A DNA stretch of 64,000 nt, from positions 736,001 through 800,000 of the forward strand of contig CAXXDQ010000004.1 of the NCBI GenBank assembly GCA_963664325.2. Direction: 5' to 3'. A program made the translations under genes and the position numbers. Each line of letters opens with the position of its first letter. Position 1 is the stretch's first letter. The notes beneath the pieces were generated by a model. It was not told where the DNA came from. It did no database searches and saw nothing but the letters and a program-made list of their open reading frames with translations. The stretch comes from Desulfomonilia bacterium (GTDB lineage Bacteria; Desulfobacterota; Desulfomonilia; UBA1062). Positions 1-64,000 of this stretch are shown in pieces.

Positions 1-305
1 TCAATATTGACTCCGACTGAAATCCCTCCTGCCTCAAGAGCACCTCTGTTGGCAGCCTCCATTATGCCCGGGCCGCCTCCGGTTATGATTGCAAATCCCT
101 GACCCACCAGTTCCGAAGCCAGTTGTTTTGCAAGCATGTAATACGTGTCTTCAGGTTTTGACCTTGCTGAGCCGAAGAAAGTGACCGCAGACGGAAGCTT
201 TGATAGTGTCTCTATTCCGTCAACAAACTCAGACATTATCCTGAACACCCTCCAGGACTCGTCCGGATTCATGGAGTCTATTACATATCTGTCATTGTCT
301 TTCAT
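1..305 (-). CDS. LOG family (TIGR00730-like) Rossmann-fold protein, partial (runs off window start)
   Basis: Manual minus-strand translation from ATG at 305: MKDNDRYVIDSMNPDESWRVFRIMSEFVDG...VTFFGSAR...IITGGGPGIMEAANRGA...SVGVNI, which are typical LOG motifs. Not in the ORF track. Confidence 0.88.
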   Translation of the reverse strand, partial: MKDNDRYVIDSMNPDESWRVFRIMSEFVDGIETLSKLPSAVTFFGSARSKPEDTYYMLAKQLASELVGQGFAIITGGGPGIMEAANRGALEAGGISVGVNI

Positions 306-307
306 TT

Positions 308-640
308 TTATTTCTTTCCTTTCTTTTTAACCTGTTTATTGTCACATGAGGTTTCATCGCATTTTTCATTAGTGGACTCTATTTCAGAAAGCTTGCCCCC
401 ATCAAAACTGAGAATGTTCAGATAGCCGTTTATGCAATAGTACATCCTTCTGCAGTCTGATTTCTTTTTCGAGCATTTCTCGTCAAGACAAGGCTTGCCG
501 CATGTATTTTTTACGGTAAGGTGCGTATTCCCTATAGATACAAGGTCGTCACCGCATCTCATATAGGATGAGCCGGCGTATGATGATCCTGCGGACAGCA
601 TAAACAATGTAATGGAAAGCACAAATATATATTTTTTCAT
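308..640 (-). CDS. Small secreted Cys-rich protein, DUF2845-like
   Basis: Signal peptide followed by MRCGDDLVSIGNT...TCGKP, the pattern of DUF2845. Stop is 2 nt from the LOG start. Confidence 0.65.
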   Translation of the reverse strand: MKKYIFVLSITLFMLSAGSSYAGSSYMRCGDDLVSIGNTHLTVKNTCGKPCLDEKCSKKKSDCRRMYYCINGYLNILSFDGGKLSEIESTNEKCDETSCDNKQVKKKGKK

Positions 641-927
641 GTCATATCCTCCAAACGTTTGTTAGTGGTTAGAGATATTAATAATTTCGACTTTTTGAAA
701 TATTTTCTTGAGATTCAAAAAGGCTGGAAACAATGATGTGCCTGAATGATATCCGTACCGTTGAAAAAATGTTTATAATCTTTGATTTTTAATGAACAAG
801 CTTAGAATTTCCGGACATGATTATGATTCCTGGTACTGACTTACTTGATGAAGGCATAATCACTATCTGTTTCATGATGAAAGAAAGCCAGGTTTTTTAT
901 TGATTATTTCAGCATGTATTTTCCTGA

Positions 928-956
928 TTGTTAATATTATGGGCGCTGTATATAAT
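928..956 (+). promoter_or_regulatory. Putative sigma70 promoter of the PilZ gene
   Basis: TTGTTA (928-933), 17-bp spacer, TATAAT (951-956); AGGAGG RBS before ATG 1022. Confidence 0.5.
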
Positions 957-1021
957 TGGTTGAAATCAAAAAACATTGAAAATCTCGTTCTTTAATATCA
1001 CAAGAAAGGAGGAAACAAGTC

Positions 1022-1426
1022 ATGGAAAAAGGACCGGAAAAACTTATTTCTTCATTTCGCAGGAAAAGCACCGAGATTTTAAATTCAGCAGGGTTATTGG
1101 GGTTGGTTCTGTATCTTAGGTTGGAGGAAAACCCGTGGTTTCCCGATATTAAAAATACAAATCTGGTTGACTATCAGGACCGCCGTCAAAACAGACGCGT
1201 TCATTTTGAACGTGAAATTTCATACCGTATCGGATCAGGCAATGAACTTAAGGGCCGTATGATCAACCTTAGCAAAGGCGGCTTGTACATGGAAACGGAA
1301 TCATCTTTAAAAGAGGGTGAGGTTGTTCAGATCAGCTTTTTTAAAAACAGGCTCAGCTATATCTCCTGCTTGCCGGCGCGAATAGTCAGGAGGGGGTTGA
1401 CCGGCATGGCGGTTGAATTCATTTGA
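1022..1426 (+). CDS. PilZ domain protein (c-di-GMP receptor)
   Basis: RRQNRR (RxxxR) and NLSKGG (D/NxSxxG) motifs, ending GMAVEF. Confidence 0.85.
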   Translation: MEKGPEKLISSFRRKSTEILNSAGLLGLVLYLRLEENPWFPDIKNTNLVDYQDRRQNRRVHFEREISYRIGSGNELKGRMINLSKGGLYMETESSLKEGEVVQISFFKNRLSYISCLPARIVRRGLTGMAVEFI

Positions 1427-1484
1427 ACTGCCGATCGAAGAAAGTATTGATTGTAGAGATGCTTATCATTTTTTAAGAAAATCT

Positions 1485-3152
1485 TTAATCCTCGTGCAGA
1501 TATTTTTTAATCTTTCTCTTGATTGAATCGGGAAGCTTGATCCCGATGGCATTGAGGCGGGTCTCGTACTTGTGCAGTGATCTTATATGCTGTGACGTGG
1601 TCGAAAAAATTTGAAAATATGACTGCAGGCTGCCCTCGACCTCTTTCCTGAAAACCATATCCTCGTTAAGCATGTCCTCTACCGGAGCGATAACACGATA
1701 ATTGATGGCCCTGCATATTGAACGGTAGGCTACGAAACGCTGGAGTATCTCGGATTCGAAATTCCTGTCCCTTATATCCTGCTCGACTTCATTGAGGTTC
1801 AGGCAGTCCAGGATCTGAAATTCATATTCAGAGCCAAGGATGTTCCTGATCAGGGTTTCAGCCTCCTTGAAATGGCTGCACTTCCCGAATGCGTCACAGC
1901 AGCTTGTAGTACAGCGCAGATACAGAACAAAATCGATATCCGAACCGGGCAGGGATATTCCCATGTTTACCGATCCCATAACATCAAAGGCGATGTCCCC
2001 TTTTACCTGCTCTTCAAGTGAATGTACGGCCTCTTCGAGCTTGTCCAGTCTGTCTTCTGTCTCCCGGGTCTGGAAGGTGCGGTAAAACTGCCGGATCTCC
2101 TTATAAAGCTCTATTTCATGAATGTGGGAATATTTAACCACATCGGTATCGTAGTTCCGCCTCATCTTCAATGCCTGATAGCGTTCGGGGTCTATGATAT
2201 CCTCAACCAGATTGGAATCCCTCAGATAATAATCGGCTATGTCGAATATTCTGCTGGCGCTGATTTTCTTGAATATTATGGATGTGACAATTTCCTTTTT
2301 AATATCGATCTGATAAAAAAAACCTCCTTCGGATACATCTCCGGCAGTATTGGTTACCTCTCCGAAATTGGACGGATTGAGATACAGAGTGTTCTCAACC
2401 TGCTTTACGCCCCAGGCGTCATGGATATGACCTGTCAGGCATAAGAGTACGTGATTATTGTCACAATAAGTTCGAAGAGAGGAAGAACCGAACGGTCCTC
2501 CCGACGCCATCCTGTCGTGAATCCCATAGGCCGGCTGATGCGCCACTATGATATTCGGTTTAACAGCACGGAAGAAATGATACATTTCATTCTGTTTTTC
2601 GTTTTTCCCGATCCCTGCCTTATAGCTTACGGTGTACCGCTCGGGAATACCGGGCGTCCTGACATCCGCACCGCCATAACCGCAGATTTTGAGGTTGTCA
2701 ATCTGGCGCCAGTGCAGGTGCAGGTCATTATCATGAAGGCTGGTATACTTGAGGTCCATATCGTAATTTCCAGGCAGGCAGAGTATTGTTGAGGTCAGCT
2801 TTGTAGAAAGAATGTTTTGCAGCACCTTGTATTTTTGCTGCATAACCCTGCGGGCCCTGATGGTGTACTGCTGATATTGAGTCCCTTTTTCCTGTATCTC
2901 CTCAGTTGCATTGGGGTTGTCAAGGAACTGATCCACGAAATCTTCTATCAGAATATTCTCAGCCCCGGCGCGCCTCCTCAGTCCATGAAAATAGGACTGT
3001 ATATCCTGATAAAGAATAGAAGTATCCATATTATAAAACGGAATATCAATAAGGTCGCCGCCAATAATATATATATCCGCCACAGTGTCAGACATAAGGC
3101 TCTTCAGCTTCTCAAAATCGCCGTGTATGTCTGTAACATAGATGAGTCTCAT
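1485..3152 (-). CDS. Calcineurin-like metallophosphoesterase fused to a C-terminal Pol-beta-type nucleotidyltransferase domain
   Basis: MPE motifs DIHGD, GGD, PGNYD, AHQP, GHIHD; C-terminal GSVNMG...SDIDFVL (GS...DxD). Alternative start 3176. Confidence 0.75.
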   Translation of the reverse strand: MRLIYVTDIHGDFEKLKSLMSDTVADIYIIGGDLIDIPFYNMDTSILYQDIQSYFHGLRRRAGAENILIEDFVDQFLDNPNATEEIQEKGTQYQQYTIRARRVMQQKYKVLQNILSTKLTSTILCLPGNYDMDLKYTSLHDNDLHLHWRQIDNLKICGYGGADVRTPGIPERYTVSYKAGIGKNEKQNEMYHFFRAVKPNIIVAHQPAYGIHDRMASGGPFGSSSLRTYCDNNHVLLCLTGHIHDAWGVKQVENTLYLNPSNFGEVTNTAGDVSEGGFFYQIDIKKEIVTSIIFKKISASRIFDIADYYLRDSNLVEDIIDPERYQALKMRRNYDTDVVKYSHIHEIELYKEIRQFYRTFQTRETEDRLDKLEEAVHSLEEQVKGDIAFDVMGSVNMGISLPGSDIDFVLYLRCTTSCCDAFGKCSHFKEAETLIRNILGSEYEFQILDCLNLNEVEQDIRDRNFESEILQRFVAYRSICRAINYRVIAPVEDMLNEDMVFRKEVEGSLQSYFQIFSTTSQHIRSLHKYETRLNAIGIKLPDSIKRKIKKYLHED

Positions 3153-3312
3153 GACCGGTATATCGGAAAACCTCACTATAATAATTAAGAACGTAACGTC
3201 TCCGGCAGATACAGGTAAAAAGCCTGTTCCTCTGAAAGTCTATTTACAGAGCCATACCACCGGATTAGGTTCCATCTGCCTTTCCCATTTCCTGAACATG
3301 GCATTACCGGCA

Positions 3313-4575
3313 TTATTTGCCGGACTTGATCTTGTTGTAGAGTTCCCGGGCATCCCTTAAGACATTGCGGTTTTCAGGAGCAATGCAGAGGACGGCGTCC
3401 GGGTTGCCTGTGAGAATTCTTTCGAGGATGACCCTGGCTTCATCCTTGCGTCCCATGTAGGCAAACAGGTTGGCGCGGTTAAAGGCGATTGCGAAGTGAT
3501 CCGGATAAAGGATTTCACCTATCTCCAGGGCGTTGAGATCAATAGCCGTGGTGATTCCGCCCAGGCGCATACCCTGCTCTGTTACCCAGCCTCCGACCAC
3601 GATCATGCTCGACAGAACCTGGGCCGGGGCCAGGAAATAATAGGTTGAGTTCTCGCAGGAACAGAAATTCAAATGGGTCAGGAGCGGGTTGAGGTTGCGC
3701 GCCATGGTCATTAGACTGGACTTCGCAATCGAATCTGCCAGGTTGAGCTGATACCAGTAATTCGCAGGAATACTGTTGGGTAGCAGATCCAAGGCCTTCC
3801 GGCCGGCCTGTACCCCTTTTTGGTAATAAAGAATACCTTGAGAATCGTATAGACCGGCTGAGTCATAATACTCACCAATATAGCAATAGCCCCGGCTGAG
3901 CCACAGCTGGGCCAGGCCGTTGCCTGGGCTCTCTTTGGCGATAGTCTCCATGACTGCCATTGCTGCCTTGGCATGCTCGATATCGATGCGCTCCATCCAT
4001 AGCTTCTTAAAGGTTCCCCAGCGAGGACTATCTTTCATATCAGGCAGCGCCTCTCCTACGGGCAGGGGGGCTATGGCCTTAATCGCCGCTCCGTACTGCC
4101 GGAAGATGTACTCCCTGTCGCGGCTGTATATGAGCGTATCGATGAGATATTTCATTGCCAGGACATTCTTAGGGTCCCTGTTAAGGACCTGGCTGGCGAA
4201 CTGTTCCGACTTTTCAAAATGATCCTTCCGGCCCCGGTTTTCATAGCGGGCTGATAAATAGTGTACCCGTGCAAGCCACAGAAGGGGCTCTATCTTTTCA
4301 GGATACTTGTCTTTGAGAGGTGTGAGCATCGAGATAAGTTCTTCAAAATTTTTACCTCCGTAATGGCCATCCCATAATGCCTTTACCCTGACCCACTGGG
4401 GGTCATTGCCAGGCAGCGGCGGATCGATGTCCCATACATCTGCCAGCACCGGGGTTGTCGCCGACAGGATAATCAGACCTGCCAGTGCATAAAAATACCG
4501 GATTTTAGCTTGCATGCTTTTCAGGGATGCTAGCCTTGCTTCTTTTCTGTCAGGCATGTGAAGGCCTGCTTTCAT
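3313..4575 (-). CDS. Secreted TPR-like alpha-helical protein
   Basis: Hydrophobic signal segment (ALAGLIILSATTPVLA); repeated WLAR/WLSR...A.....P helical pattern. Start chosen after GGGAGAG; the ORF track extends to 4644. Confidence 0.6.
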   Translation of the reverse strand: MKAGLHMPDRKEARLASLKSMQAKIRYFYALAGLIILSATTPVLADVWDIDPPLPGNDPQWVRVKALWDGHYGGKNFEELISMLTPLKDKYPEKIEPLLWLARVHYLSARYENRGRKDHFEKSEQFASQVLNRDPKNVLAMKYLIDTLIYSRDREYIFRQYGAAIKAIAPLPVGEALPDMKDSPRWGTFKKLWMERIDIEHAKAAMAVMETIAKESPGNGLAQLWLSRGYCYIGEYYDSAGLYDSQGILYYQKGVQAGRKALDLLPNSIPANYWYQLNLADSIAKSSLMTMARNLNPLLTHLNFCSCENSTYYFLAPAQVLSSMIVVGGWVTEQGMRLGGITTAIDLNALEIGEILYPDHFAIAFNRANLFAYMGRKDEARVILERILTGNPDAVLCIAPENRNVLRDARELYNKIKSGK

Positions 4576-4848
4576 AAAATCAGCTCTCCCCTGGTTTATC
4601 CGTCTCTCATTGCAGGATACCATGCAATAAGGGCGATCCCGCAATACGACGATTCCTGGGTGTGAAATGAATTCTTACACACACCGTTAAAAAGTTCTGA
4701 ATAAATATGAAAGTTCTTCACGCTGGATTCAAAGGTTCCGACCGAGTGGAACAAGGCTTTCTCCATGTGTTCAAAGATTGTTCACTTGCCTTGGCTATAA
4801 GCGAGTTCGGCCCAGTTGATTTCATATATATTTTATCATCGCACTCAA

Positions 4849-5313
4849 TCAGACAATACGGCTTACTGGAAACGTCAGAAAGGTCGCGAAAGTTGTTTTG
4901 TATGCAATGAAGGCATGATAACTCATTTGAGAAACATCCAACGCATACAGAATACCCACTAATGCAGGCACGAAAATGACTGTTATTCCAATCCCAATGA
5001 TCATAGACTGGGCCAGGATTCCTTTAGGCATGGATCTCAAATGCAAACCGCGAATGCGGCTCAATTCCCCTCTGAACCTTTCGATCGGACCCTTTTTCAT
5101 TTCGATCCGAGCGAAAGGGGCGACTATGAGCACGGTCAGCCACGGAAGAAGAAAGGCAGTTGCCAGTATGTCAAGTGCAATGCCTGGATTCCCCCACAGC
5201 GGAACAGAAGCGATACCCCTGAACAGAAAGATTGCGATACCCAGATTCAATGAAAGGTTTATGAAAACACCGATTATAAGCTGGACACCAAGGAACTTTC
5301 TGAATTCATTCAA
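4849..5313 (-). CDS. Hypothetical integral membrane protein (~4 TM)
   Basis: TTG start with AAGGAG RBS; four hydrophobic segments. Confidence 0.6.
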   Translation of the reverse strand: MNEFRKFLGVQLIIGVFINLSLNLGIAIFLFRGIASVPLWGNPGIALDILATAFLLPWLTVLIVAPFARIEMKKGPIERFRGELSRIRGLHLRSMPKGILAQSMIIGIGITVIFVPALVGILYALDVSQMSYHAFIAYKTTFATFLTFPVSRIV

Positions 5314-5344
5314 GATGATCTCCTTTTTAAAATGTTATTCATAT

Positions 5345-5640
5345 TATTTCTCTTCCGCCGGATAGCCTGTTATCCTGGCTATTTACCAGTTTAGAGGTAC
5401 TAAGATCTTGTACATCTTAATATATACCTCATTGAACAGAACTTTGTATATTCTCATATTCTCCTTATCAGGTTCAAAGAACTGCCCGGTTTTTTATCAT
5501 GGATGCAACTGTATCTTCAAAATTATCGAACACGCCTGTTCTCACTGAAGCATCTATTGCAACAACAGCACATGTTTCGGATGTTGCCATCCTGTATGTT
5601 GTTAGATATATCAGCAGCAATCTGCACTATCGAAGCACTC
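5345..5640 (-). pseudogene. Remnant of an FGGY-family carbohydrate kinase C-terminus
   Basis: Across frames: VQIAADI..TYRMATSETCAVVAIDASVRTGVFDNFEDTVASMIK / TGQFFEPDKENMRIYKVLFNEVYIKMYKILVPLNW*IARITGYPAEEK*. Has frameshifts and an internal stop. Confidence 0.6.
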
Positions 5641-5700
5641 CTTAATCTGCCTACTCCTGCTCTGATTTCTTTCTTGTGATTCCCGGCGTAGTTTCAGAAT

Positions 5701-5886
5701 TTCATCAGAGGTCTTGGCCGAGGAATATTTGACACGGCTGAAATCTTCCAGCGCTACATTGAAAATGTCTCGGCAATTGTTATTGGATCTCATGGAATGA
5801 GTAATATTGCCAAGATACTGCTTGGATCAGTTTCGGAAAAAGTTGCCCGTAAAGCTGTGCAACCGGTTCTGCTGGTGAAGAGATAG
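5701..5886 (+). pseudogene. Remnant of a universal stress protein (USP) C-terminus
   Basis: ENVSAIVIGSHGMSNIAKILLGSVSEKVARKAVQPVLLVKR*, a classic USP end. In-frame stop upstream and no N-terminal half. Confidence 0.75.
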
Positions 5887-5949
5887 AACTTAAAACATGT
5901 TTGGAAGCATGTGGCAAAGGGATTCCCAAATCTTCATTCAAATGAAAAA

Positions 5950-7640
5950 ATGAAAATAAACATACTGAAATTATGGGACCGGCTTTTACGAGGCTTGCCT
6001 GATAACAGCAAGGAAGTTGTTCTTACTTTATTCCTTGCCCTTCTTTCAGCAGCGTCCTCCGTATGTTTTATGCTGCTAGTAAATCTTTTGTTTTCGAATA
6101 CATTTGTAAGATATTCTCACCATTCAAAGCTTTTTTTTGCCGTGGCCAGCCTCATAACAATACTTGCCACATCCCTTGCAGTGGGAATATTGCTAAATCA
6201 CTTCAGTCCTGATTCTGTAGGAAGTGGCATACCTGAATTGAAGGCTGCTTATTGGAAAGGGATGGGTTATGTAAAAGCAAAGACGGTTTTTATAAAATTT
6301 GTTGCAGGCATTTTAAGCATTTGCGGTGGAACCAGTCTGGGAAGAGAAGGCCCTACCATATATATCAACGGGGGCGTTGCATCAACATTATCCGGTTATC
6401 TGGGATCTCTAGAAAAAATGAGACGAAGGGCAGCTGCATTCAATGCACCCATGGCAGCCATAGCATTTGTCCTGGAAGAAATTATTGGCGATATGAACAG
6501 CCGCCATCTCGGACGGGTCGTCCTTGCATCATGACCGGCGCCTTTATGTTCTATGCAGTAATCGGAAAGAACCCCACATTTGTTTTGCCTAATATCAATT
6601 ATCTTGCATGGCAGAATAATTTGATAGTGCCATTTGTAGCATTTACTGGCTCTCTTGCCGGTATAGCTTATCAGAAGGGCACGCTTGCCCTAAGGGGGAG
6701 AATTAAGCAGGTCAGAGCTATTCCGGCTTGGTTGAGGCCTTGTATAGGTGGGTTAATTACATGGATTATTGGTGTATCTGTTTTTGTTACAACCGGTATG
6801 ATAGGCGTTTCCGGTCTGGGATATGAAGACCTTTCTTCAACCCTTCTTGGCAGAACGGTTAGGTGGGTTGCCGGTATACTGGTTGTCGCAAAACTTCTTG
6901 CTACAATTGTATCGTATGGTTTTGGAGGATGCGGAGGAACATTTTCTCCGCTTCTCTTTATTGGAGGGATGATAGGCTATTTCATAGCTGGTCTTTTGTA
7001 CTTGTGGACTCCACTTAATCATTCGGACATCATATTACTGTGCGCAATAGGCATGAGCGCCTGTCTGGGGGCAGTTGTCAGGGCTCCTCTTACTACAATT
7101 TTTATTGTGTTTGAGATTACACACGAGTTTTCCCTTTTGCCAGGCCTCATGATAAGCTTGATTATAACCACGGCAATTTCAAAGATGGCTGGCAACAATA
7201 ATTTTTATGATTCACTCCTGATTCAGGATGGCAATGATCTTATAAAAATACGTCCCCCTCAGGACATCAGAGGATGGAAAGAACTGCCTGTATCGGCTAT
7301 TGCCAACAGAAAACCCGTTGTGCTGTCTGATCTGTCTATAGATAATCTGAAGAAGGCCGTTGAAAAATATCCATACAATAATTTCCCGGTAGTTAAGCAT
7401 GGAAAACCGATTGGTGTTATTTCAAGAGAAAATATAATGTTAGCAATTGCCCAAAACACAACTCCAATAGTGCAGGAGGTTCAAAAGTGTTTTGCTTTTC
7501 AAAATATAATGGAAATTGATGACCTTTTTATTATGTCGGAAAGATATATGATTCTTATTACTGATCCTCAATCGGGAGACCTTCAGGGTATTCTAACCAT
7601 ACATGACCTGCTAAGAGCTCAGGCATCAATATATGATTAA
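5950..7640 (+). pseudogene. ClC-family chloride channel/antiporter with CBS domains, frameshifted near 6530
   Basis: GSGIPE, GREGP and AAAFNAP in ORF 5911-6534; GGTFSP, VRAPLT, NFYD and a CBS pair in ORF 6252-7640. The usual AGAAAG segment before AAAFNAP also appears to be missing. Confidence 0.75.
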
Positions 7641-8158
7641 ATTATCAGAAAAGAAAATGAATGATATTTCATCTGGGATTCTCTTTTTCGTGATCCAAAA
7701 TAAATTTAACAAACATCCAGACCTTGCCTTGATGATTGCTTGGCGAATGGAGGAAAGTTTTTTGTTCTTTTGAAATTGAAAATATTTTCCATAATTAGAA
7801 AGAAAATTCCCATTAAAAATAAAATCCTTTCCGACGAACATTAAAATATTTAATCAACTTATTAATATTTCTAAATTTATTTTATTAAAGAATTTTATGG
7901 CATTTTGCATAATTTTTGCATATAATTTGTACAGAATAATCTGAATTTTATTTATTTAATGACCTGAGGTCTATAAAACCCAAGCTTGATGCGAATAGTT
8001 TTTTCATCTTAGAAAAGTAACTAATTCAACTTAGAAAAGTCTTTTATACACCGCTACTTATGGCGGACTTTTATGATGCTTCAACGTTCCCAAAAACTGT
8101 TTTTTTTGATACAATTTAAAGTGCTGCTACTAGGGTTCTTTAAGCGCCACTGGATTAA

Positions 8159-8340
8159 AGGACTGCGGCCTTTGTGGCTGCAGTCCTAGAAAATTTTGGA
8201 GGTTATTATGAACATGGGGTTAATGAACAGGGATGGACCATGATGCAATCTCATTTAATCAGAGAGTTTTCAAGTTTCCCGGAAAAAATATGGACTGCAA
8301 CCATTAGCGTTGCATGTCAACTAAAATGCAGGAGGTAACA
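8159..8340 (+). repeat. Leader of cassette 1: hairpin + RBS/ATG ~133-bp unit + TGCAAC-N7-GTTGCA hairpin
   Basis: AGGACTGCGGCC/GGCTGCAGTCCT stem at 8159-8187; GGAGGT..ATG at 8208; collinear with 28239-28371. Confidence 0.7.
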
Positions 8341-11300
8341 ATGAAGAGAAATGCAATTTTTCTGGCCATGCTTTCGATCATGGCCTTATGGTTGAGCGGC
8401 TGTATAACTTCCAGCAGCCCAAAAACCTCGGAAGTCACAATTAAAGTAGGCGATTCTCAAACATTTACGGTTTCCGGTGTTGGGAACGGCCCCTATACAT
8501 GGACCAAGGCCGGCATACCAGTCAGCGGGAACACGACTGCATCCTACACCTACACGGCGCTTTTGGAGGATTTAGGCACATTTTCTATAAAGGTGACTAC
8601 AAAAGATTCTCTTAATGTCACATCTAGCTTAGTATGGACGGTGAATGTAGTCAACGACCTGCCGCCTATAGCCAATGCCGGCCCTGACCAGAATCTCTAT
8701 TTCGGAACTCTGGTACAGCTCGACGGCAGCTTGAGCTCCGACCCTGAAGGGCAGCCGCTTTACTATCTCTGGGAGATAGTCGGACGGCCGGCAGGCAGTT
8801 CCGCTTCACTTGACAATCCCAATGCCGAGAAACCAACCTTTGTCCCGGACAAGCAGGGCGCCTATACAATCCGCCTGATTGTCAACGACGGCAGGCTGAC
8901 AAGCAGCGCTGATACGGTCATAATCAATTCCTTTACAGATTACGGTCCCCCAACAGCCAATGCAGGCCCTGACCAGAGCATCGTCTTCGGCAATATGGTC
9001 AGTCTGGACGGCAGTGCAAGCACAGACCCCGAAGGCACCCCGCTTACCTATATGTGGGCTATTGATTCAGGCCCGGCCGGAAGTGCTGCAGCGCTCGACG
9101 ATCCCACAAGCATGACACCGAAATTCACTCCCGACAAAAAAGGCGTGTATGTAGTCAGCCTGGTTGTAAGCAACGGCCTTTATGACAGCGGTATAGATCT
9201 TGTCACCATTGTTGTCTACAACACCATGCCCGTAGCCCGGGCCGGCGCTGATGTAACTATAGCAGATCTGGGCGGTTCGACAACGCTTGACGGCAGCCTT
9301 AGCTCCGATCCTGACGGCGACCCGATCAGCTATTCATGGACAATCATTTCGAGGCCGTATGGAAGCACAGCCGCCTTGAGCGATCCGTCCATCGTAAACC
9401 CGACCTTCACACCCGACAAAAAGGGCGCATATACCATTCAGCTGGTCGTGAGCGACGGCGATCTTTTCAGCAACGCTGACACAGTCATCGTCACCTGCTC
9501 CAACCATGTGCCGGTGGCCAATGCGGGTACTCCAATACATATTCCGTTCGGAAATACGGCACAGTTAAATGGCAGTGCCACTGACCCTGACAGCGACCCC
9601 ATGACCTATGCATGGACAATAACCGACAAACCGTCAGGAAGCATTGCAATGCTCTCCAATGCCACCATTCTCAACCCTACATTCAGGCCTGATGTGCAGG
9701 GTACTTATACGCTATCACTTGTCGCGACGGACAATACAGGTCTTTCCAGCGCACCATCATTTGTAACCGTATCTACCGAAAACCACCAGCCGGTTGCCGA
9801 TGCAGGCGACGACATCATCATGCCGAGCAATACCTCGGTGGGGTTAAACGGCAGCGGAACAGACGCTGACAGCGACCCTCTGACCTTCACATGGAGGGTA
9901 ATCACAGCCCCGATGGGCAGCGGCGGCGACAGCACGATCTCCGACCTTAACATCGCTAACCCGACCTTCACGCCTGATAAGAAGGGCGACTATCAGCTCG
10001 GCCTTATCGTGAACGACGGACAGATAGACAGTGCTGAAAGCACTATGAAGATACACGTAATTAACAATCCGCCTGTTGCTGATGCAGGTCCGACCCAGAA
10101 CGTCCACTATTCAACCCGTTTCGTCACTCTTGACGGAAGCGGCAGTTTTGACGTGGACGGAGATCCGCTGACCTACTCATGGAGGATCGTATCAAAGCCA
10201 TCCGGCAGCACAGCCGTGATCGTTAACCCGACAGATATTCACCCGACCATCACTCTGGATGTTCCTCAGGGATCCTGGGTGATCGGCCTGACTGTCAACG
10301 ACGGCGCTATTGACAGTGCGGAAAGTACGGTCAGCCTCAATTATATCGAAAATCAGCCCGTGGCTAATGCGGGTCCGAACCAGAGCAGGCATACCGCCTA
10401 TGGTGTTCCCAATACCTTCCAGCTCGACGGAAGCGGCAGTTCGGACCTTGACGGAGACGCACTGACCTACGCATGGACGCTCAAATCAGCTCCATCCGGC
10501 AGTACGGCGGCACTCTCCAACCGGTATATCGTGAACCCGACCATTACGGCTGATAAAGTCGGAGCTTATGTGATAGGTCTGATCGTCAATGACGGCCTCA
10601 TGAACAGTGCAGAAAGCACGGTCACCATCACCTATACCAATAACACGCCGGTGGCCAACGCGGGTCCGAACCAGAGCAAGCATTCCCCGCTTACCTTCCA
10701 GCTCGACGGAAGCGGCAGTTCAGACCTTGACGGAGATCCGCTGGCCTATACGTGGAGGGTCATATCAAAGCCATCCGGCAGCGCATCAGTGCTCTCCAGC
10801 ACGAATATCGTTAACCCGACCATCACGGCCGACAAGCTGGGATCATATGTGATCGGCCTGACCGCCAGCGACGGCTTTGTGAACAGCACGGAAAACACGG
10901 TCACCCTCACCGTCACCAATGCTGCACCGGTGGCCAATGCAGGCCCGAACCAGAGCAGGCATACAAGCCTGACCTTCCAGCTCGATGGCAGCGGCAGTTC
11001 GGATGGAGACAGCGACCCGCTGACTTACTCATGGAGGATCATATCAAAGCCGTCCGGCAGCGCATCAGTGCTCTCCAGCACCACCATCGTTAACCCGACC
11101 ATCACGACCGACAGGCCCGGGGCTTATTCTATAGGCCTGACAGTGAACGACGGCTGGGTCAACAGTACGGAAAGCACGGTCACCATCACCTACACAAACA
11201 ACGCACCGGTGGCCAATGCCGGTACTTATGCGGATGTCCTCTATGCAAACCGCAATGGCGTCACGCTCAACGGCGGGGCAAGTTCCGATCCTGACGGTGA

Positions 11301-11910
11301 CGCTATCACCTACGCGTGGACGATGACAGGGAAACCGTCCGGCAGCGCAGCAGCGCTGGCAAATGCCAACACCGCAACCCCGAGCTTCAACATGGATGTT
11401 CCAGGAACGTACAGCTTCAGCCTGGTCGTGAGCGACGCCTGGGTCAGCAGCAGCGCCAGCACGGCCTCGGTATCCAGCTCAATGAGTGCGTTATCTACCA
11501 ACTGGGACGATAACGTGATGTCGCCGTGGTACCAGATAACCAAGTCCAACATGGGAACCTGCGGAATCGCCACCAACGAATCCCATTCGTCACCGAGGAG
11601 TTTCAGGACCCAGAGCTGCACCGGTGTCCTCTGCGGTTCCGGCACCTACAAGTTCGGCAGGGATATAAATAAATACGTCACGACAATAAGCTTCTGGTCC
11701 ATGACATATTTCACATATTCCTATCCCAATGTTGACCTGTACGAGGGCAGCACCAAACTTGCCGACATCAACAATTACAACTCCTGGACACAGAGTACGT
11801 ATACTTACAACCGTATGTTCGGGACCCTTGCATTCCAGGATAACGGCAGCTATGCAGTTACAGGAAGAACCTGGAACGTCGATGACATAGTCATCAATGT
11901 TTGGAACTAA
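8341..11910 (+). CDS. Cassette 1 gene A: lipoprotein with N-terminal Ig module, 10 PKD/K319L-like repeats and a variable C-terminal beta-sandwich tip
   Basis: AGGAGG RBS, MKRN...WLSGC lipobox; ten PxAxAG..LDGS.S.DPDG..LTYxW repeats; ends VDDIVINVWN. Confidence 0.88.
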   Translation: MKRNAIFLAMLSIMALWLSGCITSSSPKTSEVTIKVGDSQTFTVSGVGNGPYTWTKAGIPVSGNTTASYTYTALLEDLGTFSIKVTTKDSLNVTSSLVWTVNVVNDLPPIANAGPDQNLYFGTLVQLDGSLSSDPEGQPLYYLWEIVGRPAGSSASLDNPNAEKPTFVPDKQGAYTIRLIVNDGRLTSSADTVIINSFTDYGPPTANAGPDQSIVFGNMVSLDGSASTDPEGTPLTYMWAIDSGPAGSAAALDDPTSMTPKFTPDKKGVYVVSLVVSNGLYDSGIDLVTIVVYNTMPVARAGADVTIADLGGSTTLDGSLSSDPDGDPISYSWTIISRPYGSTAALSDPSIVNPTFTPDKKGAYTIQLVVSDGDLFSNADTVIVTCSNHVPVANAGTPIHIPFGNTAQLNGSATDPDSDPMTYAWTITDKPSGSIAMLSNATILNPTFRPDVQGTYTLSLVATDNTGLSSAPSFVTVSTENHQPVADAGDDIIMPSNTSVGLNGSGTDADSDPLTFTWRVITAPMGSGGDSTISDLNIANPTFTPDKKGDYQLGLIVNDGQIDSAESTMKIHVINNPPVADAGPTQNVHYSTRFVTLDGSGSFDVDGDPLTYSWRIVSKPSGSTAVIVNPTDIHPTITLDVPQGSWVIGLTVNDGAIDSAESTVSLNYIENQPVANAGPNQSRHTAYGVPNTFQLDGSGSSDLDGDALTYAWTLKSAPSGSTAALSNRYIVNPTITADKVGAYVIGLIVNDGLMNSAESTVTITYTNNTPVANAGPNQSKHSPLTFQLDGSGSSDLDGDPLAYTWRVISKPSGSASVLSSTNIVNPTITADKLGSYVIGLTASDGFVNSTENTVTLTVTNAAPVANAGPNQSRHTSLTFQLDGSGSSDGDSDPLTYSWRIISKPSGSASVLSSTTIVNPTITTDRPGAYSIGLTVNDGWVNSTESTVTITYTNNAPVANAGTYADVLYANRNGVTLNGGASSDPDGDAITYAWTMTGKPSGSAAALANANTATPSFNMDVPGTYSFSLVVSDAWVSSSASTASVSSSMSALSTNWDDNVMSPWYQITKSNMGTCGIATNESHSSPRSFRTQSCTGVLCGSGTYKFGRDINKYVTTISFWSMTYFTYSYPNVDLYEGSTKLADINNYNSWTQSTYTYNRMFGTLAFQDNGSYAVTGRTWNVDDIVINVWN

Positions 11911-11929
11911 TTACATTATGGTAATGAGT

Positions 11930-12000
11930 GGGGAAGGCCCAGGCCTTCCCCGTGTACACACACCCGTGTGGGAGCCGGAGGAACTGGCCCCACCGACGGG
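11930..12000 (+). promoter_or_regulatory. A-B intergenic double stem-loop (copy 1)
   Basis: GGGGAAGGCC-CA-GGCCTTCCCC followed by a CCCGT..ACGGG bulged stem; equivalents occur in all four cassettes. Confidence 0.6.
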
Positions 12001-12025
12001 GCATTAAATAAGATGGAGGTAATGC

Positions 12026-14155
12026 ATGAAGCGAAACATTAATTTATTACTGATAATGATGATACCGCTGATGGTATTGTCGGGGTGCATCCTCACAACC
12101 ACCCCGAAAGAGGGTACTCCCATCAGTCTGGTCTGGGGCCAGAAACAGGCGTTCTCGGTCTCGGGCATGGGTACAAATCAATGGTACGTGGACAGTAACC
12201 TTATAACTGGTGAGACCAAAGCCAAGTATACCTTCAACAGCTACCTGTTCGGTCTCGGCAGCCACGAGGTAAAAGTCATAAACACTTTCGCACTGGGTGG
12301 CGGAGAGGCTGTCTGGACGGTCAATGTTAGTTCGACCCCGACCACTGTACCCCTGGCCACGGGCTGTGCGGATATCATGAACGCAGGCCTCATATGCGAC
12401 ACCACGCTCAACTGCAGCGACACGGTCCCTGAAGGTTCGGTGATCAGCCAGACACCGGAAGCGGGTGCCAGCGTGCCGGCAGGAACAACGGTGCACCTGA
12501 GCATCTCCAGCGGTTTGTGCACCAATCATGAAGTGGCTGTTCCGGCCGCAACGAGCTGTGCGGATATTGAAGCAGCGGGCCTTGTATGCAGCGTTTTCCA
12601 TAGCTGCAGCAACGAAGTCCCGGCAGGCATGGTAATCAGCCAGGCCCCGGTAGCGGGCACCATGGTAGTACCCGGAACGACAGTGACGCTTGAGATCTCC
12701 ACAGGCCCGTGCACGGGCGGGGAGATAGCGGTACCCAACGCTACAAGCTGTGATGATGTCGAGGCTGCAGGCTTTGTTTGCAGCCGCGAAAGGGAATGCA
12801 ACAATACCGTGCCTGAAGACGATGTAATCCGCCAGTCTCCGGCCCCCGGAGTCATGGCAATGCCCGGCACAACGGTAACCCTGACCCTGTCTACGGGGCC
12901 ATGTCCGCTGCTGGTGCCGGATGCGACATCCTGCTCCGAGCTCGAGGCCGCAGGCCTTGTGTGCAACCTGGTTGAAACCTGCAGCAACGAGGTGCCTGAG
13001 GCAGGAGGATTCATAAGCCTGAGCCCGCCTGCAGGTACGCCTACGGAACTGGGTGCGGTTGTGACACTTGTACTGTCGACCGGACCATGCACAGTGGAGG
13101 TGCCGGCCGCCGCGAGCTGTGCCGATATTGAGGCCGCCGGCCTTTTGTGCAGCATGAGCACACAGTGCAGCGATACCGTTGCCGAAGGTTCGGTGATCAG
13201 CCAGGATCCTGCGCCTGGTGCCATGGTGTCTCCGGGATCAACGGTTCAACTGGTCCTTTCGAGCGGTCCGTGTACAATACAGCTCCCTGCGCCAACAAAT
13301 GTTCAGGCAACGGATGTCGTACTGACCTCTCAAACCGACCCGCTGCTGAACAGCAACTTCAACAATAAGGTAAGGGTCACATGGAATGCGGTGCCTTATG
13401 CGCAGGCCTACAAGATATACCGTTCAGATTCACCCACAGGAACATATGACCTTGTCGGAACAGTCATAGCTCCTACGACATCATTTAACGACATGCAGAC
13501 CGAGGTGCTCACGCTCCCGACATGGCCCGACCCGCTCACCACTGAGGCTCTTGATACTTATGAGGCCGCAGCTAGGGCAGTTGTAAACAATTTCAAGAAC
13601 TTCAAGTACTATAAGGTCAAGGCCTGCAGTGCCGATCCTTTCCACCCCAACAGTGAGATGAGCGCCTATGATGAAGGCCGCATGGACTACACGCTTGAGG
13701 AATTCTACACCATAACCACAGGAGTGATCGAGGGGATTCCGATGGCAAAGATGATACTGGCTGCCAGTCCCATGGCAATAGGCACCAACATGTACTTCTA
13801 TGATTCGTGCGGCAGCGGGCAGATGCATGTTTCCATTACCGAGGACAGTCCTGCCAATATGAGTATTACCATTTCCAATTTCGTCGAATCCCTGGTCTTC
13901 ACTTCAGGCGGCGGCATCAACTGCAGTGAGAGCGGCGGCAGACGCATGATAATAAACAGCCTGGTCTCATCTGAAGATATCGATTTAGACATAAACGGAA
14001 CCCTGACAGGTTCGATGGATTTCACGGGCAATTATGCCGGCAAGTTCACGAGCATGAGTGTTCCTGTCACCGGCGGGGTGCTGCAGACCGGGACATGCAC
14101 CGTTATATACAACGGCCAGACTTCAACAGGCCACACCTGCAGTTTCTTCGACTAA
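12026..14155 (+). CDS. Cassette 1 gene B: lipoprotein with five 4-Cys PASTA repeats, FN3 domain and unknown C-terminal domain
   Basis: VLSGC lipobox; VP...AAGLVC...VPEGxVISQxPxAG...V.L..S.GPC x5; PTNVQA..VTW..YKIYR..YYKVKA (FN3). Confidence 0.85.
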   Translation: MKRNINLLLIMMIPLMVLSGCILTTTPKEGTPISLVWGQKQAFSVSGMGTNQWYVDSNLITGETKAKYTFNSYLFGLGSHEVKVINTFALGGGEAVWTVNVSSTPTTVPLATGCADIMNAGLICDTTLNCSDTVPEGSVISQTPEAGASVPAGTTVHLSISSGLCTNHEVAVPAATSCADIEAAGLVCSVFHSCSNEVPAGMVISQAPVAGTMVVPGTTVTLEISTGPCTGGEIAVPNATSCDDVEAAGFVCSRERECNNTVPEDDVIRQSPAPGVMAMPGTTVTLTLSTGPCPLLVPDATSCSELEAAGLVCNLVETCSNEVPEAGGFISLSPPAGTPTELGAVVTLVLSTGPCTVEVPAAASCADIEAAGLLCSMSTQCSDTVAEGSVISQDPAPGAMVSPGSTVQLVLSSGPCTIQLPAPTNVQATDVVLTSQTDPLLNSNFNNKVRVTWNAVPYAQAYKIYRSDSPTGTYDLVGTVIAPTTSFNDMQTEVLTLPTWPDPLTTEALDTYEAAARAVVNNFKNFKYYKVKACSADPFHPNSEMSAYDEGRMDYTLEEFYTITTGVIEGIPMAKMILAASPMAIGTNMYFYDSCGSGQMHVSITEDSPANMSITISNFVESLVFTSGGGINCSESGGRRMIINSLVSSEDIDLDINGTLTGSMDFTGNYAGKFTSMSVPVTGGVLQTGTCTVIYNGQTSTGHTCSFFD

Positions 14156-14167
14156 GAGGAGGTTATA

Positions 14168-16659
14168 ATGAGAAAACACATATTATTGATTTTTATCGTC
14201 ATGTTAACAGTTATGCTGGGAGGGTGTATAATAGGAAAAACACCTTCATTAGATAATGTCACCATGTCCTATGGCGAAACGAAGACATTCAGCATAAAAG
14301 TAATAGGGGACCATACCTATACCTGGACCCTTGACGGTGTTCCCCTTTCAGAAACAGGGAAATCCTATAATTATACAGCACTGGCAGGCAAACATATCCT
14401 CATAGTCCGTGCGACATACACCTATGGTGAGGACACTGAGGTCTGGAACATCTTTGCAAACAGTCCGCCAGCCGCCAATGCCGGGCCGACCCAGACCGTC
14501 ACGGAGGGTATAACCGTAACGTTAGACGCCTCCAATTCAACAGACCCTGACGGCGATATAGCCTCCTATCTCTGGGAACAGACAGGAGGCCCTGCAGTCA
14601 CACTCTCCGATGCAAGTGCCATACAACCTACGTTCACATCGCCCATTGTACCTATCGGAGGGGCAGCTCTCACCTTCAAAGTGACCGTAACTGATGCAAC
14701 CTCTCTGACATCAACCGCCACCACGATAGTCAATGTAACCTGGTCGAACAGGCCGCCAACAGCTAATGCCGGTCCTGACCAGACGGTCGGCGAGAATGTA
14801 ACCGTGGCCCTTAACGCATCTGGCTCGACAGACCCGGATGACGGGATCGCATCCTATTCATGGGAGCAGATAGAAGGGCCATTGCCTTATGTAACGCTAT
14901 CAGACCCGGGTGCGGTGAACCCGACATTCACGTCCCCCTATGTAGGCATCGGTGGAGAAGCGCTTGTCTTCAAACTGACAGTAACCGATGTCGGAGGCCT
15001 CAAATCGACCGATACCGTCATCGTTAATGTTACCTGGTCAAACCTGCCGCCGACAGCTGAAGCAGGCCCGGACCAAGCTGTCTCAGAGGGCAGCATTGTA
15101 ACGCTCGATGCTTCATCTTCCGTCGATACGGATGACGGCATAGCATCCTACGCCTGGTTACAGACTGGCGGCGCTGTGGTCACACTCTCCAATCCTGCTG
15201 CCGTGAAGCCGACATTCACAACCCCTGATGTGGGAATGGCGGGGGATGTCCTGACCTTTGAGCTCACCGTAACCGATAATGGAGGACTCCAAGCGACAGA
15301 TACAGTAACAATCACAATCAACTGGGTAAACGCACCGCCGGTGGCCAATGCGGGTCCTGACCAGAGCATAGTCAAAGATTCAGTGGTAACACTAGACGGC
15401 ACGGCCTCAACCGATCCTGACGACGGGATTGCTTCATATCTCTGGCAGCAGATAAGCGGGCCGGCAGTAACACTTCTCAATGCAAACACAGACACCGCAA
15501 CATTCACGGCAAACGTTGCAGTCAATTCAGTGCTTACCTTCAGACTGACCGTAACCGATGTCGGCGGACTGACAGGAACAGATACATGCTCAGTTACAAT
15601 TCTCGCTGCCCCCATATACGTCAAGATATCCGGCGGGATTTCCTACTCCGTAGCCATCAAGAGCGACGGTACTCTCTGGGCCTGGGGGCTTAACGCATAC
15701 GGCCAGCTGGGTGACGGGACCACGATAGACAAGAATGTTCCCACTCAGATCGGCACTGATACCAACTGGGCTTCAGTAGCAGCCGGGGATCGCCATACAG
15801 TGGCCATCAAGACTGACGGTACGCTCTGGGCCTGGGGATACAACGCAAACGGCCAGCTCGGCGACGGAACCACAGCCCTGAAGATAGTTCCTATTCAGAT
15901 CGGCACAGGCACAAACTGGATTTTAGTGGACGCAGGGGCCAGGCACACAGTGGCCATGAAGAACGATGCCTCTATCTGGGCCTGGGGTGACAACAGCAGA
16001 GGCCAGCTTGGCGATGGGACCACAACTACCAGGCTGGTTCCAACCAAGATCGGCAGCAACACCTGGGTCATGATAAATGCCGGCGCCCTTCATACCGCGG
16101 CCATTGACACTGCCGGTAAGCTCTGGACCTGGGGTGCCAACAACTACGGCCAGCTTGGCGACGGGACCCTGGTGGACAGACTGGTTCCCACTCATATCGG
16201 TACAGACACAACCTGGGTGCAGGTAAACGCCGGTGACAACCATACAGTGGCAATAAAGGCCGCCGGGACCCTGTGGGCCTGGGGCTATAACAACTACGGC
16301 CAGCTCGGCGACGGGACCACGGTAAACAAGACGGCGCCCCCACTCAGATAGGCATTGCAACCTCCTGGGCATCCGGCAGATGCCGGGACTTCGCATACTG
16401 TTGCAGTAATGACCGACGGGACGCTATGGGCCTGGGGTTATAACAGCAACGGGCAGCTTCGGGCTCGGAGACACGGTCCAACAGAGCAGCCCCAGCGCAG
16501 GTAGGCTCGGACACCGATTGGGCTACCGCGGATGCCGGCTACTGGCACAGCCTGGCCAAGAAGGCGGACGGGACGCTTTGGACCTGCGGTTATAACAATA
16601 AAGGTCAGCTCGGCGACGGGACCACTGTTGACAAGTGGGTCCTGACACAGATCTGGTGA
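14168..16659 (+). CDS. Cassette 1 gene C: lipoprotein with 4 PKD-like repeats and an RCC1/BLIP-II-like propeller; 3' end frameshifted after ~16335
   Basis: MLGGC lipobox; repeated [19 protein letters not shown] blades. The ORF stops at 16351, but blades continue in other frames to TQIW* at 16659, as in C3. Confidence 0.8.
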
Positions 16660-16678
16660 AGCTTAAGGAATACAGGTC

Positions 16679-16762
16679 ATGAAACTATATAACTTAAATA
16701 GAAAAATATTATGGCTCCCAGAAAAGGTAAGGACTGCAACTTCAGCGTTGCATGTCAAATAA
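16679..16762 (+). CDS. Putative leader uORF before A2 (27 aa, ends SALHVK)
   Basis: AGGAA..ATG; MKLYNLNRKILWLPEKVRTATSALHVK*; spans the TGCAAC/GTTGCA hairpin. Lies in an indel-rich segment. Confidence 0.3.
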   Translation: MKLYNLNRKILWLPEKVRTATSALHVK

Positions 16763-16778
16763 AATGCAGGAGGTTACA

Positions 16779-19263
16779 ATGAAGAGAAATGCAATTTTGC
16801 TGGCCATGCTATCAATCATGGCAATATGGTTGAGCGGCTGTATCCTTTCAAGCAGTCCTACAGCCACGGAAATATCACTCAAGGTAGGGGACTCGCAGAA
16901 GTTCGCTGTCACTGGATCAGATGAACGGCCCGCTACACTTGGTTCTTGAACGAAAACCCGATCAGCGGTGTTACCACCGCTTCCTATACCTACCTGGCGA
17001 TCATGGCGGACATAGGCCAGAACGTCATCAAGGTGGAGACACAGGACAAGGTTTCGGGCAAGATCGTGAGCAAGGAATGGACTGTCCAATGTCTCAGAAG
17101 ACCAGCCGCCGGTCGCCAATGCCGGACCCGACCAGGACGTGATCTTTAACGGCAGTTCGGTTTGCTCTTGACGGCAGCGGCAGCTTCGACCCTGAAAGCG
17201 AGTCCCTGACCTACATCTGGGAGATAGTCGCGCAGCCTGCAGGCAGCACCTGCTCACTCGACAATCCTGGCGCCATTATGCCGAGCTTCGTCCCTGACAA
17301 GGAAGGCGCCTATACAATACGCCTGATAGTCAATGACGGCAGGCAGAACAGCCTTCCTGACGCAGTCGTCATCAATGTCTATACAACTTTCAGCCCGCCG
17401 GTGGCCAATGCCGGAACCGATCAGAATGTTCTTTTCGGCAATGACACTGTTCTCGACGGAACGGCCAGCACCGATTTCAGCGGCCACGGGCTTACCTACA
17501 AATGGACGATCGATTCAGGCCCGGCCGGCAGCGCCGCAACACTTGACGATCCCACAAAGTCCCAGCCGGTGTTCACCCCGGACAAGAAGGGCATGTATGT
17601 AATAAGCCTGGTCGTTAATGACACCCTTAACGACAGCAACACTGACTGGGTAGTGATTAACGTCTACAACAACGCACCCATCGCCAGGGCCGGTGTGGAT
17701 ATCGTTGTCCCGGACCTCGGCGGCACGGCTTATATCAACGGCAGTGCAAGCTCAGACCCTGATGGAACACCGCTGAGCTTTGAGTGGACACTCACCTCAA
17801 AGCCCATGGGCAGTACTGCAGAACTCAACAACGCAAACATCGCAACCCCGACTCTTAATCCTGACAAAAAAGGTGCGTATCTAGTAAAACTGGTCGTGAG
17901 CGACGGCGACTTGAGCAGCTCTGATATGATCATGGTCACCTGCTCTAACCAGGTGCCCGTGGCAGAAGCAGGGGACCCCATCACCATCCCGTTCCTGGGC
18001 ACGGCGCAGCTTAACGGAAGCGGCTCAGACCCTGACAATGACCCTATTACCTATTCATGGTCAGTAACCTCGGCTCCGGAAGGCAGCACGGCCGCAATCT
18101 CCAATCCCAATATCGCGAACCCGACCTTCACTCCTGACATCAAGGGTGTGTATGAATTGAGCCTGATAGTTACCGACAACGATGTGCCGCCAATTTCCAG
18201 CGCACCCGACACGGTAACCATCACTACCACCAACCACGCACCTGCAGCCAATGCCGGCGCAGACATCAACATTAACCTGTTCGGCACTGCGCATCTTAGC
18301 GGCAGCGGTTCGGACATCGACGGAGACCCGATTGTGGGCTATGCATGGACTATCATAAACACGCCATTCGGCAGCACCGCAACTATCTCCGATCCGGCCC
18401 TGGCAAACCCGACCTTCACCCCGGATAAGAAGGGTGACTATCAGCTCGGTCTTATCGTGTTTGACGGAACAGACTGGAGCCTTGTTGCGGACACCGTTAT
18501 GGTTCATGTATTCAACAACCGGCCCATTGCCGTCATCACCGGCCCGGCCCAGCCCACCCATTATGCCAACCGCACTTTCACGCTCAGCGGTTCATCCAGC
18601 TACGACCCGGACGGCGACCTGATTCGGGGCTACAGGTGGGATTTGGTCAGCAAACCGGATGGCAGCAGTTTAGGAATCAGCAATCAGTACGCCGTGAGCC
18701 AGACCTTCACGCTCGATAAGCCCGGAACATATCTGGTCGACCTGTACGTGAACGACGGCATAATAGAAAGTACTGCCGCTGAATTTACCATCACAACGCC
18801 AACCGCTACGTACACCACATCCTTTGAGAGCGGTTCCACATTGGACAGCGGAGGCAACCAATGGGTCGAGTACAATACCAGCAACATGGGTACTATTGGG
18901 ACCACCACTTCTCAATACAATTCAGGATCGTATAGTTATGTAATAAAAGACTGTAATAATTTGTTGGGCAATTGCGGGTCTGGTTATGGCAAGTTAACCA
19001 ATTATACTGGGGCATACGTCATGTCAGTTACCTACTATGCATATACTCCTTATCTGGAAAAGTTCCCGGCTAATGGAGCCGGCCTTTTCGAGGGTGATAC
19101 CAAGCAGGTCGATTATCCCGGTGTAAACTCCTGGACACAGTATTCATGGGCTCCCAACCGGGCCGTAACGGATATTAATTTCAGGCTTAACGGGACCGGG
19201 GGTGCTACCTGGATATCCCATGTTATGTACTTCGATGACATCAGTGTCACTGTTTGGCAGTAA
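16779..19263 (+). CDS. Cassette 2 gene A: lipoprotein with 6 PKD-like repeats and a variable tip; several frameshifts at ~16920-17170 (pseudogene or assembly error)
   Basis: ORF pieces 16752-16949, 16946-17149 and 17278-19263 are collinear with A4; WLSGC lipobox; ends FDDISVTVWQ. Confidence 0.8.
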
Positions 19264-19383
19264 TTACAGTATGGTAATGCAGGGGGAAGGTGTGAAGCCT
19301 TCCTCCCCGCATAAACATACCGGTGCTGGGGCCTTTGGAATTGGCCGCTTGAGCCGGGCATTAAAATAAGACGGAGGTAATGC

Positions 19384-21537
19384 ATGAAGCGAACAATAAA
19401 TCTTTTACTGATAATGATGATACCGCTCCTGGTATTGTCGGGGTGTATTATATCATCCAACCCCCCGGCCGGTACCATCAAGCTAACCTGGGGCCAGAGC
19501 CAGACATTCAAGGTTTCGGGTATGGGGACATATCAATGGTATCTGAATACTGCTCCCATAACCGGTGAAACCAAGTCAAGCTACGTCTTCAAGAGCACCG
19601 AGCACGTGCTCGGGGACTATGAGCTCAAGGTCATATCGACATCTCCATTAGGCAACGGTGAACGCGTCTGGACTATCAACGTGACCTCGGTTCCAAACAT
19701 AGTGCCAACGGCCACGGGTTGTTCAGACCTTACCAATGTGGGCCTCGTGTGCGACACGGCGTTCAATTGCAGCGACACGGTCCCGAAGGGTGAAGTTATC
19801 AGCCAGACACCTGAAGCGGGAACCAGTGTGCCGGCAGGCACCACGGTGCACCTGACGCTCTCGAGCGGTCCGTGCAATACCAACGAAGTAGAGGTGCCGG
19901 CAGCTACAGACTGCGGCTCAATTGCCGCCGCCGGCCTTGTCTGCAGCACGAGTACCAGCTGCAGCAACGACGTCCCGGCAGGAGTGGTCCTCTCTCAGGA
20001 TCCGCCGGCCGGAACCATGGTCATACCTGGCACAACGGTTTTCCTTACACTTTCCTCAGGCGCATGCACGGCTGAGGTCGAAGTCCCCAACGCCACAAGC
20101 TGCGCGGATGTAGAGGCAGCAGGCTTTGTCTGCAGCAGGATCAGGGATTGCAGCATGACCGTTCCAAGGGACGGCGTGATCAACCAGTCTCCTGCGCCCG
20201 GAATGATGGCTATGCCCGGATCAGTGATATCCCTGAGTCTTTCATCCGGCATGTGCCAGTCACAGGTCCCTGATACGCAAAACTGCGAGGATATAGTGGC
20301 CGCCGGTCTCGTGTGCAGCATAGCGACGGTCTGCAGCGACGCATACCCGGTACCGGGTACGTTCCTTGGCATAAGCCCGGCCCCGGGCACAGGTATCGCC
20401 CCGGGTTCAACGGTTACCATCACACAGTCCAACGGACCCTGCACAGTTGTGGTACCTGATGCGGCAACCTGTGAAGAAATCGTAAGCGCAAGCGGCGGCT
20501 GGCTGACATGCAGCGTTTCCTATGAGTGCAACGATACGGTTCCGGCTGGAACAAAGCTGGGCCAGAACCCGGCCCCGGGCACTGTGGTGACCCCGGGAAC
20601 AGCGGTAGAACTGCTCATCTGCAGCGGCCCATGCCCGGTAATGCTGCCGACGCCTCAGAACGTGAGCGCATCGGATGTCATACTGACCTCTCAGACCGAC
20701 CCGATGCAGAACCATAACTTCAATAACAAGGTGAGGGTCACATGGGATGCGGTCGAGGGGGCAGAGTCTTACAAGATATACCGCGCCAATTCCGCGGTAG
20801 GGACTTATACGCTGATCGGGACTTCTACGACTTTGACTTATGACGACATGCAGAGCGCACAGGAAATTCCGACCCTGGTGCTGCCGGCATGGCCATCGCT
20901 CCCGAGCGACGACCCGGCAACTGCCACAGCGAACCTCAATGCCTACGAGGCGGCTGCACGGCCGATCGCACAGAATTTCAAGGATTTCAAGTACTATAAG
21001 GTCAAGGCCGCAACCACTGATCCTGCTTATACCGACAGCGCCTTCAGCGCCTATGACGAGGGACGCATAGATTACACCGCACAGGAATTTTACGACATTG
21101 CAAAGCTGGTGGGCATGGGGATCCCGATGGCAAGGCTGTTCATAGCGGCTTCCCCTATCGGACTGGGCACCAATGCATTCTGGTACGACGCATGCGGCGA
21201 CGGATACATGAACCTCAAGATAGCCATGGAGGGCCTCGGCGGCAGGGTAACGGCGACTATCTCCAATTTCGTCGAATCCCTGTACTACAATGTACTCACC
21301 AACATGGTCGACTGCAGCCCAACCAAGAGAAAGCTTATGATAGTCAACGGCGGGATAACCGGTACGGTCAATATAAGCATGAACGGCACTGCAACAGGTT
21401 CAATTGCCATAACAGGGAATTACGCAGGCAAGCTCAATGACATAACGATTCCTGTCGTATCTGGATCGATAGAGCCGGGTACAGCGACCATGGTTTATAA
21501 CGGCGAGACCATACCCGGATTCGTGTTCTCATTCTAG
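19384..21537 (+). CDS. Cassette 2 gene B: Cys-PASTA x5 / FN3 lipoprotein
   Basis: Paralog of B1, closest to B4 (IISSNPPAGTIKLTWGQSQTF). Confidence 0.87.
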   Translation: MKRTINLLLIMMIPLLVLSGCIISSNPPAGTIKLTWGQSQTFKVSGMGTYQWYLNTAPITGETKSSYVFKSTEHVLGDYELKVISTSPLGNGERVWTINVTSVPNIVPTATGCSDLTNVGLVCDTAFNCSDTVPKGEVISQTPEAGTSVPAGTTVHLTLSSGPCNTNEVEVPAATDCGSIAAAGLVCSTSTSCSNDVPAGVVLSQDPPAGTMVIPGTTVFLTLSSGACTAEVEVPNATSCADVEAAGFVCSRIRDCSMTVPRDGVINQSPAPGMMAMPGSVISLSLSSGMCQSQVPDTQNCEDIVAAGLVCSIATVCSDAYPVPGTFLGISPAPGTGIAPGSTVTITQSNGPCTVVVPDAATCEEIVSASGGWLTCSVSYECNDTVPAGTKLGQNPAPGTVVTPGTAVELLICSGPCPVMLPTPQNVSASDVILTSQTDPMQNHNFNNKVRVTWDAVEGAESYKIYRANSAVGTYTLIGTSTTLTYDDMQSAQEIPTLVLPAWPSLPSDDPATATANLNAYEAAARPIAQNFKDFKYYKVKAATTDPAYTDSAFSAYDEGRIDYTAQEFYDIAKLVGMGIPMARLFIAASPIGLGTNAFWYDACGDGYMNLKIAMEGLGGRVTATISNFVESLYYNVLTNMVDCSPTKRKLMIVNGGITGTVNISMNGTATGSIAITGNYAGKLNDITIPVVSGSIEPGTATMVYNGETIPGFVFSF

Positions 21538-21546
21538 GAGGAGGTT

Positions 21547-24054
21547 ATGATGAGAAAATACATAGTATTAATTTTATTCGTAGCGCTGTCAGCCATGCTG
21601 AGCGGGTGCATAATAAGCAGGTCGCCCTCAACAAATACTGTCAATTTGCCTTATGGCAGTACGAAGACTTTTAGCGTGTCGGCCTGGCCAAGCGGCACCT
21701 ATACCTGGACTCTGGACGGAGACGTCATGCCGGTTACGGGGAATTCCTACAATTACACCGCTGAATCGGGAACGCATTTCCTCGTAGTGCGCGTACCGAA
21801 ATCCGCTATTGGCGAGGAGGTGCAGGCCTGGACCATCATCACTAACTATCCTCCAGTTGCCGATGCCGGAGGGAACCAGACTGTCGGAGAAAATGTGACC
21901 GTGATGCTTGACGGGTCCAATTCGACAGACCATGACGGCGATATAACCTCCTATGCCTGGGTGCAGACGGATGGCCCCGAGGTCACCCTTTCCGATGCGA
22001 GTGCGGTCCAGCCGACATTCACATCCCCGACTGTGGGCATGAGCGGCGCAGCCCTCGTATTTGAACTGACCGTGACCGATTCCACAGGGCTGACATCCAC
22101 CGCCAGCACGATCGTAAATGTCACCTGGTCGAATATGCCGCCGACAGCCGAGGCAGGCCCGAACCAGACTGTCCCTGATGGCAGTGTGACGGTAACCCTT
22201 GACGGCTCAGCATCCACGGACCCGGATGACGGGATCGCCTCCTACTTCTGGAAACAGACAGGCGGCCCCAGAGTCTTCCTGGACGATGCAACCGCAGTGA
22301 AGCCGACATTCGTGACCCCTGAAATCGTTCCAATAAGCGGGGAAGCAATCACCTTCAAACTGACGGTGACTGACAACGGCGGTCTGAAAGACAGCGATAC
22401 TGTCATAATCAACGTCAGCTGGTCCAACCTGCCGCCTACAGCCAATGCAGGACCTGACCAGACCGTCCCTGAGGGAACCCTGGTAACACTTAACGGGTCA
22501 GGTTCCACCGACCCGGATGACGGGATAGCTTCCTATGCCTGGGTGCAACTGGCAGGCCCGGCGGTCACGCTATCAGACCCGACCGCCATCAATCCGACAT
22601 TCATGCCACCGGATGTGAACATACCCGGAGCAACCCTTACCTTCCAGCTTACAGTAACGGATTTGGGAGGCCTCCAGTCGACAGACACCGTGACGATCAA
22701 TGTCACATGGGTTAACGCGCCGCCGGTGGCCAATGCGGGTCCTGACCAGAGTGTTGAGAGGTACTCGACGGTATACCTCGACGGTACGGGCTCAACCGAC
22801 CCGGATGCCGACGGTATCGCCTCGTACCACTGGATACAGACCGCGGGAGCTACAGTAACGATAAACAACGCCAACTCGGCCATTGCGAATTTCTTTACTC
22901 CCGCTACAGTCGGGGCGTCGTTTACCTTCCAGCTGACCGTGACCGATCCGGGCGGACTGTCATCAACGGATACCTGCATAGTTACGATCAATTCCAACGG
23001 ATCTTTCTTCAAGGCGATATCCGGCGGTTTCAGCTTCTCCCTGGCGATCAAGGTTGACGGGACACTCTGGGCATGGGGCTCCAATGCATATGGCCAGCTC
23101 GGCGACGGAACCACGGCAGACAAGATGTTCCTCACACAGGTGGGCTCCGATAATGACTGGGCCTCGGTGGCCGCCGGGGATTACCATGCCCTGGCCATCA
23201 AGACCGACGGATCGCTCTGGGCCTGGGGCTTTAACGGCAACGGACAGCTCGGTATGGGGGACACTATAACTAGGCTGGTCCCCACACAGGTGGGCACAGA
23301 CAATGACTGGACCGCAGTGGATGCAGGCGCATATCATTCCGTGGGTATAAAGGCCGACGGGACGCTCATGGCCTGGGGGTACAATGCCTTTGGGCAGCTT
23401 GGCAGCGGGTCCATGATAGACGCCAATGTCCCGTCATACGTGGGCGACGGTCTGCCCGGCTGGAGCAAGATAGACGCAGGTGCCTATCATACTGCCGCCA
23501 TCGACGGCAGCGGTAAGCTCTGGACCTGGGGCAAGAACACTACAGGCCAGCTCGGAATCGGGAACACTGTAAACCAGTATTCTCCTGTGCAGGTCGGCAG
23601 CGATACCACCTGGGCAAGCGTAAGCGCTGGCGATGAACAGACCATTGCCAAAAAGTCGGCAGGCACACTCTGGGGCTTCGGCAGGAACAACTTCGGCCAG
23701 CTCGGTGACGGCAGCACTACAAACAGGACGTCCCCGGTTCAGATAGGCAGCGCCACCAACTGGAGCAAGATGGATACCGGGACCACACATACCGCGGCCA
23801 TCAAGACAGACGGAACGTTATGGTGCTGGGGCTATAACAGCAACGGCCAGCTCGGCGACGGGACCACAACCAACAGGCTTGTCCCAACGCAGATCGACGG
23901 TACAGGCTGGCTTACGGCTGATGTCGGGCGTTTCCGCACACTGGGCATCAAGACCGACGAAACCCTCTGGGCCTGGGGCCTCAACAACTTCGGCCAGCTC
24001 GGCGATGGAACCACAGTGGACAAGTGGGTACCCACCCATATAATCATCCACTGA
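21547..24054 (+). CDS. Cassette 2 gene C: PKD x4 + RCC1-like propeller lipoprotein
   Basis: MLSGC lipobox; about 7 RCC1 blades; intact. Confidence 0.88.
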
Positions 24055-24108
24055 GACCGGCGAGGTGGGCAGGTAATAGATTCAAAAAGTAATTAAGCAA
24101 TAAATGAA

Positions 24109-24150
24109 AGGCACGGCCAGGGTTGTTGACCCTGGCCGTGCCTGCTTTTT
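24109..24150 (+). terminator. Intrinsic terminator ending block 1
   Basis: AGGCACGGCCAGGGT-TGTTG-ACCCTGGCCGTGCCT followed by GCTTTTT. Confidence 0.8.
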
Positions 24151-24471
24151 ATGGAAAAAACCGCTGCATATTTTTTATAAATCAGACAAATACGATTTTT
24201 TTAAATTAATCCGGTTTTTTCGTTATCAAAGTTGTACAAGGGTCTTCAAGGGTAGTTTCTATTGAACCTGATATCAACAAAGAAATAAATAAAGGAGTTT
24301 ATTGACTAATTATATCGCATGATTATTGTAATAGGTAGTTCAGTAACCAATAAGTTAATGGTGAGACTATACTGCCTCTGTACATGTCTCTGCCTGGTGA
24401 TGAGCCGCGGCTATGGCGCAAGCCTGTGATGACGCATGACATGGTTGTAAGGAATCATAGGACAGATCGGT

Positions 24472-27081
24472 ATGAATGATAGGGAACGGCTCCTCGAGAC
24501 AATTTTGGATTCCATTACTGCGCATGTGGCAGTTCTGGATAAAAGCGGCAGGATAATCTTTGTAAACTCAGCATGGAAAACTTTTGCCCGGGAGAATGGC
24601 TCTAAGAATGAAGATGCATATCTGGGATTTGATTACCTGGCCGTATGCGAGGCGGCTTTAGAGCGAGAAAATGACGAATCCGCCGCAGCACTTCAGGGTA
24701 TCCGTGAAGTGCTCAATGGCGCAAGGACAGAATTCAGCATGGTATATCCCTGCCACTCGCCGGTCATGAAGCGATGGTTCATCATGCGCGCGTCGGCCAT
24801 GAATGAATACAATGGCGGCATTGTAATCGTCCACAATGATATCACCGAGCGAAAACTGGCCGAGGAGGAGTTGCGCGCAAGCGAGGAGAAGTACCGGAAC
24901 CTGTTCGAGAACCTGGCCGAGCAGGTGCAATTATGGAAACTTGTCCGCGATCAGGCCGGCAACATCCAGACATGGCGTCTGGTGGACATCAACCCCGCCG
25001 GAATGAAAGCCTGGGGCAAGACGCAGGCCGAAACCGTTGGCAAGACCGCGGATGAAATCTTTCCCGGCGCAACGGCTTTTTTCATGCCGATCGTGCAGAA
25101 GATATTCAGGGAAGAAGTGCCCTATTCGCGGGAGTCTTATTTCCCGATGAGCAACCAGTATCTGCATATGATCGACGTGCCGCTTGGCGAATACTTCATC
25201 ACTACCGGCATGGATATCACCGAGCGCAAACGGGCGGAGATGGATCTGCTCAAATCCCAGAACCTGCTCAAAGAAACCGGACACATAGGCAAAGTGGGCG
25301 GCTGGGAGTTCAACATAGACACCTTTGAGCAAACTTGGACCGATGAAGTTTACCGTATCCATGAACTGGGTCCGGACTTCAGGCCGACAGTGGAAAATGG
25401 AATCGCCTTTTACGCCCCTGAAGCCCAAGTGACTATTGAAGAAGCCGTGCGGCGCTCAATCGAACTTGGTGAACCATTCAACGTCGAATTGCCATTCATA
25501 ACCGCCAAAGGAAACCGCCGCTGGGTGCGCGTAATCGGCGAGAGGGATCCCGATAACCGCCGTGTATTCGGCTTTTTCCAGGACATCACCGAACGCAAAC
25601 TTGCCGAGGAAGCCCTGGAGCGGACGAGCAGCACGCTGGCTGAGGCCCAGAAGATCGCGCATCTGGGCAGTTTCGAGTATATCACCGCGAACCGATCGAC
25701 AATCTGGTCAGAGGAACAGTACCGTATTTTCGGTCTCGACCCCATAGATCCTTCGCCGGAGTATGATGTGATGCTTAAGGAGTTCATTCATCCCGACGAT
25801 GCGGCCTCGATGCATGAAGAATTTACGAATGCGATGCAGAACTGTGCTGCCTACGAACACGAACACCGGATCGTGCGGCCGGACGGAAGCGTGCGCTGGG
25901 TATTAAGCAGCGCGCATCCTTACTTTGACGGGCAAGGAAAACTTGCCCGGTACATAGGCATAACGCTGGACATCACGGAACGCAAAGAGGCCGAGCTTGC
26001 ATTAATCAAAGAAAGGGCATTCCTGGAAAGGGTTATGGAAACCGTTCCTGCAGGTGTATTAATATTAGATGCCAACGGGAAGATCTCATATGCAAATTCA
26101 CAGGCAGAGCGAATCCTTGGCTTCTCCCAGGATGAAATCAAGAAGCAACCCTATAACGACCCTGCCTGGAAAAAAACAGATTTAGAAGGGAACTATTTCC
26201 CGGTTGAGGAATTGCCCTTCAGCCGGGTAGTGTCTGCCAGAATACCGGTATATAACGTAGAGCATGCCATCGAAAGGCCGGATGGTAAAAGGGTATTCCT
26301 TTCAGTAAATGCAGCTCTGCTCCTGGACAATAAAGGAAACCTGGAAGGTGTGGTAGAAACAATAAACGATATCACCGCTCTCAAGCAGGCGGAAAAGCGT
26401 ATTCACGCATTTTCCCGCAAACTGTTGAATGTAAGAGAGCAAGAACGCATGCAGATCTCAACCGCCCTTCATCATGACCTTGGATTTGTTACCATAAATG
26501 TAACCTCACGGCTTCAGGCAGCAAAGGATTATCTCCAGGCAAGCAGATTCAGGAAGGCGCTCCAGGTCTTGGAGGAGGGTGAACGCATGTTTACCGAGGC
26601 GATAAGACAATTGAAAAAACTGGCTATTGAACTCCGTCCTCCCGACCTGGATCTCCTCGGACTTCAGAGTGCATTGCGGCAATATTTTGCACAGGTATCA
26701 AAGGGAATTCCCATGAAAATTTCCTTTTCCGACGCCTCCCGGGGCATAACTATCCCTCCTGATTTTCAGACCGTTATCTTCCGGATAGCGCAGGAGTGCC
26801 TGAACAATACAATTCAGCATGCAGGAGCGCTGCATGCAAGAGTGCGCTTATCCGCATCAAAGGGTATGTTGAAACTGTCTTTCACTGATGATGGCCGGGG
26901 TTTCAATCCGGAAAGCTTCATCATCAATCCGGGAGATCATATGGGGTTGCTGACCATGCAGGAAATGGCCAGGGATTCCGGCGGGGATATAAAAATAGAA
27001 TCAAAACCTGGCAAAGGCACAAAAGTCTCTGTAACGGTTCCTTTGAACATGGAAGGTGAAACAAGTGAGGTGGCAAAATGA
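24472..27081 (+). CDS. Cytoplasmic multi-PAS sensor histidine kinase (HisKA_3 / NarX-UhpB type)
   Basis: Five PAS/PAC units ending in DIT; ERMQISTALHHDLG H-box; ECLNNTIQHA, DDGRGF and ESKPGKGT ATPase boxes; no TM segment. Confidence 0.9.
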   Translation: MNDRERLLETILDSITAHVAVLDKSGRIIFVNSAWKTFARENGSKNEDAYLGFDYLAVCEAALERENDESAAALQGIREVLNGARTEFSMVYPCHSPVMKRWFIMRASAMNEYNGGIVIVHNDITERKLAEEELRASEEKYRNLFENLAEQVQLWKLVRDQAGNIQTWRLVDINPAGMKAWGKTQAETVGKTADEIFPGATAFFMPIVQKIFREEVPYSRESYFPMSNQYLHMIDVPLGEYFITTGMDITERKRAEMDLLKSQNLLKETGHIGKVGGWEFNIDTFEQTWTDEVYRIHELGPDFRPTVENGIAFYAPEAQVTIEEAVRRSIELGEPFNVELPFITAKGNRRWVRVIGERDPDNRRVFGFFQDITERKLAEEALERTSSTLAEAQKIAHLGSFEYITANRSTIWSEEQYRIFGLDPIDPSPEYDVMLKEFIHPDDAASMHEEFTNAMQNCAAYEHEHRIVRPDGSVRWVLSSAHPYFDGQGKLARYIGITLDITERKEAELALIKERAFLERVMETVPAGVLILDANGKISYANSQAERILGFSQDEIKKQPYNDPAWKKTDLEGNYFPVEELPFSRVVSARIPVYNVEHAIERPDGKRVFLSVNAALLLDNKGNLEGVVETINDITALKQAEKRIHAFSRKLLNVREQERMQISTALHHDLGFVTINVTSRLQAAKDYLQASRFRKALQVLEEGERMFTEAIRQLKKLAIELRPPDLDLLGLQSALRQYFAQVSKGIPMKISFSDASRGITIPPDFQTVIFRIAQECLNNTIQHAGALHARVRLSASKGMLKLSFTDDGRGFNPESFIINPGDHMGLLTMQEMARDSGGDIKIESKPGKGTKVSVTVPLNMEGETSEVAK

Positions 27082-27731
27082 GTATTCAGGTAATGATAGC
27101 CGATGACCACCAATTAGTCCGCGATGGTCTTAAATTCATCATCGGACATGTCAGCAATGACATCGAAGTGGTCGGTGAGGCATCGAATGGTTATGAGGTA
27201 TTGGAATTAGCGGGAAAAATCTTAGTAGACGTAATCATACTTGATATCACCATGCCCAGGCTTAACGGACTGGAAACACTGCGCAGGCTGATCGCACAAA
27301 GACCCAAAACAAAGGTCATCATACTGAGCATTTACGATACTCAGACCATGGTGGAAGAGGCCATAGACGCCGGAGCCTTTGGGTACATCACCAAGGAGAC
27401 TGCCAGCAAGACCATCGTTGACGCCATTTATGCGGTATTCTCAGGACATTACTATTTCAGCCCTGATATAACCCATCTGTTCATTAAAAAAACCGCGAAG
27501 AGAGGAAGGATACGGGAGTCAACAAACGGTCCTGAATCTCTAACGATTCAGGAAAAGAAAATCATGAGACGTATTGCCGAGGGGTATTCAACCAAGGATA
27601 TCGCTACCGAATTCGGACTGTCCGTGAATACGATCTCAACCCACAGAAAGCATCTGATGGCCAAGCTCGATATCCATAAGCAGGCCGATCTGGTGCGCTA
27701 TGCCATCAGAAAAGGTTTTGTCAAGACCTAG
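27078..27731 (+). CDS. NarL/LuxR-family response regulator
   Basis: ADDH..LDITMP..GYITK receiver and LTIQE..GYSTKDIA..TISTHRKHLMAKL HTH; ATGA overlap with the kinase. Confidence 0.93.
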   Translation: MSIQVMIADDHQLVRDGLKFIIGHVSNDIEVVGEASNGYEVLELAGKILVDVIILDITMPRLNGLETLRRLIAQRPKTKVIILSIYDTQTMVEEAIDAGAFGYITKETASKTIVDAIYAVFSGHYYFSPDITHLFIKKTAKRGRIRESTNGPESLTIQEKKIMRRIAEGYSTKDIATEFGLSVNTISTHRKHLMAKLDIHKQADLVRYAIRKGFVKT

Positions 27732-27896
27732 CAAGCAAAGTGCATTTCATGCACCGTCCCGCACATTTCCAAAATGAGGGGAAAAGGTGAGTAGAACGCA
27801 CCCTATATGATGATTGGAATGCAGGGTGCATAACATGCACTGATGCACTGTCTGCCGGTCCTGATGATTATTCAAAAAATCACCTAACATGCCTGG

Positions 27897-27922
27897 AACA
27901 ATCACCTGTTCAGGTGATTGTT
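27897..27922. promoter_or_regulatory. Perfect 12-2-12 inverted repeat, candidate operator upstream of block 2
   Basis: AACAATCACCTG-TT-CAGGTGATTGTT; an additional AATCACCT half-site at ~27878. Confidence 0.5.
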
Positions 27923-28104
27923 AAATATGAAAACATAACTGATAATATTGATTGGAATAATTATATAAATAAATTCATATTTTAGACATCATCGAAGAAA
28001 AGGTTCTCAGGTTCAACACGATTCTTAGGTAGGATACGCTTTTGCTTCACTGTTTAAGGGATTCATCCAAAGTGATGCATCCCAGTATAATTTGAGGTGG
28101 CGTT

Positions 28105-28248
28105 ATGTTCTTGGGGATAGTGAACAGAGAAGGGCCAAAATCCAATGTTAACCAGTCTGCAAATTTTCTGAGATTTTCCCCGGAAGAGACAGGATGCAAT
28201 CCGAAGGATCGCATCACTGTGAAATTGGAGGTGTTGCTATGTTCTTGA
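28105..28248 (+). CDS. Putative small leader ORF (47 aa)
   Basis: GAGGT RBS; MFLGIVNREGPKSNVNQSANFLRFSPEETGCNPKDRITVKLEVLLCS*. Confidence 0.35.
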   Translation: MFLGIVNREGPKSNVNQSANFLRFSPEETGCNPKDRITVKLEVLLCS

Positions 28249-28355
28249 GGACAATGAACAGGGATGGACCAGGATACCCAGTAAACCAGTCAGAGATTTT
28301 TCTAGGCATAAACAAAAGATATGGGCTGCAACCTTCAGCGTTGCATGTCAAATAA
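28239..28355 (+). CDS. Putative small leader ORF (38 aa)
   Basis: GGAGGT RBS; MFLRTMNRDGPGYPVNQSEIFLGINKRYGLQPSALHVK*; paralog of the previous ORF. Confidence 0.35.
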   Translation: MFLRTMNRDGPGYPVNQSEIFLGINKRYGLQPSALHVK

Positions 28356-28371
28356 AATGCAGGAGGTAACA

Positions 28372-31300
28372 ATGAAGAGAAATGCAATTTTGCTGGCCAT
28401 GTTTTCCATCATGGCCCTATGGTTGAGCGGCTGTATAACTTCCCACAGTCCATCAGCCACGGCAGTCACCATTAAAGTGGGCGATTCGCAGACATTTGAA
28501 GTCTCAGGCCTGGCGAACGGCCCCTATACATGGTCAAAGGGTGGCGTACCCGTAAGCGGTAACACAACCGCATCCTACACCTACACTGCGGTCCTTGAAG
28601 ATATAGGAACATTTTCGGTAAAGGTATCGACAAAGGATGCGTTAAGTGTCACTTCGGAGTTCGTGTGGACAGTAACCGTTGTCAACGACCTGCCGCCTGT
28701 CGCCAATGCAGGTCCTGACCAGCCGACTATCCATTTTGGAGACCCGGTATTCCTGGATGGCAGTGCAAGCTACGATCTAGAAAGCGAGCCGCTGAACTAC
28801 GTATGGGAGATAGTCGGACGTCCGGCAGGAAGCAGCTGCTCACTTGATAACCCAAATGCCGATAAGCCATCTTTCACCCCCGACGTTAATGGCGTTTACA
28901 CGGTCGTGCTCATCGTCAACGACGGCAGGCTGAACAGTGAACCCGACACGGTCATCATCTCCACGACTTACGAAGCGCCGACAGCCAATGCAGGCCCTGA
29001 TCAGAGCGCGGTGTTCCCCGGCACGGTGTCACTTGACGGCAGCGGAAGCACCAATCCGGAAAGCTCCCCGCTGACCTATAAGTGGGCAATCGATTCCGGC
29101 CCGGCAGGCACCACTGCAGCGATCGACGACCCAACCGCGGAGAAGCCGACATTCACGCCTGACAAGAAAGGCGTTTATGTGGTGAGCCTGGTTGTGAACA
29201 ACGGCGTGTTCGACAGCGGCATAGACTATGTTACCATCATCGTTTACAATAACCCGCCAGTCGCCAACGCCGGTGTCGACATAACCGTTTCCGAGCTCGG
29301 CGGCACGGCGCACCTCGACGGCAGCGCCAGCTCAGACCCTGACGGACAGTCGCTTACCTATGAGTGGACAATCCTCTCAAGGCCGTATGGAAGCACAGCC
29401 GTCCTGAGCGATTCATCCATTGTAAACCCGACCCTGACGCCCGACAAGAAGGGCGCATATCTCATCCAGCTGGTTGTGAGCGACGGCGACCTGACCAGCA
29501 ACCTGGACCAGGTCATTGTCACCTGCTCCAACCACGTGCCTGTGGCCAATGCCGGCGACCCGATCATCGTTGAGTTCCTTGATACGGCACAGCTCAATGG
29601 CAGTGCCACTGACCCGGACGGCGACCCGATGACCTATGAGTGGACCGTGGTCTCCAAGCCGGAAGGCAGCGCCGCAGTCCTTTCCAGTACAACAATCCTC
29701 AACCCGACATTCACGCCGGATGTGCAGGGCTCTTACCAGTTCGCCCTGGTCGCGACCGACAACACCGGCCTTTCCAGCTCACCGTCAACGGTGGTGGTCT
29801 CCACCGGGAACCACCAGCCAGTTGCCAATGCAGGCGATGACATAATCATGTCGGCCAACACATCGGTGGCGCTGAACGGCAGCGGAACAGACGTTGACAG
29901 CGACCCGCTGACCTTCACCTGGAGGGTCATCTCAGCCCCGATGGGCAGCGGCGGCGACAGTACTATCTCCAACATCAACATCCCGAACCCGGACTTCACG
30001 CCTGACATGAAGGGTGATTATGTACTCGGCCTCATTGTGAACGACGGGTATGTAAACAGCGTTGAGGATACGATGAAGATCCATGTGCTCAACAACCAGC
30101 CGGTAGCCAATGCCGGGCCTAACCAGAGCGGACATGCTATTTATGGTAACAACCTGGTCTTCAACCTCAACGGGAGCGGCAGTTCAGACCCGGACGGAGA
30201 CTCTCTCACATACAAATGGAGGGTCCTGTCAAAACCGGCAGGCAGCACGGCGATACTCTCGAGCACCACGGCCGTGGATCCGACCCTGACTGTCATCGAC
30301 TTCCCCGGAAACTATGTGGTCGGCCTGACCGTTAACGACGGCGCCATAGACAGCCCAGAAAGCACGGTCACCCTGACATTCGCCAACAACACGCCTGTCG
30401 CCGCAGCCGGGTCGAACCAGAGCCTCCATACAGCCTTTGGCACACCCCTTGTCTTCAACCTTGACGGGGGCGGCAGCACGGACGCTGACTTCGACTCTCT
30501 CACCTACACATGGAGGGTCATATCAAGACCATCAGGCAGTACGGCAGCGCTCTCCAGCACTAACATCGTGAACCCGACCATCACGGCCGACAAGCTCGGC
30601 TCCTATGTGATAGGTCTGAAAGTAAACGACAGTTATGTGGACAGTGCGGAAAGCACTGTAACCCTGACCTATACGAACGCCGCACCGACGGCCGTTGCAG
30701 GCACCTATGCTAACGTGCTCTACGCCAACCGCGGCAATGTCGCACTCAACGGCGGCGGCAGTTCGGACGCTGACGGTGATCCGATACTGACCTGGACCTG
30801 GACCATGACAGCCAAGCCATCCGGCAGCGCGGCAGTGCTCAACAACGCAAGCACGCAAACACCGTGGTTCGCCATGGACCTGCCCGGCACATACACCATC
30901 ACCCTGACAGTGAACGACGGCTGGGTAAACAGCACGGTCAGCACGACAAATATCCTGAACTCCTCAGCCACCATCAATGAAGGCTTCGAGTACGGCGGCG
31001 GCCTGGGCGCATGGTTCAAGAACACCGGTTCGACCACCACCGGTGTAACAGCCACGGCAGTAACATCTTCTACCGTTGCACCTCATGGCGGCACATACAG
31101 CATGTCGATTGCCGGAACTTCCGGCTCCAGCTCCTCGCGATATTACGAACAGGATCTGGCCATCAACGCCTACCTGGTATCCGCGACCATATACACCAGG
31201 AGCAGCAGCACCAGCAGCATCGCAGGCGCGCTGTACCTTGACGGTACCATACAGGGCAGCAACTTCACGCTTTCGACCAGCGCCTGGCAGACAAACGCCC

Positions 31301-31410
31301 GGACCGGCATAAACAAGTATGTCACCAACCTGGGCATCCGTGCGACATATACTACATCCAGTTCAAGGTCGCTCTACACGGACGATATAACATACGTGAT
31401 ATGGAACTGA
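28372..31410 (+). CDS. Cassette 3 gene A: lipoprotein with 8 PKD-like repeats and a variable tip
   Basis: WLSGC lipobox; stalk closest to A1; ends TDDITYVIWN. Confidence 0.88.
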   Translation: MKRNAILLAMFSIMALWLSGCITSHSPSATAVTIKVGDSQTFEVSGLANGPYTWSKGGVPVSGNTTASYTYTAVLEDIGTFSVKVSTKDALSVTSEFVWTVTVVNDLPPVANAGPDQPTIHFGDPVFLDGSASYDLESEPLNYVWEIVGRPAGSSCSLDNPNADKPSFTPDVNGVYTVVLIVNDGRLNSEPDTVIISTTYEAPTANAGPDQSAVFPGTVSLDGSGSTNPESSPLTYKWAIDSGPAGTTAAIDDPTAEKPTFTPDKKGVYVVSLVVNNGVFDSGIDYVTIIVYNNPPVANAGVDITVSELGGTAHLDGSASSDPDGQSLTYEWTILSRPYGSTAVLSDSSIVNPTLTPDKKGAYLIQLVVSDGDLTSNLDQVIVTCSNHVPVANAGDPIIVEFLDTAQLNGSATDPDGDPMTYEWTVVSKPEGSAAVLSSTTILNPTFTPDVQGSYQFALVATDNTGLSSSPSTVVVSTGNHQPVANAGDDIIMSANTSVALNGSGTDVDSDPLTFTWRVISAPMGSGGDSTISNINIPNPDFTPDMKGDYVLGLIVNDGYVNSVEDTMKIHVLNNQPVANAGPNQSGHAIYGNNLVFNLNGSGSSDPDGDSLTYKWRVLSKPAGSTAILSSTTAVDPTLTVIDFPGNYVVGLTVNDGAIDSPESTVTLTFANNTPVAAAGSNQSLHTAFGTPLVFNLDGGGSTDADFDSLTYTWRVISRPSGSTAALSSTNIVNPTITADKLGSYVIGLKVNDSYVDSAESTVTLTYTNAAPTAVAGTYANVLYANRGNVALNGGGSSDADGDPILTWTWTMTAKPSGSAAVLNNASTQTPWFAMDLPGTYTITLTVNDGWVNSTVSTTNILNSSATINEGFEYGGGLGAWFKNTGSTTTGVTATAVTSSTVAPHGGTYSMSIAGTSGSSSSRYYEQDLAINAYLVSATIYTRSSSTSSIAGALYLDGTIQGSNFTLSTSAWQTNARTGINKYVTNLGIRATYTTSSSRSLYTDDITYVIWN

Positions 31411-31528
31411 TGACATCACGGCAGCAATTGGAGGGGAAGGCGTGGAGCCTTCCCCATATAAACACCCCCACTGCGGGACCGGCGCAAATGGCCCCCAGGC
31501 AGGGCATTAAAATAAACGGAGGTAATGC

Positions 31529-33658
31529 ATGAAGCGAACCATTAATCTATTACTGATAATGATGATACCCCTCATGGTATTGTCGGGGTGTATTCTCACA
31601 ACCACCCCGCCGGAGGGTACCATTTCCCTGGTCTGGGGCCAGACCCAGGCGTTCAAGGTCTCGGGCATGGGGTCATATCAATGGTATGTTGACAGCAACC
31701 CCATAACGGGAGCGACAACGGCCAGCTATTCATTCAACAGCTACCTGTTCAGCCTAGGGAACCATGAGGTAAAGGTTATAAACACCTTTGCACTGGGAGG
31801 CGGCCAGGCAGCCTGGACTGTCAGGGTGAGCGCGGCACCGGTCCTCGTCCCGTTGGCAGCGGGCTGCAATGACATAATGAATGCAGGCCTTGTATGCGCT
31901 ACCACGCTCAACTGCAGCGATACTGTCCCTGAAGGCCAGGTCATCAGCCAGACGCCTGATGCCGGCGCCAGCGTACCGCTTGGAAGCACAGTGCACCTGG
32001 TGATTTCATCAGGCGCGTGCACGAGCGAGATACCTGTACCTGCAGCAACAAGCTGCGCTGACCTTACCGCGGCCGGCCTTGTATGCAGCGTATCCCAAAG
32101 CTGCAGCGACACGGTTCTGGCCGGTATGGTGATAAGCCAGGATCCGCCCGAGGGCACAATGGTGGCACCCGGCACAACGGTGTCACTGGTAATTTCCACA
32201 GGCCCGTGCGGGGCAGAGATTGAAGTGCCCAATGCCACTAGCTGCGAAGATGTCGTAGCGGCGGGATTCGTCTGCAGCCGTGTAAGGGAATGCAACGATA
32301 CCGTGCCGCTTGACGCGGTCATCAGCCAGTCCCCGGCGCCCTATACCATGGCAATGCCCGGCTCCACAGTGACGCTGACGCTCTCTACAGGGCCATGCCC
32401 ATTGCTGGTGCCTGATGCGCATACCTGTGCCGACCTGACGGCAGTTGGCCTTGCGTGCAACCTTGTTGAGACCTGCAGCAACGCCAATCCAATACCCGGC
32501 ACACGCCTGAGCATCAGCCCGCCCGTTGGTACGCCTACGGAACTTGGCGCTGTCGTGACGCTCGAACTGTCGAACGGTCCCTGCACAGTGGAAGTGCCTT
32601 CGGCTGGGGACTGCGACGACATAACCGGCACCGGCTGGCTCCTGTGCAGCACGAGCATGCAGTGCAGCGATACCATTCCCGAAGGTAATGTGATAAGCCA
32701 GGATCCGCTGCCGGGCACCATTGTCCCGCCGGGATCAACTGTTCAGCTTGTCATTTCCAGCGGACCATGCACGATACAGCTTTCGACACCGCAGAATGTG
32801 CAGGCCTCTGATGTCATACTGACATCTGGTACCAACCCGCTTCTCAACCACAACTTCAACGACAAGGTCAGGGTCACATGGGATGCCGTACCGTATGCCG
32901 AGACCTACAAGGTATACCGCGCGGATTCGCCCACAGGCACCTATTACCTTGCAGGGACAGTCATTGCCCCGGATACGACATTCGACGATATGCAGACCGA
33001 GGTGCTGAGCCTGCCCGCCTGGCCCGACCCGCTGACATCGGGAGCGCTGGACGCCTACGAGGCAGCAGCGAGACCGATCGTAAACGACTTCAAGGGCTTC
33101 AAATATTACAAGGTAAGGGCATGCAGCGCCGATCCGCTGCACCCCAACAGTGAACTGAGCGCCTTTGACGAAGGCCGCATTGACTATACGCTGGAGGAAT
33201 TCTACGAGATCGCAACAGGCGTGATCGAGGGAATACCGATGGCAAGGATGATACTTTCGGCCGAGCCGCTGGCAGTCGGTACCAATATGTACTACTACGA
33301 CGATTGCAGCCTTACCGGTCAGATGCATGTCCTAGTTACCGAAGATGATCCAGTATTGATGGATATAACCGTTTCCAACTTCGTCGAATCACTGGTCTAT
33401 GGCGGTGGCGGTGGAGGCGGAATGAACTGCACCGAAAGCCTTGGCAGGCGCATGATAACGAACAGTGCGACCTCGGGTCATCTCGATGCGGACCTGAACG
33501 GTACCCTGACAGGTTCGATGGACTTCACGGGCAATTACGCCGGCAAGTTCACCAGCATGAGTGTCCCTGTCGCCCTCGGAGTGCTGCAGACCGGAACATG
33601 CACGGTCATATACAACGGCCAGACTGCAACCGGGCACGCCTGCAGTTTCTTCGATTAA
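31529..33658 (+). CDS. Cassette 3 gene B: Cys-PASTA x5 / FN3 lipoprotein
   Basis: Closest to B1 (both 709 aa, both end CSFFD). Confidence 0.87.
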   Translation: MKRTINLLLIMMIPLMVLSGCILTTTPPEGTISLVWGQTQAFKVSGMGSYQWYVDSNPITGATTASYSFNSYLFSLGNHEVKVINTFALGGGQAAWTVRVSAAPVLVPLAAGCNDIMNAGLVCATTLNCSDTVPEGQVISQTPDAGASVPLGSTVHLVISSGACTSEIPVPAATSCADLTAAGLVCSVSQSCSDTVLAGMVISQDPPEGTMVAPGTTVSLVISTGPCGAEIEVPNATSCEDVVAAGFVCSRVRECNDTVPLDAVISQSPAPYTMAMPGSTVTLTLSTGPCPLLVPDAHTCADLTAVGLACNLVETCSNANPIPGTRLSISPPVGTPTELGAVVTLELSNGPCTVEVPSAGDCDDITGTGWLLCSTSMQCSDTIPEGNVISQDPLPGTIVPPGSTVQLVISSGPCTIQLSTPQNVQASDVILTSGTNPLLNHNFNDKVRVTWDAVPYAETYKVYRADSPTGTYYLAGTVIAPDTTFDDMQTEVLSLPAWPDPLTSGALDAYEAAARPIVNDFKGFKYYKVRACSADPLHPNSELSAFDEGRIDYTLEEFYEIATGVIEGIPMARMILSAEPLAVGTNMYYYDDCSLTGQMHVLVTEDDPVLMDITVSNFVESLVYGGGGGGGMNCTESLGRRMITNSATSGHLDADLNGTLTGSMDFTGNYAGKFTSMSVPVALGVLQTGTCTVIYNGQTATGHACSFFD

Positions 33659-33667
33659 GAGGAGGTT

Positions 33668-36179
33668 ATGATGAGAAAACACATTCTATTGCTTTTTATC
33701 GTTCTGCTGGCGGCTATGCTGAGCGGGTGTATTGTCTACAAGACACCTTCGGCCAACAATGTCGTCATGTCATACGGCCAGACCAAGACCTTCAGCGTCA
33801 AGGTCGCTGCAACCAATGACAAGCTCTACTGGTACATAGACAATGTCCCCCAGGCTGTCCCGGTTACCACGACATCGATCTCCTACACGGCAACCGGCGG
33901 ACATCATACAATTATATGCCGTGCGGTGTATGTATTCGACCGTGTCCTCGAGGACACGGCAGTCTGGTATGTAGACTCTAACAGTCCGCCAACGGCGAGT
34001 GCGGGGGATGACCAGCTCGTCGGTGAAGGCATAACAGTGACGCTGGACGGTTCCAACTCCAGCGACCCGGACAGCGATATAGTGTCCTATGCCTGGGTGC
34101 AGACAGACGGGCCTGCGGTCACACTCACCGGTGCCGATACCGACAAGCCGACATTTACGTCACCCACCGTAGGCATGGGCGGGGCCTCGCTCGGCTTCCA
34201 GCTGACCGTGACTGACGCCACGGCACTGACTTCCACTGCAACCACAATAGTCAACGTCTCCTGGTCCAACGCCCCGCCGTCAGCCAATGCAGGGCCTGAC
34301 CAGCTGGTTGGCCAGGAAGAGCTGGTAACGCTGGACGCATCGGCATCCACAGACTCAGATGACGGCATCGCCTCATACTCATGGCAGCAGATAGCAGGGC
34401 CTCTGCCCTTCGTTACGCTGTCAGACCCGGCCGCTATCAACCCGACATTCACATCCCCGATAGTGGGCCAGGGCGGAGAGGCGCTTGTATTCAAACTTAC
34501 AGTTACCGATGTCGGCGGACTCAAAGCGACAGACACCGTCATCGTCAACGTCTCCTGGTCCAACACCCCGCCAGTAGCCATTGCGGGACCTGACCAGACC
34601 AAGGCCGAGGGCAGCGTGGTTACACTCGACGCATCGTCCTCATACGATACCGACGACGGCATCGCATCCTACTCCTGGGTGCAGACTGGCGGAGCATCGG
34701 TGACACTCAGCAACCCGCATGCCATCAAGCCGACATTCACGACACCCGATGTAGGCATGGCCGGAGATGTCCTGACATTCGAACTCACGGTCACCGACCG
34801 CGGCGGGCTGCAAGCGACAGACTCTGTAGTAATCGACATCACATGGGTGAACGCGCCGCCCGTGGCCGAAGCGGGTCCGAACCAGACCGTGGAGAAAGGC
34901 CTGGTGGCAACGCTCAACGGCACGGGCTCGACCGATCCTGACGACGGGATTGCATCCTATCTCTGGCAGCAGACAGGCGGGCCGGCCGTAACACTTGTGG
35001 ATGCCAATACGTCAATCGCAACATTCACGGCGAACGTCGCGGTCAATTCGGTGCTCACCTTCAGGCTGACCGTGACCGATGTAAACGGGCTCTTCACTTC
35101 AGACACATGCACGGTCACCGTTGTTGCGGTGCCCATATTTGTAAATATCTCCGGCGGATTTAATTTCTCCGCCGCCATCAAGAGCGACGGTACGCTCTGG
35201 ACCTGGGGCCTCAACGCCTATGGCCAGCTCGGCCAGGGCGACCTGGTAAACAGGCTGGTCCCGACACAGGTGGGAACCGACACCAACTGGGCATCAGTGG
35301 CTGCCGGCAGCTACCATACCGTTGCAATCAAGACCGACGGGACTCTCTGGGCCTGGGGCTACAACGCCGACGGCCAGCTTGGCGACGGGACCACTGCTAC
35401 CAAGATCGTCCCGACCAAGATAGGAACAGGCACCAGCTGGATCGTGGTGGACGCAGGGGCAATGTACACCGTGGCCATGAAGAACGACGCCTCGCTCTGG
35501 TGCTGGGGTGACAACAGCAAAGGCCAGCTCGGCGACGGCACAACGACGGGCAGGCTTGCGCCGACACGCATAGGAGCCAGCAACACCTGGGTCATGATAG
35601 ACTCCGGCCTGCAGCATACCGCGGCCGTTGACTCCAGCGGCAGGCTCTGGTGCTGGGGCCTCAACGCGTTCGGCCAGCTCGGCGACGGTACCATGGTAAA
35701 TAAGCTTGTTTCCCACCCAGATCGGCACAGGCACCACCTGGGTCTATGCAAGCGCCGGCGACAACCACACCGTTGCCAGGAAGGCGGACGGGACTCTGTG
35801 GGCCTGCGGTTCCAACAGCAACGGCCAGCTCGGACTCGGTGACCTGGCGGACAGGCTGACCCTGACGCAGGTAGGCTCGGATACCGACTGGGGCCGGGCA
35901 GATGCCGGAACCACGCACACCGCAGCAGTGAAGGCCAGCGGTACGCTCTGGTGCTGGGGCTATAACAGCAACGGCCAGCTCGGCGACGGCACCACTACCG
36001 ACAGCCTGGTGCCGATACAGATCGGAACCGACACAGACTGGGCCTCCGCAGACTCCGGCTATTACCATTCCCTTGGCATCAAGGCAGGCACAGCGCTATG
36101 GGCATGGGGTAAGAACAACGACGGCCAGCTCGGCGACGGGACCACTGTGGACGAGTGGACTCCGGTGTCGATCTGGTGA
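33668..36179 (+). CDS. Cassette 3 gene C: PKD x4 + RCC1-like propeller lipoprotein, single +1 frameshift at ~35710
   Basis: ORFs 33668-35842 and 35706-36179 join at GTTTCCC (paralog C1 has GTTCCC); ends VSIW*. Confidence 0.8.
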
Positions 36180-36198
36180 CGGTACAGGAAGACAGTCC

Positions 36199-36288
36199 AT
36201 GAAGCGCTTAATCTTAAATAGAGCATCATCAGGGATCCCGCGGAACCGGGAGGGAACGACTGCAACTGCAGTGTTGCACGTCAAATAA
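36199..36288 (+). CDS. Putative leader uORF before A4 (29 aa, ends AVLHVK)
   Basis: AGGAA..ATG; MKRLILNRASSGIPRNREGTTATAVLHVK*; homologous in position and ends to 16679-16762. Confidence 0.3.
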   Translation: MKRLILNRASSGIPRNREGTTATAVLHVK

Positions 36289-36304
36289 AATGCAGGAGGT
36301 TAAA

Positions 36305-38812
36305 ATGAAGAGAAATGCAATCTTGCTAGCCATGCTATCGATCATGGCAATATGGTTGAGTGGCTGCATAACGGGCCACAGCCCTAGCGGTGATGTGAAA
36401 ATCACTACAGGGGATTCTCAGAAATTCTCGGTAACGGGATCGAATAACGGACCTTACACATGGTACTGGGACAACGTCCTCATTACGGGGACCGCTGGCA
36501 CCTCCTACACCTACCTTGCCAAATCGGCGGATGTAGGTGAGCACGTCCTGAGGGTCGAGACAACGGACACGACCACCGGCGCTCTGCTCACCCTTGAATG
36601 GAATGTGACTGTCGTCGAGGACATCAAGCCGGTGGCAGTCATCTCGGGCTCCAATCCGCTGGACTTGACCTTTGACGGCGTCACCCCGGTCACGCTCGAC
36701 GGCAGCAGCAGCTTCGACCCGGAAAGCAAGCCTCTCAGCTACATCTGGGAGATTGTGGCGCAACCAGCGGGCAGCACTGCAAAAATTGACAATCCGGGCG
36801 CCATGATCACGAGCTTCATCCCTGACAAGATCGGCGCCTACACCATCCGCCTGATGGTGAACGACGGCAGGCTGAACAGCACAGGCGCCGGGCTGGTAGT
36901 CAACGTCTACACAAACAACGTGCCGCCTACCGCCAATGCCGGACCTGACCAGAACGTTCTGTTCGGCAACACCGCCCTGCTCGACGGGACAGGCAGCTTC
37001 GATCCTGAAGCCCAGCCGCTCACCTACAAGTGGGCCATAGACTCAGGCCCGTCAGGCACAGCGGCCACATTAGACGATCCAACAAAGGCCCAGCCGGTCT
37101 TCACGCCGGATATGAAGGGCATGTACGTAATCAGCCTGGTGGTGAACGACGGCGAGCTCGACAGCAACATGGACTTCGTCGTCATAACGGTCTTCAGCGA
37201 CGCGCCTGTGGCCGATGCGGGCGCCGCCATATTAGTCCCTGATCTCGGAGGCACAGCGCACCTGGACGGCAGTGCAAGCTATGACCCGGACGGAAGGCCT
37301 CTCACCTACGAGTGGTCGCTCATATCAAAGCCAAAGAGCAGCACTGCTGAACTCAGCAGCACGACAATCGTCAACCCGACGCTGACCTGCGACAAAAAGG
37401 GCGCGTATGTGGCAAAGCTCACAGTGAACAACGGCGATCTCAGCGCCTCGGACCAGGTGCTCATCACATGCAGCGACCAGGTGCCGGTTGCTAACGCAGG
37501 TCCTGACATAGAGATACCCTTCTTCAGCACCGCCAATCTCGACGGAAGCGCGAGCTATGACCCGGACAATGACCCGATCACCTACGCATGGTCGATCGTC
37601 TCTGCACCATCGGGCAGCACTGCAGCACTTTCAAGCACCACCATCGTCAACCCGACCTTCACTCCGGACGTAAGGGGTGTTTATGAGATCAGCCTTATAG
37701 TTACGGACAACGACGTTCCACCGATCTCCAGCGCACCCGACACGGTGCTGGTGACTGTCAAAAACCATCCGCCTGTAGCCGATGCCGGCGCTGACATCAA
37801 CGTCAGCCTAAACGGCACAGCCAGCCTCTTTGGCAGCGGCTCCGACTTCGACGGGGACGCCATAGTGGGCTATGCATGGACCATCATCAGCGCGCCTTAC
37901 GGCAGCACGGCAGCTATTTCCGACCCGGCCATAGCCGACCCGACATTCACGCCCGACATTAGGGGCGACTATACTCTGGGCCTCTCGGTTTACGACGGTA
38001 TGGACTGGAGCGCAGTGAACACCATGCAGGTTCACGTGTTCACGAACAGGCCTATCGCAGTCGCCGGCCCTGACCAGGCTGTGCATTATGCCAACCGCAA
38101 CAATATCAATCTTGATGGCACCGCAAGCTATGACCCGGACGGAAACCCGATCATGGGCTACCGCTGGGAGGTTGTATCCAAACCGGCGGGAAGCAACCCT
38201 GTGCTTTCGAATGACCTGATCGCCAAGCCGACACTGTCGATCGATAAATTCGGCACGTACCAGGTCAACCTGATCGTAACCAATGGAAACATCGAAAGCC
38301 CTCCAAGCACCATCACAATCACCACGCCGTATACCAGCGTCATAACAGAAAATTGGGAAAGCGGCGTTGGAACTTGGACATCAGTTAATACCGGCAGCGT
38401 GACTTCCGTTGGAATATCAACTTATTCGTATCACTCCGCCACTCATTGCTGGTCGGCATCATCAGGCGCTGCGGGTGGATGTTCCGGTCAGACAAATACC
38501 CACCGGGTCCATAAGGCTCTGCCTGCAGGCACACATGTTGTTAAGCTGAGCGTATGGAATGCTTATAGAATTACCACAACTTCTCTTGGGTTAACGGGCG
38601 GAGTATCTAATCAGATGTTTTATACTAATACAACTGCTTTAGGCAGTATACCTCAGTCCGGCTCTCAGATGACGTGGGTTTATAACGAACTTACGCTCAA
38701 CCAGGAATTAACCGACATCGGACTGTATGTCGAGCTTTTTGGTATGAATTTCCTGGGGACTGCATCTGGTTTAATATACTGGGATGATCTTCAAATTACT
38801 GTATGGAGTTAA
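36305..38812 (+). CDS. Cassette 4 gene A: lipoprotein with 6 PKD-like repeats and a variable tip
   Basis: WLSGC lipobox; stalk closest to A2; ends WDDLQITVWS. Confidence 0.88.
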   Translation: MKRNAILLAMLSIMAIWLSGCITGHSPSGDVKITTGDSQKFSVTGSNNGPYTWYWDNVLITGTAGTSYTYLAKSADVGEHVLRVETTDTTTGALLTLEWNVTVVEDIKPVAVISGSNPLDLTFDGVTPVTLDGSSSFDPESKPLSYIWEIVAQPAGSTAKIDNPGAMITSFIPDKIGAYTIRLMVNDGRLNSTGAGLVVNVYTNNVPPTANAGPDQNVLFGNTALLDGTGSFDPEAQPLTYKWAIDSGPSGTAATLDDPTKAQPVFTPDMKGMYVISLVVNDGELDSNMDFVVITVFSDAPVADAGAAILVPDLGGTAHLDGSASYDPDGRPLTYEWSLISKPKSSTAELSSTTIVNPTLTCDKKGAYVAKLTVNNGDLSASDQVLITCSDQVPVANAGPDIEIPFFSTANLDGSASYDPDNDPITYAWSIVSAPSGSTAALSSTTIVNPTFTPDVRGVYEISLIVTDNDVPPISSAPDTVLVTVKNHPPVADAGADINVSLNGTASLFGSGSDFDGDAIVGYAWTIISAPYGSTAAISDPAIADPTFTPDIRGDYTLGLSVYDGMDWSAVNTMQVHVFTNRPIAVAGPDQAVHYANRNNINLDGTASYDPDGNPIMGYRWEVVSKPAGSNPVLSNDLIAKPTLSIDKFGTYQVNLIVTNGNIESPPSTITITTPYTSVITENWESGVGTWTSVNTGSVTSVGISTYSYHSATHCWSASSGAAGGCSGQTNTHRVHKALPAGTHVVKLSVWNAYRITTTSLGLTGGVSNQMFYTNTTALGSIPQSGSQMTWVYNELTLNQELTDIGLYVELFGMNFLGTASGLIYWDDLQITVWS

Positions 38813-38929
38813 TAACGGCTGGCAGTGCAGAGGGAAGGTTCGATCCCTTCCCTTTGCACTTGACCCTAAAGGGGCCGGCCGAAAAGGCCTCCTTGGAAGG
38901 GCGATTATAATAATAAACGGAGGTAATGC

Positions 38930-41101
38930 ATGAAAAGAAACATTAAATTATTATTGATAATGATGATACCGCTGCTGGTATTGTCGGGGTGTATTATATC
39001 ATCCAACCCCCCGGCCGGTACCATTAAGCTAACCTGGGGCCAGAGCCAGACCTTCAAGGTTATCGGCATAGGGACCAATCAATGGTATCTGGACAGCGCC
39101 CCGCTTACAGGCGAGACCAAATCCAGCTATGTTTTCAAGAGTACCGAACATGTGCTCGGGACCTATCAGCTCAAGGTCATATCGACATCTCCGTTAGGCA
39201 ACGGTGAGCGCGACTGGACGATCACGGTAAGCTCTGTTCCGGTCCTTGTACCTGCTGCAGCAGGCTGTGCTGATGTCTGGGGCGTGGGCCTCGTCTGCTC
39301 CACTGAAACCAGTTGCAGCGACACTGTGGCTGAAGGAGAAGTGATCACCCAGTCGCCTGCGGCAGGTAAAAGCGTACCGGCAGGCTCGACCGTGCAGCTG
39401 ACCCTTTCCTCCGGCCTGTGCGGCATCCACGAGATCAAGGTGCCTGCGGCGATCAGCTGCGCATCCGTCGAGGCGGCAGGTTTCGTATGCAGCACGACAA
39501 CAAGCTGCAGCAACGATGTGCCGGCCGGAATAGTCCTCGAACAGACTCCGGCTGCCGACACGATGGCCATGCCTGGCACCACGGTCAACCTGGTCCTCTC
39601 ATCAGGCCCGTGCACTGCCGAGGTCGAGGTGCCGAACGCGACGAGCTGCGCCGACGTCGAAGCGGCGGGCTTTGTCTGCAGCCGTTTATACGAGTGCAGC
39701 ATGACCGTGCCCATAGACGCTGTGATCAGCCAGTCACCGTCTCCAGGCATGATGGAGATGCCGGGCTCGGTCGTAGAACTGACGCTTTCCTCAGGAATAT
39801 GCAAGATGCAGGTACCGGACGCGACCACGTGCGAGGAACTCACGGAAGTGGGCCTTGTCTGCAACCTGGTGAATGTATGCGACAACGCGCATCCGACGCC
39901 AGGCGAATTCATAAGCCTGAGCCCGGTCGCAGGAACGCCAATCGCACCTGGCGCGACAGTGACGCTCACGCAGTCTATCGGCCCGTGCACCGTGATTGTG
40001 CCTGATGCTGCGAGCTGCGCAGACATAACCGCAACCGGCTGGCTCACATGCAACCTCGTAACCGAGTGCAACGACGATATCCCGGCCGGAAATAAAATCA
40101 GCCAGAACCCGGCACCCGGCACTGAGGTGGCCGCCGGATCATCTGTCGAGCTGGTCATCAGCACCGGCAAATGCCCTGTAATGCTGCCCACGCCGACAAA
40201 CGTGAGCGCGACCGACGTGGTCCTGACCTCTCAGACCGACCCGATGCTCAACCACAACCTGAACGACAGGGTTACGGTGACATGGACAGGGGTCGCAGGC
40301 GCCGAGTACTACAAGGTCTACCGCGCCGACTCTCCAGTCAGCACATACAACTACATCGGCAGGACAGTAGGGACAGAGACCACATACAACGACATGCAGA
40401 GCGCGCAGACCATTCCGACCCTGGTGATACCACCGATGCCCGACATGCCGAACGGCCAGGGCAAGCAGGCCCAGAACTCGGCAGCGCTGGATGCCTACGA
40501 ACTCGTGGTAAGGCCTATTGTCCAGCAGTTCAAGGACTTCAAGTATTACAAGGTGAAGGCCTCAACCACAGACCCGGCATTCCTGGACAGCGCGTTCAGC
40601 AACTATGACGAGGGGCGCATGGACTACACGCTCGACGAGTTCTACGTCGTCTCGAAGGGCGTAATCGATGGCATACCGCTTGCGAGGCTGATGATAGCCG
40701 GCGACCCGATAGGCCTGGGCACGAACGCATACTGGTATGACAACTGCGGCGACGGCAACATGCACTTCACCATTACCATATCGGGCACAAGCGGCCTGAT
40801 CACCATGACCGTCACCAACTTCGTCGAGTCCGCGTACTTCAACCTGCTGAACAACACCATGGACTGCAGCCCGACAAAGAGAAAGCAGATGATAACCAAT
40901 ACCGTGAACCCCGTTTCAGGCACGGTAAACACCAGCATGAACGGCACTTTGACAAGTGCGGGGGGATTGGTGGTCACCGGTAACTATGTAGGTAAGATGA
41001 CCACCATAAGCATCCCGGTCACAGGTGGGAACATAATGCCAGGCACATGCACAATCATCTACAACGGCCAGACCGTAACCGGTCATGCGTTCGAGTTCTA
41101 G
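38930..41101 (+). CDS. Cassette 4 gene B: Cys-PASTA x5 / FN3 lipoprotein
   Basis: Closest to B2; ends HAFEF. Confidence 0.87.
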   Translation: MKRNIKLLLIMMIPLLVLSGCIISSNPPAGTIKLTWGQSQTFKVIGIGTNQWYLDSAPLTGETKSSYVFKSTEHVLGTYQLKVISTSPLGNGERDWTITVSSVPVLVPAAAGCADVWGVGLVCSTETSCSDTVAEGEVITQSPAAGKSVPAGSTVQLTLSSGLCGIHEIKVPAAISCASVEAAGFVCSTTTSCSNDVPAGIVLEQTPAADTMAMPGTTVNLVLSSGPCTAEVEVPNATSCADVEAAGFVCSRLYECSMTVPIDAVISQSPSPGMMEMPGSVVELTLSSGICKMQVPDATTCEELTEVGLVCNLVNVCDNAHPTPGEFISLSPVAGTPIAPGATVTLTQSIGPCTVIVPDAASCADITATGWLTCNLVTECNDDIPAGNKISQNPAPGTEVAAGSSVELVISTGKCPVMLPTPTNVSATDVVLTSQTDPMLNHNLNDRVTVTWTGVAGAEYYKVYRADSPVSTYNYIGRTVGTETTYNDMQSAQTIPTLVIPPMPDMPNGQGKQAQNSAALDAYELVVRPIVQQFKDFKYYKVKASTTDPAFLDSAFSNYDEGRMDYTLDEFYVVSKGVIDGIPLARLMIAGDPIGLGTNAYWYDNCGDGNMHFTITISGTSGLITMTVTNFVESAYFNLLNNTMDCSPTKRKQMITNTVNPVSGTVNTSMNGTLTSAGGLVVTGNYVGKMTTISIPVTGGNIMPGTCTIIYNGQTVTGHAFEF

Positions 41102-41116
41102 GATGAGGAGGATGTT

Positions 41117-43612
41117 ATGATAAGAAAACATCTATTATTGATATTTATCGTAATGGTCACGGCCATACTGGGCGGGTGCGTCATAAACAGAACACCCGCA
41201 TCCAATGATGTAAACGTGCAGCTGGGTACCACGAAGGATTTCAGCGTATATGCGATACCGGGCGACGGTGCCTATAAATGGACACTGGACGGAGAAGTCC
41301 TGACGGAAACGACCGACAAGTACACCTTCACGGCGACTGTATCTGGCAAGCATGTCCTCATGGTCGAGGTTCCGCCTTCAATAGGCGTCAAGACACAGGC
41401 ATGGACAATCCACGTGAACTTCAAGCCTGTTGCCGATGCGGGGCCAGCCCAGCTCGTGGGCGAGAACGTGCTCGTGACTCTGGACGGGTCGAACTCACAT
41501 GACCCCGACGGCGATATAACTACCTATGCCTGGGTACAGACAGACGGGCCTGAGGTCACGCTTGACGATGCGAGCGCGATTCAGCCGACCTTCACCAGCC
41601 CACCAGTCCCGATAGGCGGGGTGTCCCTGGGCTTCGACCTGACAGTGACTGACTCTACAGGGCTGACTTCCACAGCGAGCACCATCGTGAACGTCTCTTG
41701 GGGCAACCTGCCGCCGACAGCGAACGCAGGCCCGGACCAGACCGTAGATGAGCAGACCCTTGTCACCCTTGACGGTTCAGGCTCGACCGACCCGGACGAC
41801 GGGATAGCAACATACGCCTGGAAGCAGCTTGCAGGCCCGAGGGTGGTACTCTCAGACCCGGCGGCAGTAATGCCTACATTCACGACGCCGGATGTTGGCT
41901 CTTCAGGAGAGGTCATCCAGTTCAAACTGACGGTGACTGACGTGGGCGGACTGAAATCAACGGACACGGTCATCATCAACGTAAGCTGGGTAAACATACC
42001 GCCCGTGGCCAATGCAGGACCTGACCAGACAGTTGCCGAGGGCAGTGTCGTGACGCTCGACGGTTCAGCCTCATCCGACATCGATGACCCGATAACCACA
42101 TATGCCTGGATCCAGACCGCAGGACCGTCGGTCACGCTCTCTAACCCGGCAGCTGTCAAGCCCACATTCACTACGCCGGACGTCAACATAGGCGGGGCGA
42201 TACTGACCTTCCAGCTGACCGTGACCGACAAGGGCGGCCTGCAGTCCACAGACTCAGTGGACATAAACGTCACCTGGGTGAACGCGCCGCCTGTGGCCGA
42301 AGCGGGGCCCAACCAGAATGTAGGCAGATACACAACAGTATACCTCGACGGCACGGGCTCTCACGACCCGGATTCCGACGGCATAGCATCCTATCTCTGG
42401 ACGCAGACCGCCGGCACAACGGTGACCCTTATCAACGCCACTTCGTCAATAGCATCGTTCTTCGCATCACCTGCGATCGGATCGACCTTCACATTCCAGC
42501 TGAAGGTTACCGACCCGAGCGGGCTCAACTCAACAGACACATGCATAGTCAAGATCACCACCGAAGGGCCAGTCTACAAAAAGATCTCCGGCGGGATGAA
42601 CTTCTCATTGGCGATCAAGGCTGACGGAACCCTGTGGGCATGGGGCACCAACGGCTTCGCCCAGCTCGGCGACGGCACCACGGTTAACAAGGAGCTCCCG
42701 GAGCAGATAGGCACCGGCACAAACTGGGTGAGCGTAGCAGCCGGCGACAACTTCAGCCTCGGAATCAAGTCCGACGGCACGCTCTGGGCATGGGGACTCA
42801 ACAACCACGGGCAGCTCGGTCTCGGGGACACCGTGACAAGGCTTGTCCCGACAAAGGTAGGCTCGGCACAGTGGGTCTCAATTGATGCCGGATCCGCCCA
42901 TTCAGTCGGCCTGCTGTCGGACGGCACGCTGCAGGCCTGGGGCTATGGCGCCTACGGCCAGCTCGGAAGCGGCGGCTTGTCTGATCAGCTCACCCCGTCA
43001 TACGTGGGCGACGGCCTTCCAGGCTGGAGGATGATCAGCGCAGGCCGCAACCACACCGCGGCGATCGACGGCAACGGCAAGCTCTGGACATGCGGCCGAA
43101 ACAGCTATGGCCAGCTCGGCATAGGCAGCTACGTCGACCAGGCATCACTCACGCAGGTCGGCACAGCGACCAACTGGGAGTATGCAAGCGCAGGCGATGA
43201 CCATACGGTTGCCAAGACGACCACCGGGCAGCTCTGGTCCTTCGGAAAGAACCTGCAGGGCCAGCTCGGCCTCGGCGACACCACATCAAGGAATGCCCCT
43301 GTGCAGATAGGCACGGCCACAAACTGGAGCTCGGTTGACACCGGCGCCGCGAACACTGCGGCCATCAAGACCGATGGTACTCTCTGGTGCTGGGGCTACA
43401 ACAGCAACGGTCAGATCGGCGACGGCACGACGACCAACAGGACATCACCGACCGCGATCGACGGAACCGGCTGGCTCAGTGCATCTGTCGGATATTTCCA
43501 CACCATGGGGGTCAAGTCAGACGGTACGCTCTGGTGCTGGGGCCTCAACTCCTTCGGACAGCTCGGCCTTGGCGACCTGGTTGACAGGCTTGTCCCGACC
43601 CAGACCTACTGA
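41117..43612 (+). CDS. Cassette 4 gene C: PKD x4 + RCC1-like propeller lipoprotein
   Basis: ILGGC lipobox; closest to C2 (both contain [11 protein letters not shown]). Confidence 0.88.
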   Translation: MIRKHLLLIFIVMVTAILGGCVINRTPASNDVNVQLGTTKDFSVYAIPGDGAYKWTLDGEVLTETTDKYTFTATVSGKHVLMVEVPPSIGVKTQAWTIHVNFKPVADAGPAQLVGENVLVTLDGSNSHDPDGDITTYAWVQTDGPEVTLDDASAIQPTFTSPPVPIGGVSLGFDLTVTDSTGLTSTASTIVNVSWGNLPPTANAGPDQTVDEQTLVTLDGSGSTDPDDGIATYAWKQLAGPRVVLSDPAAVMPTFTTPDVGSSGEVIQFKLTVTDVGGLKSTDTVIINVSWVNIPPVANAGPDQTVAEGSVVTLDGSASSDIDDPITTYAWIQTAGPSVTLSNPAAVKPTFTTPDVNIGGAILTFQLTVTDKGGLQSTDSVDINVTWVNAPPVAEAGPNQNVGRYTTVYLDGTGSHDPDSDGIASYLWTQTAGTTVTLINATSSIASFFASPAIGSTFTFQLKVTDPSGLNSTDTCIVKITTEGPVYKKISGGMNFSLAIKADGTLWAWGTNGFAQLGDGTTVNKELPEQIGTGTNWVSVAAGDNFSLGIKSDGTLWAWGLNNHGQLGLGDTVTRLVPTKVGSAQWVSIDAGSAHSVGLLSDGTLQAWGYGAYGQLGSGGLSDQLTPSYVGDGLPGWRMISAGRNHTAAIDGNGKLWTCGRNSYGQLGIGSYVDQASLTQVGTATNWEYASAGDDHTVAKTTTGQLWSFGKNLQGQLGLGDTTSRNAPVQIGTATNWSSVDTGAANTAAIKTDGTLWCWGYNSNGQIGDGTTTNRTSPTAIDGTGWLSASVGYFHTMGVKSDGTLWCWGLNSFGQLGLGDLVDRLVPTQTY

Positions 43613-43668
43613 CAGGCTGGTGAGGAGACCAGAAAAGTTACACACAATAGTAGTGTAATGTAGTCAAA

Positions 43669-43703
43669 GCAGCGGCCGGTGGCTTGAAGCCACCGGCCGC
43701 TGC
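43669..43703 (+). terminator. Strong GC hairpin after block 2 (no U-tract)
   Basis: GCAGCGGCCGGTGGCTT-G-AAGCCACCGGCCGCTGC perfect inverted repeat. Confidence 0.55.
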
Positions 43704-43746
43704 TGCCATTCAGGGCTGTGAGAATAAAAATCCATGGGGGTGGATC

Positions 43747-44436
43747 ATGCTGTTTGATGCTAAAATAAAAACCTTTCTATCATCTTTCATCTGCATTACA
43801 TTATTCTCAATCCCTCTCTTTGCACTTCCCCCCGAAATAATAAAGGCTATCAAACCATCAAAGGTGCTGGAAATCTCGAAGAACAACAAGAAAGACATCC
43901 TGCACCTCCAATCCGAGGCGAATCTGCCCAACTACGTTAAGCTGCATCTTGACAAGGGCGACCTTAACACCGAGCTGAAAGGCATCATCCTTGAATATGT
44001 CTATGCAGGGCACGGCCTTGAGATATCAGGACCAGGGCTGACCAAATACATGTTCCCTTTCCTCGGCATCGAAGGCAAACCCGTTACCTGTGCCGGAAGA
44101 TTCAAGGCCAATGAAAAGACCGTCCATCCGACACTGACGGGCGTTAAAGAGGTGGAATTCTCCTGCGGGTGCTCCCCTTCCGCCGCATATTTCATCTGCA
44201 ACAATCCGGATATCACACCGCTGCTGACAGATCAGTATAACTCCAGTGCAGCGATCGCATTCAGATATGGAAAAGGATGGGTCATCGCTTTCGACAGGCC
44301 GCTAAAGTGCATACCGGACATGAAGAATTCGAGCGATGCCAAATACGACACCTACAGGTTAGCGATTAATATCGACCAGTGGCTGAGCGGTTTCCCCGTG
44401 CCAGGCACCCCTTTCCAGCTGCATTTACACCGCTGA
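43747..44436 (+). CDS. Hypothetical exported protein
   Basis: Signal-like N-terminus (FLSSFICITLFSIPLFA); no family recognised. Confidence 0.6.
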   Translation: MLFDAKIKTFLSSFICITLFSIPLFALPPEIIKAIKPSKVLEISKNNKKDILHLQSEANLPNYVKLHLDKGDLNTELKGIILEYVYAGHGLEISGPGLTKYMFPFLGIEGKPVTCAGRFKANEKTVHPTLTGVKEVEFSCGCSPSAAYFICNNPDITPLLTDQYNSSAAIAFRYGKGWVIAFDRPLKCIPDMKNSSDAKYDTYRLAINIDQWLSGFPVPGTPFQLHLHR

Positions 44437-44502
44437 AATATCCACCAGGGATAACCTGCAGCACACTCAACACTGTTCTCGATCATATCCCTATATCTTT
44501 TG

Positions 44503-45180
44503 TCAAATGTCTGTGGGTGAGCCCATGCTTGTTTGAGCACCGTTGAGGTTCACCCGGTTGTTATGCCGCGACCAGTAAATGGCGGCCAGGATCATGATGG
44601 AAAAAAGACACATCGTTCCACCAACTGAAAGCCTCTGCTGCAGGCCAATATAATGATGCAAGAATCGACCATGTCTCAATGCCCAGATAGTACCGCCTAC
44701 ATCGGCTACGGGAAACAGTGCCCACAAGCAAAATAGCGACTTGTAAGCGGGACGATCAGACCACGCGGGATGGTTCAGGGCTATGAGCACAATTGCCGGG
44801 GCCGACAAGCACGCAGTGGCCACAACAGAGATTATATGAACCGGCGAATGATAATTAAAGGCGCCGCACATCACCATGCCCAGTCCGCAAATGGCGGCCA
44901 GAGCTAAACCTGCCTCTCCCAGGCGACCGAACAGATGGGACCTGATAACCCATGCGGAGACACCCGCCAGGGCCGCACCGGGGAAAATGAGCCCACCCCA
45001 GATCGCGAGGTAACGATAGGGGGAGGAGCTAAGAGCAAGGTTGCTGATCGGTTCCAATCGGGTCACGTAGCCCGGGGTGTTCATGCTGGCGATGAGGACG
45101 GAAAATATGTGCACCACCGGTATTGCAACCATAATGGCCGCGATAAGGGCCGACGGGTCTCGTCGAGATGTCCTGCTCAT
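44503..45180 (-). CDS. DUF998-like membrane protein
   Basis: PGY....PISNLA and GLQQR motifs, ~6 TM; 2 nt downstream of lgt. Confidence 0.65.
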   Translation of the reverse strand: MSRTSRRDPSALIAAIMVAIPVVHIFSVLIASMNTPGYVTRLEPISNLALSSSPYRYLAIWGGLIFPGAALAGVSAWVIRSHLFGRLGEAGLALAAICGLGMVMCGAFNYHSPVHIISVVATACLSAPAIVLIALNHPAWSDRPAYKSLFCLWALFPVADVGGTIWALRHGRFLHHYIGLQQRLSVGGTMCLFSIMILAAIYWSRHNNRVNLNGAQTSMGSPTDI

Positions 45181-45182
45181 TG

Positions 45183-46040
45183 CTAGCGGCCTTCCGATGA
45201 GGTTGTATTTTTTAAGGGCTGCGCAGCAGGCTCCTGCCTGGTCAGATCATTTTTCGCCCTTGCATAAAGGTATAAAAATATTCCAAATCCCATCATCATA
45301 AAGCACATGACCTGCCCAATGGTGAAGGGGCCGATCACAAACCCTATCTGGGGGTCGGGCTGCCTGAAGAATTCGAGGATAAACCTGAAAAGACCGTAGA
45401 AGAAAATAAATGCGGATAATATCACCCCGTTGATCTTGGATTTATAACTGATGAAATAAAGGATCAGGAACAGCACTAGCCCCTCAAGGAAGGCCTCATA
45501 CAGCTGGGATGGATGCTTTGGTTCAGGCCCCCCGGAAGGAAATACCATGCCCCATGGGACATCGGTGGTGCGGCCGTACAGTTCGCCCTGGATGAAATTC
45601 CCTATCCTTCCGAAGAAAAGGCCCGGAGGCGCACTAATGGCACCGAGATCGGCCAGCATAAGGAATTTTACCCCCCTTCTCCTGCTATATATATATCCTG
45701 CAATCAATAAACCGATCAGGCCTCCATGAAATGACATCCCTCCAAACAATAGCATGGAAACAGGATGGGAAACAAACCATGAGAAGTTGTATACCAGGTC
45801 GTCGAACAGCCTGGCCCCTATCAACAGCCCCGGGATGGGATACATGAAAAGGTCTTTTAATGAGCTCGTTATACCGGAACGACTCCAGCTTTCGATCATC
45901 GGCATTCCGACCTGTCTTCTTTTCGCCTCTGATTTGTATATTACGAAAGCTATTGTGAAACCGATAATATACATCACCCAGTACCACCGGAGATCAACTC
46001 CCCACAAATGGATAAAAGGATCTATATTCGGGTATTTCAT
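45183..46040 (-). CDS. lgt: Prolipoprotein diacylglyceryl transferase
   Basis: MKYPNIDP..LRWY, GARL, GGMSFHGG, GRIGNFIQGELYGR, HPSQLYE, RFILEFFRQPD. Confidence 0.93.
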   Translation of the reverse strand: MKYPNIDPFIHLWGVDLRWYWVMYIIGFTIAFVIYKSEAKRRQVGMPMIESWSRSGITSSLKDLFMYPIPGLLIGARLFDDLVYNFSWFVSHPVSMLLFGGMSFHGGLIGLLIAGYIYSRRRGVKFLMLADLGAISAPPGLFFGRIGNFIQGELYGRTTDVPWGMVFPSGGPEPKHPSQLYEAFLEGLVLFLILYFISYKSKINGVILSAFIFFYGLFRFILEFFRQPDPQIGFVIGPFTIGQVMCFMMMGFGIFLYLYARAKNDLTRQEPAAQPLKNTTSSEGR

Positions 46041-46097
46041 ATCCTGTATGTTTCTCACAACAAAGGCCTCAAAGTCAATATCCCTGCAGTTGGCTAT

Positions 46098-46754
46098 AAG
46101 GAAGGATTTCACGCGGGAGAATGGGTCCCCTGACGAAACCGCGTATCTGTTAACCCACTACCTGGCCGTGTGCAGGGCTGCCATGGAGCGGAACCGCGAC
46201 GAGTCGGCCGAAGCCACTCTTCAGGGCATCAGCGAAGTGCTCGAAGGCACAAGGGCGGAATTCACCATAGTATATCCATGCCACTCGCCGGAGAATCGGC
46301 GCAGGTTCATCATGCGCGTTTCGGCCTTGCAGGAACCCGAAACAGGCATAGTGATTGCCCATAATGACATCACCTGACGCAAGCAGGCGGAAGAGGACCT
46401 GAAGAGGAACGAAAACAAGTACAACACCTTGTTCAACAAGGCATCGATCTCCATGGTGCTGTCGCAGCAGCCGCATTACATCATTGTCGATGTCAATGAT
46501 GCGTGGATAGAATTATTCGGCTATACAAGAGACGAGGCCTCGGCAAGAACGCCATAGAGCTCATCATCAATCGTGATTATGCTGGGCGCACAGAGATGCT
46601 CGCAGAAGTTCAATCCCATGGTCAGATCGTCAAGCGGGAACAAAAGTTATTTACAAAGTCCGGCGATCCGATAACTGTTTTGACAAACATCTTCAAAGTC
46701 GAGATCGGGGACCGCACTTATTTTTTCAGTTCCATACAGGACATCAAAGATTAA
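46098..46754 (+). pseudogene. Decayed PAS-PAS sensor fragment, paralog of the N-terminus of kinase 24472-27081
   Basis: FTRENGS..AYL..YLAVCRAAMERNRDESAEATLQGISEVLEGTRAEFTIVYPCHSP..RFIMRVSA..GIVIAHNDIT*RKQAEE, then a frameshifted second PAS; no start codon and no kinase domain. Confidence 0.85.
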
Positions 46755-46917
46755 CTGACCATCCTGATAAAAATGGAACTCTTGTGCAGTTCACAACAAG
46801 AAAAGATAAAGAACCATTCTGATATTAAAATGTATAAATAATATTACATAAGCCTTGACAAAAACTTAATGGCAGACTAATGACTAGTTAATCAATAGTA
46901 TTAATAGGAAGATGGAA

Positions 46918-47361
46918 ATGATGAAGCTGTCGACCAGGACAAGATACGGGGTAAGGATGATGCTGGATCTGGCGCAGAAGTACGGAAGCGGGCCAGTACT
47001 TCTTAAAGACATTGCGCGCAAGGAGGACCTGTCCGAGAAATACCTGAGCCTGATCGTGCTGCCGCTGAAGGCCTCCGGCTTGCTGAAAGCGCTCAGGGGT
47101 TCAAGCGGCGGCTATACACTGTCAAGGGACCCCTCCAAGATTACACTGAAGGAAATTGTTGAAAGCCTTGAGGGTAAGATCTTTCTTGTGGATTGCGTGC
47201 CAGACCCCAAATCATGCACACGTTCCGGCGTCTGTGCCACAAGGGATGTCTGGCAGGTGGTTGCGGATAAAATGACAGGGACGCTTGAATCGATTACACT
47301 TTCGGACCTGGTGAGGATAAGCAGGGAAAAGTCTGGTGGCAGCAGCAATTACAATATCTGA
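46918..47361 (+). CDS. Rrf2-family regulator (IscR-like, 3 Cys)
   Basis: MKLSTRTRYGVR..RGSSGGYTLSRDP..VDCVPDPKSCTRSGVCATR; TTGACA at 46855 upstream. Confidence 0.88.
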   Translation: MMKLSTRTRYGVRMMLDLAQKYGSGPVLLKDIARKEDLSEKYLSLIVLPLKASGLLKALRGSSGGYTLSRDPSKITLKEIVESLEGKIFLVDCVPDPKSCTRSGVCATRDVWQVVADKMTGTLESITLSDLVRISREKSGGSSNYNI

Positions 47362-47371
47362 GAGGAATAAT

Positions 47372-48541
47372 ATGGACAGAATATATCTGGATCATGCGGC
47401 AACGACACCGGTTGCAAAAGAAGTAGCGGAGGCTATGATGCCATGCTTCACCGGAGTCTATGGAAACCCGTCGAGCCTTCATTCATACGGACTCGATGCC
47501 AGGGATATAATGGAGGCATCGAGGCTCAAGATCGCATCCTTCATAAATGCCCGCGAGGACGAGATCGTATTTACGGGTTCGGGTACTGAAAGCGACAACA
47601 CAGTTATAAAAGGAATTGCCTTTGCACTCAGAGAAAAGGGCAATCACATGATAACTACAGCCCTCGAACATCATGCCATACACGAACCCCTGCATTTTCT
47701 TGAGGAGCAGGGCCTTAAGGTAACATACCTCCCCAATGACGGCACTGGACTTGTCGACCCTGGTGATCTGAAAAAAGCGATCACGGACAAGACAATCCTT
47801 GTAAGCATCATGCACGCTAACAATGAGATAGGGACCATAGAGCCTGTCAAAGCCCTTGGCGCGGTCTGCCGCGAGGCGGGTGTCGCTTTTCACACAGATG
47901 CCGTCCAGACGTTCGGACACCTTCCCATTGACGTTATTGATATGAATATTGATCTGCTCAGCGCATCGGCCCACAAGCTTTACGGTCCCAAAGGCGTCGG
48001 ACTGCTCTATATAAGGAAAGGGGTTAAGCTGACGCCCCTTCTTCACGGTGGAGACCAGGAAAAAAGGAGGCGAGCATCAACCCAGAATGTACCGGGAATA
48101 GCAGGTTTCAGCCGGGCAGTGGAGCTTGCTGAAAAAGAGATGCTGCCTGAATCAATAAGACAGGCAGCTCTAAGGGACAGGCTCATCAGGGAACTGCTCG
48201 GGGCCATCCCGGAAAGCAGGCTTAACGGCCATCCTGTCCTCAGGCTCCCGAACAATGCGAACATATCGTTCGCCTATGTCGAAGGTGAGGCCATGCTGCT
48301 GAACCTGGATATGGAAGGTATTGCCGCATCGACAGGCAGCGCCTGTACATCCTCCAGCCTTGAACCGTCGCATGTGCTGACTGCGTGCGGCCTTACCCAC
48401 GAACTGGCCCACGGGTCACTGAGGTTTTCCCTGGGACGGGGCACGACAGAGGAAGAAATCGATCACGTGATCCGGGTATTGCCGCCGGTGATAGCAAAAC
48501 TCAGGGCGATGTCGCCTCTGTATAAAAAAGGAGTAAGATAA
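47372..48541 (+). CDS. iscS: Cysteine desulfurase (IscS/NifS)
   Basis: [34 protein letters not shown]. Confidence 0.93.
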
Positions 48542-48933
48542 TGGATAGTACATGCAGGATTTACAATGAAAAGGTGATGGATCACTTCAAGAATCCGAGA
48601 AACGTCGGTGAAGTCGAAAATGCTGACGCGACAGGTACAGCCGGCAATCCCCAGTGCGGAGATATCATGGAGCTTTCTCTGAAAGTGGATAACGATGTGA
48701 TAACCGACGTGAAATTCAAGACATTCGGCTGCGGTGCGGCCATTGCTACAAGTTCGATGGTGACCGAACTCGTCAAGGGAAAGACCCTCGATGAGGCGCT
48801 TGGGGTTTCCAACAAGGCCGTTGCCGAGGCCCTGGGCGGCCTGCCGCCTATCAAGATGCACTGTTCAGTGCTGGCCGAGGAGGCGCTCCAGGCCGCAATA
48901 GAGGATTACAGGAAAAAGCATCCCAGGGAATAG
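48541..48933 (+). CDS. iscU: Fe-S scaffold protein IscU/NifU-N
   Basis: [34 protein letters not shown]. Confidence 0.93.
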
Positions 48934-48937
48934 CGTC

Positions 48938-49846
48938 ATGGATATTGTAGAAAAGATAAACAAGCTCAAGCGCACCAAGAATGCGGTGATCCTTGCACAT
49001 AATTATCAGCTGCCCGAGGTGCAGGATATTGCCGACTTCGTCGGCGATTCGCTCGGGCTGAGCATTCAGGCCGCGGGCACCGACGCGAAAGTGATAGTGT
49101 TCTGCGGGGTCTGGTTCATGGCCGAAACCGCAAAGATTCTCTCTCCGCAAAAAACGGTGCTGATACCCGACAGGGATGCCGGCTGTCCCATGGCGGACAT
49201 GGTTACCGCCGAGGATGTAAAAAGGCTCAAAAAAGAGCACCCCGGGGCGAAGGTTCTCTGCTATGTCAACACGACTGCCGATGTGAAGGCCGAATGCGAC
49301 CTTTCATGCACCTCCGCAAATGCGCTGGCCATGGTAAACGGGGCGCTTAAAAATGATGATGAGGTCATATTCGTGCCCGACATGCACCTTGCCGATTATG
49401 TGGCACAGCAGGCTGGCAGGGAATTCATCATCTGGAAAGGGTATTGCCCATCGCATGTCAAGATCCTGCCGGAAGACATAATAAGGCTGAAGGCCGAGCA
49501 TAAAGAGGCCCTTGTCATGGCGCATCCGGAATGTCCGGGGGCTGTTCGCGAGCTTGCCGACAAGGTGCTTTCGACAGAGGCGATGTGCACTTTCGCAGCA
49601 GGCTCTAACAATAAGGTTTTCATTGTGGCGACCGAAACCGGCATATTGCATAAACTGAGAAAAGAAAACCCCGGCAAAGTCTTCATCCCGGCGAGTGAAA
49701 AGGCATTGTGCCCCAACATGAAAAGAATAACACTGGAAAAAGTACTGTGGTCACTGGAGGAAATGACATTCGAGGTCAGGATAGAACAGGAAACCATGTT
49801 CAAGGCAAGACAGTGCCTGAGAAGGATGCTGGAATACAGGGCGTAG
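48938..49846 (+). CDS. nadA: Quinolinate synthase
   Basis: ILAHNYQ, FCGVWFMAE, AGCPMA, CPSH, AHPEC, CPNMK. Confidence 0.95.
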   Translation: MDIVEKINKLKRTKNAVILAHNYQLPEVQDIADFVGDSLGLSIQAAGTDAKVIVFCGVWFMAETAKILSPQKTVLIPDRDAGCPMADMVTAEDVKRLKKEHPGAKVLCYVNTTADVKAECDLSCTSANALAMVNGALKNDDEVIFVPDMHLADYVAQQAGREFIIWKGYCPSHVKILPEDIIRLKAEHKEALVMAHPECPGAVRELADKVLSTEAMCTFAAGSNNKVFIVATETGILHKLRKENPGKVFIPASEKALCPNMKRITLEKVLWSLEEMTFEVRIEQETMFKARQCLRRMLEYRA

Positions 49847-49849
49847 ATC

Positions 49850-50617
49850 ATGGAAAATTTTGAAATAACACAGATAGAAAAGGGCAGGCTTATCCCTGCC
49901 CAAAAAACGGTATGCTCCGAGGTCCCGTTTACCATAGAAGTCAACGGCACTGAGATTGCTACAGTCCTCGCGAGCCCCACATACCTTGATGAACTGGCCG
50001 TTGGGTTTTTGTTCACCTCAGGGCTGATTCAAGACCGTTCGGATGTAAAATCCATTTCAGTCGATATGGAGAGGTTCAGGACGTCTGTTTCAATCGACGG
50101 AATTCCTGACGACTTCATTTTTAAGCGTATCTACACATCAGGCTGCGGCAAGGGTGTGATCTTTCACAACCCTCTGGATGTGCTTGGTAAGGCCCCGCTT
50201 GAAAACGGTTTTACGATACCGGCCTCAAAGCTGCTGGAGCTCATGAAGGAGTTTGCAAAGAACCCGCTTGCCCACGGTGAAACCGGCGGGGTCCATGGGG
50301 CGGCAATGGCATCAGTCCGGGAGATACTCATTGTGAGGGAGGATATTGGACGGCACAACGCAATCGACAAGGTCATAGGCGCTGCGTTGGCCGCCGGAAT
50401 ATGTATGTCCGATAAGGTCCTGCTGACAACCGGAAGGGTATCCTCGGAGATATTCTCCAAGGTGCTCAGGGCGAGAATCCCTGTTATAGCCGCACTCGGC
50501 AGCGCGACCGACCAGGCCGTCAAGCTAGCCAGAGTGACCAATATAACGCTTGTGAGCAAGCTTATGGGTCAGCGCGGCGACATATTGAGCGGGGAACAGA
50601 GAATAACGGACAACTGA
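49850..50617 (+). CDS. fdhD: Sulfurtransferase FdhD
   Basis: [41 protein letters not shown]. Confidence 0.9.
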
Positions 50618-50654
50618 ACGGGCAATGTCCCCACATGTTAATAAGGAGATTATA

Positions 50655-51941
50655 ATGAGTAAAATAGACGATAAACTCAAGATTGAAACCCTGCTGCTGC
50701 ACGGAGGCCAGGAGCCGGACCCGACAACAGGCTCGCGCGCCGTGCCGATTTATCAGACGACTTCATATCAGTTCAAGAACACGGATCATGCGGCAAACCT
50801 TTTCGGTCTCAAGGAATCCGGCAATATCTATACAAGGCTTATGAATCCGACCACCGATGTGCTCGAAAAGCGCATTGCGCTTATAGACGGCGGCATAGCC
50901 TCTCTTGCCGTTGCAAGCGGGCAATCCGCCATAACACTGGCCCTTCTGAACATTGCCCGCTCAGGCGATGAGATCGTATCTGCGGATAACCTTTACGGAG
51001 GGACATATAACCTTTTTCACAACACGTTTCCCAGGTTCGGGATAAAGGTCAGATTCATGAAATCGAACGACCTGGGCGCCATAAAGGCTGCGGTAACAGA
51101 TAAGACAAAGGCTGTTTATGCAGAATCGATCGGAAATCCCAAACTCGATGTCGCAGACCTTGAAGGCATAGCCGCCATCGCACATGCAGCAGGCATACCG
51201 TTTGTTCTGGACAATACTGTGAGCCCTTACCTACTCAGGCCTTTTGATTTCGGGGTCGATATAGCCGTTTATTCGGCGACCAAATTTATCGGCGGACACG
51301 GTACATCAATGGGCGGCATCATTGTCGATTCCGGAAAATTTGATTTTGGAAACGGCAAGTTCCCGCTGATTGCAGGCCCCGATGACAGCTATCACGGACT
51401 TGATTTTCACGCAGCGCTGGGGGCGCAGGCCTATATTGCAAAGGCCCGCGTCATTCTCCTCAGGGATCTGGGGCCGGCCCTGAGCCCGTTTAATGCCTTC
51501 CTTCTTCTGCAGGGGCTCGAAACGCTTCATCTGAGAATGGAAAGGCATTCTGCGAATGCCCTAAAGGCCGCCGAATTCCTGAACAAGCATCCCAAAGTCG
51601 GGTGGGTCAACTATCCCGGTCTTGAAGGGAGCAGCGAAAAAAGAAGGGCTGATAAATACCTGGGCAAGGGCGCCGGGGCTATTATAGGTTTTGGCATAAA
51701 AGGGGGAATCGACGCAGGCAGGGGGTTTATCAACTCGCTTGAACTGACAAGCCACCTCGCTAACATAGGCGATGCAAAGACCCTGGCCATTCATCCCGCG
51801 ACGACAACGCATCAGCAGCTTTCTGCAAACGAACAGCTTGCAACAGGGGTGACGCCTGATTTCATAAGGCTCTCCATAGGCATAGAAAATATCGACGATA
51901 TAATTGCGGATTTTGATCAGGCCCTTGCAAAGGCACGGTAA
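50655..51941 (+). CDS. metY: O-acetylhomoserine/O-acetylserine sulfhydrylase
   Basis: [50 protein letters not shown]. Confidence 0.9.
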
Positions 51942-51950
51942 GATTCCCGT

Positions 51951-51976
51951 TGTCCTCCTTCGTAAAAAGGGGGACA
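51951..51976 (+). other. Intergenic stem-loop between metY and cysK
   Basis: TGTCCTCCTT...AAGGGGGACA inverted repeat. Confidence 0.4.
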
Positions 51977-51992
51977 GATAAAAGGAGATGAT

Positions 51993-52916
51993 ATGATTTA
52001 CAGCGACATAACAAAGACGGTAGGGAACACGCCCCTTGTACGTATCAACAGGATGGCGAAAGGTCTTGGCGCGAAGATCCTTGTGAAGGTGGAGTCATTC
52101 AACCCTCTTTCCAGTGTCAAGGACAGACTTGCCGTCGCCATGATTGACGATGCCGAGAAAAAAGGGCTCATCAAGCAGGGGACCGTAATCATCGAACCCA
52201 CGAGCGGCAATACAGGCATAGGGCTCGCTTTCGTATGTGCGGCCCGGGGCTACAGGCTGATACTCACCATGCCGGAAACCATGAGTATGGAGCGGAGGCA
52301 GCTGGTGGCTATACTGGGGGCCGAAATCGTGCTGACTGAAGGGGCCAAGGGGATGCCGGGCGCGGTGCAGAAGGCGGAAGAACTCTTGGCGGAAATCCCG
52401 GACAGCTTCATACCCCAGCAGTTCAAGAATCCGGCAAATCCTGAAATTCACAGGAAGACGACTGCCGTCGAGATAATATCCGACACAAAAGGCAAGGTTG
52501 ACTATTTTGTTGCGGGCATCGGAACCGGCGGAACCATTACCGGGGTGGGCGAAGTCCTTAAAGGTAAGCAGCCCCTTGTTAAAATAATCGGGGTCGAGCC
52601 CAAGGATTCGCCTGTTCTTTCAGGCGGCAAGCCCGGCCCTCATAAAATTCAGGGGATCGGCGCAGGTTTTGTGCCTGATGTGCTCAATATGGGCATAATC
52701 GATGAAATCATTACCGCCTCCCATGAGGATGCCGGAAAAACAGCAAGGGAACTTGCAAAAGAAGAGGGCATACTTGCAGGAATCTCAGGCGGCGCAGCGT
52801 TGTGGGCCGGCCTTCAGATTGCCGCAAGACCCGAGGCAAAAGGGAAAACCATTGTCGTCCTGCTGCCTGATACGGGCGAGCGCTATCTTTCGACCTGGCT
52901 GTTCCAGAATACGTGA
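51993..52916 (+). CDS. cysK: Cysteine synthase A
   Basis: [42 protein letters not shown]. Confidence 0.95.
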
Positions 52917-52953
52917 TGTTTAAACAGTACGTGAATATTTATCATAGGAGTCG

Positions 52954-53763
52954 GTGATGCCTGGATATGAGGTGATGGATGTATGGGAATCGGTTCAAAG
53001 CATAAGAAAAGCCTCGCCGGTTGTTCATAACATAACCAACTATGTTGTTATGAACAGCACGGCCAATGCGCTTCTTGCCATCGGGGCTTCGCCTGTAATG
53101 GCGCATGCAGTGGAAGAAATGGAAGAAATGGTCAATATCGCATCTGCCCTGGTTGTCAACATAGGCACGCTGAGCAGGGATTGGATAAAGGCCATGTTCA
53201 AGGCAGCGGAAAGGGCGAATGCCCGCGGCATTCCGGTTATCCTGGATCCTGTCGGTGCCGGGGCCACCGGTTTCAGGACAGAAACGGCCCGGGAATTTAT
53301 CAGGACCTTCAGGCCCTGTCTTATAAGGGGCAATGCCTCCGAGATCATGTCGGTTTTCGAGAACACCGGCAAAACAAAAGGTGTGGACAGCACGGAAGCC
53401 TCTCATGATGCCGTTTCAGCGGGTAGGGGGATCAATGAGACCTATGGCTCGGTTGTTTGCATAAGCGGGGAAACGGATTACATAATCGGTACCGGGCGTA
53501 TAATAAAAGTCAGAAACGGCCATCCGATGATGACAAGAGTGACCGGCCTCGGCTGTACGGCAACGGCTCTTTGCGGGGCTTTTGCCGCGGTAAATGAAGA
53601 TCGCACACAGGCTGCCGCGCATGCCATGGCGGTGATGGGCATTGCAGGCGAAATGGCGGCAGAGCGTGCATCAGGACCGGGAACATTGCAGGTCGGGTTA
53701 TATGATGCCCTCTATAATCTGTCTATTGACGGTATAAGTCAGCGCCTGAAAATTGAATACTGA
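52954..53763 (+). CDS. thiM: Hydroxyethylthiazole kinase
   Basis: PVVHNITNYV, ASPVMA, LDPVGAG, RGNASEI, VTGLGC. Confidence 0.93.
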   Translation: MMPGYEVMDVWESVQSIRKASPVVHNITNYVVMNSTANALLAIGASPVMAHAVEEMEEMVNIASALVVNIGTLSRDWIKAMFKAAERANARGIPVILDPVGAGATGFRTETAREFIRTFRPCLIRGNASEIMSVFENTGKTKGVDSTEASHDAVSAGRGINETYGSVVCISGETDYIIGTGRIIKVRNGHPMMTRVTGLGCTATALCGAFAAVNEDRTQAAAHAMAVMGIAGEMAAERASGPGTLQVGLYDALYNLSIDGISQRLKIEY

Positions 53764-54385
53764 CATGCAGGGATTATATCTTGTTACAGACCGTGGATTA
53801 TGCGGTGACAGGCCCCTCGAAGAGGTCGTATTTTCGGCCGTAAGGGGCGGGGTTTCCTGTGTACAGGTCAGAGAAAAGGATATGCCCTTGGACCTGTTTA
53901 CGGAACAGGCAAAAAGGATAAAGAAGCTTATAAAACCTTTCAACGTCCCTCTGATCATAAATGACAGTGTGGAGGTGGCCCTGGCCTCAGGCGCCGATGG
54001 CGTGCACATAGGGCAGTCAGATATGCCCTTTGCTGAAGTCAGGAAGCTCCTCGGAAAAAAGGCCGTTGTAGGCCTTTCCGTTGAGACATGGGAGGATGTG
54101 GAAAATGCCCAGGGTCTCGATGCAGACTATCTCGGGGTGAGCCCTGTCTTTGATACGCCCACCAAAACGGATACGAAAGGCGCCTGGGGACTTGCCGGGC
54201 TCTCCCGGATCAAGGCATATTCAAGGCATAAGCTTGTGGCAATAGGAGGGATAAATATTAGAAATGCCGCTGATGTGATCAGGGCGGGCGCCGATTCCAT
54301 TGCGGTCGTCTCGGCCATCTGCGCGGCTCCTGACCCTTATGAAGCGGCCTGCGAACTCAGCAGCCTTATAAGGAGTATAAGATGA
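53753..54385 (+). CDS. thiE: Thiamine-phosphate synthase
   Basis: LYLVTDR, QVREK, IIND, GVHIGQSD, TPTK, VAIGGI. Confidence 0.94.
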   Translation: MNTDMQGLYLVTDRGLCGDRPLEEVVFSAVRGGVSCVQVREKDMPLDLFTEQAKRIKKLIKPFNVPLIINDSVEVALASGADGVHIGQSDMPFAEVRKLLGKKAVVGLSVETWEDVENAQGLDADYLGVSPVFDTPTKTDTKGAWGLAGLSRIKAYSRHKLVAIGGINIRNAADVIRAGADSIAVVSAICAAPDPYEAACELSSLIRSIR

Positions 54386-54491
54386 CATCAAAATGTAAAG
54401 GCTGTACGGTAAAATGGTGCATTCCGGGAATGACCTTGTTTTAACGGGAATTGGCCCTACTATAAAAGTTATAAAGAAAAGGGAGGATCAA

Positions 54492-54881
54492 ATGAAAAAA
54501 ACGGTTCTGGCAATAATGATGATAATGCTGGCGGCTTCTGCCGCTTATGCAAAGGGTTACGAAGCGAGCAAACAGGCAGGTCCTTTCAAACTGAATATAA
54601 CACTGGAGAAGAATCCTCCGGCCACCGGGGATAACAACATCAGCATCATTGTATGGGACGGCGCGGGTAAGCCCCTAAAGGATGCAAAGGTGAATGTAGA
54701 TTATGGAATGCCCGCCATGCCCGGCATGCCGGCCATGAATTACAAAACGGCCCTTGCCGGAAAGGACGGTAAGTTCTCTGGCAAGCTCAATTTTTCAATG
54801 CCCGGGGCTTGGTCTGTTGAAGTGATGGTTGAATCCGCCGGCAAGAAAGGGAAAACCAAGCTTAACATAGATGTAAGATAA
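54492..54881 (+). CDS. YtkA/FixH-like periplasmic protein (Met-rich, candidate Cu chaperone)
   Basis: Signal peptide; YGMPAMPGMPAM; FSMPGAW; first gene of the Cus-type operon. Confidence 0.7.
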   Translation: MKKTVLAIMMIMLAASAAYAKGYEASKQAGPFKLNITLEKNPPATGDNNISIIVWDGAGKPLKDAKVNVDYGMPAMPGMPAMNYKTALAGKDGKFSGKLNFSMPGAWSVEVMVESAGKKGKTKLNIDVR

Positions 54882-54893
54882 GAGGGCCGTAAC

Positions 54894-56156
54894 ATGCGCA
54901 AGGCCGCCTTTATGACGCTGCTGGCCTTTTTGTCTGTTCTTGTAGCCCTGCCCCTTCAAGCCCGGGACGCCCGGCTTGAAGGGCTTATAGCAGATGCCCT
55001 TAAAAACAATCCGCAATTGATTGCAGCAACACAGAAATCGGATGCAGCCTTTAAAATAGTGGCAGTGAAAGAGTCTCTTCCTGATCCGATGCTTATGTTC
55101 GGGTATCAGAATGCGGGTTTTAACAAGATAACCTACGGCGAAATGAACGATTCCCAATTAATGTTTACGGCTTCTCAGATGTTCCTTTATCCGGGCAAGC
55201 GCAGGCTTGCCGGCGAGGCGGCCGATTATGAGGCCAGGGTGCTCAAGTCTTCCGCCGATTCCCTTGGAAGAAAGACGGAGCTTGCCGTGACCGAGCAGTA
55301 TTACGATATCATGTATGCATGCCGTGAGCAGTACGTCCTTTCATTGAAAAATGAGATCAACGTCAAACTGGAGCAGGCCACCCTTTCAATGTACGCCTCA
55401 AACATGGCATCTCAGGAAGATGTTATAATGGCCCAATCGGAAAAGTATATGATCCTCGAACGCCAGGAAATGGCGAAGCAGAAGGTGGAAGCGCTTAACG
55501 CAATGCTTAGCAGCGAGACGGGCACACAGACAAATCTCTCATTTGATATGAATGCCGAATATCAGGCCACACCTTTTCCCTATAGTCTCGATGATCTGAT
55601 AAAGAGGGCGGAAGAGGCCTCGCCCGATATCATGATGCAGAAAAACATGATCGAGGCGCAGACCCGGACACTTCAAATTGCGGAAAAAGATGCCTTGCCC
55701 GATGTCACACTGAACGCCTCATACATGAACAAGGGAGGAGGATTCGACGACATGTGGAGCCTTACAGCGAGCCTGCCCATCCCGGTCTTCTATGCAAACA
55801 AGCAGAAGAACCAGATTGAGGGCGCCGGTCTCGTCAGGGCTGCCGCTGAAAGGGAAATGGAAGGAGCAAGGCTGATGGCGGTTTCACTCATAAGGGATAA
55901 CTATTCCATGATAAGAACAGCGGACAGGCTTATGGAGATTTACAAAAAGGCCCTCATTCCAAAAACAAAGCAGGATATCGATTCTGTTCTGGCAAGGTTT
56001 GCATCCGGAAAATCGAACTCCATGCAGATGATTTCCAGGCTCAAGCAGCCGCTTGAGTTTGAACTTTCTTATTACCAGCAGTTCGCTAACCGGGAAAAGG
56101 CGATAGCCAGGATAAATTCAGTTACAGGCATACTCGATGCCGAAGGTGCAAGATGA
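54894..56156 (+). CDS. TolC-family outer membrane efflux protein (CusC-like)
   Basis: ALKNNPQL, LPDPML, LPDVTL, SLPIP repeats; operon context. Confidence 0.85.
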   Translation: MRKAAFMTLLAFLSVLVALPLQARDARLEGLIADALKNNPQLIAATQKSDAAFKIVAVKESLPDPMLMFGYQNAGFNKITYGEMNDSQLMFTASQMFLYPGKRRLAGEAADYEARVLKSSADSLGRKTELAVTEQYYDIMYACREQYVLSLKNEINVKLEQATLSMYASNMASQEDVIMAQSEKYMILERQEMAKQKVEALNAMLSSETGTQTNLSFDMNAEYQATPFPYSLDDLIKRAEEASPDIMMQKNMIEAQTRTLQIAEKDALPDVTLNASYMNKGGGFDDMWSLTASLPIPVFYANKQKNQIEGAGLVRAAAEREMEGARLMAVSLIRDNYSMIRTADRLMEIYKKALIPKTKQDIDSVLARFASGKSNSMQMISRLKQPLEFELSYYQQFANREKAIARINSVTGILDAEGAR

Positions 56157-57310
56157 ATAGAAATAGGATTGCCGCTATTGTCGTTTCTGTCCTGGTTATC
56201 ATTGTTGCTTCCGGTTTGTCCTTTTATTTTTTTGGCAGAAACAGGACGCAAACACAGGCACAGATGCCACAAACGGCCGCAGCACCGCTGAGAGAAAATG
56301 CCCCGTCAGTCGATGTCTCAGATGATGCGCAAAGGATGATCGGCGTCAGGACAGTACCGGTCACATATGCAGACATGCGTTCGGAATTAAGGTTTGCAGG
56401 CCGAGTTGAATATGACGAGCAGCGCATATCCACCATTAATGCAAAACTTGAAGGATGGATCGAAAGGCTTTACGTGGATTACGAGGGCAGGCCTGTGAAC
56501 AAGGGGGAGCCCCTCATTGATATATACAGCCCGGAGCTTTTAAGCGCTCAGAAGGAGCTTTTGAGCCTGAAGGCCTTTGCCTCAAGAAAGGATTCGACGG
56601 AACTCTCAAAGATGGTTGACAAGGATACAGAGAATCTTATTGCCGCATCCAGAAAACGCTTGAGCCTCTGGGATATAAGCGATGAGCAGATCGGAAGAAT
56701 CGAGCAGACAGGCAAACCCGTAAGGGCCCTAACCATAACAAGCCCGGTGTCCGGCATTGTCCTGAAGCGTTATGCTTCAAGGGGCATGCGGGTTATGCCC
56801 GGTGAGCCCCTTTTCGATGTGGCTGACCTGTCAAGGGTATGGGTTGTGGCCGAAGTTCCCGAAGCCGATATGCTGCAGATCAAGGGGGGTATGTCTGTTA
56901 AAATTATTTTTGAAGGCCTCCCGGGAAAATCCTTCAGTTCCAAAGTTGATTATATCTATCCGGTGATGAGCGGTTCCACCAGGACCGTGCGGATAAGGGG
57001 CACGCTGAACAATCCGGGCGGCTTATTAAAACCGCAGATGTATGCAACGATGACTTCCTCGGCAAGCCTTGGCAGGAGGCTGGCCGTGCCTGTTGACGCC
57101 GTAATCGATACCGGCCTGAGGCAGGTGGTCTATGTCGACAGGGGTGACGGGACATTCGAGCCCAGGGAGGTAAAGGCGGGAATCTCGGCAGGAGGCCTGA
57201 GGGAAATACTCTCAGGCGTCAAAGCCGGTGAAAAGGTTGCGGCAACAGCTACATTCCTCATCGATTCCGAGGCCCAGCTAAAGGGGGTCACCCTTCATGA
57301 CCGGAAGTAG
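56153..57310 (+). CDS. cusB: RND periplasmic adaptor (CusB-like)
   Basis: GWIERLYV, IYSPELLSAQKE, LKPQMY, FLIDSE. Confidence 0.85.
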   Translation: MNRNRIAAIVVSVLVIIVASGLSFYFFGRNRTQTQAQMPQTAAAPLRENAPSVDVSDDAQRMIGVRTVPVTYADMRSELRFAGRVEYDEQRISTINAKLEGWIERLYVDYEGRPVNKGEPLIDIYSPELLSAQKELLSLKAFASRKDSTELSKMVDKDTENLIAASRKRLSLWDISDEQIGRIEQTGKPVRALTITSPVSGIVLKRYASRGMRVMPGEPLFDVADLSRVWVVAEVPEADMLQIKGGMSVKIIFEGLPGKSFSSKVDYIYPVMSGSTRTVRIRGTLNNPGGLLKPQMYATMTSSASLGRRLAVPVDAVIDTGLRQVVYVDRGDGTFEPREVKAGISAGGLREILSGVKAGEKVAATATFLIDSEAQLKGVTLHDRK

Positions 57311-57326
57311 CCTGAAGCAGCGGCCG

Positions 57327-58202
57327 TTATGTTCTTTTCAGAGCGTTTCCTGTCTGTATAATGAATTCCTTGTCTGTCCCGCAGCAGCCGCCGATGAAAT
57401 TGGCGCCTGCCTCGACGAGAAGAGGGACATGGCGGGCGAAATCCTGTGCAGACGTGCTGTACACGGTCTGCCCGTCAACAATTTCGGGTGAGCCTGCATT
57501 GGGTTTCATCCAGAGAGGAAGGTCGGTGACCGAGCGCATGCGTTTGCAGATCGGAATAAAACCCTCGATACCCTGCCCGCAGTTTGCACCTATGCCGTCA
57601 ATCCCGACCCCGGTTAAGACTTCAACCGCCTGCTCGGGCGTGTTCCCTATCATGGTGCGGTCCTTGTTTTTACCCGCATCAAAGACCAGGCAGGCGATAA
57701 CCGGCAGGCCGGTCTTTTTTGCGGCAGCAGCGGCTATCCTGGCCTCATTCAAATCCATCATGGTCTCAACGACAATGGCGTCCGCACCGGCGGCGGAAAT
57801 GGCCTGCGCCTGTTCTTCAAAGGCCCCTTTCAAGTCATCTTCCGTAACATCCTTTGTTATGAGCAGTTTTCCGCTCGGTCCTATCGAGGCAAAGACATAC
57901 GCCTTTCCTCCGGCCGCCTTTTTCGATATCTCGACGCCCCGCTTGTTCAGTTCAACCGCTTGTTCGGCCATGCCGAATTTGCCCAGCACAAAGCGGTTGG
58001 CTCCGAACGTGTTTGTAAGGATTATGCGGCTGCCTGCATCGACGTACTCCCGGGCTATTTCCTCGACTTTATCGGGATCGGTAAGATTCCATGAATCCGG
58101 GGCAGCACCTGCTTTCAGGCCCCGTTTCAGCATCTGCGAACCCCATGACCCGTCTGTCAGAACCGGGCCGTCTTTGATCAGTCTGGCAATTAATTCATTC
58201 AT
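57327..58202 (-). CDS. Homocysteine S-methyltransferase family protein (stand-alone MetH Hcy-binding domain)
   Basis: LTDGSWGS, TNTFGAN, SIGPSG, ETM, GANC, KPNAG, IGGCCGT; GGAGGA RBS. Confidence 0.9.
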   Translation of the reverse strand: MNELIARLIKDGPVLTDGSWGSQMLKRGLKAGAAPDSWNLTDPDKVEEIAREYVDAGSRIILTNTFGANRFVLGKFGMAEQAVELNKRGVEISKKAAGGKAYVFASIGPSGKLLITKDVTEDDLKGAFEEQAQAISAAGADAIVVETMMDLNEARIAAAAAKKTGLPVIACLVFDAGKNKDRTMIGNTPEQAVEVLTGVGIDGIGANCGQGIEGFIPICKRMRSVTDLPLWMKPNAGSPEIVDGQTVYSTSAQDFARHVPLLVEAGANFIGGCCGTDKEFIIQTGNALKRT

Positions 58203-58295
58203 CAGATCCTCCAATCGGATAAATTATTATGGAAACCATATGAGAATAAAGACGTGTTCACGCATTAAGTCAATCTTTATTAAGGGAGAAAGACG

Positions 58296-61200
58296 GTGAT
58301 TGAAAAGATAATAGGCCTCAGCGCCCGTAACCGTTTCTTCGTTATACTGATAACGGTATTTGCCGTCGTCTGGGGGGTCTGGGCCCTGAAGAGGACGCCG
58401 CTTGACGCAATACCGGACCTGAGCGACACCCAGGTGATTATTTATACAGAATGGCCGGGCCGGAGCCCTGATCTTGTTGAGAACCAGATAACCTATCCGA
58501 TATCGACCACTCTGCTTGCCGCCCCTAAGGTGCAGGCCGTAAGGGGATTCTCATTCCTCGGCAGCTCTTTCATCTATGTCATATTCGATGAAGGTACCGA
58601 CATATACTGGGCACGAAGCCGGATAATCGAATACATTGAGGCCGTTAAGAATAAGATACCCCAGGGGGTGAACCCGGTCCTCGGTCCTGACGCCACAAGC
58701 CTCGGATGGGGTTTTTCCTACGCCATTGTCGATGAAAAGGGCGGCCATGATCTTTCCCAGCTTCGCTCGATCGAGGATTACACCGTAAAACTGGCGCTTG
58801 AAAGCGTGCAGGGTGTTTCCCAGGTTGCGTCCGTCGGGGGGTTCGTCAAACAGTATCAGGTAAATATCGACCCGGTAAAACTCAGGTCCTATAATATCCC
58901 GCTCATGAAGGTTATAGAGGCGGTGAAAAAGAGCAATCTGGATGTTGAAGGCCGTGTGCTTGAGATGTCCGGCACCGAATACATGATACGGGGCCGGGGC
59001 TACATAAAGAACCTCTCGGATATCGAAAATATTGCCGTCTCCAATAACGGCAGGGGAACTCCTGTCATCCTTAAAGATGTCGCTTTAATTGAGTTGGGGC
59101 CGGAAATAAGGCGGGGGCTTGCAGACCTGAACGGCAGAGGCGAGGTCGCAGGCGGAATAGTTATAGTACGCTTCGGGGAGAACGTGCTCAATGTGATTGA
59201 GCGTGTAAAGGAAAAGATAAAAAACGATATAGGTCCATCCCTGCCGAAAGGGGTGAAAATCGTCGTCACCTATGACCGTTCCGATCTTATAAAGCGGAGC
59301 ATCGCAACACTCAGGGATGAGATAATCAAACTTGCCGTTGCCGTCAGCGTTGTCTGCCTTATATTCCTCTTCCACCTGCCAAGCGCCTTTGTCGTAATCC
59401 TCACGCTCCCTGTTGCCATAATCATGTCTTTTGTCTGCATGTACTATCTTGGCATTACATCGAACATCATGAGTCTGAGCGGTATCGCGATAGCCATAGG
59501 CGCAATGGTCGACGCCTCGATAATAATGGTGGAGAACGCCCACAAGAAACTGGAGGAATGGGAGGAAAACCGGTCAGGGACAAGATTTGACGCCATATTG
59601 GAGGCGGCAAAGGAAGTGGGGCCGTCCTTGTTCTTCTCGCTGCTTGTCATAACGGTCGGATTCCTTCCCGTTTTCACCCTCGAGGAACAGGCCGGAAGGC
59701 TTTTCAAGCCGCTTGCATTCACTAAGACCTTTGCCATGCTGTTTTCATCTCTGCTTGCCGTTACCCTTACCCCTGTGCTCATGACCATGCTTATCAGGGG
59801 CAGAGTCAGGCATGAGGACAGAAACCCCATAAGCATGTTCCTCAGGTGGATATACAGGCCTGTCGCGTCTCTGGCGCTTAAACATACCTGGGTTGTGATC
59901 GGGCTTTCAATAATCATTATGGCGGCTACGGTTTACCCGATAAAAAAACTGGGCAGCGAATTCATGCCTCCGCTCAATGAAGGCACGCTTTTCTACATGC
60001 CGGTGACCGTTCCGGCTGCCTCCATCAGCGAGGTTCAGAAACTTCTGAACCTCCAGGACCGGTTAATCATGCAGGTCCCGGAAGTGGAATCGGTATTCGG
60101 CAAGGCGGGCCGGGCGGAAACCGCAACCGACCCTGCGCCGCTTGAGATGTTCGAGACGGTTATCAATCTCAAACCCGAAGATAAATGGAGAAAGGGCGTA
60201 ACGACAGACGACATCAAGGATGAGCTTAATGACAGGCTGAGCATCCCGGGTGTGGCCAATTCCTTCACCATGCCGATAAAGGCCAGGATCGACATGCTGG
60301 CTACAGGCATCAGGACCCCGGTGGGCATAAAGGTAATGGGCCCTGACCTTGGTGTTATTGACAGGATCGGGCTTGAACTTGAAAATGCGGTTAAAAAGGT
60401 TCCCGGTATAAGGAGCGTCTATTCCGAGCGTGTCACGACGGGCTATTATATTGATTTTGAAATAAACAGGGATGCCGCCGCGCGATACGGCCTGAGCGTG
60501 GAGGATGTCCAGTCAGTGGTGGAAGCCGCAATAGGCGGCATGAACATCACCACAACGGTCGAGGGCAGGGAGCGCTATCCGGTTAACGTCCGCTATGCCA
60601 GGGAACTCAGAAACGATATCGGGAAAATGAAAAATATTGAGGTGCCTGTTCAGGCAGACGCTGCGGGAAACGGTATGGGCGGTTCCGGCATGGGGGCTCA
60701 GGCCGTTGGCGCTGCCGCAGGGCAGATCGCATGGATTCCGCTTTCAGAGCTTGCGGATGTAAGGATTGTCCGGGGCCCCACCATGATAAAAAGCGAAAAG
60801 GGTCTGCTCAATTCCTATGTTTATATTGACTTTTCGGGCAAGGACATCGGGGATTTCGTTAACGAGGCCAAGAAGGCTGCTTCAACGGTGAAAATCCCTT
60901 CCGGCTACCGGCTTGAGTGGAGCGGGGAATACGAATATCTCCTGAAGACGCAGGAAAGGCTCATGCTGGTCATCCCGCTTACTCTTTTCATCATATTCGT
61001 CCTTATCTACATGAACACCCGCTCTGTTACGAAAACGGCGATCGTGCTTCTTGCAGTGCCGTTTTCTCTGGTAGGCTCATTCTGGTTTCTTTATATCATG
61101 GGGTACAACCTGAGTATCGCGGTATGGGTGGGCATCATTGCGCTTGCGGGGCTTGATGCGGAGACGGGCGTGGTCATGCTTTTATACCTCAGCCTTGCCT

Positions 61201-61478
61201 ATGAAAAATATAGAACATCCAAACGCATGGAATCGACAGTTGATTTAAAGGCCTCGATAATGGAAGGCGCGGTCAAGCGCATACGCCCTAAAATAATGAC
61301 CGTAAGCGTCATCCTTGCAGGGCTTATCCCGATTATGTTCAGCCACGGGGCAGGCTCGGACATCATGAAGCGTATTGCAGCGCCAATGGTCGGAGGCGTC
61401 ATTACATCGACGCTGCTCGAGCTGCTTATCTATCCCAGTATATTTTTCATCTGGAAGAAAAAGGGGCTCAAAGATTAG
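58296..61478 (+). CDS. cusA: CusA/CzcA-family heavy-metal RND permease
   Basis: LDAIPDLSDTQVI, GAMVDASI, EFMPPLNEG, PLEMFET, MPIKARIDML. Confidence 0.92.
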   Translation: MIEKIIGLSARNRFFVILITVFAVVWGVWALKRTPLDAIPDLSDTQVIIYTEWPGRSPDLVENQITYPISTTLLAAPKVQAVRGFSFLGSSFIYVIFDEGTDIYWARSRIIEYIEAVKNKIPQGVNPVLGPDATSLGWGFSYAIVDEKGGHDLSQLRSIEDYTVKLALESVQGVSQVASVGGFVKQYQVNIDPVKLRSYNIPLMKVIEAVKKSNLDVEGRVLEMSGTEYMIRGRGYIKNLSDIENIAVSNNGRGTPVILKDVALIELGPEIRRGLADLNGRGEVAGGIVIVRFGENVLNVIERVKEKIKNDIGPSLPKGVKIVVTYDRSDLIKRSIATLRDEIIKLAVAVSVVCLIFLFHLPSAFVVILTLPVAIIMSFVCMYYLGITSNIMSLSGIAIAIGAMVDASIIMVENAHKKLEEWEENRSGTRFDAILEAAKEVGPSLFFSLLVITVGFLPVFTLEEQAGRLFKPLAFTKTFAMLFSSLLAVTLTPVLMTMLIRGRVRHEDRNPISMFLRWIYRPVASLALKHTWVVIGLSIIIMAATVYPIKKLGSEFMPPLNEGTLFYMPVTVPAASISEVQKLLNLQDRLIMQVPEVESVFGKAGRAETATDPAPLEMFETVINLKPEDKWRKGVTTDDIKDELNDRLSIPGVANSFTMPIKARIDMLATGIRTPVGIKVMGPDLGVIDRIGLELENAVKKVPGIRSVYSERVTTGYYIDFEINRDAAARYGLSVEDVQSVVEAAIGGMNITTTVEGRERYPVNVRYARELRNDIGKMKNIEVPVQADAAGNGMGGSGMGAQAVGAAAGQIAWIPLSELADVRIVRGPTMIKSEKGLLNSYVYIDFSGKDIGDFVNEAKKAASTVKIPSGYRLEWSGEYEYLLKTQERLMLVIPLTLFIIFVLIYMNTRSVTKTAIVLLAVPFSLVGSFWFLYIMGYNLSIAVWVGIIALAGLDAETGVVMLLYLSLAYEKYRTSKRMESTVDLKASIMEGAVKRIRPKIMTVSVILAGLIPIMFSHGAGSDIMKRIAAPMVGGVITSTLLELLIYPSIFFIWKKKGLKD

Positions 61479-61578
61479 GGAACAGAAAAAAACCTGCTTG
61501 AAAAGGTATTTTTTGCCGATAAGAATAAGCGGGTAACAGATTGTTTAAAAGGGTCTGTTTGCCGTAAGGAGGTGGGTA

Positions 61579-61884
61579 ATGTTGATAAAATACGGGATAA
61601 AACTGCTGCTTCTGACGATATGTTGTGCGGTCGTCTTTATTGCGGGTTCGAAGGTTCTTGCATCTTCGTCTTATCAGGACGGTTCTCCGGCCAATGCAAA
61701 AATAATCATGTGTGCGGGCGGTTCGGATGAAGACAAGGAGTCGGTTATCGACGATGAAGACAAGGGAGCCCAGAAGGATATTGACAAGAATGCCGTTATC
61801 GATGACGACGAAGATACACAGAAGGATGTCGATAAGAATGCCGTTATCGATGATGATTCGAAAAACAAGAACAGTTCAGAGTAG
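61579..61884 (+). CDS. Small exported acidic repeat protein
   Basis: AAGGAGG RBS, signal peptide, 2.5 copies of VIDD(D/E)...QKD(I/V)DKNA. Confidence 0.6.
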   Translation: MLIKYGIKLLLLTICCAVVFIAGSKVLASSSYQDGSPANAKIIMCAGGSDEDKESVIDDEDKGAQKDIDKNAVIDDDEDTQKDVDKNAVIDDDSKNKNSSE

Positions 61885-61907
61885 AGTTTTATTTCCGGCA
61901 GACAAAT

Positions 61908-61945
61908 AAAAAGGCCGCACTTCAGTCAATAAAGTGCGGCCCCTG
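61908..61945. terminator. Terminator between convergent genes
   Basis: AAAAAGGCCGCACTT...AAGTGCGGCC; the A-tract gives a U-tract for the minus strand. Confidence 0.7.
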
Positions 61946-61962
61946 CTTTAGAATAAAACCGG

Positions 61963-63105
61963 CTATTTCGAAAGAAGCACTTTCCCCAGTGTCATGATCT
62001 CCGCTTCCTTCGTCCCTTCGTAGAGTTCGAGTATCTTTGCGTCGCGATACCATTTCTGAACCTTGTATTCCTCAATATAACCATAGCCGCCGTGAAGCTC
62101 GACCGCCAGGTTTGCGCAGAAAACAGCCGTCTGTCCGGCAAAAAATTTGGCCATTGCGGAAATATGATAGTCGGGTTTCTTGCTGTCCAGGGATACGGCG
62201 CCCTTATATGTCATGGTCCTCAGGGCCTCTATCCTGATCCACATCTCGGCAAGCTTCTGCATACTTATCTGAAAAGACCCGAGGGGCTTGCCGAAAACAG
62301 TCCTTTCCTTGCAGTATTTCACGGACTCGTCAAGGCATGCCTGTGAAATGCCCGTACCCTGGGCTGCAACGAATATACGGGTGGTATCAAAGAAATGCAT
62401 GAGCTGGTAGAAGCCGGCCCCTTTCTTGCCTATCATATTCTCCTTCGGCACACGGACGCCGTCGAAAGCGATCTCGGCCGTGTCACTGGCGCGGATTCCA
62501 AGCTTGCCCTTGATCTTTGTTGAAGTTATTCCCGGTTCCTTTGCAGGCACGACAAACTGGCTGAAACCTTTATGTATCTTTTCGTCAGGGTCTGTAATCG
62601 CCTGGACCACCATGAAATCGCAGACCGTGCCGTTTGTTATGAACATCTTGTTTCCGGTGATGAGATAATCATCCCCGTCTGCAACCGCCCTGGTCCTGTA
62701 TCCTGCAACATCGGTGCCGGCATTGGGTTCGGTGTATGCGCCTGCGCATACGGAATCTCCCGCACATACGGGGGGCAGGTATTTCTGCTTCTGTTCTTCG
62801 GAACCGTAATAAAAAAGGTTTTCGCACCCGAAGGTCGCGGCGATGACATTGAGCCCGATCCCCATGTCAACCCGTGACAGCTGCTCGGTGATGATGGTGT
62901 TTCCCAGGAAACCGACGCCAGCTCCGCCGTATTCCTCAGGTATCCAGCTGCCGACCAGACCGTTTTCAGCCGCTTTTTTCCTGATGTCCGGCGTATACTT
63001 CTCCAGCTTGTCGGCCTCTTCCGATATCGGACCGATTTCATTTACGGCAAACTTGTAGGCCATGTCCGACAACATCCTCATTTCTTCCGAAAGTTCAAAA
63101 TCCAT
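61963..63105 (-). CDS. Acyl-CoA dehydrogenase
   Basis: MDFELSEE, PEEYGG, TEPNAGTD, GNKMFITNG, KLGIRASDT, HGGYGY, LYEGT. Confidence 0.93.
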   Translation of the reverse strand: MDFELSEEMRMLSDMAYKFAVNEIGPISEEADKLEKYTPDIRKKAAENGLVGSWIPEEYGGAGVGFLGNTIITEQLSRVDMGIGLNVIAATFGCENLFYYGSEEQKQKYLPPVCAGDSVCAGAYTEPNAGTDVAGYRTRAVADGDDYLITGNKMFITNGTVCDFMVVQAITDPDEKIHKGFSQFVVPAKEPGITSTKIKGKLGIRASDTAEIAFDGVRVPKENMIGKKGAGFYQLMHFFDTTRIFVAAQGTGISQACLDESVKYCKERTVFGKPLGSFQISMQKLAEMWIRIEALRTMTYKGAVSLDSKKPDYHISAMAKFFAGQTAVFCANLAVELHGGYGYIEEYKVQKWYRDAKILELYEGTKEAEIMTLGKVLLSK

Positions 63106-63314
63106 GTTTTCCTCCCATTTTTTATCGGTTTTATATGAAGAAGCGATTCTAATAGATAAGAAATCCAATATCAATGCCAAGTAGGCATTAAAAGAAAATA
63201 TTTATTTGTGGCGGGAGATCGTTCGGTTAATGACTATGGGCAATTCCGGGTATCTGTTTATAATAATGGCGGCAATGGGCTTTCTTCAGGGAGAGCCCAT
63301 TGCCAGCGCGCCAT

Positions 63315-64000
63315 TTACATTGTCTTGTCCAGGAGCTTGTGATAGCTGGCCAGCCAGTATGCGGCAAGGTAGTCGACGCCAGGGTTTACATGCCTGGGAT
63401 TGTCGCTGCCGCATGCCGTTATGACAAACGGGTTGCGCTGCCACAGGAAATCGGAAGGGCACTGCAGCGGAACCGGGAATGCCTCAAGCGCCTGTGCGTT
63501 GATCGGCTTCCATATGTCATCCACATTAAGCGCCTCGAAGAGGTTGTGAAGCTTAACCGACTGGGGGTCGATCGTATAGGTCGACGGGTCACGGTCAGGC
63601 AGGTAATATTCTCCATTGGGCGCATTTCTGAATTCGGTTAGGTCTTCTACAAGCTGTGAATAATACTGATCCGCGGGAGACATATCGTTTATCCACCCGC
63701 CCTGGCTCATGTAGATACCGTTGAACCATGCGTTATGGGACAGCCTTGTAAAGGTATGAACCGATTTGTTGAATTCGCTGACAAGCCAGTTGTAGTCGTC
63801 CTCGCCGAAATAAACCCTGCCGAGCCTGAGGAGATTGTACCAGTTGGTGTGTGCAAGGTTGTTGCCGTAATATTCAAGGTAGCGGTTGAAATAGTTGATG
63901 TCGGACACGAAAAGGCTCGTACGGTTGGCGTTCAGCAGCATGATCTTGAGCTGCTCGAGCATGCGGGCATCCCCGGTCATGTGATAGCCTATCAGAAGGA
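63315..64000 (-). CDS. Hypothetical protein, C-terminal part (runs off window end)
   Basis: Open frame to the window edge; ends DFLWQRNPF...PGVDYLAAYWLASYH; family not identified. Confidence 0.65.
   Translation of the reverse strand, partial: LLIGYHMTGDARMLEQLKIMLLNANRTSLFVSDINYFNRYLEYYGNNLAHTNWYNLLRLGRVYFGEDDYNWLVSEFNKSVHTFTRLSHNAWFNGIYMSQGGWINDMSPADQYYSQLVEDLTEFRNAPNGEYYLPDRDPSTYTIDPQSVKLHNLFEALNVDDIWKPINAQALEAFPVPLQCPSDFLWQRNPFVITACGSDNPRHVNPGVDYLAAYWLASYHKLLDKTM

Follow-up and report, generated by a model that had tools for sequence, protein, structure and literature searches.

We analysed a window of 64,000 nucleotides (the whole stretch of DNA under study) from an uncultured anaerobic bacterium of the class Desulfomonilia, the source of four full and three partial repeats of one gene cassette. 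The first-pass annotation of this DNA had described twelve co-oriented lipoprotein genes in strict A-B-C order, four times over. The ORF list and translations place them in exactly this way, with A1 to C4 all on the plus strand, together with the neighbouring genes listed here.

8341-11910, plus strand: A1, with an Ig-like N-module, then about 10 PKD domains, and a jelly-roll tip at the C-terminus
12026-14155, plus strand: B1, with an Ig-like N-module, 5 Cys-rich PASTA repeats, an FN3 domain that carries a helical insert and, at the C-terminus, an orphan beta-sandwich
14168 to about 16659, plus strand: C1, with an Ig-like N-module, 4 PKD domains and an RCC1 propeller
16779-19263, plus strand: A2, A-type, about 6 PKD domains (estimated from length)
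19384-21537, plus strand: B2, B-type by translation, pairwise identity and PASTA profile
21547-24054, plus strand: C2, with 4 PKD domains and 7 RCC1 repeats
24472-27081, plus strand: multi-PAS histidine kinase (profile scan), between the two hexamers
27078-27731, plus strand: NarL/LuxR-type response regulator (profile scan), between the two hexamers
28372-31410, plus strand: A3, about 8 PKD domains (estimated from length), its tip about 17-25% identical to the A1 tip
31529-33658, plus strand: B3, B-type by translation, pairwise identity and PASTA profile
33668-36179, plus strand: C3, C-type by translation
36305-38812, plus strand: A4, with 6 PKD domains and a jelly-roll tip (tip structure-modelled)
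38930-41101, plus strand: B4, B-type by PASTA profile
41117-43612, plus strand: C4, C-type by PKD and RCC1 profiles
43684-46112: right flank, with a 250-aa protein of no family (plus strand), a 225-aa membrane protein of no family (minus strand) and lgt (minus strand)
45183-46112, minus strand: the lgt itself (TIGR00544, 188.9 bits against a cut-off of 118.9)

As had been claimed, profile scans find no enzyme, transporter or secretion genes within 8341-43612, and they match none of the A, B and C proteins to an enzyme family. This assembly carries frameshifts in C1 (3' end), A2 (5' end) and C3 (about position 35705). At 8 places in 16334-17161, letters of this assembly are missing from the contigs of two public runs of one sample: 16334 (2 letters), 16373, 16458 and 16478 in C1, and 16920, 16932, 17086 and 17161 in A2. 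Since the run contigs lack these letters and both genes are then open (C1 with 828 aa; A2 with 826 aa and a lipoprotein signal peptide at its start), the C1 and A2 frameshifts are assembly insertions.

All twelve genes have a basic and hydrophobic N-terminus followed by the lipobox L-[SG]-G-C, in agreement with the earlier description; our lipoprotein criterion, a signal peptide ending in [LVI][ASTVI][GAS]C, likewise picks out 12/12. Cys acylation and membrane anchoring of A, B and C are predicted from this lipobox. In the common N-module, the signal peptide leads to a lipobox L-S-G-C that runs into I-[IL]-S-x-[ST]-P; an Ig-like domain roughly 90 aa long completes it. This module (lipobox plus Ig) is matched by 56 ORFs of the genome, 45 of which have the lipobox motif in their first 90 residues. 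Among their heads are PKD, FGE-sulfatase-like, VWA and cadherin-like domains, and many of these ORFs sit in further small clusters. BamA and LolA are found in the genome, indicating that the organism has two membranes. The default destination of the Lol pathway is the periplasmic face of the outer membrane.

Profiles and AF2 models uphold the initial domain calls of PKD and tip for A, Cys-PASTA and FN3 for B, and PKD and RCC1 for C. Using PF22352 (K319L-like PKD) and PF18911, we found tandem PKD domains above the gathering score in A1, A4, C2 and C4. Specifically, A1 scores 327.5 bits over 10 stretches against the K319L-like profile and A4 202.6 bits over 6, while C2 and C4 reach 236 and 214 bits with 4 stretches each. 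A marginal PA14 hit in A1 (25.7 bits, 0 stretches) lies inside a PKD repeat. The RCC1 propeller of C was assessed with PF00415 and PF25390, counting seven repeats as one propeller. C2 and C4 score 250.8 and 229.2 bits for RCC1, with 7 stretches each, and 275 and 270.7 bits against WD40_RLD (cut-off 150). RCC1 propellers in this genome are confined to the four C genes.

In the tip alignment, the A4 tip starts with W-E/D-x-G...W and finishes with D-D-I-x-x-T-V-W, and the proteins terminate in ...V-W-[NDQS]. The top PDB matches of the A4 tip model (pLDDT 88.3) are CBMs (8xmz, 2xom, 2zex, 1v0a, 4xuo, 4bj0), with a probability of 1.00, a TM of only 0.39-0.55 and 10-18% identity, a likeness at fold level only; gingipain adhesin domains are also among the best matches. 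The modelled tip appears to have the same beta-jelly-roll fold as CBM16/61/11/22/4 and the gingipain K1-K3 adhesin domains (TM 0.4-0.55), but profile search gives no Pfam or other sequence-family match for A tips. This fold likeness suggests that the ligand may be a glycan.

PASTA domains are binders of peptidoglycan or beta-lactam, usually C-terminal to a PBP transpeptidase or Ser/Thr kinase. The five B repeats match Pfam PASTA (PF03793), the domain of PknB/Stk1 kinases and PBP2x, far above the gathering cut-off of 23.2: B1 at 165.2 bits (5 stretches), B4 at 139.8 bits (4-5 stretches), and B2 and B3 at 145-147 bits. They align to the PknB extracellular PASTA with an E of 1e-9, and PASTA is the sole Pfam family in B proteins. 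Each repeat has four conserved Cys, which classic PASTA domains are not known to have. Pfam and NCBIfam profiles find no PBP transpeptidase or Ser/Thr kinase attached to PASTA in B; PknB_PASTA_kin (cut-off 450) reaches 124.9 bits and spans the PASTA part alone. Unlike those of PknB/Stk1 and PBP2x, the PASTA repeats here are on a lipoprotein of a two-membrane bacterium. The B head is modelled at pLDDT 89.5, and its last domain, the beta-sandwich, gave no specific fold or feature match in structure and feature searches. In other metagenomic proteins, which are distant relatives, the B head stands behind TSP3 or MopE-like Cys-rich stalks, and two of these proteins have the same N-terminal module. 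Thus, PASTA looks replaceable. Here it may serve as a stalk instead of sensing the cell's own wall.

We also examined the noncoding elements of the array, all on the plus strand.

8196-8340: operon leader before A1, with a short uORF (motif MNRDGP), a small hairpin (CTGCAAC...GTTGCA) and the RBS GGAGG
11911-12025: A-B intergenic element, with two GC-rich hairpins (GGGGAAGG...CCTTCCCC, then GGCC...GGCC) followed by an RBS
19264-19383, 31411-31528 and 38813-38929: further copies of the A-B element
24109-24143: strong intrinsic terminator, a 16-bp stem then a T run, at the end of the first six-gene unit
28225-28371: operon leader before A3, resembling the A1 leader and partly duplicated further upstream

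The A-B gaps measure 115, 120, 118 and 117 nt and the B-C gaps 12, 9, 9 and 15 nt, matching the 9-15 nt first given and suggesting coupled translation of B and C. The proposed conservation of intergenic elements also holds, with the A-B hairpin element present in all four cassettes and the leader hairpin and RBS block recurring before A1-A4 and A5. Across 14 junctions in 4 genomes, 7 of the 10 predicted pairs of the A-B element show compensatory changes; in the leader hairpin (13 sequences, 5 pairs), 2 pairs do. The A1 and A3 leaders are 75% identical over about 147 nt, and a single AT-rich region carrying a conserved leader precedes each block of six genes. On the plus strand of 8341-24471, the terminator is the only long GC-rich site of its kind. 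The genes would be made together as long operons, with hairpins parting A from B and the strong terminator acting after C2.

Cassettes 1 and 3 are closest to each other (A1/A3 69%, B1/B3 76%, C1/C3 73% identity), as are 2 and 4 (A2/A4 55%, B2/B4 66%, C2/C4 67%), and cross pairs are about 50-62% identical. These identities indicate homology and not chance, and they support the suggested history of a trio becoming a hexamer that was then duplicated. The notion that the trio is an obligate unit is not supported by comparison. Of the 7 full-length B genes in the genome, the window accounts for 4; the other 3 belong to a second locus of three A-B pairs that lack C. A-B(-C) units occur in 4/4 genomes of the genus: the relatives have one hexamer each, in strict A-B-C order in three of them, plus A-B pairs. 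A solitary B is found in another genus, and A adjoins B in one further metagenome contig. The C-less pairs here and in relatives, the restriction of RCC1 to the four C genes and the solitary B together speak against an obligate trio. Our best explanation is that the A-B pair is the conserved unit and that C was added at the hexamer locus. The three B clades are old, and the family is confined to a few uncultured genomes.

The data agree with the earlier proposal of interchangeable specificity variants, with hypervariable heads on conserved or homogenised stalks. Most A tip pairs are 16-38% identical, against 40-81% for the stalks, and one tip type can occur on stalks of different backgrounds. 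Thus the A2 tip shares 63% identity with the tip of an A gene at the pair locus of another genome (G003), and the A7 tip shares 77-81% with tips of relatives in which stalk identity is about 51%. B5 and B6 DNA is 100% identical over about nt 150-1200 (about 1050 bases), then 40-83% in the head. B1 and B3 heads are well conserved (64-89%) whereas A1 and A3 tips diverge, indicating that A and B heads vary out of step. Nor does anything point to A and B working jointly, which counts against our preferred reading. A stalks range from about 6 to 10 PKD domains; B and C stalks are constant in length across paralogs.

A two-component pair was said to belong to the array. It is indeed present between the hexamers, but no such pair lies next to the G003 array, and we rejected it as a member of the unit; its link to the array is uncertain. 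The lgt noted beside the array is confirmed two genes from C4 and is the second lgt paralog of the genome, although it is adjacent in only 2/4 genus genomes. The right flank is kept in G003. Flanking genes scanned include a ClC channel, lgt, NifS, NadA, FdhD, Cys/Met enzymes, RND metal efflux and acyl-CoA dehydrogenase.

With moderate confidence, we read the array as a lineage-restricted family of modular stalk-and-head envelope lipoproteins that most likely bind, and not as an enzyme pathway. This reading builds on what was observed here: how the genes are built and were duplicated, their domains, how they are linked, and their mosaic variability. Each protein would run from an N-module anchor, which we infer to lie in the outer membrane, through a rigid repeat stalk (PKD, or four-Cys PASTA) to a distal head that is probably surface-exposed: a CBM-like jelly roll for A, FN3 and the orphan beta-sandwich for B, and an RCC1 propeller of 7 blades for C. 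The heads would do the binding and act as specificity parts, diverging or swapped on stalks held alike by gene conversion, so that the cell would display several binding variants.

It is unlikely that these are independent paralogous adhesins, made neighbours by block tandem duplication, with an A-B-C order of no functional meaning. The common N-module, the superfamily of 56 ORFs with its many other small clusters, and a duplication history that accounts for the repeated order all suit this account. However, A-B adjacency persists at two loci and in 4/4 genus genomes despite the old B clades, the structured A-B spacer is conserved at 14 junctions, and B-C spacing is tight in 4/4 cassettes.

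Rather unlikely is a periplasmic scaffold on the inner face of the outer membrane, in which B PASTA would bind the cell's own peptidoglycan, with A and C as spacers or tethers, and shape or stabilise the envelope. The known ligands of PASTA would fit such a role, PASTA is a true family match resembling the PknB extracellular domain, an outer membrane and a Lol pathway with its periplasmic default are present, and the second lgt paralog adjoins the array in half of the genus genomes. The B head on non-PASTA stalks in relatives argues against it, and outward binding is a better match than a housekeeping structure for hypervariable heads with many paralogs. By our estimate, the width of a periplasm would also be exceeded by stalks with 6-10 PKD domains.

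We regard as improbable an obligate hetero-oligomer in which A, B and C of one cassette form a fixed three-part surface appendage of cognate partners, each cassette being self-contained: strict order, seen four times here and again in three relatives with one hexamer each, B-C gaps that suggest coupled translation, and constant B and C stalks favour it, but C-less pairs at the second locus and in relatives, RCC1 nowhere else in the genome, the solitary B, A stalks that allow no fixed distance for the heads, and out-of-step A tips and B heads speak against it. Equally doubtful is a polymorphic cell-to-cell docking code (partner or kin) formed by the A and B (and C) heads and exported by an undescribed lipoprotein route that reads the N-module. 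If true, that module (C-I-[IL]-S-x-[ST]-P plus Ig) would mark about 45-56 lipoproteins of the genome for this route.

The impression that the trio is not a recognised described system stands: Pfam and NCBIfam give generic domains only, literature searches returned no relevant match, and source annotations read "hypothetical" or "PASTA domain-containing". In our reading, the A-B(-C) family is genus-restricted. Leptospira Lig-type lipoprotein adhesins similarly form paralog families and combine a lipobox with many Ig-like repeats in a row and a separate domain at the C-terminus, but their repeats are Big_2 instead of PKD, and they are not known to be related in sequence or to come with paired B/C genes.

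As described in the literature, Bacteroidota SusE/SusF-type SGBPs are, like the array proteins, lipid-anchored, with an N-terminal Ig-like domain, spacers and CBM-like domains, vary in sequence between species, and are encoded in co-transcribed loci, sometimes beside a sensor/regulator (PMC4850273, PMC7974029, PMC7618045). The array differs in phylum, in its PKD/PASTA stalks and RCC1 partner, and in having no sequence family in common; profile scans find no SusC (TonB-dependent)/SusD pair and no glycoside hydrolase in or beside it. We rejected a Sus-like polysaccharide utilisation locus, as 8341-43612 holds only A, B, C and the kinase/regulator, with no SusC/SusD.

We also rejected a TraA/TraB outer-membrane exchange receptor, since the tips have no PA14 and no MYXO-CTERM model was hit. 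Myxococcus TraA, as described in two sources, is likewise a stalk-and-head surface protein in which a variable distal domain sets specificity above a Cys-rich repeat stalk; like the array proteins, it has a lipid or tag anchor and belongs to a lineage of the former Deltaproteobacteria (PMC3820747, PMC6372800). TraA has an N-terminal PA14-like head and a C-terminal MYXO-CTERM tag and is one polymorphic locus (PMC3820747, PMC6372800), whereas the array proteins have an N-terminal lipobox and a C-terminal head, and their family has many paralogs per genome.

We examined the array and its flanks together with the rest of the 4.3 Mb genome, which is assembled in 9 contigs. The twelve-gene arrangement read by the first-pass annotation is recovered at the same coordinates, with a basic and hydrophobic signal followed by an L-[SG]-G-C lipobox in every one of the twelve products, and with B-C gaps of only 12, 9, 9 and 15 nt. 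The A-B gaps are 115-120 nt.

8341-43612, forward strand: twelve large genes, four times in A-B-C order
24109-24143, forward strand: strong terminator after C2, the only one
24472-27731, forward strand: PAS histidine kinase and NarL-type regulator, the sole interruption of the array

The assembly breaks the reading frame in three places: late in C1 (3' end), early in A2 (5' end) and once in C3 (~35705). Contigs from two public runs, which come from a single sample of one study and may be what the assembly was built from, span 15800-17600 and lack extra letters at exactly eight places between 16334 and 17161 (nine letters in all). The public runs listed as matching are three contig runs, all of that sample, with no RNA run among them. 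With the run-contig letters, C1 encodes 828 aa and A2 826 aa with a lipoprotein signal, both resembling their paralogs, and their orthologs are unbroken in three relatives. Because the frames open once the extra letters are gone, the C1 and A2 frameshifts are assembly errors, and decay of the two genes into pseudogenes is ruled out. Over these ~830 bases (16334-17161) the consensus is locally poor, with a word depth of about 5x. The higher G+C of the array (0.53-0.60 vs about 0.48) could suggest a foreign island, a reading we rejected: most of the excess lies at codon position 2 (0.48-0.53 vs 0.32-0.42), where it reflects the amino-acid make-up of the proteins, and position 3 is only mildly raised.

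All three proteins begin with a common N-terminal module. In A it is followed by 6-10 PKD domains (10 Pfam stretches for A1, 6 for A4; length-based estimates for A2 and A3) and a C-terminal domain of ~160 aa, the tip. The A4 tip is modelled as a beta-jelly roll (AF2, pLDDT 88.3), whose best PDB matches are CBM16, 61, 11, 22 and 4, a porphyran CBM and gingipain adhesin domains (TM 0.39-0.55), and the A tip would probably bind glycan. In B the module leads into a PASTA stalk of five repeats that scores 165 bits and resembles the PknB ectodomain (E 1e-9); each repeat has four cysteines, retained by 90% or more of the 27 family members compared. The AF2 model of the B head (pLDDT 89.5) shows an FN3 domain with a helical insert and then, after two helices, a beta-sandwich of ~120 aa that closes the protein. 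This last domain matches nothing specific in the PDB, a viral fold library or the Protein Atlas (best Atlas score 0.76, below the useful level), and Foldseek searches of the B head against the PDB and the viral library return FN3-driven matches only, at TM 0.35 or less. Pfam at E up to 10 gives no match above threshold for the B head or for the set of four A tips scanned. In C, four PKD domains lead to an RCC1 propeller of seven blades. Profile scans of A, B and C found no enzyme family. We favour, with modest confidence, a reading of A, B and C as binding lipoproteins of stalk-and-head build, expressed together and anchored in the outer membrane, where they are probably surface-exposed; the heads would set specificity.

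The presence of BamA and LolA in the genome indicates an outer membrane. An HMM of the first 115 residues matches 56 ORFs in this genome, and the motif L-S-G-C-I-[IL]-S-x-[ST]-P is found in 45 of them (I at +1 in 40/45, P at +6 in 39/45). Among 20 of these ORFs scanned with Pfam, we found PKD stalks, FGE-sulfatase-like heads (three), VWA, cadherin-like, FN3, DUF5018 and Methylase_S-like domains (one each), and seven proteins with no known domain. The module may be a sorting signal; if it is an export tag, it would extend lipoprotein surface display beyond Bacteroidota, spirochaetes and Neisseria. A Slam (PF04575) search of the genome gave no match, but its control also matched nowhere. The sulfatase-like proteins and the lgt genes lie as follows:

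G000:C3:685170-686249, C3:689293-690315 and C5:44985-47216: lipoproteins of this genome with the same N-terminal module and a C-terminal FGE-sulfatase-like (SUMF1) domain
45183-46112, reverse strand: lgt paralog beside the array
G000:C8:276539-277318: the other lgt paralog of this genome

One of the three SUMF1-ended lipoproteins has a four-PKD stalk, SUMF1 being another head type in the same superfamily. The array-side lgt is the more divergent paralog (188.5 vs 248.1 bits), and a second paralog near the array occurs in two of the four genus genomes (this one and G003), not in G001 or G002.

Long AT-rich upstream regions occur only before A1 and A3, which share a leader of ~147 nt, and C4 is followed by a hairpin without a T run. 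A small hairpin with AAUAAAAUGCAGGAGG precedes every A gene, covarying in two of its five pairs, and each A-B spacer holds two hairpins with compensatory changes in 7 of 10 pairs across 14 junctions. Rfam has no match in the whole window, these elements included. The leader of each hexamer (two successive cassettes) also contains an upstream ORF with the motifs MNRDGP ... KRYG after a GGAGG site (8196-8340 and 28194-28355 here; retrieved stretches L012, L015 and L016). In G001-G003, the genus relatives, it has about 42-57 codons and ends inside the spacer between ribosome-binding site and start of A; only 15 codons are left of it before A1. The ORF may encode a leader peptide or serve translational coupling.

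Cassettes 1 and 3 are 69-76% identical and cassettes 2 and 4 55-67%, with cross pairs at 50-62%. In a maximum-likelihood tree of 17 B proteins, position-1, position-2 and pair-locus B form three well-supported clades; B3 and B4 cluster with the single hexamer of the relatives and B1 and B2 branch just outside. These identities and the tree point to a trio that became a hexamer, which later doubled, upholding the order of events proposed from the first reading. Of the two hexamers, the second is orthologous to that of the relatives and has its right flank in common with it. Just past the lgt paralog, 46102-46551 (forward strand) is 51% identical to residues 36-192 of the kinase at 24472-27081. 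Its ORF runs into an internal stop, ending at 46377, and the fragment looks like what remains of a kinase gene after the rearrangement that doubled the hexamer. Duplication is also what a reading of A, B and C as unrelated neighbours, kept together by duplication, would invoke. With A-B neighbours recurring at a separate locus and in the relatives, we consider it unlikely, though the best placed of the alternatives.

The stalk-and-head reading is consistent with the way the proteins vary. In pairwise comparisons of 16 A proteins, tips mostly share 16-38% identity against 40-81% for stalks, and in orthologous position-1 A genes the figures are 21-29% and 65-69%. One tip type occurs on differing stalk backgrounds: a pair-locus A in G003 has a tip 63% identical to that of A2, and the A7 tip is 77-81% identical to tips of relatives whose stalks are at about 51%. 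The A and B heads change out of step, with 64-89% identity between the B1/B3 heads vs about 17-25% for the A1/A3 tips. B5 and B6 DNA is 100% identical from nt ~150 to 1200, the PASTA stalk, and falls to 40-83% in the head, which is the mark of gene conversion halting at the head. The run covers about 1050 consecutive identical bases (retrieved stretch L023, 7217-9319 and 12271-14385, reverse strand); recent conversion is likelier than a repeat collapsed in assembly. A B-head profile searched against 1.84 billion representatives gave mostly FN3-only matches, extending beyond FN3 in 9 among the 150 matches listed. Because two of these nine, the metagenomic proteins P0080 and P0075, carry the lipobox-Ig module and the B head on TSP3 or MopE-like Cys-rich stalks, PASTA seems to be one stalk among several that can be exchanged. 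A periplasmic scaffold bound to the wall, on which the PknB-like repeats and these replacements bear from opposite sides, is a somewhat weaker candidate again.

The constituent domains of these surface-binding candidates are already known. The sequence databases and literature searched hold no description of the ordered cassettes, the orphan B head or the shared N-terminal module, nor of Cys-PASTA repeats as the stalk of a lipoprotein in a bacterium with two membranes; so far as they reach, the earlier view that this is no described system stands. A paper on NTP-dependent conflict systems that surfaced in the literature search was judged to have no bearing. The nearest analogues are the SusE/F-type surface glycan-binding lipoproteins of Bacteroidota, to which the array does not belong, and the myxobacterial TraA receptor (PMC3820747), from which it is likewise distinct. 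The Desulfomonilia are a group of uncultured anaerobes for which we know of no work on the cell surface. Desulfomonilia papers found in the literature search deal with ecology and phosphite oxidation. The family provides a concrete candidate set of surface binding proteins for the group, with an orphan head domain and a clear evolutionary signature of variable heads and homogenised stalks. Should the heads prove to bind partner cells or polymers, it would offer a handle on attachment in consortia; being limited to few genomes, with a predicted function, its present value is moderate.

We searched this genome and 40 relatives for full-length B. There are seven in this genome, three of them at a second locus:

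G000 C3:~1056-1071 kb: A5-B5, A6-B6 and A7-B7, no C, behind two giant PKD lipoproteins

Full-length B occurs in 4/4 genus genomes and elsewhere only in G014, where it is solitary (641 aa, neither A nor C adjoining); G013 has a PASTA-PKD fusion. G001-G003 have one hexamer each (in G001 one cassette only was recovered, on a 16-kb contig) and also A-B pairs without C. A metagenome contig adds a further A-B neighbour pair. RCC1 propellers are confined to the four C genes in this genome. A search of 5.8 billion proteins finds only 37 with at least 96% coverage of the B head region; every one is a PASTA protein (568-728 aa), and 7 further matches share FN3 alone. The unit kept appears to be the A-B pair, with C an add-on. 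The trio had been proposed as obligate, but the C-less pairs and the solitary B contradict this, and a fixed three-part complex, despite the strict order within the array, is the least probable reading.

The two giant PKD lipoproteins (G000:C3:1071128-1086748, reverse strand; L023/L024) lie directly upstream of the three pairs, with stop-to-stop frames of 3177 and 1987 aa and the same N-terminal module as A, B and C. Their counterparts in relatives have 2035-2040 aa and 1101 aa. The sole find of a public contig search was L001, titled 'uncultured Oscillospiraceae bacterium', a near-duplicate of G003 with the same hexamer and flank, whose two A tips depart from those of G003 at about 2 and about 6 positions out of 175. 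NCBI labels the G003 proteins Desulfomonilia, which makes a binning error the probable source of the Oscillospiraceae title.
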